A program made the translations under genes and the position numbers. From Thiovulum sp. ES (GTDB lineage Bacteria; Campylobacterota; Campylobacteria; Campylobacterales; Thiovulaceae), in contig AKKQ01000004.1 in the NCBI GenBank assembly GCA_000276965.1, positions 447 to 64,446 on the forward strand: a DNA stretch of 64,000 bases, read 5' to 3'. Below are positions 1 through 64,000 of this stretch, in pieces. Numbering within the stretch: the stretch's first letter is position 1; each line of letters starts with the position of its first letter. The notes under the pieces were generated by a model, which had not been told where the DNA came from, ran no database searches, and saw nothing but the letters and a program-made list of their open reading frames with translations.

Positions 1-1
1 A

Positions 2-2965
2 ACTTTTGCAGAAGAATCAAGCAAAAATCACTCAAAAAAAGTTGGATTTCCAGATATGACAATTCGTCAAAACGATTTCACAATTGGATATATCGAACTG
101 AAATTACCGAACGATAGTTTGGAAAACAAAAATCACAAAAAGCAATTTGACAAATACAAAGATTCACTTGAAAACATAATTTTTACAAATTTGAGAAACT
201 GGCAACTATTTCAGTGGGACGGAAACAGCAAATCGAAAAAAGTGAAAGAGATAGTTTTTAATTTAGAAAATCCAAATTTAGAGAAGTTCAAGAAGTTTCT
301 AAATCTGTTTTTAAGTTATCGGGTGAAAAGTTCGACCTCATCGGTAGAGTTGGCAGTGAATTTGGCAAAAAGAACAAAGATACTTTCAGAAATAATTGAG
401 TCGCTGTTGGAAAATGAAAATGTGCAAATGACAAATTTGAAAGAGAATTTTAGAAAATCTTTACTCCACGAAATAGGAGATAAGAGTTTTGCAAATCTGA
501 TAGCTGAAACATTCACATATTCACTTTTTATAGCATCAATTGTTCATTTACAAAAAGGTGAAAAAGAGAAATTGAGTATCACGACGGCACTCGATTATAT
601 TCCAAAAACAATTCCAATTCTCTACGACCTTTACGATTTATCTAAAAATTTGAGTCGGCAATTTTCAAATGTGAAAAGTTCAGTTGAGTTGATTTTGAAA
701 GAGTTGAATTTAGCAGATTTAGGAAAAATCGTAGCTTCATTTGAGAAAAGTGGAGACCCAATTTTGAATTTTTACGAGCCATTCCTACAAACTTACGACC
801 CACATACAAAAAAGGATAGAGGAGTTTTCTACACTCCGAAAGCTGTTGTTGATTTTTTGGTTCGGGAGACAAATACAATTTTGAAAACTGAACTGAATTT
901 AGAGAATGGATTTTTAGAGAGAAATGTGAAAGTGCTTGATCCTGCGACTGGAACAGGAACTTTTTTGAGTTCGTTAATTAGTTTAGTGCAATCAGAAGTT
1001 GATGAAAATTTTCAAATGATTGGAATTGAGAAAGATAAATTTGCCGATGAGGTGCATGAACACATTTTGAAAAATTTCTACGGATTTGAATTCATGGTTG
1101 CTCCTTACACGGTTGCACATTTGAAATTGTGGTTACAACTCAAATCTCACGGCTTAGACTTAGAAGAAAACGAACGATTTCAAATCTATCTTGCAAACAC
1201 ACTTGACGACCCAAACCGAGAGCCATTGGACAAAATATTTTTTGAAATTGCACAAGAGAGTGAAAAAGCAAAAGCAATTAAAAATGACAAAAACATAATT
1301 GCAATAATTGGAAATCCACCATACAGCGGAACTTCTCAAAATCCGAGCAAAATTACAAACAAAACTGAAAAATCTTACCAATTTGGAAAAACAAAAAATC
1401 TCACTTGGATTGGAAGCCAAATCGAAAATTACAAATGGAATGGCGACAAAAAGTTAGATGAGAAAAATCCGAAATGGCTTCAAGATGATTATGTGAAATT
1501 TATCCGTTTTGCTCAATATCAAATCGATAGCAAAGAGAAAGGTGTCATTTCCTACATTGTGCCACACGGCTTTCTTGACAATCCAACTTTTCGATACATG
1601 AGAAAATCGCTACTTGACTCATTTTCCAAAATTTTCATCGTAAATCTTCACGGAAATTCTACAAAAAAGGAGACGACTCCAAACGGAGGAAAAGATGAAA
1701 ATGTTTTTGACATCAAACAGGGAGTTTCACTTCTGTTTTTGGTGAAGACCTCATCGGCAAAAGATACAAAAATCTATTACGGAGATTTATGGGGACTTAG
1801 AAAAGAGAAATTTCAGAATTTAGAAAATGGAAACTTAGAAAATATTTGCAAAACGGAACTTTTCCCAAAAAGCGACATGTTCTATTTTATTCCACGAGAT
1901 ACAACTTTGGAAACTGAATATTTGGAATTTTGGAGTTTGAAAGATATTTTTGATGTTAAAAATACGGGAATTATTTCAAAAAGAGATAAAATAGTTTATC
2001 AAGATAGCAAAGAAAAGTTACTTAATATTTTAAATGATTTTCACAAATTAGATGAAAATATTATTAGAAATAAATATAACCTTACTCCTGATAGTCGAGA
2101 TTGGAAAGTATCTTTTGCTAAAAATGCAATTGCAAAATTTGGAATTAAAGAAGGTTTTATTATCAAAGGATATTACAGACCTTTCGATACAAAATGGACA
2201 TATTATGTTGAAAAATCAAAAGGTTTTATGGCTTATCCAACATATGATGTTATGAAACATATGTTGAAAGAGAATATCGCTCTTTTAGTTGGTCGTGCTG
2301 GAAATGTTACGGGTTCTGATACTTGGGATATTGTTTTTATTGCTGATTCAATAGTTGATTTAAATATGTTTCGTCGAGGTGGTGAAGTTGTTTTCCCACT
2401 TTACAAATATTCTGATGATGAAAATTCTCTTTTTGAAACAAAAAGCCCAAATTTCACAAATGATTTTTTGGAATTCCGAAAAAAAGAACTCTCAAAATGG
2501 AGTGATGAAGAGATTTTTTACTACATTTACGGTTTGCTTTTTTCTCCAAACTATCGTGAAAAATATCGTGAGTTTTTGCAAACTGATTTTCCAAGAATTG
2601 ATTTCAGTCGTAATATTTCAAAAATCTCAAAAATTGGAAAAGAGTTGGCTGATTTGCATCTTTTAAAACATAAGATTTTTTCGACTCCGAAAAATTGGAA
2701 ACTGAAAAAAGTTGGAACTGATTTTGAATTGAATTTGCCAAAAAAAGCTGAAATATTTTTGAATGGAAAAATCTATTTCAACTCTTCAACATATTTGAGT
2801 GGAATAGCCGATGAGGTCTGGAACTTCCACATTGGGGGCTATCAAGTTTTGTATAAATGGTTGGCTGACCGAAACGGAAAAACTCTTTCAACTGATGATT
2901 TGCTCCACTACATCAAAATTGTTGTTTCACTTCAAGAAACCGTAAAATTGATGAAAAAACTGTAA
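2..2965 (+). CDS. Type IIG restriction-modification enzyme (fused PD-(D/E)xK nuclease and gamma-class N6-adenine DNA methyltransferase); 5' end runs off the window
   Basis: The frame of ORF 56..2965 has no stop back to the window edge (TFAEESSKNHSKKVGFPD-MTIRQNDFTIGYIELK). FPD...IELK fits a PD-(D/E)xK nuclease. DPATGTGTFL is SAM motif I and IIGNPPYSG is NPPY motif IV. The C-terminal HIGGYQVLYKWLADRNGKTLS is typical of YeeA / type ISP-IIG C-terminal domains. Confidence 0.75.
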   Translation, partial: TFAEESSKNHSKKVGFPDMTIRQNDFTIGYIELKLPNDSLENKNHKKQFDKYKDSLENIIFTNLRNWQLFQWDGNSKSKKVKEIVFNLENPNLEKFKKFLNLFLSYRVKSSTSSVELAVNLAKRTKILSEIIESLLENENVQMTNLKENFRKSLLHEIGDKSFANLIAETFTYSLFIASIVHLQKGEKEKLSITTALDYIPKTIPILYDLYDLSKNLSRQFSNVKSSVELILKELNLADLGKIVASFEKSGDPILNFYEPFLQTYDPHTKKDRGVFYTPKAVVDFLVRETNTILKTELNLENGFLERNVKVLDPATGTGTFLSSLISLVQSEVDENFQMIGIEKDKFADEVHEHILKNFYGFEFMVAPYTVAHLKLWLQLKSHGLDLEENERFQIYLANTLDDPNREPLDKIFFEIAQESEKAKAIKNDKNIIAIIGNPPYSGTSQNPSKITNKTEKSYQFGKTKNLTWIGSQIENYKWNGDKKLDEKNPKWLQDDYVKFIRFAQYQIDSKEKGVISYIVPHGFLDNPTFRYMRKSLLDSFSKIFIVNLHGNSTKKETTPNGGKDENVFDIKQGVSLLFLVKTSSAKDTKIYYGDLWGLRKEKFQNLENGNLENICKTELFPKSDMFYFIPRDTTLETEYLEFWSLKDIFDVKNTGIISKRDKIVYQDSKEKLLNILNDFHKLDENIIRNKYNLTPDSRDWKVSFAKNAIAKFGIKEGFIIKGYYRPFDTKWTYYVEKSKGFMAYPTYDVMKHMLKENIALLVGRAGNVTGSDTWDIVFIADSIVDLNMFRRGGEVVFPLYKYSDDENSLFETKSPNFTNDFLEFRKKELSKWSDEEIFYYIYGLLFSPNYREKYREFLQTDFPRIDFSRNISKISKIGKELADLHLLKHKIFSTPKNWKLKKVGTDFELNLPKKAEIFLNGKIYFNSSTYLSGIADEVWNFHIGGYQVLYKWLADRNGKTLSTDDLLHYIKIVVSLQETVKLMKKL

Positions 2966-2972
2966 TTCTCAA

Positions 2973-2993
2973 GTCCTGAACTTGTTTCAGGAC
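2973..2993. terminator. Hairpin between convergent genes (gtcctgaa-cttgt-ttcaggac)
   Basis: Perfect 8-bp inverted repeat with a 5-nt loop, immediately after the stop at 2965 and before the stop of the minus-strand ORF at 3008. Confidence 0.5.
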
Positions 2994-3007
2994 AAACTCA
3001 AAACAAA

Positions 3008-3217
3008 TTAATTGTCAAAAAAGTTCTCTATATCATCTTCCAAATTTTTCAGCATTTCAGCAAGAACTTCATTTTGTTTATCTTCTGACTTTTCTTCAAA
3101 TCCTTCGGTTTTTTCATTCACAAATGAAGCATGTTTAAAATAGTCATCTTCTAAATTACAGCTGATTTTTGCCTCTTGTTCTAACTCCAATGTCGTTTTT
3201 ACTATGAATTTTCCCAT
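3008..3217 (-). CDS. Small, strongly acidic hypothetical protein (69 aa)
   Basis: The ORF overlaps the stop of the upstream JAB ORF by 16 nt, which suggests translational coupling. It is rich in E/D (EEKSEDKQNEVLAEMLKNLEDDIENFFDN). I recognise no family. Confidence 0.4.
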   Translation of the reverse strand: MGKFIVKTTLELEQEAKISCNLEDDYFKHASFVNEKTEGFEEKSEDKQNEVLAEMLKNLEDDIENFFDN

Positions 3218-3781
3218 GCTTTCCTCTCAAATTTAAAGTCAAATAGTTCAGATAATCTTGTTATAAGTTGTAGTTGATATTTAATATGTATATTAACTTT
3301 AATTCGTTTGACTATTTTAGCATTATTTTGAGTTTCAAAAATTTCTACATTTTTTTGTGCTAAAGCTATTTCTTGATTTAGCTTTTCTTTAATTTCTTCC
3401 TCTAATTTTTGAGAAATAAATTCAAATAGGTTTTCAATATTTTTTGTTGTCTTGTTAGTTTTAATTAAAATATAATCATATTTTGATGTTACTGTATGAA
3501 GATTTTGGATTTTACCAGAAGATAAAAATGTTTTAACATCTTGAGAAGACGGAGGAGTTCCAGCAGGATGATTATGCACAATTGTGTAATTATCTTTTGT
3601 TAATTCAGATATTTTAATTGGTAATTCACATTCTAAATCTTCGTTACTAGTTGTATTTTATATTATTTATATTTTTTTCATAAAGTGAATTTGATTTATT
3701 AATCCTATCTTGAAGTATATTTATCGTTTCACTAGATATTTCTTCTGAAAAATCTAAGTTTTTTGCTTCCAAACCTATCAT
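3202..3781 (-). pseudogene. JAB/MPN+ (RadC-like) metalloprotease-domain gene split by a 1-nt frameshift
   Basis: The ORF from GTG at 3579 begins inside the hallmark motif (IV)HNHPAGTPPSSQD, which matches HxHPxGxxxPSxxD. This frame stays open upstream to 3657. A 44-codon ORF (ATG 3781, GGAG RBS, stop TAG 3647-3649) overlaps it in the adjacent frame. Confidence 0.5.
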
Positions 3782-3919
3782 TGAAAAACTCCAACTCCCG
3801 TTTTGGGAATTGAAATTATATTTAACTTCTTAAATTATGATTATTATTTAACATTTAATTACTTCACTCGAAAGACAAACAAAAAGATAAAATTTTAAAA
3901 AATTTTAAAAGGTGATTTT

Positions 3920-4132
3920 TTGGAAAACAAAGAAGAGAATTTAGTTAAAAAAACTTGCCGAGAATTGGGAATCACTCAAAAGGAGTTAGCTGAAAAAATT
4001 GGAGTAAATCCAAAAACAATTTCAAATTGGCAAACAAAAAAAATGGAAAAATATGCAGAAGTTTTATTATCTGCTTTAATAAATGAAGACAAATATTTTA
4101 AAGCAATGGAACTATTTACTTTAAAAACTTGA
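3920..4132 (+). CDS. XRE/Cro-CI family helix-turn-helix transcriptional regulator
   Basis: TCRELGITQKELAEKIGVNPKTISNWQTKK is a canonical HTH_3 pattern. It has a TTG start with an upstream AAAAGGTGA, and it is divergent from the JAB gene. Confidence 0.7.
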   Translation: MENKEENLVKKTCRELGITQKELAEKIGVNPKTISNWQTKKMEKYAEVLLSALINEDKYFKAMELFTLKT

Positions 4133-4223
4133 TTTTATGGAATTAATTACTATATAATCTCTTTTGTTAAAAGAGAACGACCGTTCAAAATCATCTCTTT
4201 TAAAATCTAAATACGGAATATTT

Positions 4224-5075
4224 ATGAATGAAATTATAACCAAGAACTTTCAAGATAATAATTTTAGAATTTTTATTATCAAAAATAAAGAATTTTTCTT
4301 TGCAAAAGATACCTCTTCTTTATTAGGTTACACAAATCCACAAAAAGCTATTCGAGATCATTGTAAAAAAGTTATTTCTTTCAAAGATGTTTTCAACATG
4401 AACGAATCGTTCACCTTGGATTTATCCCGAGAACTAGGGAATAACTGGAAACAAACAAAACTGATTCCTGAATCTGATGTTTGGCGATTGATTATTAAAT
4501 CACGACTTCCAGAAGCTGAAAAAATTGAAGAGTGGATTATGGAAGAAGTTCTTCCACAAATTCGTAAAACTGGTTCATACTCTTTGAGTTCTGACACTTC
4601 CCAAGAAATTTCTTTAAAAGAGAAATTAGAACTTGAGTTTGTGGGTGTGAAAAATACGATTGAGATTCTACGAGTAAATCAGGCTTCTAAAATTGGAATG
4701 ATTGAAGTCGTGCATAAAAAGTACGATTTGGAAACTTCATATTTGCCAAAATATTCTGACGAAGAACACACATATTCGGCAAAAGCACTTTTGGAAAAAT
4801 TCGGAGTGAAAATTTCAGTTCAGCAATTCAACAAAAAAATGATTTCCGCAGGTTTTTTGGAAACAAAAACTCGAAAATCTTCAAAATACAAAACTGAAAA
4901 AGATGAAAACGGAAAAGAGGTGAAAATTCCAATTTTGAAAGAATTTAAATCTTTGACGGAAAAAGGTTTGGAATTTGGCAAAAATCTGATTTCGCCAAAA
5001 AACCAACTCGAAACTCAACCACACTATTTTGAAAGCAAATTTTCTGAACTTTTAGAGATTTTAAAAATCGGATAG
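4224..5075 (+). CDS. Prophage antirepressor, Bro-N domain plus KilAC/ANT C-terminal domain
   Basis: FRIFIIKNKEFFFAKDTSSLLGYTNPQKAIRDHCKK...SDVWRLIIKSRLPEAEKIEEWIMEEVLPQIRKTGSY is Bro-N-like. The C-terminal segment SAKALLEKFGVKISVQQFNKKMISAGFLE is KilAC-like. The ORF is open from 4164, and the ATG at 4224 fits the domain start. Confidence 0.7.
   Translation: MNEIITKNFQDNNFRIFIIKNKEFFFAKDTSSLLGYTNPQKAIRDHCKKVISFKDVFNMNESFTLDLSRELGNNWKQTKLIPESDVWRLIIKSRLPEAEKIEEWIMEEVLPQIRKTGSYSLSSDTSQEISLKEKLELEFVGVKNTIEILRVNQASKIGMIEVVHKKYDLETSYLPKYSDEEHTYSAKALLEKFGVKISVQQFNKKMISAGFLETKTRKSSKYKTEKDENGKEVKIPILKEFKSLTEKGLEFGKNLISPKNQLETQPHYFESKFSELLEILKIG
4832..5075 (+). repeat. Paralogous segment A (antirepressor C-terminus), inverted copy at 14041-14284
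   Basis: By-eye alignment to the reverse complement of 14041-14284 gives about 95% identity over the first ~200 nt. The last ~40 nt are diverged. Confidence 0.8.
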
Positions 5076-5139
5076 AATTTTTCAAAAAGGAGGTTCCAAA
5101 ATTTGGGACTTACCTATTTGGAGATAAAGCAATTTTAAT

Positions 5140-5157
5140 TGTCGGATCTCTCCGACA
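5140..5157. terminator. TGTCGGA-family hairpin (tgtcgga-tctc-tccgaca)
   Basis: Perfect 7-bp stem between the convergent bro-like (+) and hlyD-like (-) genes. The 20-nt string aattgtcggatctctccgac is repeated at 61229-61248. Confidence 0.55.
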
Positions 5158-5163
5158 CGATGT

Positions 5164-6456
5164 TTAAAATTTTTCACGATCAGGTTTTACCATTTTTGGC
5201 GGAATTGCATTCATAAATCTCCAGAGTTGATACCAAATTGGAACAGTTGAGAGTCGCACCCAAACAGTTGCTTGACTACCAACCCGTAAATCAGAACCAT
5301 CGGGCCAAGGATCATTTGGGTCTTCTGTAACATAGGCATAATAGAATCCTTGATCATGTGAGATATGTTCAACTCGTTTTACAAAACCTCCGAAAGAACC
5401 AAATTGAATTTTTGGCCAACCACTAACTTGTAATGCAGGCCAACCAAAAAACATAATACGAACAGGCAGACCCTCTTTTACAAGAGGCATATTAAAATCT
5501 GAAACTTGTAAAAGGATAGATTTTTCTGTTACAATTGGTGCAAAGTGAAGAACATCTTCACCCTTTTTTATATATCGATCTTTATCATTTTTAAAGAGCC
5601 GAACAACAAAACCATCTTTTTCCGCAACAACTTCGGATCGCTTGTATCTTTCAATAGTGATGAGGTGTTTTTCCAATTGTGCATTTAAATTTTTCTCTCT
5701 GCTTTCAACTGTAACAATTTTATTTTTTAGTCCAAGAATTTTACTCTCAATTTCACTTAAAAATTTCTGTTGTTCATTTTGAAGAATCTGGGAATTTTTG
5801 TTTGTAATTTCAATTTCAATTCGGATATTCTCTTTTTCACTTTCAGCTTTTACAAAACTATTTTCGCTCTTTTCAAATTCTCGTTTTGACTCAATTCCAT
5901 CTTTGTAGAGTTTTTCGATTCTCTCAAAATTACTTTTTTCAATTTGGTAGTTTTTGTCAATTGATTTTTGCTTGAATTTTAGACTCTCAACTTTTTCACT
6001 ATTTTGAGAAATTTTTTGAGCAAAAACATCAAGACCTTTTTCCAAAATATTTTTTGTTTCAGAAATCTCATTTTCAAGATTTTTAGTCTCAATTTTTGTA
6101 TTTGCTATCTGTATTTCTAAATCTCTTTTGACACTTTCTAATTTAAAAAGATAATTCTTATCCAAATCAAGCATTTTAAAAAGAGGTTCGCCACTTTTTA
6201 CAAACTGATTCTCTTTGACATAAAATTTCTCAATAAATCCATCAACTGGAGCTAAAACAGGATGATGTCGCTCTGTCGGATCAAGTGCTGTAACAAAACC
6301 TTTCCCTTTTACAGTCTGTTCCCAAGGTAAAAAAACCATCGCAAGAAGAATTAAAATTATAGATATTGTGATTAACCAAATTTTCCGAACAATCTTATTT
6401 AAACCAACTTTTTCTAAAGTTTTAAATTCGTAATCTTTAACCATTTTGCTTCTCAC
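5164..6456 (-). CDS. HlyD-family membrane fusion / periplasmic adaptor protein
   Basis: It has an N-terminal TM segment (IWLITISIILILLAMVFL), a lipoyl-like hairpin (APVDGFIEKFYVKENQFVKSGEPLFKM), a long coiled coil and a C-terminal beta-barrel region. Confidence 0.8.
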   Translation of the reverse strand: MRSKMVKDYEFKTLEKVGLNKIVRKIWLITISIILILLAMVFLPWEQTVKGKGFVTALDPTERHHPVLAPVDGFIEKFYVKENQFVKSGEPLFKMLDLDKNYLFKLESVKRDLEIQIANTKIETKNLENEISETKNILEKGLDVFAQKISQNSEKVESLKFKQKSIDKNYQIEKSNFERIEKLYKDGIESKREFEKSENSFVKAESEKENIRIEIEITNKNSQILQNEQQKFLSEIESKILGLKNKIVTVESREKNLNAQLEKHLITIERYKRSEVVAEKDGFVVRLFKNDKDRYIKKGEDVLHFAPIVTEKSILLQVSDFNMPLVKEGLPVRIMFFGWPALQVSGWPKIQFGSFGGFVKRVEHISHDQGFYYAYVTEDPNDPWPDGSDLRVGSQATVWVRLSTVPIWYQLWRFMNAIPPKMVKPDREKF

Positions 6457-7405
6457 TTAAAGAGATTGAGAGTTTATTAACTTTGTAGAGTCCTTCGATA
6501 ATGTCATAAATATAGTCTATCTGTTTTACAAAACCTTTAAGAGCATTTGTAATTGAGACAACAATAATTTCAGATGCGACAAATTCACCGAGTGGTAAAA
6601 TCCCATTTACTACCATATAACCTCCTGCAATCAAGAAAATACTGAAAATAATTCCTTCCGCCATAAAAGTTAGTGTCAATTGTCTGATTACAATTCTAAA
6701 AAGATCTGCTCTTGTTTCAACAAAGCGATCCAAATAGCCATCAAACCTCTCTAATATTTCTGACGGTTTTCCCTCTTTGTATGGAATGTGTTGCAAAAAA
6801 TAGATAGATGAGTGCTTTGCATCTGAACGAGCAATTGCTAAATTTGCACCATTTTTTCCAAGAAATATAATTAGGGCAAAAAAGAGCAGGAAAAATATAA
6901 ATCCAATGCTAAAAAGATAGGGATTAAAAGCTAGAAGAAGAAGCAGACTCACAAAAACTTTTATAACAAGCCCAGTTCCATCAAGAAGTAAAACGGGAAA
7001 AACTTTTTGAATTGATGTTATGTCAAAAAAGTAATTCATCAACTTGTCCATCGACTGCTTTGTTTCAAGCGAGGCTTTCTGTTGCATTTTTACTGCCATT
7101 CTTGAAATTTTTATTGCAGATGTAACAAAGATTTTCTGCTGGAATTTTTCAATTATATACTCTTTAATTATCTGTAAAGCCGTAATAAGTAAAAAAATTG
7201 TGATAACAATAACACCAAGAACAAAAATTGAAACAGAACTGTGTGCTAAAACCGTGTTAATAATAAATACAGATGCAAGTGGAATTGTTAAAACAAGAAC
7301 TGCCTCAATTGCTGAATAGTAGAGTAAATAAAATATGTTTTGCTTATCATCTTTTACTATTTCTAGTATATTTTGAAAGAATGTTTTTTTAGTATTCAAT
7401 AGCAA
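6437..7405 (-). CDS. ABC-exporter-type transmembrane domain protein lacking a nucleotide-binding domain
   Basis: The 322-aa protein has about six predicted TM helices in ABC_membrane-like spacing. It ends at the TMD/NBD junction and overlaps the hlyD start by 20 nt. I see no Walker A/B or LSGGQ motif. The start is TTG. Confidence 0.6.
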   Translation of the reverse strand: MLLNTKKTFFQNILEIVKDDKQNIFYLLYYSAIEAVLVLTIPLASVFIINTVLAHSSVSIFVLGVIVITIFLLITALQIIKEYIIEKFQQKIFVTSAIKISRMAVKMQQKASLETKQSMDKLMNYFFDITSIQKVFPVLLLDGTGLVIKVFVSLLLLLAFNPYLFSIGFIFFLLFFALIIFLGKNGANLAIARSDAKHSSIYFLQHIPYKEGKPSEILERFDGYLDRFVETRADLFRIVIRQLTLTFMAEGIIFSIFLIAGGYMVVNGILPLGEFVASEIIVVSITNALKGFVKQIDYIYDIIEGLYKVNKLSISLSEKQNG

Positions 7406-7522
7406 TCCTTTTTTTGAAATTCTAATTAAAATTTTCTATTTTTTTTCTATTTTTTGCAAATTTAACTAAAACCTCTTTTTGGTAAAATTGCGATAGTTAT
7501 CAAATAATAGGGTGGTTGTTTA

Positions 7523-8290
7523 ATGGATTTAGGTACGGTCATTGGACTGGTTCTGATATATGTGCTTTTGGCTATATCAATGATGCTAGGGGTTGGTATT
7601 GGTCCCTATGTAAATATTCCGTCTGTTCTTATTGTTGTTGGTGGTTCGATAGGTGCAATTATGGTCGGTTTTAAAATGGAGCAAGTAACGAGCATGTTCG
7701 GTTTCTTCATGATTGCTATAAAACCACCAGTAATTGATATGGATGGACTTATTAAAAAACTGATTGACTTTGCAGTTGTTGCGAGGAAAGAGGGGATTTT
7801 AAGCTTAGAAGCTCCACTAAAAAATGAGGAAAATAAATTCTTGCAAATGGGATTAATGATGGCGATTGATGGTCAAGAACCTGATGTTATTCGAGATTTG
7901 CTAGAAATTGAAATTGAGCAAACAAGCACAAGACACAAAGGAAATATTTCAATGTTCGACCAACTTGCAGCACTTGCTGGAGCGATGGGAATGGTTGGAA
8001 CACTGATTGGACTTGTTGCCATGCTACTTAACATGTCTGATCCAAGTGCGATTGGACCTGCAATGGCGGTTGCTCTCTTAACAACTCTTTACGGTTCGGT
8101 TATCGGGAATACATTTGGAACACCAATTGCAAATATTCTTTCGGTGCGAAATGACGAAGAGACTCTACAAAACCAGATGTTACTTGAAGGAATCATAAGT
8201 ATTCAATCAGGTGATAACCCAAGAAACATGGAAGCAAAACTTCTCGGTTTCGTTCCTCCAAGTAAAAGAAAGAGCCAATTCGACTCATAG
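7523..8290 (+). CDS. motA: Flagellar motor stator protein MotA (MotA/TolQ/ExbB family)
   Basis: It has a 2+2 TM topology with a large cytoplasmic loop. PAMAVALLTTLYGSVIGN is present, and the C-terminal GDNPRNMEAKLLGF...SQFD closely parallels Helicobacter MotA as I recall it. Confidence 0.7.
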   Translation: MDLGTVIGLVLIYVLLAISMMLGVGIGPYVNIPSVLIVVGGSIGAIMVGFKMEQVTSMFGFFMIAIKPPVIDMDGLIKKLIDFAVVARKEGILSLEAPLKNEENKFLQMGLMMAIDGQEPDVIRDLLEIEIEQTSTRHKGNISMFDQLAALAGAMGMVGTLIGLVAMLLNMSDPSAIGPAMAVALLTTLYGSVIGNTFGTPIANILSVRNDEETLQNQMLLEGIISIQSGDNPRNMEAKLLGFVPPSKRKSQFDS

Positions 8291-9046
8291 TCAGATTGAG
8301 AATTCTCCGATATTGTTTAAAACAAGATCGGGCTTTTCGACCTCATCGAGGGGTTGTAACTCTTCGAGAGATTTAAATTTTCCACTAAGAACAAAAACAG
8401 TTTTCATTCCTAACTCATTAGCTCCACGAAGATCTCCTTTTAAATCATCAGAAATCATAGTAATTTTTGAAAAGTCATTTTCTCCTATAATTTGTAGAGC
8501 TTTTTTATAAAAACTCTTGCTAGGTTTTCCAACAACTCTGTATTCACTATTTGTAGCGAATTTCAACATTTCCAAAATTGCACCAACTCCAGGGTAGCGA
8601 CGACCACCTTTTGAGTAAATAGAAGTTCCATGCATTCCAATAAGTTTTGGCTTTTTGCTCAGCAAAACCTCTATTATCTTAGAGTATTCAAAAGCTGTGT
8701 AATCCTCTTTCACTCCAATCACAACAGCTTCTGGATTTCGCGATGAGGTGCAAATTCCCCGCTTTTTTAAAATTTCCACAAATTTAGGATGTCCAAAAAC
8801 ACATGCCTTATTTGAAATCACTTCATCCAAAACCATGAGCGGATCAAGATACTTCTCTTTTGGAATTTTCAATCCAACCGAATTTAAATATTCCAAAAAA
8901 TTATCGCTCTCCTGTTTTGTATTGTTTGTAACCACCACATATGGAATAGATTCCCTGTTTAACTTTTCTATCAACTCAATAGAACCAGAAATTGGTTTTT
9001 TTTGCACATCATCAATTAGAGTTCCTTGAACATCAATAAAAAGCAT
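8291..9046 (-). CDS. HAD-superfamily hydrolase, subfamily IIA (NagD-like)
   Basis: MLFIDVQGTLIDD is the DxxGT nucleophile motif. VVTNNT and MISDDLKGDLRGANELGMKTVFVLSG are the C-terminal HAD motifs. Confidence 0.75.
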   Translation of the reverse strand: MLFIDVQGTLIDDVQKKPISGSIELIEKLNRESIPYVVVTNNTKQESDNFLEYLNSVGLKIPKEKYLDPLMVLDEVISNKACVFGHPKFVEILKKRGICTSSRNPEAVVIGVKEDYTAFEYSKIIEVLLSKKPKLIGMHGTSIYSKGGRRYPGVGAILEMLKFATNSEYRVVGKPSKSFYKKALQIIGENDFSKITMISDDLKGDLRGANELGMKTVFVLSGKFKSLEELQPLDEVEKPDLVLNNIGEFSI

Positions 9047-9055
9047 ATTTTTCCC

Positions 9056-9622
9056 TTATTGGACTTTCATTACTTCACTCTCTTTAGCTTTAAAAACCTC
9101 ATCGACTTGAGCTACAAAAGTGTCCGTAAATTTTTGAATTTGGTCTTGTGCAGATTTAGACTCGTCTGCTGTTAAAACCTTATCTTTTTCAAGTTTCTTG
9201 ATAGAGTTGTTTCCTGTTTTTCTGTGATTTCTGATAGAGACTTTTGCATTGTCAGTCATCACTTTTGCATGTTTCACACTCTCTTGTCTCTGTTCTGTTG
9301 TCATTGGTGGAAAAAATAGTTTGATTTGCTCACCGTCATTATTTGGATTTACTCCAATATTTGCAAGTTGAATCGCCTTCTCAATATCACCAAGAATATT
9401 TTTTTCCCATGGAGAAATTGAAATTGTTGTCGCATCATTTGCAAGAACTGTTGCTACTTGAGAAAGTTTTGTTTTTGCACCGTAGTAATCGACAAAAATC
9501 CCGTCAAGAATTGAAATTTGAACTTTTCCTGTTCTAATCGTCTTGAAATTTCTTTTGAGAGCATCAACACTCTCCTCCATTTCCATTTTTACCTCTTCGT
9601 AAATCTCTTCTAACTCTTCCAT
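9056..9622 (-). CDS. frr: Ribosome recycling factor
   Basis: 188 aa. [19 protein letters not shown]...ISISPWEK...[11 protein letters not shown] is a typical Frr pattern. Confidence 0.93.
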
Positions 9623-9728
9623 ATATTTTCCTAAAATTTTTTTTAAATTCTACCCTAAAGTGGATACGAAAATTATCAAATATCTCTCAAGTTTAAAACT
9701 GAATACAATTCGTTTCGCAAGGAAAAAA

Positions 9729-10556
9729 ATGAATATTGGAAAATACAACACTCTAAAAATAGACGAACTGACGGAATTTGGTTTTTATTTAGTTGATGAA
9801 AAAAATGAGCGGGTTCTTTTACCAAATGTCTACACAACGGAAAATATGACAATTGGCGATGAGGTCGAAGTTTTTATTTACACGGATAGTGAAGACCGAA
9901 GAGTCGCGACAACTTTAAAACCAAAAGGAGTTGTTGGAGATTTTGTGGCTCTCGAAGTCGTGGATATTGCAAATTTTGGAATTTTTATGGATTGGGGTTT
10001 GCCTAAAAATCTTTTGATTCCAAAAAAATTCCAAGAGGGACACTACGAAATTGGTGAAATTCGAGTTGTCAAAATTCTTGAAGACAAGAACACAGGTCGA
10101 GTTTATGGAATTGAGAAATACAAAGATTTGCTTTCCAAAAATGTTAAAGGCTTGAAGCGAAATGAAGAAGTTGATTTAATCGTTACAAAAGAGACAGAAA
10201 TCGGTTTTAAAGTTTTGATAAATGAGAAATTCGAGGGACTCGTTTTTAAAAACAGAGTTTTTGGAAATTTGAAAGTTGGTAACAAAACAAAAGGATACAT
10301 CGAGACAATTCGGGAAGATAAAAAAATTGATGTGGTTCTTCAGCCAATTGGTAAAAAATCATTTTCACTTGGTGCGGATAAAGTTTTTGAAATTTTAGAA
10401 CAAAACGGTGGAAAAATGAATTTCACTTACAAAAGTAATCCTGAAGAAATCAGTCGTGTTTTTGGATTAAGTAGAAAACTTTTCAAGCGGTCTTTAACTG
10501 AATTACTCGAAAACAAGAGAATAAAGTTAAACGACAACAGCATCGAAAAGCTTTAG
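9729..10556 (+). CDS. S1-like RNA-binding protein, CvfB/YitL family
   Basis: MNIGKYNTLKIDELTEFGFYLVDEKNERVLLPN, followed by repeated S1-like modules and a C-terminal winged-helix-like tail. The ORF is open from 9660. Confidence 0.7.
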   Translation: MNIGKYNTLKIDELTEFGFYLVDEKNERVLLPNVYTTENMTIGDEVEVFIYTDSEDRRVATTLKPKGVVGDFVALEVVDIANFGIFMDWGLPKNLLIPKKFQEGHYEIGEIRVVKILEDKNTGRVYGIEKYKDLLSKNVKGLKRNEEVDLIVTKETEIGFKVLINEKFEGLVFKNRVFGNLKVGNKTKGYIETIREDKKIDVVLQPIGKKSFSLGADKVFEILEQNGGKMNFTYKSNPEEISRVFGLSRKLFKRSLTELLENKRIKLNDNSIEKL

Positions 10557-10560
10557 AGTG

Positions 10561-10580
10561 TGTCGGATAAGATTCCGACA
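10561..10580. terminator. TGTCGGA-family hairpin (tgtcgga-taagat-tccgaca)
   Basis: 7-bp stem between convergent genes, with a T7 run 8 nt downstream. Confidence 0.55.
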
Positions 10581-10584
10581 GACC

Positions 10585-13062
10585 CTATTTTTTTGCCAGA
10601 ATTATAGCATGTTTTAAATTAGCTATTTTTTCACAGTCGCATTTTTCAACTAAAAATGTATCACGAACCCGTTTTTTGAAAGTCTGAATTTTGCTAGAAA
10701 CCACCCGAACACCGTTCTCCTCAAAGACTCTAAAAAGATAAGCAAGAAGACCATTTTGATTTTCAGTTTTGATTGAAATTTGAGCAAAAGTATTTGAGTA
10801 ATCGCAATTTATTTCGATCTCATCGCTAGAAATTTTTGTTGAGAAGTTTTTATATTTTCTCTTTTTTTCAGAAAAAGCATCTTTTAAAGAAAACTCAACA
10901 AACGGTAAATCTTCATCTTCTAATTTTTCGACAAAATCGATTTGAAAATATTTGATTCCATCAAAAAGCTCAAAAACTTGCAGTGAAATAACAGAAAGAA
11001 AATCAACCTTACTTAAAAAATATGCGATGTCAAAATTGACTTCACTTTTTCTAATTGCTTTAAAAGTGAAAAAATTATCGTTTGCAATTTCATAATGGTA
11101 ATTTTCTACTTCACTTGCAGTTTTGATAATTTCTAAAATACCAGTTGCACTTTTTTGAAAAAATAGTTGGTTCGATTTAATTCGTGATATTGCTTTTTGT
11201 AGAGGTTTTGAAATTTCTGAAAATTCCGCAAGATTTCTGATTTGCTTTTCAACTTTTTCCCGTTTTGCACTCTCTTTGATTAAATCCATGTCGCCAATTA
11301 CAAGATTCGCACTTTCGTAAAGTGTTCGGAGCAAAGTTCGGTTGTAAGAATTGTAAGTTTTGTCATTTACAGATTTAACATCCGCATAAGTTAGCAAGTA
11401 TAAAAGTTTGAGAAGTCTCTCGCTTGGAATTTTTGAGACAAACGAATAAATCACTTTCTCATTGTGAATATCTTCATGATAAGCAATACTTGTCATAAGT
11501 GTGTGGTGTCGAATCAAAATAACAACATCTTCGATGAGGTCGGCGGAATAATCTAAATTTTGGAGAAACTGCTTTGTAACTTTTCCACCAACTCGACTAT
11601 GTTCCTCGTTTCGACCTTTTCCAATATCATGAAAAAGTGATGCAATTTTTAGAGTTTCTAAATCTTTTTTTGGAAGATTTTCATAAATTTCGAGAAGAAA
11701 AGGATCTGAAATATTTTCTAATTCACGAATATTATAAATTGAGTGAATATCAACAGTGTGATTATGATAGCCATCAAATTGAGGTAAAAACATCACTTTC
11801 TCAAACGGCGGTAGGACTTTTTCAAGAATTCCAAATTTCCAAAGAAGTTCTAAAACAGGATACAGATTTTTTCGCTTCAGCAGTTTTTTTACAGCATTTT
11901 TTGTAACTTCTTTTTGAGTATCAATTGAGATTGAAAAAAATGAGTTACCGATTTCAAAATTTTCAAAAGGCTCAAGAGTTTGTAAAAAGAGATTGATGGA
12001 ATTAAAGTGTTTGTTTTCCACAAATTCCAATTTATCTTTTATAATTGCGACCTCATCACGATCAGAATAATCAATAAATTTTTGGAAAATCTCTTTCCGA
12101 ACATATTTCATTGAAAAGAGGTGAAGTTCTCTCATATTTTGTAAAAGTTTTTTTAAAAAGAGTGATTGGTCTCCATTTGTAAATTGGTCGGCAAGATTTG
12201 GAATATCTTCTAAAAAAAGTTTGTCTCGTTTTCGGCGATTACTTTTGTGAAGTGCGGAACGAACTGAAAATATAAAATCAAGAGATTGTGAAAATCTTTT
12301 ATATTCATCTTCACCAAAAAACTCATTTGCCAATTCTGAAGTTTTATCAATTCTGTAAATTGTGTTTAGAGTCCAAAACAGAAAATTTGCATCTCGCAAA
12401 CCACCAACACCCTCTTTTAAATTTGGTGTCATATTGTCCCATCGCTCTTTTTCATGCCGTTTCGCTGTTTCCATGCATTTTGCGATGAGGTAATCCTTTT
12501 GATTTTTTTCTCGAATTCGATTCAGCTCTTCAACAACTGAACCCCAAACAAAAGCAGAACCGATAATTTGCCGAGACTCAATCAGTGCGGTTTTTATCGT
12601 AATATCCGTTTCTGCAACCTGTTGTAATTCGACAATTTTATGAACTCGGTGTCCTAATTTAATTCCAGAATCCCAAAGCATGTGCAGAAATTTTTCGATA
12701 ATTTTCTCAATATTGTAACCCTCAATATCTCGGTATGCAATCATCAAGTCAATATCGCTGTGAAGTGTCATCTCTTCCCGACCGTAACTACCAAGTGCGA
12801 CAAGTGAAATTGGCACAGAATTTCTCATTGGTAAAAAATTCCGAAAAACATCTCTCAAAACCGTTTTATACACGAGTGAAATTATCGCATCATAAAAACG
12901 AGTGTGCCGAAAAACAAAACCTTTTGAATTTTCATTTGCACTTTTTACAAACTTTTCATACTCTTTAAGGTGATTTCGGATTGCTCCTCCAATTTTTAGC
13001 AAACTATCTTTTTCTTCAAAAAGATTTTCAATTTCAAATTCTAACTCTTTAACTGTTTTCAA
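10585..13062 (-). CDS. glnD: [Protein-PII] uridylyltransferase / uridylyl-removing enzyme GlnD
   Basis: Nucleotidyltransferase motif GSYGREEMTLHSDIDLMI, HD domain LFHDIGKGRNEEHSRVG, and two ACT-like C-terminal segments. 825 aa. Confidence 0.85.
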   Translation of the reverse strand: MKTVKELEFEIENLFEEKDSLLKIGGAIRNHLKEYEKFVKSANENSKGFVFRHTRFYDAIISLVYKTVLRDVFRNFLPMRNSVPISLVALGSYGREEMTLHSDIDLMIAYRDIEGYNIEKIIEKFLHMLWDSGIKLGHRVHKIVELQQVAETDITIKTALIESRQIIGSAFVWGSVVEELNRIREKNQKDYLIAKCMETAKRHEKERWDNMTPNLKEGVGGLRDANFLFWTLNTIYRIDKTSELANEFFGEDEYKRFSQSLDFIFSVRSALHKSNRRKRDKLFLEDIPNLADQFTNGDQSLFLKKLLQNMRELHLFSMKYVRKEIFQKFIDYSDRDEVAIIKDKLEFVENKHFNSINLFLQTLEPFENFEIGNSFFSISIDTQKEVTKNAVKKLLKRKNLYPVLELLWKFGILEKVLPPFEKVMFLPQFDGYHNHTVDIHSIYNIRELENISDPFLLEIYENLPKKDLETLKIASLFHDIGKGRNEEHSRVGGKVTKQFLQNLDYSADLIEDVVILIRHHTLMTSIAYHEDIHNEKVIYSFVSKIPSERLLKLLYLLTYADVKSVNDKTYNSYNRTLLRTLYESANLVIGDMDLIKESAKREKVEKQIRNLAEFSEISKPLQKAISRIKSNQLFFQKSATGILEIIKTASEVENYHYEIANDNFFTFKAIRKSEVNFDIAYFLSKVDFLSVISLQVFELFDGIKYFQIDFVEKLEDEDLPFVEFSLKDAFSEKKRKYKNFSTKISSDEIEINCDYSNTFAQISIKTENQNGLLAYLFRVFEENGVRVVSSKIQTFKKRVRDTFLVEKCDCEKIANLKHAIILAKK

Positions 13063-13916
13063 TTTTTTGCTCCAATAAATACTTCAAACGAAACATTTTC
13101 GCCTGTTCCTTCAACAATTTTATCACCCTTGATTCCACTTAAATATCTATCAAGTTCAAAATTAAATCTTTCGCTTTTTCCACCAATCAAGATTTTAAAA
13201 CTAGCGACTTGTCCTTTTCCATCAAGAATAATTCTCACTTTTCCCTGATTTCCCGCAATTTCTGGAGATGGATGCCATCTTTTGTAAAGCGACTCTTTCA
13301 CTTTTGAGAAAAAATCATCATAAACACCCTGATCCAAATTATCTAAACTGCTTTTTCCAATTTCCATCTCCTTGTATTCAACTGAGAGCGAATTTTTAGA
13401 ATATTGAAAATTTCGTTCAACTGTAAATGCCTCTTTTCCAATTGAAATATTTCTATCATTTTCAACTGGACTTTCTGTTTTTGACATAGATTTCAGTCGG
13501 CTCAAACTCTCTTTTGAAACAGTTGGAGGTGGTGGAGTATCTTCAATTGTGTCTTGAACTTTTGCCGTTTTTATATTGCTAAAAAGTGAAGAGAGCGAAG
13601 GAGTTTCAGGCTTAGGCTCTGGTTTCGGTGCTTCTTTTTTTGCTTCAGGCTTAGGCTCTGGTTTTGATACTGGTTTAGGTTTTGGCTTCTCAATCGGCTT
13701 CGGAGTAGGTTTTTTCACAATCTCTTTTTTTTCCGTCTCAATTCCATCTTTATAAACAAGGTCAATTTCCACAGGCTTGATTTTGATATTCATTTTTAAG
13801 TCTGTGTTGTAACCATAATTTAGAAATAGATAAAGCATTGAAAAAGTAAATGAGATTGAAAAAAGTCCTGAAATGTAAAAATTTATCTTTTCATTATCAT
13901 TTATATAAATATCCAT
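13059..13916 (-). CDS. TonB/TolA-like protein (N-terminal anchor, Pro/Lys-rich spacer, TonB-C-like domain)
   Basis: TM segment FYISGLFSISFTFSMLYLF and spacer KPTPKPIEKPKPKPVSKPEPKPEAKKEAPKPEPKPE. It overlaps the glnD start by 4 nt. Confidence 0.6.
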   Translation of the reverse strand: MDIYINDNEKINFYISGLFSISFTFSMLYLFLNYGYNTDLKMNIKIKPVEIDLVYKDGIETEKKEIVKKPTPKPIEKPKPKPVSKPEPKPEAKKEAPKPEPKPETPSLSSLFSNIKTAKVQDTIEDTPPPPTVSKESLSRLKSMSKTESPVENDRNISIGKEAFTVERNFQYSKNSLSVEYKEMEIGKSSLDNLDQGVYDDFFSKVKESLYKRWHPSPEIAGNQGKVRIILDGKGQVASFKILIGGKSERFNFELDRYLSGIKGDKIVEGTGENVSFEVFIGAKN

Positions 13917-14040
13917 TATTTTCCTAATTTCATTTAAAATTTATATTTTTTATTTTAACAATTTAGGAAATTTTTTTTAGATTCTCTTTTTTTTGTAGAA
14001 AGAGACATTAAAAAAATGGACTTTCTACAATTTTCAAGAT

Positions 14041-14284
14041 TTAAATATTTTCGAGTTTTTTCAGAAGTTCAGAAAATCTCTTTTCAAAATAGTGTGGTTG
14101 AGTTTCGAGTTGGTTTTTTGGCGAAATCAGATTTTTACCAAATTCTAAACCTTTTTCTGTAAGAGACTTGAATTCTTTTAAAATTGGAATTTTCACCTCT
14201 TTTCCGTTTTCATCTTTTTCAGTTCTGTATTTTGAAGATTTTCGTGTTTTTGTTTCCAAAAAACCTGCTGAAATCATTTTTTTG
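14041..14284 (-). repeat. Paralogous segment B, inverted copy of 4832-5075
   Basis: See segment A. Most differences are synonymous. Confidence 0.8.
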
Positions 14285-14482
14285 TGGGGAAAATTTTTGA
14301 GAAAGAATCTCTTCAATTGTTTCATCGCACCAAACAGCAAAATATGGATCAAGCCATCGTGCAAAGTTAATAATCAGTTTTTTGTGAATCCAAGTTCCAT
14401 TGATAGATTTATCATTTCCACCCTTACGAACTACCACCAAATCGCCAAACAGAATATTCCCCGTTTGGGAAAATGCATTTAA
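14041..14482 (-). pseudogene. KilA-N / antirepressor remnant (N-terminally truncated KilA-N fused out of frame to a KilAC-like C-terminus)
   Basis: The frame of 14219..14440 gives ...LFGDLVVVRKGGNDKSINGTWIHKKLIINFARWLDPYFAVWCDE (C-terminal half of KilA-N), preceded by a stop. The adjacent frame (14041..14364) gives KKMISAGFLETKTRKSSKY...QPHYFE, a paralogue of the C-terminus of 4224..5075. Confidence 0.65.
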
Positions 14483-14558
14483 ATAAAGTTTAGAAATTGG
14501 AAACTAATTTTATTCCTGCAAAAGCAGGGATATTTTAAGTCCATTTGATAAAATTATT

Positions 14559-15212
14559 TTAATATAAATTATCTTTATCTGGCATTGCTTCATGTTGGTA
14601 AAGTGGTCCTCGGGATTCAATTTTCACATCAGCTTTTTTGAGTGATTCCACAACAACCTCTTTTTTATCCTCTTCAACTGGTTTTGCTTTTCCTTTGCTT
14701 TTTCTTCGAGCTTCCATAAGTCGCTTTCGCAAATCATCGGTACTTTCATCTTTTGGAGGCTCATTATTGAATTCTTCTCGAGGTCTTTCAATTTCTTGCG
14801 GTTGGGGTTGAGGTTTTGGTGCTTCTTCACGAATAATAACTTGAGGTTGCATTTGAGGTTGTGGAGCTTGAGCCATTGGAGCATATCCAGAATAGTATTT
14901 ATGGAATTCTCTCATTTGGAAAAGATTTTGCGGGTCTTCCATAATATACATTTTGACAAATCGAGTGTAAGTGGAATAAGCGATATTTCGACCAGAGTCT
15001 CGATTTATAATTGCAAGTTGTTCGCTATATTTGTAGCCTTCATCAATCAGATACTCAATTTTTTCTCGAATCAAGTCAAGAAAAGTTTCATCACTCATTG
15101 AGTGAAAAAGAAAATCGACTTCGCTTTTACTTGTTTTTTTTGGTAGGTTTGTGTTTGGAACATTTTCAACTCTGTTCATCACATTTTGAATTACTTTAAA
15201 TACACATAACAT
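14559..15212 (-). CDS. Hypothetical protein with Gln/Pro-rich linker and basic/acidic C-terminus
   Basis: ATG with an AAGGAAAG RBS. APMAQAPQPQMQPQVIIREEAPKPQPQPQEIERP is low-complexity. I recognise no family. Confidence 0.45.
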   Translation of the reverse strand: MLCVFKVIQNVMNRVENVPNTNLPKKTSKSEVDFLFHSMSDETFLDLIREKIEYLIDEGYKYSEQLAIINRDSGRNIAYSTYTRFVKMYIMEDPQNLFQMREFHKYYSGYAPMAQAPQPQMQPQVIIREEAPKPQPQPQEIERPREEFNNEPPKDESTDDLRKRLMEARRKSKGKAKPVEEDKKEVVVESLKKADVKIESRGPLYQHEAMPDKDNLY

Positions 15213-15234
15213 TTTCTTTCCTTATTAAATTTTA

Positions 15235-16089
15235 TTATCTTAGTTTGTAGTCAAACTGGTAGAGAAATTCGCCTAAAAATTTAGACGAAATAGATTTTAC
15301 AAAAGCTTCAAACTCATCTTCTTTTTGGAAAACTGGAGCATGAACTCCTGAAAGAGCGATGAGGTCATCTTCTGCACTAATTCGAGTTCCGACCTCATCG
15401 GCAAGACCAATTTCAACAGCTTCTACACCTAAAAAAAGTCGAGCTTCTGCCCACTCTTCACTCCGATTTAAATCCAAATTACGAGCTTCTGCTACATCTG
15501 AAACAAACATCTTGTAGCTCTCTTTTGTAAGTCGGTCTATCTCCGCTCTCTCAAAAGGCAACCATTCTCTAGCACCCGTTCCAGCTTCTTTAAATTTTCC
15601 TGCTTTTGAAACTTGTGGCTCAATTCCAATTTTATCCGCTAATTCGCGATAATTGATTCCATCAAAAATCACTCCAATCGAACCAACAAGCGATGCTTTA
15701 TTCACAATAATTTTGCTACTCCAAAGTGCAGAATACAAACTACCACTTGCAAGAGAACCCGAAGCATATGAGACAACTGGTTTTCTGCTTTTTACAAGTT
15801 TCACCATTTCCGCAATTTCTACCGAAGTTGTCATTGCACCGCCTGGAGAATCGATCTCAAAAAGCACTCCCTTTATAGAATAATCGTCATAAATATCTTT
15901 TAACTCTTTCAGAACTTCTCGACCATCATTTATTTCGCCAGAAAGTGAAACAACTGCTAAATTGTATGGCTCTGAAATTGTTCCTTCGTTTGGTGTAAAA
16001 AGCCAAATAATAAAAACAATTAAAAGAACCGCTTTTACATGATTTCCAACTGTTGTTAAAAAACTACCAATAAATCTAAAAAATCCCAT
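15235..16089 (-). CDS. sppA: Signal peptide peptidase SppA, 36K type (S49 family)
   Basis: N-terminal TM, then IDSPGGAMTT...ASGSLASGSLYSA...GSIGV, typical of S49 peptidases. Confidence 0.85.
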   Translation of the reverse strand: MGFFRFIGSFLTTVGNHVKAVLLIVFIIWLFTPNEGTISEPYNLAVVSLSGEINDGREVLKELKDIYDDYSIKGVLFEIDSPGGAMTTSVEIAEMVKLVKSRKPVVSYASGSLASGSLYSALWSSKIIVNKASLVGSIGVIFDGINYRELADKIGIEPQVSKAGKFKEAGTGAREWLPFERAEIDRLTKESYKMFVSDVAEARNLDLNRSEEWAEARLFLGVEAVEIGLADEVGTRISAEDDLIALSGVHAPVFQKEDEFEAFVKSISSKFLGEFLYQFDYKLR

Positions 16090-16929
16090 TTATCTCCAAT
16101 ACTTTTTATTTTTTCTCAATTTTTCATTTCGACTTAAAGCAAAAAGTCCAATAGCTCCAAGAACAATCATTGCACTTGATAAAATTTGTCCCATTGTTAG
16201 CCAATCAAAGGCTATGTATCCAATCTGAATATCTGGTTCTCTCCAAAACTCTGCAACAAATCTAGCAATTCCGTATCCAATTCCGTAAAGCATTGCCAAT
16301 TCACCCATGAATTTTGTTTTTGTTCTCCACCAATACAAAACAATAAAAAGTAATAGACCTTCTAAAAATGCTTCGTAAAGTTGAGACGGGTGTCGCAATT
16401 CATCATAAACAATAATTCCCCAATCCACATCAGTCGCTCGACCAACTAACTCTTGATTTAAGAAATTTCCAATTCTTCCAAAAATATATCCGAGCGGAAC
16501 TGAAATCGCTACAAGATCAAGTAAAAACCAGAGTGAAAATTTATGTTTTTTCGCAAATAAGTAAGAAGCAATGAAGAAACCAATTAAAGCTCCGTGATAA
16601 CTCATTCCACGAATTCCAACAAATTCACCATTTGAGAATGGATTAAAGATTTGCCACGGTGCTGAAAGATAGTAACTTGTGTGGTCGCTGTAAAAAAGAA
16701 CATATCCGAGTCTTGCACCAAGAACAACTCCAATTTCCACCCAAACAAAGTAGCTATCAAGCTTAACTTCTGAAATTGGTAATTTATCTTTTTTAACTAT
16801 CCACTTTGCCGTCATTAATGCAAGAAGCAGAGCTAAAACATATGTAATTCCGTACCAGTGAATTTTTAAACCAAAAAGTTCAACCGCCACGGGATTAAAA
16901 TGAGAGTAAATATTTTGCCAAAATTCCAT
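16090..16929 (-). CDS. lgt: Prolipoprotein diacylglyceryl transferase
   Basis: [24 protein letters not shown] and [12 protein letters not shown] are Lgt signatures. Confidence 0.92.
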
Positions 16930-17080
16930 TTAAATTCTTTTCATTTTTTAGAATTATATTATAATTTTTTTTGAACTAAATTATTATTTTATTTTTAGGA
17001 GTTATAAGAAAGATAATTCTTTTAACAAAGTTTTTTTGGAAACGAGAAGTTTCTCTCGCTCCATTTTTTAAATTTGGATT

Positions 17081-18412
17081 CTATTTTAATCCATTCTCAA
17101 GGCTGAATGCACCATCAAGAAGAGTCTGTTCATCAAATGCTTTTCCAATAAGCTGGAGACCAATTGGAAGTTTTCCACTCCATTCAACAGGTAGTGAAAT
17201 TGCAGGAAGTCCAGCAAGATTTACAGGAACTGTGAAAATATCACTTAAGTAAGCTTGTAGCGGATCACTTTTTTCACCAAATTTCCAAGGTAGAGTTGGT
17301 GAAACTGGAGAGAGAATTAAATCAGCATCATGGAAAATTTCATCAAATTGCTTTTTAACAAGATTTCTGACTTTTTGAGCTTTCACATAATATGCATCAT
17401 AATATCCACTTGAAAGAACAAAATTTCCGATAAGAATTCTTCGCTTGACCTCATCGCCAAAACCTTGAGAACGACTATTTATAAAAGTTTCTTGGAGGTT
17501 GTTTCCTTCAACTCTAGTTCCATATCGAATTCCGTCATATCTTGAAAGATTTGAACTTGCTTCTGCCATTGCTGTAATATAATACGCAGAAATTGAGTGA
17601 TCTAAATTTCCAAAATCTTTCTCAATAATTGTGTGTCCAAGATTTCCTAAAAGTTTCTCAACATTTTTATAGGCATCTCGAATTTCTGATGAGGTCTTTT
17701 CCAAATATTTTGGCAAAACTGCAATTCTTAATTTTCGTCCAGAGTTTAGATTTTTGGCAATTTGTAATTTTTCCTTACTTGCACTTGTTGAGTCTTTAGG
17801 ATCATGTCCAGAAATAATGTCGTAAAGAATTGCAGAATCTTCTACATTTTGTGTAACAGTTCCAATTTGATCAAGTGAGCTACCATAAGAAGCTAAACCG
17901 TATCGGCTGATTTGTCCATAAGTTGGTTTAAATCCAACAACTCCTGAAAAAGAGGCTGGTTGTCTTACACTTCCACCCGTGTCGCTACCAAGTGAAGCAA
18001 TTGCAATTTTTCCGCCAACAGCAGAAGCACTACCGCCCGAACTTCCCCCCGGAATTCTTTCAAAATCGTGCGGATTTAATGTTTTTCCATAAAAGCTACT
18101 TTCTGTTGAACTTCCCATTGCAAATTCGTCCATATTTGCCCGACCAAACGGCGAAAGTCCATTTTCTCTCAATTTAGTAATAACTGTCGCATCGTATGGA
18201 GCTACATATTTTTGAAGAATTCCACTCCCTGATGTTACATTCCAATTTTTAACTTGAATATTGTCTTTGATTAGAATAGGAATACCGTCGCCACTCTCTT
18301 CAAATCCTACATAAGCATTTAAATTACTCTCTTTTGCTCTCTTCTCTAAATCTTTTCTAAATTCCGCCATTTCCTCTTTTGGAAGTGCAATTGCCTCTTT
18401 TAAAGTTATCAA
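17081..18412 (-). CDS. gatA: Glutamyl-tRNA(Gln)/aspartyl-tRNA(Asn) amidotransferase subunit A
   Basis: Amidase signature GGSSGGSASAV...GSDTGGSVRQPASFSGVVGFKPTYG. TTG start. Confidence 0.93.
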   Translation of the reverse strand: MITLKEAIALPKEEMAEFRKDLEKRAKESNLNAYVGFEESGDGIPILIKDNIQVKNWNVTSGSGILQKYVAPYDATVITKLRENGLSPFGRANMDEFAMGSSTESSFYGKTLNPHDFERIPGGSSGGSASAVGGKIAIASLGSDTGGSVRQPASFSGVVGFKPTYGQISRYGLASYGSSLDQIGTVTQNVEDSAILYDIISGHDPKDSTSASKEKLQIAKNLNSGRKLRIAVLPKYLEKTSSEIRDAYKNVEKLLGNLGHTIIEKDFGNLDHSISAYYITAMAEASSNLSRYDGIRYGTRVEGNNLQETFINSRSQGFGDEVKRRILIGNFVLSSGYYDAYYVKAQKVRNLVKKQFDEIFHDADLILSPVSPTLPWKFGEKSDPLQAYLSDIFTVPVNLAGLPAISLPVEWSGKLPIGLQLIGKAFDEQTLLDGAFSLENGLK

Positions 18413-18629
18413 GTTTTAATTTCCTATTTTTAATCAAAGTGTAGCAAAAACTAATTATTTCATTTTTCAAAAATTTTATGAATTATTGATTTGCTAGAAT
18501 ATTGTTTTGAGAAATATATTTGATAAATTAACAACTTTGTTATTGAGACTCTAAAACTTCTTTAAGAACGGGAAATAATTTGAAAGAAAGGAGATACACA
18601 AATCGAGTTTTGTTTGTGTCTAATAATTA

Positions 18630-19838
18630 ATGAGATTTAAATTTTTAAATAGGTTTTTTCCAAAACTATTTGTTGGTGTTTGGTTGAATGGAGAAAAATA
18701 TTACTTAAATGTTCAGAAAGTTACACCATCAGGTGGTTGGGAAAGCCAAAGTTTTTCTTATGATAAAACTGATGAGCAGTTGGTTTTTAAAAAACTAGAG
18801 AAATTTCAATCGGAAGCAATTTTTACATATATAGCTTTTTTAGATAATTCACATTTTCAGGGAGCAATTCCAACTGGTCGTGAATCTGAATATTTAAATT
18901 TTTCAGAGATTAGTAAATATGATGATTTTGATGATATTCTTTTTAAGAAATTCGGTAAAGAATGGTCAGTTTATACCCTGAAGAGTGAGATTTTAATTTT
19001 TCAAAATCGTTATAAAAGTGTTGGTTTTGATTATATTTTCTCTCCTTTCTTTCTACCTATTTCACTACAAAAAAGAAACCAACTTATTAATAAAACCTCA
19101 CTTTTTGCTGTTGTTCAAGATAATGCAATTGTTGTATCTATTTTCAATGGCGAAAAATTGCTTTACGGAAAATATGTCGATGAGGTCGATTTTAATGAGA
19201 TTGATATTGAAGAATCTAAAAGTGAAATTGAAGAAGATGTTTTTGAAATCTCTTCAGACTCAAAATTAGAAAGAGATATTGAAACTGTTTCACTCCGAAA
19301 AAATCAATCTAGTAGCGACTTTTTTGAAGAAGAGTTAGACCTCGATCTTTTTGATTTAGAGCTTGACAAAGAGTTTCCAGAACTTGAAACAAAAGATGAA
19401 GAGCATGAACGAAAAACAATTGATCAGGAATTTGCTAGTGTTGATGTTTTAGACAATGAGATGTTTAGTGAAAAAAATGAAGAGCCTAAAATAGAGGATG
19501 TTACTCCAATTGATGATGGAACACTTGATTTAGAAAAAGAGATTGAAATTGATTTGGATGAGAGTATTGAGACACTTGAAGATATTAGCGACAATGAAGA
19601 AGCAGATTACAACTTTATCTATCAAGCGATAAGAATCGGAGTCGATGAATTCTATAACAAGGAACTCTACCAATCTGATTTTATTGAAAATACTTATATA
19701 GTAACAAACAAGAAAGTAAGTAATATTTTTGTACAAAAACTCGAAAAAGATTACTCTTTTGATGTTGAAAAAATTCGAGTAGATTTTTCGGAACTCATTG
19801 TTGAATTAGTCAAAGAGGAGGTTTTTAATGAAATATAG
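18630..19838 (+). CDS. Hypothetical protein with extremely acidic C-terminal half
   Basis: 402-aa ORF with a long D/E-rich region (EEELDLDLFDLELDKEFPELETKDEEHE...). It overlaps the next ORF by 11 nt. Confidence 0.5.
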   Translation: MRFKFLNRFFPKLFVGVWLNGEKYYLNVQKVTPSGGWESQSFSYDKTDEQLVFKKLEKFQSEAIFTYIAFLDNSHFQGAIPTGRESEYLNFSEISKYDDFDDILFKKFGKEWSVYTLKSEILIFQNRYKSVGFDYIFSPFFLPISLQKRNQLINKTSLFAVVQDNAIVVSIFNGEKLLYGKYVDEVDFNEIDIEESKSEIEEDVFEISSDSKLERDIETVSLRKNQSSSDFFEEELDLDLFDLELDKEFPELETKDEEHERKTIDQEFASVDVLDNEMFSEKNEEPKIEDVTPIDDGTLDLEKEIEIDLDESIETLEDISDNEEADYNFIYQAIRIGVDEFYNKELYQSDFIENTYIVTNKKVSNIFVQKLEKDYSFDVEKIRVDFSELIVELVKEEVFNEI

Positions 19839-20355
19839 TTATATAAAAGCTCGTGAAAAGAGGATTTCCTCTCCAGAAGTTGGGCTTGTTCTCTCATTTT
19901 TTGCTGTTATTTTTCTTTTTATAATTGGTGTCGCTCTCTATTTGAGTTTCAAGATTGATGCTTTTGAACAGAGAAAAGAGGGTTTTGTCCATGAAAAGAG
20001 TCAAGTCGAACACCAAATTACTCTACTTGATAAAGAGATTAAAGTTTTAAAAGAGGCGGTTTTAAACAGCGAGAAACTCAACGAAAAAAATATTTTTATC
20101 TCAACTTCAATAAAAAATCTTTTCCAAATGATTCCTGAAAAAATCACACTTTCAAAAGTTGAACTAAAAGAGAAAGAGATAGTTATTTACGGTGTTACAC
20201 CAACAAAAGATATTTATAATTTACGACTTCTTGCCTCTCTCAAAGCAATTTTTGACAAAAGCTACACCAGTTTCTATCTGCAAGAAAATGGGTGGTATAA
20301 ATTTGTCTCCTACAACTATATGGATAACAATCTAACAATTTTCAGAAACAAATAA
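19828..20355 (+). CDS. Hypothetical bitopic membrane protein (PilN-like topology: short cytoplasmic N-terminus, one TM, coiled coil, small C-terminal domain)
   Basis: TM segment VGLVLSFFAVIFLFIIGVALYLSF, followed by a coiled coil. The assignment rests on topology only. Confidence 0.4.
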   Translation: MKYSYIKAREKRISSPEVGLVLSFFAVIFLFIIGVALYLSFKIDAFEQRKEGFVHEKSQVEHQITLLDKEIKVLKEAVLNSEKLNEKNIFISTSIKNLFQMIPEKITLSKVELKEKEIVIYGVTPTKDIYNLRLLASLKAIFDKSYTSFYLQENGWYKFVSYNYMDNNLTIFRNK

Positions 20356-20368
20356 CTCCTACTAACTT

Positions 20369-20388
20369 TTCCCGTAAAAAAACGGGAA
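20369..20388. terminator. Hairpin ttcccg-taaaaaaa-cgggaa
   Basis: 6-bp GC-containing stem 14 nt after the stop at 20355. There is no clear U-tract. Confidence 0.3.
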
Positions 20389-20459
20389 ATAAAAATCTTA
20401 TTATAAATTTTAAAATTAGTTGATCAGATACAATTTTAAAAAACATAAAACGGAAAAAA

Positions 20460-22982
20460 ATGGACATAAGAAAAGAGTTTATAGAGTTTTTTAAAAAGCG
20501 GGGACACTCAATTGTAGAGAGTTCTCCACTTGTTCCTGATGATGAAAGTCTACTTTTTACAAATGCGGGAATGGTGCAATTCAAAAATATTTTTACGGGC
20601 GAAATCCCAATTCCAGAAAATCCTCGAGCGACCTCATCGCAAACTTGCCTTCGAGCTGGTGGAAAACATAATGATTTAGAAAATGTCGGTTACACAGCTC
20701 GACACCATACACTTTTTGAGATGCTTGGAAATTTCTCTTTTGGCGACTATTTTAAAGAAGATGCAATTAAATATGGTTGGGAATTTGTAACGGAAGTTTT
20801 GGAATTTCCAAAAGAGAAACTTTGGGTAACAATTCACGAAACAGACGACGAAGCTGGTGAAATTTGGAAAAAATATATCTCTCCAGACCGAATTAAGAAA
20901 TTTGGAGACAAAGATAATTTTTGGCAAATGGGCGATACTGGACCTTGTGGCCCGAGTTCTGAAATTTTCTATGACCAAGGTGAAGAGCAATTTTCATCTT
21001 CCGAAGACTATTTAGGTGGAGAGGGCGATCGATTTTTAGAAATTTGGAATCTTGTTTTTATGCAATATGACCGAGACAAAAATGGAAATTTAAATCCACT
21101 TCCAAAACCAAGTATTGATACAGGAATGGGTCTTGAGCGAGTTACTGCAATTCATGAAGGCAAAACAACAAATTTTCACTCTTCACTTTTCATGCCACTT
21201 TTGGAAAAAATTGCTGACCTCATCGGCAAAAAATATGAACCAGAAACAGGTGGAAGTTATCGGGTAATTGCGGATCATATTCGGGCTGTCTCATTCCTAC
21301 TTTCTCAAGGTGTCTCTTTTGGAAATAGTGGTCGTGGCTATGTTTTAAGAAGAATTCTTCGTCGTGCTGTTCGTCACGGGTATTTGCTCGGTTTCCGAAC
21401 TCCATTTTTGCATAAAATCTTAGAAACTCTTGTTTCAGGAATGGAAAATTCGTATCCTTATTTGAGAACTGAAAAAGAGAGAGTTGAAATTGAGATACTT
21501 CGAGAAGAAGAGAGATTCTTCAAAACTATCGAATTGGGAATCCAACTTTTTGAGTCTGAAATTGTAAATACAAAAGATATTTTTTCAGGCGAAACTGCAT
21601 TTAAACTTTACGACACTTACGGTTTTCCACTTGACTTGACTGAAGACATGTTGCGGGAAAAAGGTTTGAAATTAGATTCTGAAACTTTCCAAAAACTTAT
21701 GAAAGAGCAGAGAGAGAGGGCAAAAGCAAATTGGCAAGGTAGCGGAGATTCTTCAGAAACTGGAGATTTCAAAGAGCTTCTTTCAGAATTTGGTGAAAAC
21801 TCATTTTGTTATGAAAAAACAGTTTTGAAAAGCAAAGTTCTAGCTGTTCTTGATGAAAATTTTAAAAGAGTCCAGAGTTCTGAAAATGGTTGGGTGCTTT
21901 TCTCTGAAACTCCATTTTATGCTGAAAGTGGTGGGCAAACTGGAGATTCTGGAAATTTTGGAGAATCTGAAATTCTGGATACAAAAAAGTTTCATGGATT
22001 AAATCTCTCAAAATTTAGTGGAAAAATCGCAGTCGGAGAAATTCGAGAGGCGAAAGTATCAAATTCAAGAAAAGAGATTGCAAAACATCATTCGGCAACT
22101 CACCTTTTACATTCAGCACTTCGTGAAGTTTTAGGCGACCGAGTTCAACAAGCGGGTAGTTTGGTTTTGGCTGATAAATTACGATTTGATTTTTCTCATG
22201 ACGGAGCTGTTTCATCCCAAAATTTAGATAAAGTTGAGGAAATTGTCAATCGTGTAATTTTCCGTGGAGTTTCTCAAAAAACTGAAATTCTCTCTCCAGA
22301 TGAAGCTAAAGAACGAGGTGCAATGGCACTTTTTGGTGAAAAATATGGCGATGAGGTTCGGGTGGTCTCTTTTGAAAATGAGTCGATGGAACTTTGTGGT
22401 GGAACTCATGTCCAAAACAGCTCAGAAATCGGAACTTGTCTAATTTTAAAAGAGTCTGGTGTTTCTGCGGGAGTCCGAAGAATTGAGGCTGTTGTTGGTG
22501 AAAGTGCTTACAAATATCTTAAAAATTTACAAAAAGAACGAGATGAAGCAATTTCTAAAATGAAAAGTCAAAACCTCATCGGCGGAATTGAGAAACTTCA
22601 AAAAACTATTTCAGAATTGAAAAATGAGATTGTAGCTTTACAAAAATCTTCACAAAAAAGTTTTGCCGTGGAAAAAATTGGCGAGATAAATTGTATTGTT
22701 GATGAACTCCAAAATGGTGATATTAAAGGTGAGATTGACAAAATCAAAAATGCTCACGAATCAATTGCGGTAATGCTGTTTCAGAAAAAAGGAAACAAAG
22801 TTCTTCTTGCTTCAGGTAGTAAAAATTCGCCTGTTCATTCTGGAAATTGGATTAAAAAAGTAGCTCCAATTCTAGGCGGTGGCGGAGGTGGTCGTCCAGA
22901 TTTTGCCCAAGCTGGTGGAAAAGATGTTTCTAAAATTGCTAATGCAAAAAAAGAGGCTATCGAGTTTTTAAAAAATATCTAA
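20460..22982 (+). CDS. alaS: Alanine--tRNA ligase
   Basis: [28 protein letters not shown], and the editing-domain HSATHLLH...CGGTH. Confidence 0.96.
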
Positions 22983-22986
22983 TTTT

Positions 22987-23010
22987 TTGTCGGAACTTTC
23001 CGACAATTTT
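22987..23010 (+). terminator. TGTCGGA-family hairpin with T-run (ttgtcgg-aacttt-ccgacaa-tttt)
   Basis: 7-bp stem followed directly by TTTT, 5 nt after the alaS stop. Confidence 0.7.
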
Positions 23011-23047
23011 TAAAGTGGTTAGAATTGCAAAAAATTAAAAGAGAATA

Positions 23048-23311
23048 ATGAACGAAGAAATCACATATTCTGAACTTGTAAATAAAGTTTTTGAGCGAAC
23101 ACTAAACTTAAGAGATGAAGCTGAAATCAAAAAAGAGGTAAAAGACCGACTCACAAAAAAAGAGCTTAAATCACTTTTACACATCTATTCTGGTGGTCAA
23201 GAAAATGAAATTATGGAGAAGTTAAATCTCGATTCTGAGAGATTTCAAGCTGTTTTAGATAGTGGAAAAAAGAAGATTAAAAACGGTTTTTCAAAACTCA
23301 CACTCCAATAG
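23048..23311 (+). CDS. Small hypothetical protein, possible sigma-70 region 4 / LuxR-type HTH
   Basis: LTKKELKSLLHIYSGGQENEIMEKLNLDSERFQAVLDSGKKKIK resembles an r4-type HTH. This is a weak call made by eye. Confidence 0.35.
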   Translation: MNEEITYSELVNKVFERTLNLRDEAEIKKEVKDRLTKKELKSLLHIYSGGQENEIMEKLNLDSERFQAVLDSGKKKIKNGFSKLTLQ

Positions 23312-23314
23312 AAA

Positions 23315-23334
23315 TTGTCGGATTTCTCCGACAA
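23315..23334. terminator. TGTCGGA-family hairpin (ttgtcgga-tttc-tccgacaa)
   Basis: Perfect 8-bp stem between convergent genes. Confidence 0.6.
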
Positions 23335-23340
23335 ATAGAG

Positions 23341-25539
23341 TTAAATTTTGAGTCTGAAAACTTTTGCGATTGGAGTTAGAATAACTGGTTCAAAAAGTTC
23401 TCGTGGGTATGTTTCAAGAATGAAAAGCTGAAAATATGCTGAATTTAGAGTGTAATTATCAACAACAATCATTTTTCCGTATGACTGCATGAAAATTATT
23501 GAAATTCCTGCACCTGCTCGGAGTTGCATTCTTTGAGTTTTCATCTGTCCATTTTTCTGATATTGTGTAATAAAAAAGCTATCAATCGGTTTTTCTTGAT
23601 TTCCAACTTTTAGTGTTCCTTTTGTTTTGTCAAAAGATAATCCACCGCCAAGCACAATCTCTTTTCCTGTATCTTTAAAATTATCAGTTTGATAAAAGAA
23701 AGGTCGAATTTTCTGATTTCCTGTTTTTAAATCAATTTGTGAAAAAAGTCCAACAGTTGGTAAAATATTCAACATTCTCAACGGTAGATAATAATAAACA
23801 TCTCGAGTTTTTGCTGGAAGTTTGAATTTACTTCTATGAATTCCTGCAATAAATTCGTCTGGATTTGTCAAGCCTAAATCTTTCATCATGTGAGAAATTT
23901 CTGGTTTTCCGTTATTAAAATATTCTGCTGAAAAACGAGCCATATTTGCCGAAGCGATTGGGTCTCTCATAAGTGAAAAACTAGCAGGATAATTTCGATT
24001 TCCAGAGTGTTTTGCACCATCTACAAAAGTTCGAGTATCTGCATAATATCGGATTGGATATCCATAATCCCACCATGCCATCGTGTAGTCATCGCTTTTT
24101 GCCATCTGTTTCAATTCATCAAGAACCGCAACTTCATTTTTGTTGAAAACAACAGGAACTTTATACTCTTTAATGTGAATATAATTTGGATAGAGAGCAA
24201 GAGTTGTTAAAATTGTCGCAAATGCATATTTTAAAAGATTTGTGTTGAAATCTTTCACAATAATTGTGATGAGGTATCCTAAACCGAGTGCATAAATTGG
24301 AACAGCATAAACTGTAAATCGTAGTCCATTTTGGTAAGCTAAAAAACCGAGTCCAATCATTGGAATTGCAATAAGCATAATTCTAAATCTAAAAATTAGT
24401 AGAAGAACTCCAAGAGATGAAATCCAAAAAGTTATAGGGTGTCCGCTAATTCTATTTACAAAAACATCAAACGGAATTGCACTTGCTTCACGAACAGTTT
24501 GAACAACATTATAATATTTAAGTTGAATTTCGTCAGTTCCACCAACAGCAGATTCTGCACGACCAACATAACTTTTTAATTGTGCAATTATTGAGTCAAA
24601 AGCTCCAGAAAATAATAAAGCAACACCAGAAATCAGAAAAACAGCAATAATATATCTATCAAAAGTGATTTTTCGTTTTTTTGCTTTTTTCTTTAAATTT
24701 ACAACCTCATCGCTATCAGTTTCATTTTCTTCATGATCTGTATAGTGATCTATATTTTCAAGCCAAAAAATTACACCAAAAAGTGCAATAATTACAGCAA
24801 TTTTAATATAGGCTTCAATTGGAAAAAGAGCAATGAAGAAAATTGACATCAATTTATAGTTATACATCTCTTTTCGCTCAAGCATAACAGTGTAAATAAA
24901 AGTCATTCCAATAAGTGCTAATGAGAGTGAAAAACCTTGTGGATACCAATATAAATAGACAACTTCAAAAAGTGGTGCAAAAAGCAGAAAGCTATTTTCT
25001 CGTTTTTTAATTGCGACAATTATTCCCCAAAGAACAAATGTCGGTAAAACAATTGCCAACATATCACTGTCATAATACCCCGTCATTGTTCTGTTGTAAT
25101 AACTCCACGTTACCGCACCAACAACACCCGCGATAAATCCCATAAGTGGTTGCTTTAGTGCCTGTCCAATTAAAATAAGTGGAATTACAAGAAGAGAACC
25201 AAGAAACGACGGCATCCAAAGAATTGTTGTCTCAAAAGAGAAAGGCAAAATAGATGCAAAAAAAGCTGTAAGCTGTGCCACTGGATTATGAACTGGAGAA
25301 CCATCAATTGAGTTGTATTCAGTTTGTCCATTCAAAAGGTCTCTAGCACCTTCTGCAAAATAGTAACCATCGTTTGTATTGATCATTAGTTCGCCAAGCC
25401 ATTTGAAACTTTCCACAGCACTAAATTGATCAACCCAAATATATCTCATACCAACTGAAAAGAGAAAAGCAAAAAGAATTGCAAAAAATAGCTGGGTGAT
25501 TCCCCACTCGCTATCTTCTGTTTTTAAAAGTTTTTTCAT
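23341..25539 (-). CDS. pglB: Undecaprenyl-diphosphooligosaccharide--protein glycotransferase (STT3/PglB family oligosaccharyltransferase)
   Basis: Multi-TM N-terminal domain and the diagnostic WWDYGY motif (MAWWDYGYPIRYY). 732 aa. Confidence 0.88.
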   Translation of the reverse strand: MKKLLKTEDSEWGITQLFFAILFAFLFSVGMRYIWVDQFSAVESFKWLGELMINTNDGYYFAEGARDLLNGQTEYNSIDGSPVHNPVAQLTAFFASILPFSFETTILWMPSFLGSLLVIPLILIGQALKQPLMGFIAGVVGAVTWSYYNRTMTGYYDSDMLAIVLPTFVLWGIIVAIKKRENSFLLFAPLFEVVYLYWYPQGFSLSLALIGMTFIYTVMLERKEMYNYKLMSIFFIALFPIEAYIKIAVIIALFGVIFWLENIDHYTDHEENETDSDEVVNLKKKAKKRKITFDRYIIAVFLISGVALLFSGAFDSIIAQLKSYVGRAESAVGGTDEIQLKYYNVVQTVREASAIPFDVFVNRISGHPITFWISSLGVLLLIFRFRIMLIAIPMIGLGFLAYQNGLRFTVYAVPIYALGLGYLITIIVKDFNTNLLKYAFATILTTLALYPNYIHIKEYKVPVVFNKNEVAVLDELKQMAKSDDYTMAWWDYGYPIRYYADTRTFVDGAKHSGNRNYPASFSLMRDPIASANMARFSAEYFNNGKPEISHMMKDLGLTNPDEFIAGIHRSKFKLPAKTRDVYYYLPLRMLNILPTVGLFSQIDLKTGNQKIRPFFYQTDNFKDTGKEIVLGGGLSFDKTKGTLKVGNQEKPIDSFFITQYQKNGQMKTQRMQLRAGAGISIIFMQSYGKMIVVDNYTLNSAYFQLFILETYPRELFEPVILTPIAKVFRLKI

Positions 25540-25615
25540 TTAAAACCTTAGATTTAAATTAAGCAAAATTCTAACAAAAAAGTATTTTTTAAACTTCTTA
25601 TAATTGTGAAAAAAT

Positions 25616-27016
25616 TTGGAGATATTTGTGAAAAAAATTTTAGTTGTTGGTGATTTGATGATTGATAATTATCTTTGGGGAAGTTGTTCAAGAATTTCCC
25701 CAGAAGCACCTGTTCAAATTGTGGATATTGAAAATGAGACAAAAGTTTTAGGCGGTGCTGGAAATGTTGTCCTAAATTTGAAAAGTTTTCAAGTTGAAGT
25801 TTCTGTTCTTTCAGTTATTGGAGAAGACGAAACAGCAAATGAATTGAAAAATATGTTTTCCGAATTGGAAATATCAGCAGACCTCATCGTGCAAAAAGAT
25901 CGAAAAACATCCAAAAAAACAAGAATTATGGCTTCGCATTCTCAAGTTGTTAGATTTGACAAAGAGACGAAAGATGAAATTAGTTCAGAGAGTGAAAAAA
26001 AGCTTTTAGAAATATTTCATAAAAAGTATTTGGATTATGATTTGATTTTGCTTTCAGACTATGGAAAAGGTGTTTTAACAGATAAGGTTTGTCGTATAAT
26101 TATTGATAATTCTAAGAAAGTTTTGGTTGATCCAAAAGGAACAAACTACCAAAAATATAGCGGAGCATTTTTATTGACACCGAATAAAAAAGAGAGTGAA
26201 ATCGCGACAGAAATTAAAATTATCGATGAGGTTTCATTGAAAAATGCACTAGAAAAATTAAGAGAGATTTCAAATTTGAAAATTCCGCTAATTACTTTGA
26301 GTGAAGAGGGAATTGCATTTTTGGACGAAGATAAAGTTGTAAAAAAACCAACTGTTGCAAGAGAAGTTTATGATGTTACTGGTGCGGGAGACACTGTTTT
26401 AGCTTCACTTGGATTTGCAATTTTAAATGGTAAAAATGTTGAAGAAGCTGTCGAGTTTGCAAATTTATCTGCGGGAGTTGTTGTCGGAAAAATTGGAAGT
26501 GCTACTGCGACATTGCAAGAAATTGAAAATTATAAAAATTCTCTTCACCAAAATTCCATTGATAGTAAAATTAAGAGTTGGGCGGAAATTTCTAAAATTG
26601 TCGAGCAGTTTCGAGATAAAAAAATTGTATTTACAAATGGGGTTTTTGATATTTTGCATCGCGGACATGTTTCATATTTGCACACAGCGAAATCTTTCGG
26701 CGATGTTTTAATTCTTGGACTAAATTCTGATAAATCTGTCAAAAGATTAAAAGGTGAAGAGAGACCAATAAATTCAGAATACGACCGAGCTTTTTTACTT
26801 TCTGCTTTAGAATCTGTTGATTTTGTTACGGTTTTTGAAGAAGATACTCCACTTGAACTTATAAAAATTGTGAAACCAAATGTGCTTGTGAAGGGCGGAG
26901 ATTACGAAGGAAAAGTTGTCGTTGGTAGCGAAATTGCCGATGAGGTCAAACTTGTCTCTTTTGTTGATGGAAAAAGCACAACAAAAACTATTGAAAAAAT
27001 CAAAAATAAAAGTTGA
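25616..27016 (+). CDS. hldE: Bifunctional D-beta-D-heptose 7-phosphate kinase / D-beta-D-heptose 1-phosphate adenylyltransferase
   Basis: Ribokinase-like N-terminal half (DVTGAGDTV) and a cytidylyltransferase C-terminal half (FTNGVFDILHRGHVSYL). The start is uncertain: TTG 25616 or GTG 25628. Confidence 0.9.
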   Translation: MEIFVKKILVVGDLMIDNYLWGSCSRISPEAPVQIVDIENETKVLGGAGNVVLNLKSFQVEVSVLSVIGEDETANELKNMFSELEISADLIVQKDRKTSKKTRIMASHSQVVRFDKETKDEISSESEKKLLEIFHKKYLDYDLILLSDYGKGVLTDKVCRIIIDNSKKVLVDPKGTNYQKYSGAFLLTPNKKESEIATEIKIIDEVSLKNALEKLREISNLKIPLITLSEEGIAFLDEDKVVKKPTVAREVYDVTGAGDTVLASLGFAILNGKNVEEAVEFANLSAGVVVGKIGSATATLQEIENYKNSLHQNSIDSKIKSWAEISKIVEQFRDKKIVFTNGVFDILHRGHVSYLHTAKSFGDVLILGLNSDKSVKRLKGEERPINSEYDRAFLLSALESVDFVTVFEEDTPLELIKIVKPNVLVKGGDYEGKVVVGSEIADEVKLVSFVDGKSTTKTIEKIKNKS

Positions 27017-27021
27017 AAAAA

Positions 27022-27040
27022 TTCCCGATGAGGTCGGGAA
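27022..27040. terminator. Hairpin ttcccga-tgagg-tcgggaa containing the only intergenic copy of CGATGAGGTC
   Basis: 7-bp stem between the convergent hldE (+) and dus (-) genes. The 10-mer occupies 27026-27035. Confidence 0.55.
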
Positions 27041-27046
27041 CAGAAA

Positions 27047-27976
27047 TTAAAAGTAATTTGAGATTGTTTCTCGAATTATTTCAATATTTTCTAAAGTGTT
27101 GATTCTGTTTCGGAATTCACTTGCACCATCAATTCCTTTTGAATATGTGTGTAGATGTTTTCGGAAAAGAATTGCACCGTAATCTCCGTAAAAATGAACC
27201 ATGGAATCGAAGTGTTCTAAAATAATTTCCCGCTTTAGATTTTTATCGGTTTCAGTTGTGCCATTTCGGATTTGGTGAAAAATCCAAGGATTACCAACTG
27301 CACCTCGACCAATCATAATTCCGTCAGCATTTGTGATTTTCAATACCTCATCGCTTTTTTGGACTGAAGTAATATCGCCATTTGCAACAACAGGAATTGA
27401 TACTGCTGACTTAATTTGTGCAATTGCTTCATAATCAACTTCACTTTTAAAACCCCCGCTACGAGTTCGACCATGAACGGTAATGAAATCAGCACCGCCA
27501 TTTTCAACAGCTTTTCCAATTTCAACTGGATATTTTGAATCAAAACCAATTCGCACTTTGACACTTGTGTATTTTTTAGATGAAGTCTCTTTAATAATTC
27601 GAGTCATTTTTTCAAGTTTGTCTAAATCTTTTAGAAGTCCGCTACCTGAACCGCCTTTTACAACTTTTGGAACAGGACAACCAGAATTCAAATCAATAAT
27701 ATCTATTCCATCTCGACCGTTTAAATACTCAACTGCTTTTCGGACAATTTCAAAATCAGAACCTGCAATTTGAACAGAATAGGGATTTTCATTTTCACTT
27801 TTCTCCACCATTTTAAGACTCTTTTTTGAGCCATAAACAAGTGCATTTGAGCTTATCATTTCACTAACTGTTAAATCGACACCAAATTTTTTGACGACTC
27901 GACGAAATGGCAAATCTGTATAACCCGCAAGAGGGGCTAAAAGTAGAAGGGGTCTATCTTTTTTGAAAAGTTCCAA
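27047..27976 (-). CDS. tRNA-dihydrouridine synthase
   Basis: LAPLAGYTDLPFR, DLNSGCPVPKV and ITVHGRTR are Dus family motifs. Confidence 0.88.
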   Translation of the reverse strand: MELFKKDRPLLLLAPLAGYTDLPFRRVVKKFGVDLTVSEMISSNALVYGSKKSLKMVEKSENENPYSVQIAGSDFEIVRKAVEYLNGRDGIDIIDLNSGCPVPKVVKGGSGSGLLKDLDKLEKMTRIIKETSSKKYTSVKVRIGFDSKYPVEIGKAVENGGADFITVHGRTRSGGFKSEVDYEAIAQIKSAVSIPVVANGDITSVQKSDEVLKITNADGIMIGRGAVGNPWIFHQIRNGTTETDKNLKREIILEHFDSMVHFYGDYGAILFRKHLHTYSKGIDGASEFRNRINTLENIEIIRETISNYF

Positions 27977-27978
27977 AT

Positions 27979-29007
27979 TTACCTCTTAAAGAAAAAATCA
28001 ATATCAAGCAGTGTGTGATCAGTCTGCTTTAAAATAATATATGCTCGGATATGGTTGAATTCAGAATTTCCATGATCTCGAATCAACTCTTCAACTTCTC
28101 CCGTCATCTCAAGATGTAAAAGTGTATAAAGATAGGACTCAAAAGCATCTTCATGTTTATCTGAAAGCTGTTTGAAAAAATCAATTCTAAAATCTGGACT
28201 CATATTTGAATCTTTAACAACACTAGCCATTTTTAGGTAATTCTCTTTGCTGAAATTGAGTTTTTCAACAAGTTCAAGAGCTTTATCAAGTGTTAGAGTA
28301 ATTCCATTTTCTTCTTCATCAACTCTGCTTAAAATATTGAAAAGTCCCTCGATATTTAGCCATTTGTCATATTTTTCAATAGTTTGGAGTGAAGCGGTTC
28401 GACAAAGTCTATTGAATGCTTGAATATAAAGTTTATCGCTATATCCATGCTCCATAATAATCTCTTCTGGATTTCCGTCTCCAAATTGAAGAGCATTTCT
28501 TCGGTTCAACTCTTTTAGATGAAAACCAGAACCGCTTTCAACTTCTACAATTTCACCATTTTGGAGAGCAACAATTTTTTCGATTAGAGGACGAAAAATA
28601 TTCTTTTTGCTCAACCCATCTGCCGAGTTGATTTGAAGTTTTAAGAGTGTAATAAGTTCGCCAATATCTCTGTATTGAGAAGTTTTGTATTGTATCGATG
28701 AGGTCTCTTTTCTTTTTAAATTCATCTCGATTGTGTTTTCTAGTTTCTTTAAATCTCTCTCTTCTGCTTTTTCATGAAAGTAATTTATCATTCCATAAAA
28801 CATAAGATGACCGAGTGAAAATAGGAAAAGAGCCACCGCAGGAATCATAATTGCAATTGCAATTGGTAAATCTGGAAGAGTGTATTGACCGTTGTAAATT
28901 TCAATTGTTCCAGTAGAACTTTGAGTAACAAAAGTGTAGATTGCCCACCCAACAAGCACAAGAAAAAACATTGCAAAAAAGCTATACCGTTTTATATACA
29001 TTTTCAT
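27979..29007 (-). CDS. Hypothetical membrane protein (two N-terminal TM segments, large soluble C-terminal domain)
   Basis: Long ORF tightly packed upstream of dus. I recognise no family. Confidence 0.5.
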   Translation of the reverse strand: MKMYIKRYSFFAMFFLVLVGWAIYTFVTQSSTGTIEIYNGQYTLPDLPIAIAIMIPAVALFLFSLGHLMFYGMINYFHEKAEERDLKKLENTIEMNLKRKETSSIQYKTSQYRDIGELITLLKLQINSADGLSKKNIFRPLIEKIVALQNGEIVEVESGSGFHLKELNRRNALQFGDGNPEEIIMEHGYSDKLYIQAFNRLCRTASLQTIEKYDKWLNIEGLFNILSRVDEEENGITLTLDKALELVEKLNFSKENYLKMASVVKDSNMSPDFRIDFFKQLSDKHEDAFESYLYTLLHLEMTGEVEELIRDHGNSEFNHIRAYIILKQTDHTLLDIDFFFKR

Positions 29008-29191
29008 TTGACTGTTTGCAAAATTCTGCTTTTCACAAAAAATTGCTTACCCCCTTTGATATAAAATTAAAACTAATTTTAATTTTACTGTAAATATTCT
29101 GAGTATTTGGAAAAATTTAGCTTAAAATTTTTTTATTCGCATAATTTCTCTAAAAAACAATGTGATAAAATTAAAACAAAAGGTAATTTTA

Positions 29192-29629
29192 ATGAGAAAA
29201 GCAATTTTGACTTCTGAAGGAATCTCTTTTCCTGATGAACCAACTGAAATTATTTCAATGGTTGGCTCTTCGGTAGCTGTTACAATTTATGACAGAGTGT
29301 TAAAAATTGGTGGAGTTTTACATTTTTTACAGCCAACTTGGAACGGTTTTGGGATTAAAGAGATAAAATTTGGCGATGTCGGAACGGAACAACTTATTAA
29401 AGAATTCTTAAAAAAAGGCTCAAATCCTGAAAATCTCATCGCAAATATCGTCGGAGGTGCTGTAATTGGTGAGTGTGGCGACGATATTCCAACAGGTTTA
29501 AAAAATGTCCGTTCCGCAAAGAAAATACTTGGCGATTATGATGTAGCCATCGACATTATAGAGGTTGGGAAAGAGAAGAGCCGACATGTCAAATTTCACT
29601 CGAGAACTGGTGTTTTAACCGTCAATTAG
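29192..29629 (+). CDS. cheD: Chemoreceptor glutamine deamidase CheD-like protein
   Basis: Size of ~145 aa and the pattern MVGSSVAVTIYDRVLKIGGVLHFLQP ... NIVGGA resemble CheD. The ORF is open from GTG 29162. Confidence 0.6.
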   Translation: MRKAILTSEGISFPDEPTEIISMVGSSVAVTIYDRVLKIGGVLHFLQPTWNGFGIKEIKFGDVGTEQLIKEFLKKGSNPENLIANIVGGAVIGECGDDIPTGLKNVRSAKKILGDYDVAIDIIEVGKEKSRHVKFHSRTGVLTVN

Positions 29630-29639
29630 GGAACTGCCC

Positions 29640-29668
29640 TTGACTATCGCAAAAAAATTGATTAAAAT
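29640..29668 (+). promoter_or_regulatory. Sigma-70-like promoter candidate upstream of the HU gene
   Basis: TTGACT (29640-29645), a 17-nt spacer, then TAAAAT (29663-29668), about 50 nt upstream of the GTG start at 29722. Confidence 0.4.
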
Positions 29669-29721
29669 TCGCCCTGCCTCTAGTTCAGAAGTGTAGTTTT
29701 GGGGCATGTAAAGGAATTGTT

Positions 29722-30147
29722 GTGAAAAAAATTGAATTCGTAAAAGAAGTTTCTAAAAAATCTGGTATTTCGATGAAAGATGCTGAAAAAGTTATTAACA
29801 GCTCACTCGAAACGGTTACGGAGATTTTAGAAAAAGATCAAGGTATCACTTTTATGGGCTTTGGAACTTTTGAAACTGTTGTAAGAGCTTCACGAGTAAC
29901 TACTCTGCCAAACTCAAAACAGAAAGTTACTATTCCTGCAAAGAAAAGTGTAAAATTCAAAATTGGTAAAAACCTAAAAGAGAAAGTTGCAGCTATTCCT
30001 GTAGATGGTCCAGCAAAAAGCGAAGAAGCACCTGCTACTGCTACTGCTACTGCTACGGAGACTGAATCAGCACCTGCTAAGAAGACTCCAGCTAAAAAAG
30101 CACCTGCAATAAAAGCTAAAAAATCTGCACCAAAGAAAAAGAAGTAG
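29722..30147 (+). CDS. hup: HU-family DNA-binding protein with ~50-aa Lys/Ala/Pro-rich C-terminal tail
   Basis: HU fold region (GFGTFETVVRASRVTTLPNSKQKVTIPAKKSVKFKIGKNLKEKV), followed by PVDGPAKSEEAPATATATATETESAPAKKTPAKKAPAIKAKKSAPKKKK. GTG start with an AAAGGA RBS. Confidence 0.85.
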   Translation: MKKIEFVKEVSKKSGISMKDAEKVINSSLETVTEILEKDQGITFMGFGTFETVVRASRVTTLPNSKQKVTIPAKKSVKFKIGKNLKEKVAAIPVDGPAKSEEAPATATATATETESAPAKKTPAKKAPAIKAKKSAPKKKK

Positions 30148-30160
30148 TTAGAAACTATTT

Positions 30161-30247
30161 GCCATAGTGGTGGAATTGGTAGACACGCTAGACTCAAAAT
30201 CTGGTGATAGCAATATCGTGTCGGTTCGAGTCCGACCTATGGTACCA
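30161..30247 (+). tRNA. tRNA-Leu (anticodon CAA), class II with long variable arm, CCA encoded
   Basis: Hand fold: acceptor GCCATAG/CTATGGT (G1-U72), D region GGTGGAATTGGTAGACAC, anticodon stem-loop CTAGA-CTCAAAA-TCTGG, long variable arm, T arm GTCGG-TTCGAGT-CCGAC. Confidence 0.9.
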
Positions 30248-30260
30248 CTCTTTAAACTGC

Positions 30261-30285
30261 CATCTCCGCAGAGATGACTTTTTTT
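30261..30285 (+). terminator. Rho-independent terminator after tRNA-Leu (catctc-cgca-gagatg + T7)
   Basis: 6-bp stem with a tetraloop, then ACTTTTTTT. Confidence 0.7.
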
Positions 30286-31429
30286 ATTTAAAAAGAGACC
30301 CTAAAAGATCATCTACTGATTTTTTCTTATCAACACTCTCGTTAATAATTTGTCCCTCTCTTGTATCAGAAGTAAGAACACGAATTTCAATTCCAGTTAG
30401 CATTTTTGCAAGTCGCAAGTTTGCACCATTTTTTCCAATCGCTTTACCTCTCTCGCTTCTATCAATAGATACATAAGCAACTTCAACTTTATTTCCATCA
30501 ATATCTTCAGTTTCACCAATTTTTACATTTTGGATTTGAGCAGGAGAGAGTGAATTTTTAATATAAACCTCTTTGATTTGGGAGTAGTTGATAACATCAA
30601 TAATTTCGCCATTCAACTCTCTTGAAACTGAATTGATACGAACTCCTTTTGTTCCGATAATTGTTGAGATTGCATCGACTCTTGGATTGCTACTTCTAAC
30701 AGCAACTTTTGAGCGATCCCCAGGAATTCTTGAGATACCCTCAATAGTAACAACTCCATCTGCAATTTCAGGAACAGCAACTTTAAAGAGAGAATGGAGA
30801 AATTTTGGGTGAGTTCGAGAAACATCAACAGTTAATTTATTGTCGCTATCAATTGTTACATATTTAATAACACTTGCGACTATATCGCCAACCCGAAACC
30901 TTTCACCTTTAATTCTATCTTTCTTTTTGAGAAGCACTCGAACATCTAAATTGTCAATGTCAATAATAGTATTTCCATTTTCATCAATGTCAGAAACTTT
31001 TCCTTTTATCTTTTCACCGATTCTGTTTTTGAATTCAAAATAGAGCGAATAACCTTTTGTCTCCTCAAGAGTTCTCTCGATATTTGCATAAAGATTTTCA
31101 AGAGCATAACGACCATAATTATTTAAATCGTGTGAAATTTGATACTCATCTCCCTCTTCAATATCTTCAACAGCAAATTTATCGATGGCATCCTGAAGTC
31201 TGATTTCTCCATCCTGAAGTCTTTTTGTGTCGTTTCCAACAATTGTTAAAACTTCATAAACAGTGGGTGTTTTTCCTGAAAGTTCGATAGAAAATCGCTT
31301 ATCCTTTCCTAAAACCTCTCTTGCTGTTCTAATAAAAGCGAGTCTCAAAGCATCTTCAACTCTTTTTTTGTCGATATTCTTGTTCTCTGAGATCGCATCT
31401 ATAACACTTTGTATATCTATATTTTCCAT
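30284..31429 (-). CDS. nusA: Transcription termination/antitermination factor NusA
   Basis: N-terminal domain, S1 (GERFRVGDIV) and two KH domains (IGTKGVRINSVSRELNGEIIDV; AIGKNGANLRLAKMLTG). Confidence 0.93.
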   Translation of the reverse strand: MENIDIQSVIDAISENKNIDKKRVEDALRLAFIRTAREVLGKDKRFSIELSGKTPTVYEVLTIVGNDTKRLQDGEIRLQDAIDKFAVEDIEEGDEYQISHDLNNYGRYALENLYANIERTLEETKGYSLYFEFKNRIGEKIKGKVSDIDENGNTIIDIDNLDVRVLLKKKDRIKGERFRVGDIVASVIKYVTIDSDNKLTVDVSRTHPKFLHSLFKVAVPEIADGVVTIEGISRIPGDRSKVAVRSSNPRVDAISTIIGTKGVRINSVSRELNGEIIDVINYSQIKEVYIKNSLSPAQIQNVKIGETEDIDGNKVEVAYVSIDRSERGKAIGKNGANLRLAKMLTGIEIRVLTSDTREGQIINESVDKKKSVDDLLGSLFK

Positions 31430-31547
31430 TTATTTCCATGATTTTTTTATTGTTTGAAAGTAATAATATTGTATCGAAAAGTTATGTTTAAATTTTCAAG
31501 AAAAATACAATATTGGTGGTAATTTCAAGATCGGTAAATTTTAATTT

Positions 31548-31967
31548 TTATTTAAGATTTGAAAGTTGTATTTTTTCTAATTTGTAAATTTCATATCGGA
31601 TTTGTTTGAATTTTTCCGAATTTTCCATACTGTAAAGTTTAAAAAACTCTTCTAAAACTCGACTCGATTCCTGAACTCGTTTGTAGTTTGAAATCAAAAT
31701 GTCTGAAATTTCAATTCGTTTATTTTCGCTTTCTAGAGTTTGTCGGAGAGAATCGTTTTCAACATCACGAAATTCTAAATATTGTTCTGAATTTGGGAGA
31801 GTTGCTAAATGTCGGAGTTCTTTTAGTTTTGTGGAAATTTCTTTGTTGTTGAATAGGAATCTATTTGTATCTTCGAGGACTCGAAGTCCCTCCTTAACTC
31901 GATTAAGGTTGGCATCGATTCCACGAAAAAGAAGTTTTTTATCTTCTTCACTCAAATTAATCATCAT
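31548..31967 (-). CDS. Hypothetical protein; resembles the N-terminal extension domain fused to some ThiE proteins
   Basis: GIDANLNRVKEGLRVLEDTNRF matches the DANLxRxxEGLRVxED pattern I recall from ThiE N-terminal extensions. No ThiE catalytic domain is present. Confidence 0.3.
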   Translation of the reverse strand: MMINLSEEDKKLLFRGIDANLNRVKEGLRVLEDTNRFLFNNKEISTKLKELRHLATLPNSEQYLEFRDVENDSLRQTLESENKRIEISDILISNYKRVQESSRVLEEFFKLYSMENSEKFKQIRYEIYKLEKIQLSNLK

Positions 31968-32694
31968 CTCCGAGGATTCCGAAAATTTGTAGAAGAGCAG
32001 TAAATAGATTTAAGAAATCTAAGTAGAGAGCAACAGCACCATCAATTGGAGTTTCGTAGTTTCCTTGAATGATGTTTTGAGTATCATAAATAATAAAGAA
32101 ACTGAAAAGCATGACAACTGCACCTTGAATTGCAATATGTAAAATTGGATTTCCAAGAAACATGTTGATAACTGAACCAACAATTACAACGATTAAAGCT
32201 ATAAAAAGAGGTTTTCCCATTGATGTAAAATCGCTTTTTGTGTTGATAGCAAAAAGAGAAAGCCCACCAAAAATAATAGTTGTCATGGCAAAAGCATTTG
32301 CGATAATCGAACTACCACCAGCCATTCCGAGAGTTTTTGCAAGAAGTGGTCCAAGAGTTAATCCACTAACAAAAGCAAAAGCAAAAAGAACGATGAGGTT
32401 CAGCGGTGCTTTATGTTTTACAAAGTGAATTCCAAAAAGAAGACCAATTTCAAGAATGAAAAATAGCCAAATTGCAGATGCAATTGTTCCCGCCATTCCA
32501 ACACCAACATATGCTCCAGCAGTTCCTGCCAACATCGTTGAAGCAAAAAGCTTGTAAGTATCTTTTACAAAAGTAACAAGTTCAGAATCACTTCTTTGTG
32601 CTACACCGTAGTCGGAACCAAACATTCCACTGTTGCTGTTTGTATTAAAACTTTGCCCCTGTGAAGAAGACTTGTTAAAAAAGTCATTGTTCAT
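31957..32694 (-). CDS. Bax inhibitor-1/YccA family membrane protein
   Basis: Seven TM segments and a C-terminal IIYDTQNII...ALYLDFLNLF motif typical of BI-1/YccA. Confidence 0.85.
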   Translation of the reverse strand: MNNDFFNKSSSQGQSFNTNSNSGMFGSDYGVAQRSDSELVTFVKDTYKLFASTMLAGTAGAYVGVGMAGTIASAIWLFFILEIGLLFGIHFVKHKAPLNLIVLFAFAFVSGLTLGPLLAKTLGMAGGSSIIANAFAMTTIIFGGLSLFAINTKSDFTSMGKPLFIALIVVIVGSVINMFLGNPILHIAIQGAVVMLFSFFIIYDTQNIIQGNYETPIDGAVALYLDFLNLFTALLQIFGILGDDD

Positions 32695-32848
32695 AGTTTG
32701 TCCTTTAAAAAATTTTAAGTATGCTAATGGTAATTATATTAAATTCCTCTTAAATTTATTTTTTACACAAATATTTAATGTTTTTTTAAATTCTATTCTA
32801 TTATTGTAAAATGTAATTCGATTTGTATAGATTAATTTTAGGTTTTAA

Positions 32849-35800
32849 ATGTTATTCATAATTAGTATATTTATATTTTTTTCAATTACACTTTTTGGTG
32901 ATGGATTTTTTTTAACAAAAGCTGAAAAGAGATTTATAGAGGAGTACCCTATTATATATTTGGCAGGTGAAAAAAATTCAGAACCATTTACAATAGGCGA
33001 TGAGGTCGAAGTTAATGGATATGAGGCTGAACTGCTCCACCTCATCGAAAAAGAGAGTGGTTTAGAATTTGAAATTATTTTAGGTACTCCAAAAGAAGTT
33101 ACTGATATGACGGTGAATAGGCGAGTCGATGGAGTTTTGACAAATAGCAATTTTACACAACGAAATAAACTCCACAACCCATCAATTCCTTACTCCCAAT
33201 TTTTGCCGTATGTAATTGTTAAAGATGATAATCCAAAAGAGATTAATAGAGTAGAAGATCTAAAGGGAAAAATTCTTGCAATTGAAACAAATAATCCAAC
33301 TTTTAAAAAGATTGCAAAAGATTTAGAGATAGATTTTGCTGAAATAAAATATTATGACAATATTTTTAGAGTTATGAAAGCAATTATTTCAGGTGAAGCA
33401 GATTTTACTATTTTTGATGAAAAAATATTCTATCTCGCTAAAACTGTTGGTCTCTCAAATCACATAAATGCAAAATTTTCAGTTGGCGAACCTTTTGATG
33501 CTCAATTCTGGTTTAGAAAAGATTATCCCGAATTAAAGCGAATTGTTGATAAGGCAATCCGAAATATTGACAAAGATGTAATTAGCAATCTCCGAAAAAA
33601 ATGGTTCAACGAGGGCAACTTGGACTCAAGCAGAGTACTTTTTACAAAAGAGGAGTTGGATTTTATAAAAAACAATCCTGTTTTAAAATTGACAAATGAC
33701 CCAGATTATCCTCCTTATGAATTTCGTGAAAATGATCGAGCTGTTGGATACTCAATCGATTTTATGCGATTACTTTCTAAAAAGATTGGAATCAAGTTTG
33801 AGTTTGTTTCAGAGACTTGGGAAGAACTTATTGAGATGTTTTGTCATGGTGAAATTGACATTATTCACTCAACAGATAAAGGTGAGAGAATTTCGCAATG
33901 TGCAATTTTTTCAACTCCTTTTATAAAAGATTCTTCTCAATTCTTAACAAGGTCTGATTTTTTAACTGGAAATTCAGTTGAAGACTATTTTGGATACAAA
34001 ATGGCATCTCCTGCAACTTGGGAGCAGACAGAGTTTTTCAAAAAAAAATATAAGGAAAAAATCAAAGTTATTGAGACTGAAACAATTTTAGAAGCGATTG
34101 AGATGGTTAGAAAAGGAGAGGTAGATTTCACTTATGACTACGGGAATGTTTTAAATTATCTTGTTATGAAAAATGGTTACAAGGGTCTAAAAATTCAAGG
34201 AGTTGGTTATACTGATGAGAGTTTTCTTGACTACCTCTATGTTGGAGTTCCAAAAGATAAAAAAATTCTTCTCAGTATTATCAACAAAGCAATTTTCGCA
34301 CTCTCAACAAAAGAATTAAACGAACTCTCAAAAAAATGGCTCTCTTTTGAAAATTTAAAACGAGTTGATTTCTCTTTTGAAGAGAAAGATTTTCTTTTTA
34401 AAAAAGGTGCTTTGAAAATGTGTGTGAATAAAAACAGAATGCCTTATGAGGGAATAGATTCAAATGGAGAACACACGGGAATTACAGCAGATATTTTTAA
34501 TTTAATTTACAGCAATTCTAATTTAAATATTGAAATTATTCCATCAAACAGCATTTCTCAAACATTGCACTTTTTAAAAACAAAACGGTGTGATTTTGCA
34601 TCGCTTGGAATGGAGACTGAAAATAGAAAATATTTTGCAAACTTTACAAAACCATACATGTCTTTTCCAATTGTTGTTGCAACAGATACTTCAGAGACAA
34701 TTTTTATTGATGATGTGAAATATCTTTTTGGAAAAACAGTTTCTATTTTAAGAAATTGCTCTTTTGTTGATATTTTTAGAAATCAGTATCCAAAAATTGA
34801 CATTGTCGAAGTTGATTCAATTGAAGAGGGTTTAAACTCTGTTAGAAAAGGAGAGACTTTTGGATATATTGACTTAGCGACACCAATTTTATTAAACATT
34901 CAAAATAGTGGAATAAATGACATTAAAATTTCTGGTCAGCTAAATCTATCAATTGATTGGAGTATTGTATCTCGAAATGATGAGCCGATATTAAACGATA
35001 TTTTTCAAAAAGCTCTTGATTTTGTTAGCTTTGAAGATAAACAGAAAATTTTTAATAGATGGATTTCAATAAAATTTGAAGATCGAATAGACTACACACT
35101 TTTTTACAATTTTATAGGTTTTGTACTTATTGTTTCGATAATTGTTGTTTGGAGATTGAGAGAAGCACGAAAATTTAGTAGAAGAATTCAACATAAAAAT
35201 ATTGAGTTAAGTCGCTCAAAATCTGAACTTGAAAAGAGTCATAAAAAAACACAAGACTCTATAAATTATGCACTCAGAATCCAACAAGCCATTCTTCCCG
35301 ATGAAATGATTTTAACTAACTATTTTTATGATTCTTTTGTAATTTGGAAACCAAAAGATACTGTTGGTGGAGATATATATTTCTTTGTTGAATTTTCTGA
35401 CGATGAGGTCTTTGTGATTATTATAGATGGAGCGGGACATGGAGTTTCTGGTGCATTTGTAACAATGCTTGTCAAAGCAGTTAAAGCTCAAATATTTGCT
35501 GAAATTAGAACTGGAGTAGTCAAAAAAAGACCAAGTGAAATTCTTAAACACTTCAACATAAAATTTAAGAAGATATTGAAAAGAGAGAAGAAATCTGGTA
35601 TCGGTTTTGATGGCGGAATCCTCTATTTTAATCGAGCTTCTAAATCAGCTATTTTTTCAGGTGCAAAAATCGATCTTTTTATTATGAAGCAAGGCAAAAT
35701 TGAAATTTTAAAACCAGAGCGAAAAAGTGTTGGTTTTGAGAGAATTAAGATTATACAAGATTATAGAGAGCATGAAATAAATCTTGAGGTTGGAGACGAG

Positions 35801-36004
35801 TTATATTTAACAACTGATGGTATCTTCGATCAGGAAAATAGCAAAGAGAAAAAATTTGGAAAGCAGAATTTTATAGATGTTATAAAAAAAGTTTCTGGTT
35901 CTTCTATGGCGATGCAAAAGAGTCTAGTTGAAAGCAGATTGACAGAATTTAAAAAAGGTGTTTTGCAAAATGACGATGTTACAATTATAGGTTTAAAAAT
36001 TTAA
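32849..36004 (+). CDS. SiaA-like membrane sensor phosphatase: three tandem periplasmic solute-binding (SBP_bac_3-like) domains, TM, PP2C/SpoIIE phosphatase
   Basis: Three ~235-aa repeats end in KKWF / KKWL / NRWI. TM segment FYNFIGFVLIVSIIVVWRL. PP2C motifs GGDIYFF, DGAGHGVSGAFVTM, TTDGIFDQ and NDDVTIIGLKI. Confidence 0.8.
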   Translation: MLFIISIFIFFSITLFGDGFFLTKAEKRFIEEYPIIYLAGEKNSEPFTIGDEVEVNGYEAELLHLIEKESGLEFEIILGTPKEVTDMTVNRRVDGVLTNSNFTQRNKLHNPSIPYSQFLPYVIVKDDNPKEINRVEDLKGKILAIETNNPTFKKIAKDLEIDFAEIKYYDNIFRVMKAIISGEADFTIFDEKIFYLAKTVGLSNHINAKFSVGEPFDAQFWFRKDYPELKRIVDKAIRNIDKDVISNLRKKWFNEGNLDSSRVLFTKEELDFIKNNPVLKLTNDPDYPPYEFRENDRAVGYSIDFMRLLSKKIGIKFEFVSETWEELIEMFCHGEIDIIHSTDKGERISQCAIFSTPFIKDSSQFLTRSDFLTGNSVEDYFGYKMASPATWEQTEFFKKKYKEKIKVIETETILEAIEMVRKGEVDFTYDYGNVLNYLVMKNGYKGLKIQGVGYTDESFLDYLYVGVPKDKKILLSIINKAIFALSTKELNELSKKWLSFENLKRVDFSFEEKDFLFKKGALKMCVNKNRMPYEGIDSNGEHTGITADIFNLIYSNSNLNIEIIPSNSISQTLHFLKTKRCDFASLGMETENRKYFANFTKPYMSFPIVVATDTSETIFIDDVKYLFGKTVSILRNCSFVDIFRNQYPKIDIVEVDSIEEGLNSVRKGETFGYIDLATPILLNIQNSGINDIKISGQLNLSIDWSIVSRNDEPILNDIFQKALDFVSFEDKQKIFNRWISIKFEDRIDYTLFYNFIGFVLIVSIIVVWRLREARKFSRRIQHKNIELSRSKSELEKSHKKTQDSINYALRIQQAILPDEMILTNYFYDSFVIWKPKDTVGGDIYFFVEFSDDEVFVIIIDGAGHGVSGAFVTMLVKAVKAQIFAEIRTGVVKKRPSEILKHFNIKFKKILKREKKSGIGFDGGILYFNRASKSAIFSGAKIDLFIMKQGKIEILKPERKSVGFERIKIIQDYREHEINLEVGDELYLTTDGIFDQENSKEKKFGKQNFIDVIKKVSGSSMAMQKSLVESRLTEFKKGVLQNDDVTIIGLKI

Positions 36005-36013
36005 AGGATAATT

Positions 36014-36388
36014 TTGGAAGGTTTTTTTGTTGATAAAAGTGAAAATTCACCACGGATTTTACTTGATTGGGAACAAGGTTTAATTGAGTTTGATGGAAAA
36101 TCTTATCCAGAAAACACTTTTGAGTTTTATGAACCAGTTATTGAGTGGCTTGAAATCTATTTTAGTGGAAAGGCTAAGAATAAAACAGTTGTGAATATAA
36201 AGCTCATCTATTTTAATTCTGCAACAACTCAAGTACTTTTTGATATTTTCGATTTAATTCAAGATGGTGAAAAAAATGAGTTGGAAATTAATTGGTTCTA
36301 TGACGGAAGTGATGAGTTTGGAACTGAAGATTATGAAGATTATGTTGATGAATTTCCAGATTTGCATATAAAAGCAGTTCCATTTTAG
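36014..36388 (+). CDS. SiaC-family (DUF1987) partner-switch phosphoprotein
   Basis: LIEFDGKSYPENTFEFYEPVIEWL and IYFNSATTQVLFDIF fit DUF1987. TTG start with an AAAGGA RBS. Confidence 0.7.
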   Translation: MEGFFVDKSENSPRILLDWEQGLIEFDGKSYPENTFEFYEPVIEWLEIYFSGKAKNKTVVNIKLIYFNSATTQVLFDIFDLIQDGEKNELEINWFYDGSDEFGTEDYEDYVDEFPDLHIKAVPF

Positions 36389-36402
36389 AAAAAGGTTAAT
36401 AT

Positions 36403-36951
36403 ATGTCAAGTGAAAATCAGTTGAAGGTGTGTGTCGAAGTGAATCAGCAAAACATTTATGATTTTAATGAAAGAATTAATGAAAAAAGTATTATCGAAGT
36501 TGCTACAAAAATAGAACAACTTCTTCTTTCAAATGGTGCTTCTAGGCGAAAGCTTAGAGATGTTTATGAGACAACAATTGAAATGCTTCAAAATGTTTTA
36601 AATTACTCTTACGATAGTTCGGAAATTGAAGCAAAAAAAATGGAAGCAAATGGAACATTCTCTATCAAATATGATTCTCAAAATGACACATACTTTTTAC
36701 AAAGTTGCAATTTAATAGACAGCAAAAAAGAGAATGTTATTCAGGAAAAAATTGCAAATTTAAAAACTCTTGACGAAAAAGAGTTGAGAAAATTAGCAAG
36801 AGAAAAAATGAGAACAAAAAAAGATCTTCATGATAAAGGTGCTGGATTAGGTTTAATTTCGATTGCAAAAAAATCGTCAAAACCGATGGAATACACTTTT
36901 GAAGAGATTGTTGGAACAATAAAAAGATTTACTTTTATTGTAACAATTTGA
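36403..36951 (+). CDS. SiaB-family protein kinase (GHKL ATPase-like)
   Basis: Its size, its position after the DUF1987 gene, and a C-terminal HDKGAGLGLISIAKKS G-box-like motif. Confidence 0.65.
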   Translation: MSSENQLKVCVEVNQQNIYDFNERINEKSIIEVATKIEQLLLSNGASRRKLRDVYETTIEMLQNVLNYSYDSSEIEAKKMEANGTFSIKYDSQNDTYFLQSCNLIDSKKENVIQEKIANLKTLDEKELRKLAREKMRTKKDLHDKGAGLGLISIAKKSSKPMEYTFEEIVGTIKRFTFIVTI

Positions 36952-36967
36952 GTTTTGGCTTTTAAAA

Positions 36968-37921
36968 TTGGGAAAATATTTTGAAGAAGATTTAAACAAC
37001 ATTCTTCTTTCTGAAAATCTAACAGATGAAGAGAAAGAGAGTGTGAAATATCTTTTGTATGAATATACAAAGGTTGTTAGAAGAAATGAAAAAATTATTC
37101 GGAAAAGCGATAGAATAAATTTTGAACTTGAGAAACAGAAAGAGAAATTCATAAAACTCTCTCAAAGACTTTCAAAATATATTTCTCCGCAAATCTATAA
37201 AATTGTTTTTTCAGAAGAAGAGACAAAAATAAGCTCAAAAAGAAAAAAGCTCACTGTATTTTTTTCAGACATTGAGAACTTCACCGCAACAACTGAAGAG
37301 CTTGAGTCTGAAGAACTTACAAATTTACTCAATTATTATTTGACAGAAATGAACGAGATCGCATTTAAATATGGTGCAACTGTTGATAAATTTATTGGTG
37401 ATGCAATAGTTATCTTTTTTGGTGATCCTGAAACTCTAGGTTATAGAGAAGATGCGAAACTTTGTGTGCAAATGGCGATTGAAATGAGAGAGAGAACGGC
37501 ACAAATTGAGAGAGAATTTATAAATGATGGTGTTGTTGATAGCTTTAAAATACGAATTGGAATCCATACTGGTTATGTAACTGTTGGAAATTTTGGCAGT
37601 GATAGAAGACTTGACTACACAATAATTGGAAATGGTGTCAATCTTGCATCGAGATTAGAATCGATTGCACAACACGACACAATTTTAATTTCTCATGAGA
37701 CATTTTCGCTTGTAAAAGATATTGTTCATACAACAAAAGAGAAACCAGTTTTTGTAAAAGGAATTTCAAGAGAAGTTCAAACTTATAGAGTTGAAAGATT
37801 AAAAACCGAAGATGAGATCTATTTTGAAGCTCTTCAAATTAAAATAAACTCGCTAAAAATGATAAATGATAAAAATGAATTGGCAATTACACTAAGAAAT
37901 ATTCTCAATACATTAGAGTAG
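36968..37921 (+). CDS. Class III adenylate/guanylate cyclase with ~100-aa N-terminal helical region
   Basis: LTVFFSDIENFT, VDKFIGDAIVIFFGDP, RIGIHTGYVTVGNFG and DYTIIGNGVNLASRLES are CYCc motifs. TTG start 17 nt after the upstream stop. Confidence 0.85.
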   Translation: MGKYFEEDLNNILLSENLTDEEKESVKYLLYEYTKVVRRNEKIIRKSDRINFELEKQKEKFIKLSQRLSKYISPQIYKIVFSEEETKISSKRKKLTVFFSDIENFTATTEELESEELTNLLNYYLTEMNEIAFKYGATVDKFIGDAIVIFFGDPETLGYREDAKLCVQMAIEMRERTAQIEREFINDGVVDSFKIRIGIHTGYVTVGNFGSDRRLDYTIIGNGVNLASRLESIAQHDTILISHETFSLVKDIVHTTKEKPVFVKGISREVQTYRVERLKTEDEIYFEALQIKINSLKMINDKNELAITLRNILNTLE

Positions 37922-37925
37922 AAAC

Positions 37926-37948
37926 CCCACAAAAAAGTGGGAATTTTT
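37926..37948 (+). terminator. Weak hairpin cccac-aaaaaa-gtggg followed by AATTTTT
   Basis: 5-bp stem between the convergent cyclase (+) and rhodanese (-) genes. Confidence 0.35.
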
Positions 37949-37954
37949 CACAAA

Positions 37955-38452
37955 TTAATCTACGGAAAGAGGAAGTTTATTCTCTCTCCATTGTAGAAAT
38001 CCGCCTTCTAGGTTATAGACATTTTCAAAACCTTTTTTAGCAAGAATCTCTGCAGAAAATGCCGATCTTTGACCAGAATGACAAAGAACAATAATTTCAG
38101 TTTCAAGGTCTCCACCAACAAGATCAAAAACTTCTTTCACAAAATTCTCATTCTCAACAATTTTACTTTCGTAAAGTTTTCGAGAGTTATAACCTTTTTG
38201 ATTTTTGGTTTCCATTTCTGAAAAATTTTGTCTAACTTTCAAAGGTTTCGGAGTGTAAGTTTCGTAAAATACAGGAATATTTACATGCCCTAAGCCGTGT
38301 CCAGTGTGAATAAATTCAGATGGTCCTCGAACATCAACAAAAATAGCACCCTCTTTTTGTAATTCAACTGCTTCGGAAATATCGATTTCCTCGTATAAAT
38401 CAGAACTCAAAAGAAGTGAAACAGAGAGTAGAAAAGCTGACAATATTTTCAT
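37955..38452 (-). CDS. Secreted rhodanese-domain sulfurtransferase
   Basis: Signal peptide MKILSAFLLSVSLLLS and the active-site loop CHSGQRS. Confidence 0.8.
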   Translation of the reverse strand: MKILSAFLLSVSLLLSSDLYEEIDISEAVELQKEGAIFVDVRGPSEFIHTGHGLGHVNIPVFYETYTPKPLKVRQNFSEMETKNQKGYNSRKLYESKIVENENFVKEVFDLVGGDLETEIIVLCHSGQRSAFSAEILAKKGFENVYNLEGGFLQWRENKLPLSVD

Positions 38453-38453
38453 A

Positions 38454-39722
38454 TTAGAAAAGTTCCTTTCCTAAATACTCTCCGTAAAGGATTTCTGTTT
38501 CAATTTCAAGAAGTCTGTTATATTTTGCAGTTCTTTCACCTCGAGCAGTTGAACCTGTTTTGATTTCACCAGTATTTAGTGCCACAGCAAAATCAGCAAT
38601 AAATGCATCTTCACTCTCTCCACTTCTGTGGCTCATCACACATTTGTATCCGTTTCTCTGTGCAAGTCGAACTGTTTGCATTGTTTCAGAAACCGATCCA
38701 ATTTGGTTTGGTTTAATTAAAATTGCATTTCCAACACCCTCTTTAATTCCGTGATTTAGAATTGAAGCATTTGTAACAAAAAGATCATCTCCAACAAGTT
38801 GAACTTTATCACCTAATTTTTCAGTGAGAATTTTCCAACCTGCCCAATCATCTTCAGAAAGTCCGTCTTCAATTGAAACAATTGGATATTTTTCACAAAG
38901 TTGTGCATAATATTCAACCATCTCTTCCGAAGTTAAAGTTCTGTTTTCAGAATCGAGTCGATATTTTCCATCTTCTGTAACAAGTTCGCTAGAAGCAACA
39001 TCAAGTGCAAGAACAATCTCTTCACCCAATTTGTAACCAGCTTTTTCAATCGCCTCAATAATAATTTGAATTGGCTCTTCATTTGAACTTAAATCTGGAG
39101 CAAATCCACCTTCGTCGCCAAGTGCTGTCGCTAATTTTCTATCTTTTAAGATTTTTTTCAAGTTGTGATAAATCTCAGCAGAAGCTTGTAAGCCTTTATT
39201 GAATTCCTCAAAACCAGTTGGCATAATCATATATTCTTGAAAATCAACAGAGTTGTCCGCATGAGAACCACCGTTAATAATGTTGAACATTGGAGTCGGT
39301 AGAACCATCGCATTACTTCCACCAAGGTATCGGTAAAGTGGCATATTCAAAGATTTCGCACTCGCTCTAGCAACTGCCATTGAAACACCAAGAACTGCAT
39401 TTGCACCTAATTTGCTGTAATTTTCAGTTCCGTCAAGTTCTTTCATCGCAGCATCAACAATCGCTTGATTATATGGAGTCATTCCAACAACAGCTTCGGC
39501 AATAAATGAATTCACATTTTTACAAGCTTGTTGAACACCTTTTCCCATGTATCGGTCGCCACCATCTCTTAATTCAAGAGCTTCTCTTTTTCCAGTAGAT
39601 GCACCACTTGGAACAATCGCACTCGCTTCAGTCCCATCGCTTAATACAACTCTTGCCCGAACTGTTGGATTTCCCCGACTATCGAGGACCTCATCGGCAA
39701 AAACATTTTCAATAAAAATCAA
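38454..39722 (-). CDS. eno: Enolase (phosphopyruvate hydratase)
   Basis: [17 protein letters not shown] and IKTGS. TTG start. Confidence 0.96.
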
Positions 39723-39768
39723 GTTTTCTCCAAATATATATTTTTCGTTATTTTAACAAAAATTATAA

Positions 39769-40707
39769 TTATCTTTTTTCCATAACATAAGATATTGCAC
39801 CAATTGCAGCAGTCGCACCATCACCCGCAGCAACAACAACTTGTTTTGGTGCATCAAGTCTCATGTCTCCAGTTGCAAAAAGCCCCTCTACCGAAGTTCT
39901 CATTTTTAAATCAACAACAACTTCTCCATGTTCAGTAACATCACAAATGAAACTTCCATTCTCATCTTTCAGCACACCATTATTCACATCGTTTCCAACA
40001 AATGTAAAAATTCCTGTTGTTGGCAATTCTCGGATTCCCTCAGGTGTTTGGACTCGAATTCCTTGAACTCCCGCAATTGGATCTCCAAAAACTTCATCAG
40101 GTTTAGAATTTAAAATAAATTCAATTTTCTCATTCTTCTCAGCTCTTTCGACTGTGCTTGGTGCAGCTCGGAAAGTATCTCGACGATGAACCAAATATAC
40201 TTTTGAACAAATTCCCGCTAAATATACAGCCTCTTCAAGTGCCGTGTCTCCACCTCCAATAACTGTAACTTCTTTATTTTTGTAAAAGAAACCATCGCAA
40301 GTCGCACAAGTTGAAACACCTTTTCCAAAAAATTCAGCCTCGCCTTTAAATCCAGCTTTCTTTGGAGATGAACCTGTTCCAATAATTACAGAAAGTGCAT
40401 CTTCAGTTTCACCGCTATCTTTGTGAATTTTAAAAGTTCCGTCTTCATTTCGAGATACTTTTTCGATGTTTGTCATTTCGTGCTTAAGTCCAAATCTTTG
40501 GCACTGCTCTGGCCAAACTGACATCAAATCCATTCCACTCATAACTTTTGTTACACCAGGGTAATTTTCGATTTCTGAAGAGTTCATGATTTGACCCCCA
40601 GGCATTCCTTTTTCAAACATCGTTACATTTTTAAGTCCGCCTCGAGTTGCATAAAGCCCAGCTGTAAGTCCAGCAGGACCACCACCAATAATTGCTACAT
40701 CTAACAT
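39769..40707 (-). CDS. trxB: Thioredoxin-disulfide reductase
   Basis: IIGGGPAG, the redox-active CATCDG, and [10 protein letters not shown]. Confidence 0.94.
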
Positions 40708-40831
40708 TTTTGTTCTCCGAATTTTTTCTAACTTGTGAAAATTCTATCATAATGCTTTATCACTATTTTTTAAATTTTAAATAATCAAAAAGAAATTAAT
40801 AAAAAAATCAATTTGTTAAACTTTTGAAAAA

Positions 40832-43039
40832 ATGAATCAACAAACTGAATTAGAACAAAAATTAGATTTAAATGATTTTCTCTCAACTTTCCGAAACTAT
40901 TTTTCACGAGAAAAGAGTTTTGTAATGGAGGGAGATACAAATCGACATCTTAAATTTATAGATAGTTTTGAGGGAACTGAATTTAGCGAACCTCCAAAAG
41001 TTGAGCAAATCTGGGAAAGTATAAATGTTGTAAAAAAATTTGGAACACTTTCACTCTCTCAAATTTATGAAATTGTCAAAATCACAAAATATTTCTTTTA
41101 TTTAAAAAAAGTACCTTTTAAAGAACCTGCAAAGAGTTGGATTGAAAAAATAAATATTGATTCATATTTTTCGGAATTGAATTCTCTATTTGATAATGAA
41201 GGAAATTTTCTGGACGAAGCGGACGAAAGACTTCGTTCAATTTCATTAGGGATTTCTGAAAAGCGGGGGGAAATTCGGGATTCACTTTCTGGACTTTTAC
41301 ATGCAAAACGACTTGAAGAGTATTTAGTTGATAGGCAAATTCACTATTTGAATGATCGGGAAACTCTGCTTTTAAAAGGTGGATTTAATTCGGCACTCAA
41401 AGGTTCGGTGATTGGACGGAGTGCAAACGGATATTTCTATGTTCAGCCTGACACGGTTGGAAATTTTGTGAAGAAAATTCGAGATTACGAACAGGAACGA
41501 GAACGAATTTATCTTGAATACCGACGGGAAATTTCTAAGAAGTTTCAAAATTTTGTGCCATTTTTAAGATTTATTGACAAACAATTTGATGTTTTTGATC
41601 ATTATCAGGCACGATACTTTTTTGCTCGTTCGTTTGATTTGCAGTTCATAAAACCAGAAAAAAGCAAGACAATTTTAATTAAAGATTTTTATCACCCTGC
41701 AATTAAGAAAAATCCGAAACCGTTGAATATTGATTTTAGCAAATCTGTTTTGATGGTTACGGGAGTAAATGCGGGTGGAAAGACGATGCTTTTAAAATCG
41801 ATTCTTTCAACTGTCTATTTGGCAAAATATCTTCTGCCAATGAAAATCGATTCTTTCAACTCAAAAATTGGTAGCTTTAAAAATATTGAGTCAATTATTG
41901 ACGATCCGCAGAATGTCAATTTTGATATTTCAACTTTTGCGGGGCGAATGGTCTCTTTTTCTGAAATTCTCAAAAGCGAAGATTCTCTAATTGGGGTCGA
42001 TGAGGTCGAGCTTGGAACAGATTCTGACGAAGCTTCTGCACTTTTTAAGGTCTTGATTGAGAAATTGATTGAGAAAAATGACAAAATTGTTATTACAACT
42101 CACCACAAAAGACTCGCTTCGCTTTTAGGTTCAAATGAAAATGTAGAACTTGTCGCTGCAATTTATGACGAAGAACGGAGAGAACCGACTTACAGATTTT
42201 TGCAGGGAATTGTCGGTAAAAGTTATGCTTTTGAGACTGCGGAACGATACGGGATTCCAAAAAACTATGTTTCTCAAGCCCGTGTTGTCTATGGTGAAGA
42301 TAGTGAAAAGCTGAATGAACTTATTGAAAAAAGCACAAATCTTGAACAAGACCTCATCGCTAAAAATGAGAAACTTGCACAAAAACTAGCTGAAGTTGAG
42401 TCGGAAAAAGAGAAAGTCCGCGAATTACAAAATGAGTGGCGAGAAAAACTTGAAGAGCAAGAGCAGGAATTACAAAAAATTTATAAAGGTGCAATTTCTG
42501 AAGCAAAAGTTTCGATAAAAGCAAAAACAATTCCTGACACTCATCGACACATGACTGAAGCTCACAAACTCTATCCAGATGAAAAACTTATCAAAGATGA
42601 ACGAACTTTTGATTTTCAAAAAGGAGATAAAGTCCGCTACAAAAATAGTGAGGGAAAAATTCTCCAAATTCGGGGTGAAAAAGCCAAAGTTGAAATTGGC
42701 GGAATGCGAGTCGATTTGCCACTCTCTTCTCTCCACAAAGCTATTAAAATTAAGAAGCCTAAAAAAGTCCAAATCAGTGTTGAAAAACCAAAAGACCAAG
42801 CTTTTTTAAGATTGGATTTGCATGGAAAACGGAGAGATGAAGCACTCGAAGAATTAGATCAATTTATCTCAAATGCTCTTTTACAAGGTTGGGAAGAGAT
42901 TTTTGTTACTCATGGAATTGGTGGAGGAATTCTTGCAAAAGCAGTCAATGAGTTTTTACGAGAACACCCACGGGTTCATTGGTTTGGAGATGCTCCTCCA
43001 AATATGGGTGGTCAAGGTGCAAAAATCATAAAATTCTAA
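40832..43039 (+). CDS. mutS2: Endonuclease MutS2 (MutS domain V ATPase plus C-terminal Smr domain)
   Basis: Walker A GVNAGGKTM, DEVELGTD, and an Smr domain LDLHGKRRDEALEEL...THGIGGG. Confidence 0.9.
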   Translation: MNQQTELEQKLDLNDFLSTFRNYFSREKSFVMEGDTNRHLKFIDSFEGTEFSEPPKVEQIWESINVVKKFGTLSLSQIYEIVKITKYFFYLKKVPFKEPAKSWIEKINIDSYFSELNSLFDNEGNFLDEADERLRSISLGISEKRGEIRDSLSGLLHAKRLEEYLVDRQIHYLNDRETLLLKGGFNSALKGSVIGRSANGYFYVQPDTVGNFVKKIRDYEQERERIYLEYRREISKKFQNFVPFLRFIDKQFDVFDHYQARYFFARSFDLQFIKPEKSKTILIKDFYHPAIKKNPKPLNIDFSKSVLMVTGVNAGGKTMLLKSILSTVYLAKYLLPMKIDSFNSKIGSFKNIESIIDDPQNVNFDISTFAGRMVSFSEILKSEDSLIGVDEVELGTDSDEASALFKVLIEKLIEKNDKIVITTHHKRLASLLGSNENVELVAAIYDEERREPTYRFLQGIVGKSYAFETAERYGIPKNYVSQARVVYGEDSEKLNELIEKSTNLEQDLIAKNEKLAQKLAEVESEKEKVRELQNEWREKLEEQEQELQKIYKGAISEAKVSIKAKTIPDTHRHMTEAHKLYPDEKLIKDERTFDFQKGDKVRYKNSEGKILQIRGEKAKVEIGGMRVDLPLSSLHKAIKIKKPKKVQISVEKPKDQAFLRLDLHGKRRDEALEELDQFISNALLQGWEEIFVTHGIGGGILAKAVNEFLREHPRVHWFGDAPPNMGGQGAKIIKF

Positions 43040-43041
43040 AA

Positions 43042-43058
43042 TTCCCCGTTTTGGGGAA
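43042..43058. terminator. Hairpin ttcccc-gtttt-ggggaa between convergent genes
   Basis: 6-bp stem directly after the mutS2 stop, with a T5 run nearby downstream. Confidence 0.5.
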
Positions 43059-43061
43059 ATC

Positions 43062-44957
43062 TCAAATTTTTGCTTCGACGGTAAAGTTTGCTCCTCCATC
43101 TCTGTTTTGAACTGAAATTTTTCCGTTTAATCTTTCTTCGACAAGCATTTTTGCAATTGGCAAACCAAGACCTTGACCGCTTTTCTTACTCGATACAAAA
43201 TATTCAAAGACCGATTCAATTGGTTTTGCTTTTATTCCTCCTGCATTATCTAAATAATCAACTAAAATTATTCCTTTTTCGTTTTTAAAGACTGAAATTG
43301 AAATTCTGTTTTCACCATCTGCTTTAAATTCGTCAATAGAGTTATTTATAAAAACAATAAAAATATTTGAAAAAATATGGTCATAGCTTTTTAGAATTTT
43401 TACATCATGGCTCACATTTGTTGCGATTTTTACATTTTTGAGTAAGATTTTTTCGTCAAGAATATTGAGAATATTTTTAAGTGTTTTATTTAAATCCAGA
43501 ACATTGTCATCATTTAAGTTCGGTGAAAAATAAGTTGTGAATTCGTCAATCGTTCCTTTCATAAAAGAGAGGGACTCTTTCATTTTTGGAAGTTGTGTTT
43601 CAAAATGTTCATTAAATTTATCTTTTTGGTGTCTGTACATTGTTTCCAAAAGTGAGACTGAAGCACCCATTGAAGTCATCGGACTTTTCCATTGGTGAGA
43701 AACATACCCAATTGTCTGACCAATTGCACTAAAATGAGATTGTCGCAAAATAAACTCCTTTTTTTGCTTTAATTCATCTATCGAAGTTTTTGTTTTTGTA
43801 TATTGTGCAAGAAGAATAAATACGATGTAAATTTCGGAAACGATTGGAAAAATATATTGGATTTCTTCATTAAAATCTCCAATTCCGTGAAATGAAAAAG
43901 TAAAAATGGCAAATGCAATCGCAATAATTACTTGTGCGATAATAAAATATATTTTTACTACTCCACCCTCTTTTAAATAGAGATAGATTCCAAATCCACC
44001 AATTCCGAGCATTCCAAGTGAGGCTGAAAATGTCAAAATATTTGCAGATAAAACTATAATGTAATCTGTGCCGTGATTGTAAATTATTGCAGTGTGAATA
44101 GCGGATAGAAAAACTATTCCAGACAAGAAAAATATTAGTCTTGAAACCTCTTCGTATTTATGTTTTAAATCAAATAGAAAATAGATATAAAGCAAATCAA
44201 TCGCGGTTATTATTACAGGAACAAGCCAAGTAATTAACGAAATTGTTTCCGCACTTAAATAACTCGTTAGTTGATAGCCTAAACCATAGAAACCGTAATG
44301 AAAAACAAGATTTAGGTTTGAATAAATAATTGGAAAAATATATGAAACATCTCGAAAAAGAATAAACATCAAAAGACTCACAATTGATAAAACAATTCCC
44401 GCACCGACAAAAAAACCGAATGCCATCAATTTCCAATTTTCCTGATTTATAAAATCATTTAAACTTATAATTGTCCAACCAATTTCATAAAGAAAGAAAT
44501 TTTCATATGATGCAACAACTGTAAGTTTTTCACCAATTTCTAAATTTAGTTTTATTTGTCCCAAACGAGTTTCTCGATCTTTTCCAAGTTCGCCACTTTC
44601 GATATTTTCAATAAGATTTCCGTTTCTAAAAACATAAATATTTATAAAATCCATTTCTGGCAAAATATTGTAAAGAATAAATTCTTGTGGTTCTTTTGAG
44701 ATGTTTTGGAAAATCGTCCGACTCCAATAGAGACCTCTGTTAATTCCAATAAAAGTAATATTTTCTGTTTTGTGTAAATTCTCTAATTGCAATATCTGAT
44801 GAGGTGAAAAAGAGCGATTTTCATCTTTTATAAATTCTGTAAAAGAGGCTGTTGTGCTTTTCTGAAAATTGTCTTTGATATAAAAAGTTTCTGAAAATAG
44901 TGAAGTTGAGAGAAGTAAAATAGCCAATATGTATTTCATATTTTGTCTTTTTGTCAA
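43062..44957 (-). CDS. Sensor histidine kinase with 7TMR-DISM-type extracellular and 7-TM input domains
   Basis: Signal peptide, an extracellular domain of ~170 aa, seven TM segments, the H-box SHQWKSPM and the ATPase G-box GQGLGLPIAKMLVE. No adjacent response regulator. Confidence 0.8.
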   Translation of the reverse strand: MTKRQNMKYILAILLLSTSLFSETFYIKDNFQKSTTASFTEFIKDENRSFSPHQILQLENLHKTENITFIGINRGLYWSRTIFQNISKEPQEFILYNILPEMDFINIYVFRNGNLIENIESGELGKDRETRLGQIKLNLEIGEKLTVVASYENFFLYEIGWTIISLNDFINQENWKLMAFGFFVGAGIVLSIVSLLMFILFRDVSYIFPIIYSNLNLVFHYGFYGLGYQLTSYLSAETISLITWLVPVIITAIDLLYIYFLFDLKHKYEEVSRLIFFLSGIVFLSAIHTAIIYNHGTDYIIVLSANILTFSASLGMLGIGGFGIYLYLKEGGVVKIYFIIAQVIIAIAFAIFTFSFHGIGDFNEEIQYIFPIVSEIYIVFILLAQYTKTKTSIDELKQKKEFILRQSHFSAIGQTIGYVSHQWKSPMTSMGASVSLLETMYRHQKDKFNEHFETQLPKMKESLSFMKGTIDEFTTYFSPNLNDDNVLDLNKTLKNILNILDEKILLKNVKIATNVSHDVKILKSYDHIFSNIFIVFINNSIDEFKADGENRISISVFKNEKGIILVDYLDNAGGIKAKPIESVFEYFVSSKKSGQGLGLPIAKMLVEERLNGKISVQNRDGGANFTVEAKI

Positions 44958-44963
44958 TTTTAG

Positions 44964-46481
44964 CTATTTTTTAGCGAAAATTTCTTTGGGTTCAAAATCT
45001 CCTAAGATTTTTAGATTTTCTACGAATTCGTTGTAACTCACATCTTTTCTGATCTCTTTTTTTGTTTCTGGCTCTGTTTTTATTTCAATCTTTTTTGGAT
45101 TATTATTAATCTCTGTTTTTGGTAAAAATTTTAACTTTTCGCCAACTTTTTTTGTAAAACTTATAACAACTGCTGTTTCTATATAAAAATATCTATCTTT
45201 TAAAATATTTCGACATTCACATTCACAATCAAAAAAGAACTTTAAGATAATTTTGTCATTTTCCAACCCGCCAAAAGAGATATGTTCTTCGATACACTTT
45301 CTAAAGACCTCATCGCTGATTTTTTCGTTTGGATTTCCCATGATAATTGTTTCAAGAACTTCATTCCAAAAGAAGTCTTCTAAATCACTATTTTTGGTTT
45401 GCGGAGTCTCCTCTTTTTCAATTTTTGGAGTCTCTTTTTCAACAACTTTCTCAACAATTCGTTCAGTTTGCACATCTGAAATCATTTTTAAAAATGTTAG
45501 ATATAGAACAAACTCATTGTCTGCACCAGTCGAAAGAAGAACTTTTCCATCATTTAAAGCTGTAAAAATCTTCTCAATTTCAGCAATCGGAATTTCATTT
45601 TCAAAAAGCTTCTCTTTCAAAAACTTTATAAACTGTTCCAAAACGGTTTCAGTCTCATACTCACCAAGTTCTCTAATTTTTAGAAGTAACTTTTCTCGAT
45701 TTTTATCTTTTACGAGGGAGAAAATATTTTCCAAAATAGAAGGATCGACAAGCCCCAACATCTCAATAACATTGCTGTTTTTGAGTTTATCCCCAGAAAA
45801 TACAATTGCCTGTTGTAAAAGTGTGAGTGTATCCCGCAAAGAACCGCCACCACTTCTTGAAATTGTCTCAATCGCCTCGTTTTCAAACTCGACTCTCTCC
45901 AATTTCATGATTTTTTTCAAATGCTCCACAACAAGATTAAAATCTATCTTTTTGAATGCAAAGTGTTGAGTTCGGCTAAGAATTGTTGGAGGTAATTTTA
46001 GTGGATCTGTTGTTGCGAGAATAAATTTTATGTAACTCGGTGGTTCTTCAAGTGTTTTTAGAAGTGCATTAAATGCCTCTTTTGTAAGCATATGAACTTC
46101 ATCAATAATAAAAATCTTGAATTTTCCAACTGACGGATTATATTGTGTTTGGTCGATGAGGTCCCGAATATCATCAATTTTCCGATTTGAAGCTCCATCC
46201 ATTTCAATAATATCGATGTGCGAACCAGAATTTGCCATTTTGCAATTTTCGCACTCTTCACATGGAATTGAATCGATTCTATTTTCGCAAAGAATTGTTT
46301 TTGCAAAAATCCGTGCTGACGAAGTTTTTCCACTTCCACGAAGACCAGAAAAAAGGTAACCAGTTCCTATTTTATTATTTTGTAGGGAGAATTTTAAAGT
46401 TTTTGAAACAGATTCTTGTCCAACTAATTCATCAAAGTTTTTTGGACGATATTTTAATGCTAAAACATCTAAATTTGTCAA
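44964..46481 (-). CDS. dnaX: DNA polymerase III subunit gamma/tau
   Basis: GLRGSGKTS (Walker A), the zinc module CEECENC, and IIDEVHMLT. Confidence 0.92.
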   Translation of the reverse strand: MTNLDVLALKYRPKNFDELVGQESVSKTLKFSLQNNKIGTGYLFSGLRGSGKTSSARIFAKTILCENRIDSIPCEECENCKMANSGSHIDIIEMDGASNRKIDDIRDLIDQTQYNPSVGKFKIFIIDEVHMLTKEAFNALLKTLEEPPSYIKFILATTDPLKLPPTILSRTQHFAFKKIDFNLVVEHLKKIMKLERVEFENEAIETISRSGGGSLRDTLTLLQQAIVFSGDKLKNSNVIEMLGLVDPSILENIFSLVKDKNREKLLLKIRELGEYETETVLEQFIKFLKEKLFENEIPIAEIEKIFTALNDGKVLLSTGADNEFVLYLTFLKMISDVQTERIVEKVVEKETPKIEKEETPQTKNSDLEDFFWNEVLETIIMGNPNEKISDEVFRKCIEEHISFGGLENDKIILKFFFDCECECRNILKDRYFYIETAVVISFTKKVGEKLKFLPKTEINNNPKKIEIKTEPETKKEIRKDVSYNEFVENLKILGDFEPKEIFAKK

Positions 46482-46984
46482 TTTTTGAAAACTGCTCTAA
46501 TGTCATAGAATTTGAGTTCTTGAATGAGCTTTTCCAAAATTGGTTTGTTTGGAGATTTCATTACAAATTTAATCATGTCATCTTTCTCAATAATTTTGTA
46601 TCTAACATTTTTTGTTTTTTTCAAAACTTGATTGACACAAAAATTGTGATAGGGTTCAAGATATTCAGTAGAAAGGGTGAATAGTTTTTCGGGTGTAGGT
46701 TTATAGAGTTGGAGGTGAATTGAGACCTCTTTTGCAGGATAATCATGATCTTTGATATGACTCTCCTGAAAGCTCTCAAGCCAACCAACTCTCTTTTCTT
46801 TTTGCTGTGCAAGTTCCCTCTTTCTCGCTAAATCTCGTTCCATTTGTAAAAACTCTTCATGTGTCAAAAGTTCAACTTCAACAGGCTTATTCTCTTCAAC
46901 TTTAACACTGTTGAAAAAAGTAATAAAAAAAGTTCCCAATGTAAATGCAAAAATGAGAATTGGAAAAAGAATTTTAGGTTGCAC
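46478..46984 (-). CDS. Hypothetical membrane-anchored protein
   Basis: N-terminal TM/signal segment ILFPILIFAFTLGTFFITFF. It overlaps the dnaX start by 4 nt. Confidence 0.5.
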   Translation of the reverse strand: MQPKILFPILIFAFTLGTFFITFFNSVKVEENKPVEVELLTHEEFLQMERDLARKRELAQQKEKRVGWLESFQESHIKDHDYPAKEVSIHLQLYKPTPEKLFTLSTEYLEPYHNFCVNQVLKKTKNVRYKIIEKDDMIKFVMKSPNKPILEKLIQELKFYDIRAVFKN

Positions 46985-46993
46985 AGTTTTGTC

Positions 46994-48697
46994 CTATTTC
47001 AATTTCGCTTTTAGAAGATCAGCAAATGCATTGTTGCCTTGATCATTTTCAGCATTGATTTCGGCAAGAAGCTTTTGCTCTTTTGCTCTTTCAAGTCTTC
47101 TGATTGAAAGTCTTAATTTATCTCTTCTTGGATCAAGAGCGATAATCATACCCTCAACTTCAAAGCCTTTAACAAACTCTTCTTTGTTTTTTTGCAACAT
47201 ATCTTCTGTTCTGATAAGAGCATCAACATTTTCACCAATTGTTATAAAAGCACCAAACTCTTTAACATCTCGGATTTTACCTTTTACGATGTCGCCAACA
47301 GAGTGAGTTTTTGAGAACTCTTGAATTGGAGTTGGAAGAAGAGCTTTTCGGCTAAGTGCAATTTTCTCTTTGATTTTATCAATATCAGAAATTTCAACTT
47401 CGACCTCATCGCCAACATTTAGTAAATCTTTACATTTTGCTGTTTGAGTCCAGTCATAATCGCTATTTCGTAGAAGACCTTCAACTTGATCAATTTTAAT
47501 GAATGCACCAAACTCAGTTAAGTTTGTTACTGTTCCTTTGATTTTATCACCGATTCTTCTCTCTTTTTTAAAGAGTTCAAAAGGTTTTGGAAGTAGTTTT
47601 TTTCGTGAAACTCTGAGTCGGTGAGCAACAGGATCGATTTCAACAACTTCAACTTCAATAACATCACCAACAGCGATATAATCTTGTGGGTGAGATATTT
47701 TTTTATCCCAAGTTACTTCAGACACATGCAAGAAACCTTCAGCATCATTTCCAATATCAACAAATGCACCGTAATGCTCAATATTACTAACTGTTACTTC
47801 AATAACATCACCTGGCTCAAGATTCTCTTGAATTTCTAACCACGGATCAATAGTAGCTTCTTTGATTGAAAGATTTAAAACTCTCTCTTTTTGATCATAA
47901 GAGAGTGCTTTTGCAGTAACAATATCACCTTTTGTATAAAGTCTGAAAGGATTGATTTTTCCAGTTCGGTGGCTAATCTCTTCAGAAGCAATAAGACCTT
48001 TCATCTGTCCGCCAACATCAACAACAAGTTTATCTTTAGTTACAGCAATTACTTTACATTGAACTGCCTCTTCTTTCATAACTTCATCGATAAACTCTTG
48101 TCTCTTCTTGATTTCATCTCTGATGTGCTGTTTTCGAGAAACGATAATTGTGCTTTTTTCAACATCAACTTTAATAACTTTTGCACGAACTTTTTTGTCG
48201 TCTTGAAGTTTTCGAGTGTCATTACCTTGTTTTCTTTGAAGGAAAGCATGTCCGCTTGGCATGAAATATTTAATTCCATTATCTTCTAAATAGTAACCTC
48301 TTTTTGTCGTATTAACAATGCTACCATTGATGATTTTACCTTCGATGTTTTCAACACCCTCTTCTTCAATAAACTTCTTAACACTCTCTCTGTCTAAATA
48401 CTGTTTATGTGAAACATTGATGCTGTTATCTCGAACACTTGTAATAACTAAATTTAAATCGTCATCTTTTTCAAAAGTGATTTTTCCTTCACTATCTTTG
48501 ATTTCAGAAAGAGAGATGTAAGGTTCTCTTTTTCCACCGATGCTGATAAGAACTTTATCTTCGTCCTCTCGAATTTCAACAATTTTGCCTTCGATAATTT
48601 GACCAACTTCATACTCTTTTTCAGTATAAGAATCTAGCATCTCTGCAAAATTTTCGTTGTTGTTCTCATCAATAACTTGATTAGCCTCTTGACTCAT
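46994..48697 (-). CDS. rpsA: 30S ribosomal protein S1
   Basis: Six S1 repeats (for example GDVIEVTVSNIEHYGAFVDIG). The ATG at 48697 has an AAGG RBS, and the ORF is open to 48736. Confidence 0.92.
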   Translation of the reverse strand: MSQEANQVIDENNNENFAEMLDSYTEKEYEVGQIIEGKIVEIREDEDKVLISIGGKREPYISLSEIKDSEGKITFEKDDDLNLVITSVRDNSINVSHKQYLDRESVKKFIEEEGVENIEGKIINGSIVNTTKRGYYLEDNGIKYFMPSGHAFLQRKQGNDTRKLQDDKKVRAKVIKVDVEKSTIIVSRKQHIRDEIKKRQEFIDEVMKEEAVQCKVIAVTKDKLVVDVGGQMKGLIASEEISHRTGKINPFRLYTKGDIVTAKALSYDQKERVLNLSIKEATIDPWLEIQENLEPGDVIEVTVSNIEHYGAFVDIGNDAEGFLHVSEVTWDKKISHPQDYIAVGDVIEVEVVEIDPVAHRLRVSRKKLLPKPFELFKKERRIGDKIKGTVTNLTEFGAFIKIDQVEGLLRNSDYDWTQTAKCKDLLNVGDEVEVEISDIDKIKEKIALSRKALLPTPIQEFSKTHSVGDIVKGKIRDVKEFGAFITIGENVDALIRTEDMLQKNKEEFVKGFEVEGMIIALDPRRDKLRLSIRRLERAKEQKLLAEINAENDQGNNAFADLLKAKLK

Positions 48698-48922
48698 TCT
48701 AAACCTTGTGTCTAACTTGGAAATTGAAATACTCAAAACTCTATAAGTAGAGAGAGTTTCCTCTCAAAATAAATTTGAAAAGCTTTTATTCTAAAATATG
48801 GAAAAGGGCTAAATTCCTAACCCAAAAACCACTTAACTTTTTTAAAGTTTTTAATCCGCCTATTTTATCTAAAATCTTCTTACAGATACTTAAACTTATA
48901 AAAAATAACTTTCTGTTTTAAA

Positions 48923-49507
48923 TTAAGATATGAGAGAAAAAAGTTCATCTTCTCCATCTACAAAGTGAATATTTTCTAAATCTTTTTTGCAAATCATTTT
49001 TTCACTTAGCATCTGTTGAAGAAAATTTTCAATTGGTTCATGGAATTTTGTATCGAGAAAGAAAATTTTAACACCATTTTGCAATTTACCATGCTGGAGT
49101 TTCTCTAAAACTTCACCGACCTCATCGAAAGTTCCAAAACCACCACCCGCAATTACAAAATATTGAGAATACTTCATCAAATACTCTTTTCGCAGAGCAT
49201 AGTCGTAAAAGTGAAAACCGAGAGAGACATACGGATTCATATTCTGCTCATGCGGTAATTTCACATTTAAGCCAATCGATTCAATACCAATTTCAAAAGC
49301 TCCACGGTTTCCAGCTTCCATAACTCCACCGCCTCCACCAGTTAAGATTTTAAAACCTTTTTTGGCAAATTTCTTTGAAATAGCATAAGTCTCTTTGTAA
49401 TAGTGGGAATCTTCTGAAACTCTGGCACTTCCAAAAATTGAAACAAGTTTTCCAATAAATGGTCTTAAGACTGGTGAAATATCACACTCATTTTTTACAT
49501 CTATCAT
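48923..49507 (-). CDS. LOG family / TIGR00730 Rossmann-fold nucleotide-binding protein
   Basis: TGGGGGVMEAGNRGA and AGGGFGTFDEVGEV are LOG family motifs. Confidence 0.85.
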   Translation of the reverse strand: MIDVKNECDISPVLRPFIGKLVSIFGSARVSEDSHYYKETYAISKKFAKKGFKILTGGGGGVMEAGNRGAFEIGIESIGLNVKLPHEQNMNPYVSLGFHFYDYALRKEYLMKYSQYFVIAGGGFGTFDEVGEVLEKLQHGKLQNGVKIFFLDTKFHEPIENFLQQMLSEKMICKKDLENIHFVDGEDELFSLIS

Positions 49508-49516
49508 TTTTAATCT

Positions 49517-51061
49517 TTAAAACAAAATATCTGGTTCATCAAGCTGTTCTGCTAACAACTCTTCAGTTGCATACTCTAAATATATCTTTTTATCAAAAAT
49601 AAATCTGACAATATCTCCGTCAATTTCACCATCTTTTACCATAAATGAGAGAATTTTAAAAACTTCTGATAATTTTTTTGGTTTTTTGTAGGGTCTGTCC
49701 GATGAGGTCAAAGCTTCAAAAACATCTCCAATCGCAAGTAATCGATCATCAAAACTTAGTTCGTCGGCAGATAAACCTCGAGGATACCCTTTTCCATTCA
49801 ATTTTTCATGGTGATTTGAAGCGATATGTTTTGCATCGCGGAACTGTTTTGGAAACGGAATTTTTTCAAGAATCTTACTTGTCATTTCTGCATGAGACAT
49901 AATCCGATCTCTTTCAGAAGCTGTAAGAGTCCCTCTTTTTATTATCAAATTCTCAACCTCTTCATCTCGAAGTAGAGATACTTCAACACCATTAAAAAAA
50001 TATTTTCTTTTTGCAATTTCTAAAACTCTCTCTTTGTGTTTTTCATGCATAAATTCAGTACCAAAATTTATAATTTCTAAAAAACTAAAATCATTATCTA
50101 GTTTTTCAATCTCTCTCTTATATTCCTCTTCTGAAATCTTTTTTTCCAAAAATTCAATTTTACAGTCTCTTTTTAGAATTTCTATTCGTTCTTTAATTAA
50201 ATCAATTTTGTCAATAAGAGTCTCTAATTTAGTTGCTTTGTCCATAACATGATCTGGAACTGTTATTTTTCCAACATCGTGGAGCCATGCTGAAATTTCC
50301 ATCAATTTCAAGCGCTCTTTATTGAAATTTTCGTTTCTAAAAACTGTTCGATCTTTATCAACTGCATTCGCAACTATTTTGACAAAACGACTAACTTTTT
50401 TAACATGATTTCCAGTGTATGGAGATTTTGCATCAACTGCTTCACCAATTGATGATATAAAACTCTCCAGAAATGTCTCCATTTCATCATACATATTTGC
50501 ATTTAAAAGTGCAATTGTTGCTTGAGATGATAGTGCCACAGAACTTTCACGGTCAAAGTTGGAAAAGCTTACTACATTTCCATTTTCATCAAGCTTATTT
50601 ATCAGCTGTAAAACACCAATCACATCTCTGTCAAAATCAAGAAGTGGAATTACAAGCATCGATGTTGTTTTATATCCATTGATTTTGTCAAATTTTTTCA
50701 TTCCACTAAAGTTATATTTAGTAGAATCGTAACAATTATCAATCATAATAATATTTTTTGTAATTGCCGAACAAGACGACACATTACTATAATTTAGTTT
50801 TCCTAAATCATCTTTTAGAACAACTGGCGACCAGTACTTTGCATACTCTCCACCAACTGAAATATTTAAAGTATCGTTTTGAATAACTTTAAAAACAAGC
50901 TCATTTCCCTCTTTTAAGCAGAGACTACCTGCATCAGCATTTGCAAACTCTCTACTTAATTTCAAAATCTTTTCAAGGAGAGTAAAAATATCTCGTTCAG
51001 TAGAAAGTTGAATACTTATATTAAAGAGCTTTCGTAAATAGCTTTCGTACCGTTTTATCAA
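49517..51061 (-). CDS. GAF-domain HD-GYP phosphodiesterase
   Basis: N-terminal GAF-like region, HDVGKITVPD, and HHEKLNGKGYPRGL (HD-GYP). TTG start. Confidence 0.85.
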   Translation of the reverse strand: MIKRYESYLRKLFNISIQLSTERDIFTLLEKILKLSREFANADAGSLCLKEGNELVFKVIQNDTLNISVGGEYAKYWSPVVLKDDLGKLNYSNVSSCSAITKNIIMIDNCYDSTKYNFSGMKKFDKINGYKTTSMLVIPLLDFDRDVIGVLQLINKLDENGNVVSFSNFDRESSVALSSQATIALLNANMYDEMETFLESFISSIGEAVDAKSPYTGNHVKKVSRFVKIVANAVDKDRTVFRNENFNKERLKLMEISAWLHDVGKITVPDHVMDKATKLETLIDKIDLIKERIEILKRDCKIEFLEKKISEEEYKREIEKLDNDFSFLEIINFGTEFMHEKHKERVLEIAKRKYFFNGVEVSLLRDEEVENLIIKRGTLTASERDRIMSHAEMTSKILEKIPFPKQFRDAKHIASNHHEKLNGKGYPRGLSADELSFDDRLLAIGDVFEALTSSDRPYKKPKKLSEVFKILSFMVKDGEIDGDIVRFIFDKKIYLEYATEELLAEQLDEPDILF

Positions 51062-51079
51062 AATTTACCCTCCAAAAAA

Positions 51080-51283
51080 TTAGACTGTTTTAGTTTCTGG
51101 TTTGATTTCAGTTTTCTTTTCAGTTTCTGCGATTTCAGGTTTTTCATCTTCTTTAACAGCTTGTTTAAAGTTTTTGATACCTGTACCAATTCCCTTCATT
51201 AAATCAGGAATTTTTCGCCCACCAAAAAGAATAACAACGATTCCAAGAATAATCAGCCATTCCATTCCTCCAGGAAGTCCCAT
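51080..51283 (-). CDS. tatA: Twin-arginine translocase subunit TatA/E
   Basis: [37 protein letters not shown]. Confidence 0.9.
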
Positions 51284-52347
51284 TATTTACCTCCTAAAAA
51301 AGAATCGCTTGTTTTCTTTGCACCGAAATTATTTTTCCACTCTTTTTGATTCCAACCGTGAAGAGCATTTACTTTTTCCATGAGATAATCGAAATCTTCA
51401 GGAAGTAAGGCTTGGTCTCCATCAGATAATGCACAACTTGGACATGGATGAACTTCAATAATTGCACCGTCCGCACCAACTGCCATACCTGCATAAGCAA
51501 GAGCAGAAACAAATTCTCTACGACCTGCTGAGTGTGATGGATCAACAATTACAGGCAAGTGAGTCTCTTTTTGGAGATATGGAACAAGAGCAACATCAAG
51601 TGTATTTCGCATTGCAGTTTCATAACTTCGGACACCTCGAAGAGCAATAATTACATCATTTAACCCACCGCTAAGAACATATTCAACACTCATCAAATGC
51701 TCTTTTACAGTTGAAGCAATTCCGTTTTTAAGAATAACTGGTTTTCCAAGTTTTCCAATCTCTTTAAGAAGAGCGAAATTTTGCATATTTCTAGCACCAA
51801 TTTGCACAACATCAGTGTATTGATAAACGAGATCGATGTCTTGTTCGCTCATCAATTCCGTTACGATTGGTAGTCCCGTTTCTCGTCGAGCTTCCGCCAA
51901 CATTTCGAGACCCTCTTTACCTTTACCTTGGAAAGAGTATGGACTTGTTCGAGGTTTAAATGCACCACCTCGCAACATTGTAGCACCCGCTTTTTTCACC
52001 GATTTCGCAATACCGATGAGGTTCTCGTAAGTATCAACTGAACAAGGTCCAGCAATAACACTTTTATGACCACCACCGATTTTTACACCGTTTATATCAA
52101 TAATTGAGTCGTCTGGATGAAAATCCCGACTCGCTTTTTTGTATGGAACAGACACTTCTAATACCTTTTCAACACCTGAGAGAGTTTTTAACGGTTTGCC
52201 AGAAAGGTCTTGTTTGTCGCCAATAATTCCGACAACCGTTTGATATGCACCTTTTGATACTGTAACATCATGTCCCCAATCTTTAATCTGTTGAGAAACA
52301 CTCTGAATATCTTCTTCAGTAGCACCATTTTTCATAACTAAAATCAT
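51283..52347 (-). CDS. aroF: 3-deoxy-7-phosphoheptulonate (DAHP) synthase, type I-beta with N-terminal regulatory domain
   Basis: An ACT/ferredoxin-like N-terminus, then AGPCSV...[14 protein letters not shown]...DPSH. Confidence 0.88.
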
Positions 52348-53178
52348 TTAAAGCCTTTCTAAAAGAAGAGAAACCCACTCGTTCTTATCTTCTCTTTTTA
52401 CCAATTTAAATTCTTTAAAATTTTGTAAAACAAAATCGACCCGATTATGTAGAATTCCAGAAAGTAGAAGTTTTCCATTTTCTGCCACTCTATTTTTTAA
52501 GTCATTTGAAATCGCAATTATAATATCTGGAATGATATTTGCGATTACAAAATCATACTTGTTTTCTGTATTTCCCGCAGAGCCAACCCAACTATTTCTA
52601 AAAGTCAAATCATTTTTAGCAAAATTATCTTTTGCACTTTCAACGGCGACCTCATCGACATCACATAAATCTACAATTGCACCAATTTTTGCGGAAACAA
52701 TTGAAAGAATTCCACTACCTGTTCCAACATCTAAAACTGTTTTGTTCTCTAAATTGTTTTCGGAAATTGCTTTGACACAAAGTGCGGTAGTTTCGTGATG
52801 ACCTGAACCAAATGCAAGTGCAGGATCAATTAAGATATTTGAAAAGCCTTCTTTGGGCTGATGCCAACTCGGATAAATGTAGAAATTTTGAATTTCTACG
52901 GGCTGGACACTCTGTTTAAAACTCTCGATCCAGTCTCTATTCTCTTTCTCTTCTACAGAAATTTCAACACCTATTTCAGTTTGAAAATGCTCGGAAATCT
53001 TTTTTTGAAATTGTTGGATTCCCCAAACAGTATCGTCGAATGGATCGGAACTCCGTAGAATAATCTTATCTTCAAATTCCTCTAAACCAATTTCCGAAAT
53101 TTGAAGAATGAAATCAAGAAATAGGTCGTAGTGCGAGAGAGGAGTAACTACAAGTTCGTAGTATTTTCTCTCACTCAC
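52348..53178 (-). CDS. prmA: Ribosomal protein L11 methyltransferase
   Basis: IDPALAFGSGHHETT and VLDVGTGSGILS. GTG start. Confidence 0.9.
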   Translation of the reverse strand: MSERKYYELVVTPLSHYDLFLDFILQISEIGLEEFEDKIILRSSDPFDDTVWGIQQFQKKISEHFQTEIGVEISVEEKENRDWIESFKQSVQPVEIQNFYIYPSWHQPKEGFSNILIDPALAFGSGHHETTALCVKAISENNLENKTVLDVGTGSGILSIVSAKIGAIVDLCDVDEVAVESAKDNFAKNDLTFRNSWVGSAGNTENKYDFVIANIIPDIIIAISNDLKNRVAENGKLLLSGILHNRVDFVLQNFKEFKLVKREDKNEWVSLLLERL

Positions 53179-53181
53179 CTA

Positions 53182-53547
53182 CTAACCCATAACAGCAGAG
53201 AGTTTTTCTTTAAGAACTTGAGGAGTAAATGGTTTAACAATATAGTTATTTACACCAGCTTTTAATGCAGTAATAACTTCCGCTTTACCACCTTCTGTTG
53301 TAACCATAATAATAGGAAGATCATTGAATTCGCCAGAGGCTCTTACTTTTTTAACAAGCTCAAGACCGTTCATTTCAGGCATGTTCCAGTCAGTAATAAG
53401 CATTCCTAAGTCTTTGTTTTCTTCCATGTGAGCCCAAGCCTCAACACCGTGTTCTGCTTCAAGTATGTCTTTGTAGTTTAATCTGCCAAGAGTATTTTTA
53501 ATAATTCTTCGCATAGTAGAACTATCATCTACAACTAAAATTTTCAA
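53182..53547 (-). CDS. cheY: Chemotaxis response regulator CheY
   Basis: MKILVVDDSSTMRRI, DWNMPEMNG and NNYIVKPFT. 121 aa, TTG start. Confidence 0.9.
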   Translation of the reverse strand: MKILVVDDSSTMRRIIKNTLGRLNYKDILEAEHGVEAWAHMEENKDLGMLITDWNMPEMNGLELVKKVRASGEFNDLPIIMVTTEGGKAEVITALKAGVNNYIVKPFTPQVLKEKLSAVMG

Positions 53548-53594
53548 GAAAGCTCCCTTTAAAAGTAGATATTGTAATAAGTTAGGAGATTATA

Positions 53595-54803
53595 TCACAA
53601 AATAATCACCCTAACTATTTCACCCGCCTTTTTATCTCCACAAGTTTCGTTAGAAAATAATAAAGCTGGTGAATCTAGCATGTTTCTTAAAATAGCACTT
53701 GTGCCAATTTTTTTATTTTTAAAACCAATAGAAATACTACCATCTTTAAAATAAAGATTACAAGCAGTAATTTCAGTCTTTTTAGATCGTTTGTAAAAAT
53801 CTTCTCTTAAAACAGCACCTGTAAAAGTATTTTGAAATTCTAACCCTAATCGGTTTCTAATTAGTGGCAAAAGATACAAAATTGCTGTAATTGTAGAAGA
53901 GTAAGCAAAACCTGGAAGAGAGAGAAGAACTTTTTCACCTTTTTTAGCAACAAGAATATGCTGACCAGGTTTAATTTTTACACCATGGAAAAGAATTTCA
54001 AAACCCAGTTTCTTAACAACATCTCGCACAAAATCGTAATCACCAACACTTACACCGCCTGTTGTAACGATGAGGTCAGAAGATTTCATTGCATTTTGAA
54101 AAGTTTCTAACATCTCACTTTTACTATCACCAACACTACCAAGCTGAATTGCTTCACCTCCATTTTTAGAAACTAAGCTTTCTAAAGTGTAATTATTAGA
54201 ACTACGAATTTGAGATTCTCGAGTTTTCTCTTCACCGAGAAGTAGCACCTCATCGCCAGTTGTAAAAATTGAGACTTTAGGTTTCACGGCGACTTTTGGG
54301 GAAACAATGTTTAATTCCGCCATGATTCCAATTTCAAAAGGAGAAATTTTTGTCCCTTTCTCAATAATAATTTCATCTCTTTTCCAAACTTCACCAACTG
54401 GTCGGACTCCATTTCCAATAGAAACTTTTTGACGAATATAAAGCCTATTTTCAAGAACTTCAACATTCTCAATTGGCACAAGTGTATCGCTCCCAAAAGG
54501 CATTGGAGAACCTGTAAAAGTTTTTATTGCTATTCCTTTTACTAAAGTTGGAATTTGAGAAGCACCTGCTGGATTATCATTTTCAGTGATTTCAATAAAT
54601 TCAGATTGTTGATCCAAAATTTGAATTGCGAAACCGTCAAGTGCTGAAGTTTGATGTTTTGGAGAATTCTCTTTTGCAATAATATCTTCAGCAAGAATTC
54701 GGTCAAGTGAGTTTTGGAGAGGGACTCTCTCCGATACAACTCTATCAACTTTTAGAGTTTCTAAAAGCTCGATGGATTTTTCCCAAGAAATAAACTTTCT
54801 CAA
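53595..54803 (-). CDS. moeA: Molybdopterin molybdotransferase
   Basis: MoeA N/central/C domain layout and TTGGVSVGDYDF. TTG start. Confidence 0.85.
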   Translation of the reverse strand: MRKFISWEKSIELLETLKVDRVVSERVPLQNSLDRILAEDIIAKENSPKHQTSALDGFAIQILDQQSEFIEITENDNPAGASQIPTLVKGIAIKTFTGSPMPFGSDTLVPIENVEVLENRLYIRQKVSIGNGVRPVGEVWKRDEIIIEKGTKISPFEIGIMAELNIVSPKVAVKPKVSIFTTGDEVLLLGEEKTRESQIRSSNNYTLESLVSKNGGEAIQLGSVGDSKSEMLETFQNAMKSSDLIVTTGGVSVGDYDFVRDVVKKLGFEILFHGVKIKPGQHILVAKKGEKVLLSLPGFAYSSTITAILYLLPLIRNRLGLEFQNTFTGAVLREDFYKRSKKTEITACNLYFKDGSISIGFKNKKIGTSAILRNMLDSPALLFSNETCGDKKAGEIVRVIIL

Positions 54804-54805
54804 AA

Positions 54806-57553
54806 TTACTCGTCTCCCGTTTTAAATTCGTTTAATTTGTGATCCAATTCTGAAGAGAGTTTTTCAAGAAGAATAAAAAGTTTTTGAATATCTTCAATAT
54901 CAAACATATTTTGTTGAGACAAAGAATTTACTTTTAAGATGGAATCAGTTAGTTCTGAAATTGTTTTTGCGGATCGTTTTGCATCTTCCATATTGCTTGT
55001 TGAAGCATTTAATGTTTGATTCATCAATTCGATACTTTTTTGAGTAGATTCCTCGACATTTTCAGAAACACCTTTTATTTTTGTAATAAATTGATGTTTT
55101 CGGTTCATTTTTTCAGCAACATCTTGAACACTTTCAACAACAGCATTGATTGTTTTATCGATTGTTCCGAGAGATTCCTGTGTCTGTTCAGCTAATTCAC
55201 GAATCTCCTCAGCAACAATTGCAAAGCCTTTTCCATGCTGTCCAGCTCTAGCAGCTTCAATAGCAGCATTTAATGCAAGAAGATTTGTCTGTTCAGCAAT
55301 TTCATCAATTTTTGTAATTACTTCTTGAACATTTTGAGTCTTCTTACTTGTAGCTGTCAAATCTTCCGCCATTTGTAAATCTCGAACGGAATCACTTCTT
55401 ACCTCTTTTATAAGTTCGTCAATTGCATTTTGAGAAACGATGAGGTCTTCATATGCTTGTGAAATTTTGTCTTTTGTAGTCTCAGAGTCTGTAAGAGACA
55501 TTCCTAAAGTAGCTTTTACAATACCCATTTTGTTTGCAATATCAACAATTGTTCCGCTTGTGGTTGATATTGCTCTCTGAATTTGATCAAGATTTGTATT
55601 TAAATTTTCTCGATTTCCAACTGTTTCTCGGCTTGTATTTTTTGCATCTTGAATAGTAGATTGAACAAGTTCAATAAATGTATTTAAACTACTTTGGGCT
55701 TTTCCAAGCTCATCTTGTGTAGTAATTTCTAATCTTGTATCAAGTTCTTTAAAGTGTGTAGAAGCTCTCTCAAATTCAGAAACTGCTTTTGTCATCGAAC
55801 GGAAAATCAAGTAAGAAATAAGTAGAGAAAGAACAAGAAGACCAATAAAAATTCCATTTAAAATAGCAAAACCAACTTTAATTTCTGTGCTAATTTTAAA
55901 AGTGTAATCTAAAATGTTTTTAATAATATAGTTTTCTAACTCTTTGTAAGCATTAATTTCAGAGGAAACAACTTTTTCCCAATGTTCCTGTTTTATATTC
56001 ATTCCACCAAAAAGTTCTGTTTGTTGAATTGCCTTTTTCATATTCTCAATTGCAGTAAATTGATCTTTTTCCAAAACAAGCTTTCTGAATTTTTTAGAAA
56101 TTTTGGAAGGTGCATCAACTGTAAAATTATGAACAACTTTTTCTAATTCTGCATCAAGTTGTAAAAGCGATCCATGGGCGATAATAGAAATCTTATTCTC
56201 TTTAAAAGCACTTAAAACAATACTTTGTTCTCTTGAAAGCAACTCTTTTATCTCTAAAATTTCATAGTAGCTTAAGAGTGTTCGGAAACTATTACTATTT
56301 AAATTTGATGAGAAAATTGCATAGTGAATTATGTCAAGAGCTTCGTGTGCAAAAGAGTTGTAGAATTTATTGATTTTGTCAGTCCCAATTTGAAAAGACA
56401 AAATATCTTTTCTAACCTCATCAAGTTTTTCCAGTTGTTCATTAAAATGATATAGTTCTTTTGACACATCTTTAGAAAAAGCTCTTTTTGAGATTGAAGA
56501 GAGTTCTGAAATCGCTTTGTCAAGTTTTAGATGTTCGCCTTTCAAAAAATCTTTTAAAAGCTCGTTTCGTGAATTGTAAAAATCTCCCGAAACATATCTT
56601 TCACTCTGAATAGCATTTAAAACATTTCCTAATTTAAAGCTAAGAATAATTAAATTTGTTCTTTTTCTTGATAAATCTTTTTCGATAAATTTTTCGACTT
56701 CAGTAATTTTATCCATTATGTAACTTGATTGAGTATCCCAATCTCTAGGATTTACATTAAATCCACCGATAGAGTTGTTTCTAATAATTGTGTCTTCAAG
56801 TCTTTTTACATTTGACAAAAGCTTGTTGTTTAACAAAAGCTTTTTTTGTAATTTTGTTTGGCTATCTGCAAACATGTTGAAACTTTTTATAAAACTATCA
56901 TGCTCAACAATGAATTTTCCAAAATTTTCTCTATCTTCATTTGAGAATTGATTTTTTGAAAAAAGAATAGAACCAACTGTTTTTTGTAGCGAAAGAGTCT
57001 CTTTTGCATTTAAAAAACTAGCATATGCTGAAAACATCTTTATTGTTTTCGGATCATTTGCTATAAATGAGAATGAACCAATTGCTCTTAAAAAAGAGTT
57101 TATTATTTTTGTGTAGTGATTTCTAGCTTCAACAACACTAAATTTTAAGCCACTAATCTGTAATCGTTCATCTACTAACTTACTTATTTCAATAACAGTA
57201 TTGTCAATACTCTTTTTAACATTTGCGGGATAATTATTTCTGTTTAGAGATGACAGTGTACTCTTGAACTTATTTATAGTTTCATTGCTACTATTTCTCT
57301 GTTTTCTCAACTCTTCTCGAAAAGCATTCCCATTCTGATAAAGAAAAGATGTTGTATAAGCTCTCTCTCTCTCCAAACTAGAAATAACTTCAGCCATAGT
57401 GGAAGATAATTTTGCAATATCATTGAGATTATCCATCTCATCAACAACAGCTTTTTTCTCAAAGCTTGTAAAAGCTAAAAGAACAGCCAAACCAATAGTC
57501 GGCAAAAGAAAAATTGCCAATAACTTTGTTCGTATGCTTAATTTTCCCAACAT
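54806..57553 (-). CDS. Methyl-accepting chemotaxis protein with ~530-aa sensor region containing NIT-like segment(s)
   Basis: Two TM segments, [15 protein letters not shown] and [12 protein letters not shown] (NIT-like), and the signalling hairpin [38 protein letters not shown]. Confidence 0.85.
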
Positions 57554-57712
57554 AGAACATATTCCTTTTTTTGTAAATTTTATTTTTAAGATACTCTCTT
57601 AAAAAACTAGAATTTGTATGTTATCTTATTGAAATTTAAATTTTTTGGAATTGTAAAGAAATCCAATTTAAATCAAAAAGTTCTGTTAAAATCAAACAAA
57701 AAAAAGGAAAAA

Positions 57713-58441
57713 ATGTTGGAAAATATAGACTTTATTGCACTTATTACAATTGCATTTATTGGAAGTATTGGACATTGTAGTGGAATGTGTGGTGGTTTTG
57801 TAATTGCTTACACTTCGGTAAAAATTTCTCCGCAGTGGCAAAAAGCTTATCAAGGTCTAGCACACATTTTATATTCGCTTGGTAGAGTAACTTCCTACAC
57901 AATTCTCGGGGCAATTTTCGGTTTTCTTGGTAGTGTTGTAACAATTTCAATGACAGCAAAAGGAATTCTTTTTATTATCGTTGGAGCAATTATGGTTTTA
58001 ATGGGATTTTCACTTCTTGGCAAAATCAAATTTTTACATTTTCTCGAAGGCTCAATTGCTAAAAATTCAATTTTTCAAAACACTTTCCAAAAAATTTTTC
58101 AAAAAGAGTCTCTTTTTAGCTTTTATCTTCTCGGAATTTTAAACGGATTTATTCCATGTGGCTTTGTCTATTTCTTTCTTGCTGGAGCAGTTGCGACATC
58201 ATCGCCAATTGACGGTGCTTTAGTTATGTTTATTTTTGGACTCTCAACAGTTCCAATTCTCTTCTCTCTCGGTTTTGTAGTCGGATTTCTTAAAAGTGGA
58301 AAATTCCGAAATATCATGATGAAAACAGCATCAATTCTTGTCATTCTTTTTGGTCTATTCACAATGTTTAAAGCAACAATGTTAATTTCTGGAAAAATGC
58401 AAATGAAAAATAGTGAAATGAGTTTTTTTAAAGAGGGCTAA
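57713..58441 (+). CDS. DsbD_2 / UreH-like family membrane protein (often annotated as sulfite exporter TauE/SafE family)
   Basis: The N-terminal TM carries GSIGHCSGMCGGF and there are about six TM segments. The ATG at 57713 fits, and the ORF is open from 57614. Confidence 0.5.
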   Translation: MLENIDFIALITIAFIGSIGHCSGMCGGFVIAYTSVKISPQWQKAYQGLAHILYSLGRVTSYTILGAIFGFLGSVVTISMTAKGILFIIVGAIMVLMGFSLLGKIKFLHFLEGSIAKNSIFQNTFQKIFQKESLFSFYLLGILNGFIPCGFVYFFLAGAVATSSPIDGALVMFIFGLSTVPILFSLGFVVGFLKSGKFRNIMMKTASILVILFGLFTMFKATMLISGKMQMKNSEMSFFKEG

Positions 58442-58477
58442 TCAAATTAGGCAGAGAAAAATCTCTGCTTTAAAAAA

Positions 58478-59272
58478 TTAGATTTCAGAAAGTTCTACAA
58501 CAATTCTTCTGTTTCTATCACTATATGGGTTTGCAGGATCAATAAATTCTGTCTCTCCAAATCCAATCGCTTCCACTTGAGATTCGCTAACACCAAAAGA
58601 TACTAAATATTCAGCTAGGAAACCAGCTCTTTTTTGTGAAAGTTCTAAATTATAAGCATTGCTACCACTCGCATCTGTATAAGCTTTAAAGCTAACTTTA
58701 TATCCCTCGTTTGATTTTAAGAAATCCGCAAGTTTTGAAAGAGCCTCTTTTGCACTTGAACTAATTGAAGGTAATTCACCTTTTCTCATAGTAATACCAT
58801 TAATTGCTTCAATTGATTCAGCTGGAAGAACAATCTCTTGAATCTCTTCAATTGTTGGCTCAGGCTCAGGCTCTTCTTGTGGTAAATACTCTTTAATCAT
58901 TTCAAGAATTTCAGGTTTAAGAGCTTCTAAAATATCAATTGCCATTTGAACAACATCAATTTTTGAAACATCTTCAGTTCCTTTAACAATTTCAGAAACT
59001 CTATCTCTAATTGGTTCTCTGAGATTATCTTGAATCGCTGCGATTGCATCAGCTCTCGCTGTTTCATCTGTGATAACTTCTTTTGTTTCAGTATCAATAA
59101 ATTTTGCAATTTCTACAAGAACTGCTTCAGTTCCTTCATTGATCATTTTATTTTGAAGTTCTGCTTTCATATCTAAAGCTGTAGATTCAGCCATTTTTGC
59201 AACTTCACCACCACAACCAGTCATAAAAAGAGTAGTTGCTACCGCAATTGAAAGAGATGCTTGTTTAATCAC
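58478..59272 (-). CDS. OmpA-family lipoprotein
   Basis: Lipobox LFMTGCGG, and a C-terminal OmpA domain (YTDASGSNAYNLELSQKRA...DRNRRIVVEL). GTG start. Confidence 0.8.
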   Translation of the reverse strand: MIKQASLSIAVATTLFMTGCGGEVAKMAESTALDMKAELQNKMINEGTEAVLVEIAKFIDTETKEVITDETARADAIAAIQDNLREPIRDRVSEIVKGTEDVSKIDVVQMAIDILEALKPEILEMIKEYLPQEEPEPEPTIEEIQEIVLPAESIEAINGITMRKGELPSISSSAKEALSKLADFLKSNEGYKVSFKAYTDASGSNAYNLELSQKRAGFLAEYLVSFGVSESQVEAIGFGETEFIDPANPYSDRNRRIVVELSEI

Positions 59273-59400
59273 ACCGTTCCCTTTAAAAATTTGATTTTGT
59301 TAATTATAACACAGACAGTAATAAAAAATAAAAAATATTATCTATTTTTATAAAAAAATATTTCTTGATAGAATTCCAAAAAATATTTGGAAAAAACCTA

Positions 59401-61215
59401 ATGGATTTTAGAAATTTAGCAGTTATTGCCCACGTTGATCACGGAAAAACAACACTTGTTGATGGACTTTTAAAACAATCTGGAACTTTCTCGGCACACG
59501 AAGAAGTCGATGAAAGAGTAATGGATAGTAATGCACTTGAAAAAGAGCGAGGTATTACAATTCTTTCAAAAAACACAGCTATTACTTACGGTGATAGTAA
59601 AATTAATATTATTGATACTCCAGGACATGCCGACTTTGGTGGAGAAGTTGAACGAGTTTTAAAAATGGTAGATGGTGTATTACTTCTTGTTGATGCTTAC
59701 GAGGGAGTAATGCCACAAACAAAATTTGTTGTGAAAAAAATGTTGGGATTAGGTTTAAAGCCAATTGTTGTTGTAAATAAAATTGATAAACCGACTGCTG
59801 AACCAGATAGAGTTGTTGATGAGGTTTTTGACCTATTTGTGCAAATGAATGCGACAGACGAGCAATTAGAATTTACAACAGTTTATGCATCTGCTAAAAA
59901 TGGAATCTCTAAATTAGAAGTTGATGGTGAAGATCAAGATTTTAAACCACTATTTGACACAATTTTATCAGATATTCCAAAACCAACGGGAAGTGCGGAA
60001 AATCCAACTCAGTTACAGGTTTTCACACTTGATTATGATAATTATGTTGGAAAGATTGGAATTTCTAGGATTTTCAACGGGAGAGTTGCACGAGGACAAA
60101 ATGTAACTCTTGCAAAAGCTGATGGCGAACAAGTGAAAGGAAGAATTTCAAAACTTATTGGATTTAAAGGTCTTCAAAGAGTAGAAATTGATGAAGCAGA
60201 AGCAGGTGATATTGTTGCAGTAGCTGGACTTGAAACTGTTGATGTTGGAGATTCACTTGTTGATCCAAATAATCCAATGCCACTTGATCCACTTCACATT
60301 GAAGAACCGACTCTTTCAGTTGTTTTTGCAGTAAATGACTCTCCACTTGCAGGACTTGAGGGAAAAAGTGTTACTTCAAACAAAATTCAAGAGCGACTAG
60401 CAAAAGAGATGCAAACTAATATTGCGATGAGGTATGAGCAAATTGGTGAGGGAAAATTCAAAGTTTCTGGACGGGGCGAATTACAAATCACAATTCTTGC
60501 GGAAAATATGAGACGAGAAGGTTTTGAGTTCTCAATTTCTCGACCTGAAGTTATTACTAAAGAAGTTGATGGAGTTCATCTTGAACCATTTGAACATTTA
60601 GTTATTGATGTGCCTGAAGATTTAAGCGGAACTGTTATCGAAAGACTTGGAAAACGAAAAGCTGAAATGACTTCTATGATTCCAATGGGTGCTGGACAAC
60701 AGAGAGTTGAGTTTGAGATTCCTGCTCGAGGTTTAATTGGTTTCCGAGGACAATTCTTGACTGATACAAAAGGTGAAGGAATCATGAACCACTCTTTCTT
60801 AGAATACCGACCACACAGCGGAACTGTTGAAAGCCGAGGAAATGGTGCATTAATTTCAACTGAAACTGGTGATGCGATTGCATATTCACTAAATACAATT
60901 CAAGAACGAGGTGTTCTGTTTATTGCTCCACAAACAAAAATCTACCCAGGTATGATTATTGGTGAGCATTCACGACCAAATGATTTAGATGTGAATCCTG
61001 CAAAAGGGAAAAACCTTACAAATGTTCGTTCTTCTGGTGCAGATGATGCAATCAAACTTGTTCCTCCACGAGATTTAAGTTTAGAAAAAGCACTTGAGTG
61101 GATTGAAGATGACGAACTTCTTGAAATCACTCCTCAAAATATTAGAATTAGAAAGAAAATTCTTGAGTCAAATTTAAGAAAAAGAGCGGAGAAAAATGCA
61201 AAAGGTGGAAAGTAA
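59401..61215 (+). CDS. typA: Translational GTPase TypA/BipA
   Basis: [26 protein letters not shown] and NKID. The ORF is open from 59365. Confidence 0.94.
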
Positions 61216-61232
61216 CACTTTCTAGAAAAATT

Positions 61233-61248
61233 GTCGGATCTCTCCGAC
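61233..61248. terminator. TGTCGGA-family hairpin (gtcgga-tctc-tccgac)
   Basis: 6-bp stem between the convergent typA (+) and pyrF (-) genes. It is identical to the 5140-5157 element over 20 nt. Confidence 0.55.
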
Positions 61249-61252
61249 TCTC

Positions 61253-61939
61253 TTAAAAAGTTTCCAAAATTTGCTGAACAACACTTTTTGGATTTTCAGA
61301 TTTATAAATTGGTCTGCCAACAACAATAAAATCACTCAACTCATTTTTTGCCATTTCCAAATTTGCAACTCTTTTTTGATCATCACTACTTTCGCCAAAA
61401 GGTCTAATTCCTGGTGTGAGTGTCAAAAATTCCGATGAGGTCGCCTCTTTTATTTTTTGACTCTCCCAAACAGATGAGACAACTCCATCAATTCCGCTTT
61501 GAAAACTCCATTTTGAAAACTCTAAGCTTTTTGAAATAATTTCACTTTGATAAACATCAGAAAATTCATCTTCAGTAAAAGAGGTGAGAGCGGTTACTGA
61601 AAGAACAAGAGGTCTTTTTTCAAATTTTTGGAGTCTCTCCATAACTGACCTCATCGCACGAATACCAGCAGAAGCATGAATATTAAACATATCAACTTTT
61701 CGGGTTTCGGCAATCTCTTCACTCGCATCTGCCATCGTGTTTGGAATGTCATAAAGTTTTAAATCAAGAAAAATTTTCAAGTTTGGATCAATAGATCGAA
61801 TTTCGTCTAAAATTTTCCAACCATCCCGAATAAAACTCCGAAATCCAACTTTAACCCAAACTGGCAAACCCTTAATCTCTCTAACGAGTTTTAAATTTTC
61901 TGAAAGATTTTCTCTATCAAGTGCAACAACTAAATTCAT
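61253..61939 (-). CDS. pyrF: Orotidine 5'-phosphate decarboxylase
   Basis: LVVALD, FLDLKLYDIPNT and VVGRPI. Confidence 0.92.
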   Translation of the reverse strand: MNLVVALDRENLSENLKLVREIKGLPVWVKVGFRSFIRDGWKILDEIRSIDPNLKIFLDLKLYDIPNTMADASEEIAETRKVDMFNIHASAGIRAMRSVMERLQKFEKRPLVLSVTALTSFTEDEFSDVYQSEIISKSLEFSKWSFQSGIDGVVSSVWESQKIKEATSSEFLTLTPGIRPFGESSDDQKRVANLEMAKNELSDFIVVGRPIYKSENPKSVVQQILETF

Positions 61940-61953
61940 TTTTTTCCTTTAAG

Positions 61954-61971
61954 TGTCGGAAAAATCCGACA
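61954..61971. terminator. TGTCGGA-family hairpin (tgtcgga-aaaa-tccgaca)
   Basis: 7-bp stem between two co-oriented minus-strand genes. Confidence 0.5.
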
Positions 61972-61976
61972 AAAAT

Positions 61977-62315
61977 CTAATATTCCTCTTTTGTCTTTGC
62001 ACTCTCAATAAGAACAAGACCAATTGAGAAGAGGTTTGCAATAACAGCACCAATTGCAAGAGCAACTGCCACAGAAAGATTTCCATAAACTTCAAGAGCA
62101 ATAAATGCAGGAATCAAATGTAAATCCGCAACAAGCGAACCTGCAAAAAGTTCAGCCGATAAAATATTTCTTACTCCGATTTTTAGAATCGTAGAAGCAA
62201 CATTTAAACTACCTGCGATAAATAGAGCGAGTGAAGAGTGTTCATAAAGAAATCCTGCGGTTGATGTCAAACTCATTAAGATGAAAAAGACATAAACGAC
62301 TTTACTCCATTCCAC
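61977..62315 (-). CDS. Small hypothetical membrane protein (about 4 TM segments)
   Basis: 112-aa hydrophobic ORF that directly abuts the pepA stop. GTG start. Confidence 0.5.
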   Translation of the reverse strand: MEWSKVVYVFFILMSLTSTAGFLYEHSSLALFIAGSLNVASTILKIGVRNILSAELFAGSLVADLHLIPAFIALEVYGNLSVAVALAIGAVIANLFSIGLVLIESAKTKEEY

Positions 62316-63674
62316 CTATTTCTCCAAAGTCTCAATAAATTTAAAGAGTGTTCGGACACCTGTTCCACTAGCTCCTGCAGGATTAAACCCCCAACCTTTT
62401 TCGTTAAAAGCAGGTCCAGCAATATCGATGTGAATCCATTTTTTCTTGTTCTCTTTATCGATAAATTCGTTCAAGAAAAGTCCGGCCGTAATTGCTCCAC
62501 CGTATCGACTATTTGCAATATTTGAAATATCAGCAATACTGCTTTTTAGAGTTTCTCGCAAAAATCTATTGAAAGGTAGAGTTGCTAAATATTCTCCACC
62601 ATCTCGACCAGCTTTTAAAACTCTCTTTTTTAGACTCTCATTATTTCCCATAATTGCTGAAGTGAATTGTCCAATTCCAACAACAGATGCACCTGTTAAA
62701 GTTGCGATGTCAAAAATGTAGTCAAAATCTTTTTCTGTTTTTTGTGCATAAAGAAGAGTGTCGCCAAGAACAAGCCGACCTTCAGCATCAGTGTTTCCAA
62801 TTTCAACAGTTTTTCCGTTCATTGCCGTCAAAACATCATCAGGTTTGTAAGCATTTCCGCCAATCATGTTTTCAGCAAGACCTAAAAATCCGACAACTTC
62901 TACATTTAAATTCATTTCAGAAACAGCTTTCATAACTCCGAGAACAGCAGAAGCACCGCTTTTATCAGACTTCATGTTTTTCATATATTCCGCAGGTTTT
63001 AAACTCAAACCGCCACTATCGTAAGTTAGACCTTTTCCAATTAAAAGAATTTTCTTTTTTGCATCTTTTGGTCGGTGTGCCAATTTTAGTAAAACTGGAG
63101 GATTTACCGAAGCTCGACCAACAGCTGAAAACATTCCCATTCCTTCAGCTTCAATTTCCGCAGAATTTAATCGAGTAATTTCCAACTTATTGCTTTTTGA
63201 GAGTTCTTCACCTAAATTTGCGACACTTTCAGGATACATCTCTTGAGGCATAGAATTCACAATATCTCGAGTAAAATTTGTAGCATCAACAATTGCCTGA
63301 ACTCGTTTTACAGATTTCTTTGCACCTTTGAATTTTTTGACTAAAAGAGTTTGAAAAGGCGACTCTTTTTTTTCGCTCAAATATTTATCAAAAGTGTAAT
63401 TTGAAAGTAGAATTCCTTCAAGAATTTCAGAAAAGTTTTCTGTTTCAGAAATTGAAACCGTAGCGACCTCATCGCTTGATAGCATTCCGATTTTTACAGC
63501 ATTTTGTAAGTTTTTAATTGCTTCGCCACCAGCAAATCTAAATTCCATAGAGTCAGAAATATTCTCAACTTTTTGGATGATTTGCTTTTTTTTCAAATCA
63601 AATTTCGTTTCATTCTCACTAAAAAGAATTTGGAAAGAACCAGAAAGACTTTCAACTATTTCAATTTTCAATAT
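62316..63674 (-). CDS. pepA: Leucyl aminopeptidase (M17)
   Basis: NTDAEGRL, VGKGLTYDSGG and DIAGP. The start is uncertain. TTG 63674 has an AGGA RBS and gives a typical MKIEIV N-terminus. ATG 63743 would extend into the structured region. Confidence 0.9.
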   Translation of the reverse strand: MLKIEIVESLSGSFQILFSENETKFDLKKKQIIQKVENISDSMEFRFAGGEAIKNLQNAVKIGMLSSDEVATVSISETENFSEILEGILLSNYTFDKYLSEKKESPFQTLLVKKFKGAKKSVKRVQAIVDATNFTRDIVNSMPQEMYPESVANLGEELSKSNKLEITRLNSAEIEAEGMGMFSAVGRASVNPPVLLKLAHRPKDAKKKILLIGKGLTYDSGGLSLKPAEYMKNMKSDKSGASAVLGVMKAVSEMNLNVEVVGFLGLAENMIGGNAYKPDDVLTAMNGKTVEIGNTDAEGRLVLGDTLLYAQKTEKDFDYIFDIATLTGASVVGIGQFTSAIMGNNESLKKRVLKAGRDGGEYLATLPFNRFLRETLKSSIADISNIANSRYGGAITAGLFLNEFIDKENKKKWIHIDIAGPAFNEKGWGFNPAGASGTGVRTLFKFIETLEK

Positions 63675-63720
63675 TTTCCTTTTTTTGTGAATTCTAACAA
63701 AGAAATAGTTATTTGAACAA

Positions 63721-64000
63721 ATGGCTTCGCAATCCCCTTCCATAACCTCTCCGCTAAGGTAGGTTTGGGAGGGATCAAGAAGCCATGAGACGACAGTCTC
63801 ATTATCTATGACAAACTTCCATAGATTTATTATCTCGGCACTGTCACTATTTTTATAGGAGAAAAAGACCAGGATAATAGATTCTTGGAGAGAATTAGAA
63901 AAATTTTAAAACCCTTGTCGGAAACGAGAAGGTTGCAGGTCGAGGCAAAAGTTCCTTTTCTTGCAGATAGAAGTCGTCAGACCTTATCATCATTAATTAG
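63721..64000. other. Unassigned structured, apparently non-coding region (candidate ncRNA or long leader); continues past the window edge
   Basis: Stops occur in all six frames apart from the start-less extension of the pepA frame. G+C is locally higher. Perfect helices: 63721-63728/63779-63786 (8 bp), 63785-63791/63796-63802 (7 bp, GACA loop), 63804-63810/63820-63826 (7 bp), 63828-63834/63873-63879 (7 bp). Confidence 0.35.

Follow-up and report, generated by a model that had tools for sequence, protein, structure and literature searches.

The 64-kb window, the whole stretch of DNA analysed from Thiovulum sp. ES, a giant sulfur bacterium, carries the word GATGAGGT at about 1 copy per 1.2 kb; the ES form of this clade-wide word is CGATGAGGTC. 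The abundance is independent of codon usage and restricted to the Thiovulum clade, and the two orientations of the word behave as separate classes, which is a new finding. Judged from sequence, the word is a putative DUS/USS-like self-DNA tag for transformation that would be read strand-specifically, a reading to which an even chance can be given. No earlier report of this word was found in the literature. The view of an earlier note that no uptake sequence is established in Campylobacterota agrees with the literature, where no report of one in any member was found.

Abundance of the word in the window

As seen in Table 1, exact GATGAGGT/ACCTCATC cores number 53, with 29 on the + strand and 24 on the - strand. 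The earlier note had listed the same copies by eye, and only its last 10-mer start (63466) is corrected here to 63465, with the end at 63474. Dinucleotide-preserving shuffles of the window gave 1.20±1.07 cores (maximum 4), close to the single copy estimated previously. Perfect 10-mers CGATGAGGTC number 32, as had been counted, against about 0.01-0.02 expected, and the top-ranking 9- to 12-mers of the window are the core word and its extensions. The flanks also gave the same tally as before: C stands at -1 in 46/53 copies, with T in the other 7, and at +1 in 34/53.

The excess persists against a codon-aware expectation. When synonymous codons were shuffled within each gene, with every protein unchanged, 8.0±2.5 cores (maximum 17) and 0.18 10-mers were obtained, versus 52 and 31 observed in coding sequence. 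Asp-Glu-Val tripeptides are spelled GATGAGGT in 26 of 30 cases, compared to about 24% predicted by codon usage alone. The frames of the copies comprise 26 Asp-Glu-Val, 15 x-Leu-Ile, 8 Thr-Ser-Ser, 2 Met-Arg, 1 Pro-His and 1 intergenic (27027), and relative to the coding strand the 52 genic copies divide into 28 sense and 24 antisense, exactly as first reported. All stop-free frames are in use, as had been claimed; the sole frame without copies contains TGA. The earlier proposal that the word is kept at the DNA level, and not as a peptide, holds.

Table 1. Copies of the word in the window. CGATGAGGTC is the perfect 10-mer; the other entries are variant copies.
Motif	Position	Strand	ORF or gene	Sense	Residues	Remark
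CGATGAGGTC	334..343	-	56-2965(+)	antisense	TSS	
CGATGAGGTG	1045..1054	+	56-2965(+)	sense	DEV	
CGATGAGGTC	1747..1756	-	56-2965(+)	antisense	TSS	
CGATGAGGTC	2809..2818	+	56-2965(+)	sense	DEV	
TGATGAGGTG	5658..5667	+	5164-6456(-)	antisense	HLIT	sole copy of presumed island 2966-7405
CGATGAGGTC	8339..8348	-	8291-9046(-)	sense	DEV	
CGATGAGGTG	8741..8750	+	8291-9046(-)	antisense	TSS	
CGATGAGGTT	9095..9104	-	9056-9622(-)	sense	DEV	
CGATGAGGTC	9857..9866	+	9660-10556(+)	sense	DEV	
CGATGAGGTC	11532..11541	+	10585-13062(-)	antisense	DLIE	
TGATGAGGTC	12049..12058	-	10585-13062(-)	sense	DEV	
CGATGAGGTA	12483..12492	+	10585-13062(-)	antisense	YLIA	
CGATGAGGTC	15357..15366	+	15235-16089(-)	antisense	DLIA	inverted pair with 15391
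CGATGAGGTC	15391..15400	-	15235-16089(-)	sense	DEV	inverted pair with 15357
CGATGAGGTC	17447..17456	-	17081-18412(-)	sense	DEV	
TGATGAGGTC	17687..17696	+	17081-18412(-)	antisense	TSS	
CGATGAGGTC	19178..19187	+	18630-19838(+)	sense	DEV	
CGATGAGGTC	20630..20639	-	alaS 20460-22982(+)	antisense	TSS	
CGATGAGGTC	21216..21225	-	alaS	antisense	DLIG	
CGATGAGGTT	22349..22358	+	alaS	sense	DEV	
CGATGAGGTT	22572..22581	-	alaS	antisense	NLIG	
TGATGAGGTA	24267..24276	+	pglB-like 23341-25539(-)	antisense	YLIT	
CGATGAGGTT	24703..24712	-	pglB-like 23341-25539(-)	sense	DEV	
CGATGAGGTC	25880..25889	-	25616-27016(+)	antisense	DLIV	
CGATGAGGTT	26224..26233	+	25616-27016(+)	sense	DEV	
CGATGAGGTC	26938..26947	+				with 27026, sole same-orientation pair <500 bp in 10 loci
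CGATGAGGTC	27026..27035	+				only intergenic copy, between convergent 25616-27016(+) and 27047-27976(-)
CGATGAGGTA	27344..27353	-	27047-27976(-)	sense	DEV	
CGATGAGGTC	28696..28705	+	27979-29007(-)	antisense	TSS	
CGATGAGGTT	32391..32400	+	31957-32694(-)	antisense	NLIV	conserved in L210
CGATGAGGTC	32998..33007	+	32849-36004(+)	sense	DEV	inverted pair with 33038; conserved in L210
CGATGAGGTG	33038..33047	-	32849-36004(+)	antisense	HLIE	inverted pair with 32998; conserved in L210
CGATGAGGTC	35401..35410	+	32849-36004(+)	sense	DEV	core conserved in L210
CGATGAGGTC	39687..39696	-	eno 38454-39722(-)	sense	DEV	conserved in L210
CGATGAGGTC	41998..42007	+	mutS2 40832-43039(+)	sense	..VDEVEL..	
CGATGAGGTC	42350..42359	-	mutS2	antisense	DLIA	ES and L210 only (others QQLIEK etc.)
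TGATGAGGTG	44797..44806	+	43062-44957(-)	antisense	SPHQ	absent in L210
CGATGAGGTC	45306..45315	-	44964-46481(-)	sense	DEV	absent in L210
CGATGAGGTC	46154..46163	+	44964-46481(-)	antisense	DLID	conserved in L210
CGATGAGGTC	47402..47411	-	rpsA 46994-48736(-)	sense	DEV	core conserved in L210
CGATGAGGTC	49118..49127	-	48923-49507(-)	sense	DEV	core conserved in L210
CGATGAGGTC	49700..49709	+	49517-51061(-)	antisense	TSS	absent in L210
CGATGAGGTT	52014..52023	+	51283-52347(-)	antisense	NLIG	conserved in L210
CGATGAGGTC	52648..52657	-	prmA 52348-53178(-)	sense	DEV	core conserved in L210
CGATGAGGTC	54068..54077	+	53595-54803(-)	antisense	DLIV	
CGATGAGGTG	54246..54255	-	53595-54803(-)	sense	DEV	
CGATGAGGTC	55438..55447	+	54806-57553(-)	antisense	DLIV	
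TGATGAGGTT	56414..56423	-	54806-57553(-)	sense	DEV	
TGATGAGGTT	59817..59826	+	typA 59365-61215(+)	sense	DEV	
CGATGAGGTA	60425..60434	+	typA 59365-61215(+)	sense	AMRY	
CGATGAGGTC	61433..61442	+	pyrF 61253-61939(-)	antisense	TSS	
CGATGAGGTC	61647..61656	-	pyrF	sense	AMRS	
CGATGAGGTC	63465..63474	-	62316-63743(-)	sense	DEV	

Distribution and turnover in the Thiovulum clade

The clade sample of about 0.24 Mb comprises ten independent loci and L210, which overlaps the window region; the window's MutS2 matches EJF07660.1 (Thiovulum sp. ES) at 100% identity. The core is hyper-abundant in all nine independent loci of the sample with at least 8 sites, at densities of 0.54-0.83 per kb. This range is found in the window, L001, L201, L202, L204, L205 and L208, and the core is also present in L216 (15 sites), L217 (5) and L218 (3). 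Core-bearing loci reach down to 57% MutS2 identity. No enrichment was found in the next outgroup at 52% identity (1 copy in 22 kb and 0 in 13 kb) or in 79 other Campylobacterota TypA loci (0-5 per locus). A logo of the flanks and a comparison with related genomes had been recommended earlier; the flanks vary by lineage, forming "dialects" around the common core.

Individual sites turn over, by gain and by loss, and amino-acid changes often go with this. Between the window and L210, at 91.8% nucleotide identity, 12 of 15 sites are common to both, compared to 54% for random 8-mers, and one new site differs from its homologue at 5 of 12 bases. Site gains are accompanied by amino-acid replacements, and the word is held even at the cost of protein change. 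The site at 41998..42007 is common to 8/10 Thiovulum-clade MutS2 genes, and at one MutS2 position the word lies in opposite orientations in different lineages. The typA gene of L001 is without the motif, versus two copies in that of the window.

Orientation of neighboring copies

The orientation of the copies had been described as balanced. This stands for the overall strand distribution, as no skew was found in any of the ten loci (chi-square 5.6, 7 df, p 0.59, from seven), but not at short range, where orientations are strongly anti-correlated below about 500 bp. Within 500 bp, 33 pairs are of opposite and 1 of the same orientation across the ten loci; label permutation predicts 16.5 same-orientation pairs, and 0/10,000 permutations reach the observed value. 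With the window left out, the numbers are 19 and 0. Other 8-mers are biased the other way, with direct to inverted pairs at 1.43:1. The exclusion of same-orientation neighbors, together with the excess of opposite ones, suggests that recognition of the word is most simply polar or strand-specific.

Some inverted pairs are also structured. Intergenic ones, lying between convergent genes, fold into hairpins of 10-14 bp (z -4.6 to -6.1), and the hairpins of close inverted pairs are terminator-like. A short hairpin of -10.8 kcal/mol (z -2.5) encloses the intergenic copy at 27026..27035.

A lower density in acquired islands, which had been suggested as a comparison, is significant in the presumed mobile island of L202 (1 site vs 6.0 expected, P 0.017), but not in that of the window at 2966-7405 (1 vs 3.9, P 0.10). 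The scarcity of the word in presumed mobile islands rests on two small regions, one of them significant.

Possible role of the word

The DUS of Neisseriaceae and USS of Pasteurellaceae are self-DNA tags in DNA uptake, and the Thiovulum word is of similar look. The earlier comparison with them is partly supported, and is favored by maintenance at the DNA level, clade restriction, dialects, turnover, inverted-pair hairpins, island scarcity and the competence gene set, which, with the lack of strand skew, are all predicted by a DUS/USS-like tag. On the gene inventory sought earlier, type IV pilus genes have been reported for all six Thiovulum genomes, and annotations list ComEA, ComEC, ComFC, DprA and a ctsD/pilQ-type secretin (PMC9938260 and its supplements). 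Orientation coupling is the point of difference, as it is not a described property of DUS or USS, whereas the Thiovulum word is strongly coupled; no description of such a rule for any DUS/USS-type tag was found in the literature. In H. influenzae, DNA uptake is reported not to depend on uptake-sequence orientation (PMC1939737). The coupling implies a different word-reading step, or else a role of the word in another polar process.

A Chi-like or other strand-reading signal is therefore in play. Polar or strand-specific recognition is what the orientation rule implies, and AddA/RecB-like genes annotated in Thiovulum sp. ES indicate that a Chi-type reader is available; classical Chi is opposed by the absence of strand skew, since it is the presence of a skew that the earlier note had named as pointing to Chi or KOPS. 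A HIP1-like word is a further rival. The lack of skew in all ten loci speaks against KOPS as well.

No pure culture of the genus Thiovulum is known, and transformation is not known from it. For a strand-specifically read self-DNA tag, DNA released by relatives would enter via the type IV pilus, ComEA, ComEC and DprA pathway, and word-bearing fragments would be preferred at some step. Homologous recombination may then raise the word to its present density where proteins tolerate it, and the bias would sometimes install it where proteins must change. Unlike ComP-DUS recognition, the favored step would read the word with polarity, most simply on the single strand entering the cell or from one direction, so each copy would serve one strand only. 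A further copy of equal orientation would bring no gain within one short recombination tract (about 0.5 kb), while an opposite copy would. This redundancy is proposed to produce both the exclusion of same-orientation neighbors and the surplus of inverted pairs at loose spacing; of the inverted pairs, those lying closest together may also act as hairpin terminators.

Genes and features of the window

The window carries housekeeping genes of the campylobacterotal type (alaS, typA, glnD, a pglB-like gene, mutS2, rpsA, eno, nusA and chemotaxis genes), and its MutS2 is that of Thiovulum sp. ES (EJF07660.1, 100% identity over 735 residues). No competence genes are present among the genes of the window. 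The product of the Type ISP-like ORF joins an N6-adenine methyltransferase domain to a Type ISP C-terminal specificity domain, but lacks the nuclease and helicase portions that complete Type ISP enzymes have. As the ORF begins 55 bp inside the window, a partner gene upstream of it may have been lost at the edge. Four copies of the word lie within it, strictly alternating in orientation. The adjoining region is possibly acquired DNA, and small ORFs without matches are also found there. In the Pseudomonas counterpart of the SiaA/SiaC-type module, a diguanylate cyclase takes the place of the cyclase-domain protein.

Features of the window other than housekeeping genes
Feature	Position	Strand	Remarks
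Type ISP-like methyltransferase ORF, 969 aa	56-2965	+	PF02384, PF18135, E 4e-72
Possibly acquired region	2966-7405		
Bro-N domain gene	4164-5075		Within 2966-7405
HlyD-type adaptor	5164-6456		Within 2966-7405
ABC bacteriocin-exporter-like fragment	6437-7405		Within 2966-7405
tRNA-Leu (CAA)	30161-30247	+	Sole RNA gene found in the window; no copy of the word
SiaA/SiaC-type signalling module	32849-37921	+	
1051-aa protein, two solute-binding domains and SiaA-like PP2C phosphatase	32849-	+	First gene of the module
SiaC	36014-36388	+	In the module
DUF6272	36403-36951	+	In the module
Adenylate/guanylate cyclase-domain protein	36968-37921	+	Last gene of the module

Abundance and coding context of the word

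The core GATGAGGT or its complement ACCTCATC is found in 53 exact copies in the window, 29 on the forward and 24 on the reverse strand, compared to 1.20±1.07 in dinucleotide-preserving shuffles (n=100). The fuller 10-mer CGATGAGGTC occurs 32 times where 0.01 is expected, and k-mer ranking shows that the most frequent 9- to 12-mers of the window are the core and its extensions. C stands at -1 in 46/53 copies and at +1 in 34/53. The information in the aligned copies is confined to 10 positions, with little beyond them, and no helically phased AT-tract was seen in the flank alignment. Since the information is so confined and 52/53 copies lie inside ORFs, a dispersed repeat of the REP or MITE type was discarded. 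The core, strand, 10-mer and flank counts claimed in an earlier note on this DNA were all recovered on recounting. Its list of start positions also stands except for the last entry, as the last 10-mer starts at 63465. The spacing of all copies is barely more even than random (CV 0.83, P 0.10). Variants one mismatch from the core show no overall enrichment (33 compared to 26.5 expected). By position, and in small numbers, variants at positions 1, 2 and 8 are nearly missing (1 compared to about 8.4 expected), and those at positions 3, 4 and 6 are 2-3-fold above expectation.

The reading frames were tallied on 55 non-overlapping ORFs of our own choice, covering 94% of the window. The word is read as Asp-Glu-Val in 26 copies, x-Leu-Ile in 15, Thr-Ser-Ser in 8, Met-Arg in 2 and Pro-His in 1, and a single copy is intergenic. 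All five stop-free frames are in use, and the sole unused frame has a stop codon. Relative to the coding strand, 28 copies are sense and 24 antisense. Synonymous codons were shuffled within each gene, so that every protein and the codon usage of each gene were kept. This left 8.0±2.5 cores (maximum 17) compared to the 52 observed in coding sequence, and 0.18 10-mers compared to 31; shuffling of codon order left 1.8 cores. The count in the window is therefore well beyond a codon-aware expectation. Of the 30 Asp-Glu-Val tripeptides in the window, 26 are encoded by GATGAGGT; GAG is the minor Glu codon (30%), yet it is part of the word in this tripeptide, and GTC, which makes up 11% of Val codons, follows in 17 of these 26. 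The tripeptide itself is about 5-fold over-represented (30 compared to about 6 expected, our estimate from the codon totals of the window). This excess over amino-acid composition indicates that the word shapes the proteome. The word is thus kept as DNA and not as a peptide, being present in several frames, bending codon choice and altering proteins, as also described for DUS and USS. The earlier note had reached the same view, and its frame tally is exactly that obtained with our ORFs.

Distribution in the Thiovulum clade

Comparison loci were picked via a graded series of MutS2 relatives traced to their contigs. They cover about 0.24 Mb of clade DNA in ten independent loci, the window included, together with L210, a close ES relative overlapping the window region. 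The window and six further loci have 0.54-0.83 cores per kb, and the loci L001, L201, L202, L204, L205, L208 and L216-L218 each have 0.4-0.9 per kb, compared to 0.2-0.5 copies expected per locus. The motif-bearing series extends to 57% MutS2 identity. In the next relatives, at 52% identity, the core was found once in 22 kb (L206) and not at all in 13 kb (L207), and 79 other Campylobacterota loci around typA hold 0-5 copies each. Therefore, over the 0.24 Mb covered, the word that the earlier note had seen in a single stretch is a property of the whole Thiovulum clade, ending at the clade border. The bases that flank the core differ by lineage, which matches the dialect pattern of Neisseriaceae DUS (PMC3630211). 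A metagenome scan with the pattern CGATGAGGTCN{10,40}GACCTCATCG listed at least 120 matches, almost all of them chance matches in DNA of 0.5-0.73 G+C, and none among those listed came from the Thiovulum clade.

Copies of the core and flank dialects in loci of the Thiovulum clade
Locus	Source	Sites	Flank dialect
Window	Thiovulum sp. ES	53 in 64 kb	C-core-C
L210	Close relative of ES		C-core-C
L201	CP091137.1, closed 1.72-Mb genome	14 in 22 kb	Y-core-T
L001	MAG GLC1	14	C/T-core-A
L202	MAG GLC1	12	C/T-core-A
L204	Metagenome contig	10 in 14 kb	T-core-G/T
L205	Metagenome contig	12	
L208	Metagenome contig	8 in 14.6 kb	
L216	Metagenome contig	15 in 16 kb	T-core-T
L217	Metagenome contig	5	
L218	Metagenome contig	3 in 7 kb	

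Orientation of neighbouring copies

The earlier note had called the orientation of the copies balanced. This is true of the totals, as no locus shows a strand skew; forward and reverse copies stand at 29:24 in the window and at 8:6, 7:7, 6:6, 5:5, 5:7 and 7:1 in six further loci (pooled chi-square 5.6, 7 df, p 0.59). At short range, however, the orientations of neighbours are anti-correlated. Of 116 neighbouring pairs in the first seven loci, 86 face opposite ways, compared to 58.7±5.2 with permuted labels (0/20,000 permutations). After removal of pairs closer than 300 bp the figure is 69/99 compared to 49.9. Neighbouring pairs over ten loci give 100/136, compared to 69.8 expected. Pairs within 500 bp comprise 33 opposite and only 1 same-orientation pair, where 16.5 of the latter are expected (0/10,000 permutations); without the window they are 19 and 0. 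The single same-orientation pair falls at 0-250 bp and none at 250-500 bp, compared to about 28-48 per kb of distance beyond 500 bp, and opposite pairs are about 1.6-fold enriched below 500 bp. Close opposite pairs, 21-487 bp apart, are convergent and divergent equally often. Within each orientation class of the window, spacing is more even than after permutation (CV 0.63 and 0.64 compared to 0.87; P 0.016 and 0.027), and neighbours in the same gene alternate in 19/22 cases. A general avoidance of short direct repeats through replication slippage was rejected, because all other 8-mers of the window favour direct over inverted pairs at 20-500 bp (2693:1881, 1.43:1).

It can be seen that the two orientations are not interchangeable, and that the independence from orientation of DUS and USS does not hold here. 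A second copy facing the same way seems redundant over about 0.5 kb and a reverse copy does not, for which the simplest explanation would be a polar or one-stranded reader.

Inverted pairs also occur at gene ends. In the cave lineages (L201, L202 and L001), pairs 21-34 bp apart between convergent genes fold as 10-14-bp hairpins (-13 to -19 kcal/mol, z -4.6 to -6.1). Such close, terminator-like pairs are present in the clade and rare in the window itself, where the sole intergenic copy (27026-27035) lies in a short hairpin that separates two convergent genes. Gene calls for five other loci of the clade place 9/56 sites between genes, compared to about 7% non-coding DNA.

Turnover of sites, protein changes and mobile DNA

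ES and L210 are 91.8% identical over 22 kb. Twelve of 15 ES sites are kept in L210, compared to 54% of random aligned 8-mers (P 0.038), and three are specific to ES. One site found only in L210 differs from the ES sequence at 5/12 positions. The same pattern of divergent new sites was read by Treangen et al. as introduction of DUS by recombination (PMC2397512). Among eleven aligned MutS2 genes, a single site is widely shared, in the conserved segment ..VDEVEL.. (window 41998). The remaining sites are lineage-specific and accompanied by amino-acid changes, such as QQLIEK to QDLIAK at an ES site and PEKSKT to PTSSDE at a site in L208. In one column, ancestral GD(K/R)VRY has become GDLIRY, through the antisense word, in two lineages and GDEVVY, through the sense word, in another. 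Both ES sites of typA are missing from the typA of L001.

Density of the word is lower in the two small regions of presumed mobile DNA covered, significantly so in one of them. The restriction-modification and Bro-N/HTH cassette region of L202 has 1 site compared to 6.0 expected (P 0.017), and window 2966-7405 has 1 site, with atypical flanks, compared to 3.9 expected (P 0.10). The motif-poor island of L202 (14.4-22.2 kb) is filled by Bro-N/HTH/pRha cassettes. In a search for Thiovulum phages, viral contigs yielded just two weak matches to the Bro-N protein (39-46% identity).

Other abundant words in Campylobacterota

The palindrome TACATGTA (consensus cTTTACATGTAAAg) has 4-11 copies per 12-22-kb locus, compared to 0.04-0.7 expected, in twelve loci of Sulfurospirillum, Sulfurimonas and other Campylobacterota (L004, L012, L030, L033, L034, L036, L038, L042, L056, L060, L061 and L069). 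Long ORFs contain 71/90 of these copies. Being palindromic, cTTTACATGTAAAg marks both strands at once, and TACATGTA looks like a word of the HIP1 type. Among the Thiovulum loci examined it occurs once, in L001. A literature search for TTACATGTAA returned nothing relevant, and no paper on TACATGTA was found.

Asymmetric words sit in a few Sulfurimonas-type loci from which this palindrome is absent (L041, L026, L044, L066), each compared to fewer than 0.8 copies expected. They are GCATGTGGAA in L041, with tgGCATGTGGAA in 11 copies (3+:8-); TGCGTGAGc in L026 and L044, with 13 and 8 copies; and CTGCGTTT in L066, also present in L065 and L068, with 13 copies (3+:10-). Some of them, as in L041 and L066, look strand-skewed, unlike the Thiovulum word, and Thiovulum carries none of them. 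These single-locus samples hint that lineage-specific hyper-abundant words are common in the phylum. Repeats of other kinds were also encountered. AGATTCTA has 43 copies in L024 (Helicobacter bilis ATCC 51630) and 23 in L054 (Helicobacter sp.), and AGAATCTA has 28 and 26, compared to about 1.6-1.8 expected per locus of about 22 kb; their copies are often tens of bases apart, and they are probably a dispersed repeat family. Regular short-spaced repeats, with a period of 30 in L063, 21-24 in L059 and about 29-78 in L079 and L047 (word ACGTGAAAC), look like tandem or CRISPR-like arrays unrelated to the Thiovulum motif.

Uptake genes and comparison with known systems

Type IV pilus genes are present in all six Thiovulum genomes, and it was proposed that many of the surface filaments are pili (Bizic et al. 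2022, PMC9938260). The automatic annotations in the supplements of that paper list ComEC, ComEA and ComFC for strain ES, ComEA, DprA and a ctsD/pilQ-type secretin for the Movile strain, and DprA in other Thiovulum strains. Thus, the competence genes that the window lacks are annotated elsewhere in Thiovulum. Neither "competence" nor "transformation" occurs in the main text of PMC9938260. The statement of the earlier note that no uptake sequence is reported for Campylobacterota agrees with our full-text literature searches, which found none; the 2012 single-cell genome paper of Thiovulum sp. ES lies outside their coverage. A search for CGATGAGGTC and its variants returned primers only, and a 2025 survey describes such sequences as confined to Neisseriaceae and Pasteurellaceae (10.1101/2025.10.24.684340).

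By analogy, the word fits a self-DNA tag of the DUS/USS kind that would be maintained by biased uptake or recombination. The magnitude of the enrichment, the disregard for codons and even amino acids, the confinement to one clade and its dialects, the turnover of sites, the pairs at terminators, the lack of skew and the set of uptake genes all agree with this reading. Neisseriaceae DUS (GCCGTCTGAA and its dialects, whose receptor is the minor pilin ComP) are likewise asymmetric 8-12-mers with a density near 1 per kb, spread over coding and non-coding sequence and over several frames. As with the word, they have clade-specific dialects and no replichore skew (the Thiovulum loci lacking ori/ter context), form close inverted pairs as terminators, and occur in hosts with type IV pili. 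DUS are also scarce in acquired DNA, as the word may be. New copies are too divergent from their homologues for point mutation in both cases (PMC2397512; here, the site found only in L210). The Thiovulum word differs in belonging to another phylum, in its unrelated sequence and, when DUS are taken by their published description, in its strong short-range orientation rule. About half of DUS and USS copies are in predicted terminators (10.1101/2025.10.24.684340), compared to 1/53 intergenic copies in ES. Pasteurellaceae USS (AAGTGCGGT and ACAAGCGGT types) resemble the word in density (about 1 per 1.2 kb), in lying mostly within genes, in the equal frequency of the orientations, and in that one copy per fragment seems enough; the proteome accommodates both (PMC2817400).

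Recognition of duplex DUS and USS is described as blind to orientation, with which the rule found here is at odds; for USS, neither orientation nor position is reported to affect uptake (PMC1939737). Owing to this misfit, a strand-specific or directional reading step is proposed, which may act on short recombination tracts. During or after uptake, the reader would act on single strands or in one direction, so that each strand would need its own copy, giving two interleaved, self-avoiding sets of sites. In the related Helicobacter pylori, short imports are typical. What is established in Campylobacterota is discrimination by RAATTY methylation via CtsM in Campylobacter jejuni and sequence-independent ComB uptake in H. 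pylori. RAATTY is a 6-bp degenerate palindrome that carries a methyl mark and is not hyper-abundant, whereas the Thiovulum word is long, exact and asymmetric. An oriented repeat that modulates transformation and is recognised in single-stranded form has a precedent in NTS/Ssn of Neisseria. The word is unlike it, as NTS repeats are hairpins of about 30 bp that are clustered, lie between genes in 98% of cases and lower transformation (PMC11893778).

Alternative explanations

A Chi-like recombination or repair signal, read on one strand by a translocating helicase-nuclease (AddAB/RecB-like), is considered improbable. Such a signal would serve two-ended break repair, perhaps between the genome copies of a very large cell, or the processing of linear incoming DNA, and both orientations would be needed everywhere instead of one per replichore. 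The orientation rule implies polar recognition and would equally suit a reader entering linear DNA from both ends, and the annotation of strain ES includes AddA- and RecB-like genes. Known Chi sequences are, as is the word, short, G/T-rich, asymmetric and over-represented in core genes, and their polar recognition on one strand is what is proposed for the word. Additionally, TCGATGAGG, which overlaps the Thiovulum word, is moderately enriched and strongly skewed in L032 of Sulfuricurvum sp. PC08-66 (8 copies, 1+:7-, compared to 0.39 expected), and CGATGAGG stands at 4:1 in L014 (0.37 expected). Either a skewed, Chi-like kinship with the word or an influence of codons and gene strand could account for them. 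However, Chi shows a leading-strand skew, and to our knowledge all characterised Chi sites are co-oriented with replication, whereas the word is unskewed with interleaved orientations along each locus. Its enrichment, from at least 50-fold to more than 1000-fold, is far above the few-fold enrichment of Chi in E. coli. Imperfect recognition should favour same-orientation clusters and not exclude them, and lineage dialects and inverted terminator pairs are traits of DUS and USS. A Chi-like signal is ranked below the tag on four grounds, namely missing skew, degree of enrichment, pairs at terminators and exclusion of same-orientation neighbours.

An abundance produced by DNA modification, mismatch repair or biased conversion, with no uptake role, is given a similarly low chance; an example would be an orphan methyltransferase with short-patch repair activity. 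HIP1 of cyanobacteria (GCGATCGC) is likewise a clade-wide hyper-abundant octamer, found in genes and in several frames. Its function has long been debated, and a recent report describes it as phylum-wide with a function still being worked out (10.64898/2026.06.24.733823). The rarity of end-position variants of the core is consistent with such an origin, as are the methyltransferase genes in the loci, namely the Type ISP-like ORF of the window and a D12-class gene in L201. The latter (2406-3407, Dam/CtsM-type, N6-adenine) lies amid core genes of a closed Thiovulum genome. The methyltransferase by which C. jejuni discriminates incoming DNA is also of the D12 class. On the other side, a repair bias leaves unexplained the exclusion of same-orientation and enrichment of opposite-orientation copies, the species-specific flanks and the new site with 5/12 bases unlike its homologue. 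HIP1 is palindromic and tied to cognate methyltransferases, whereas the Thiovulum word is asymmetric and two copies are needed to mark both strands; a palindrome of the HIP1 type is thus out. Type ISP-like enzymes do read asymmetric sites and act on head-to-head pairs. A link to the methyltransferase of the window was nevertheless set aside, since restriction-modification genes vary by strain, in contrast to the clade-wide constancy of the core, and since genomes normally avoid restriction targets instead of amplifying them. The strain-to-strain variation of these genes also speaks against a HIP1-like origin.

A polar signal that organises the chromosome, of the KOPS/FtsK or SMC-loading type, is very improbable, as is one that acts on RNA or translation. 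The motif contains GAGGT, so that a sense copy has a Shine-Dalgarno-like GAGGU and an antisense copy resembles the 3' end of 16S rRNA, and neighbours within genes alternate. KOPS requires a replichore skew, however, and none is seen, the orientations being interleaved throughout the loci. The RNA-level reading, including sense/antisense pairing, was rejected because sense copies are as frequent as antisense ones (28:24), many copies lack a partner within their own transcript, and the exclusion tracks distance rather than transcript, 19/19 within-gene and 7/8 between-gene pairs within 500 bp being opposite. An origin of the word in codon usage, chance or peptide repetition, which Asp-Glu-Val in half of the copies might suggest, is refuted by the 10-mer count, by dinucleotide, Markov and synonymous-codon controls that all fall short by 6-fold to more than 1000-fold, by the occupation of all five stop-free frames, and by an Asp-Glu-Val excess written almost only with the word.

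Implications

It is conceivable, though only tentatively put forward, that the strand-specific self-DNA tag of Thiovulum is one instance of a wider, undescribed habit of lineage-specific hyper-abundant words in Campylobacterota. If the tag is real, Thiovulum would be a third lineage with sequence-specific uptake, beyond the established Neisseriaceae and Pasteurellaceae. As an independent case in an environmental sulfur oxidiser, not in a host-adapted pathogen, it would imply that such tags evolve repeatedly. The orientation rule would add new mechanistic information, namely a polar reader with a length scale of about 0.5 kb. The word may also be of use in assigning metagenomic contigs to Thiovulum and in flagging foreign DNA inside them, and it would supply a genomic marker of gene flow and species borders in uncultured Thiovulum.
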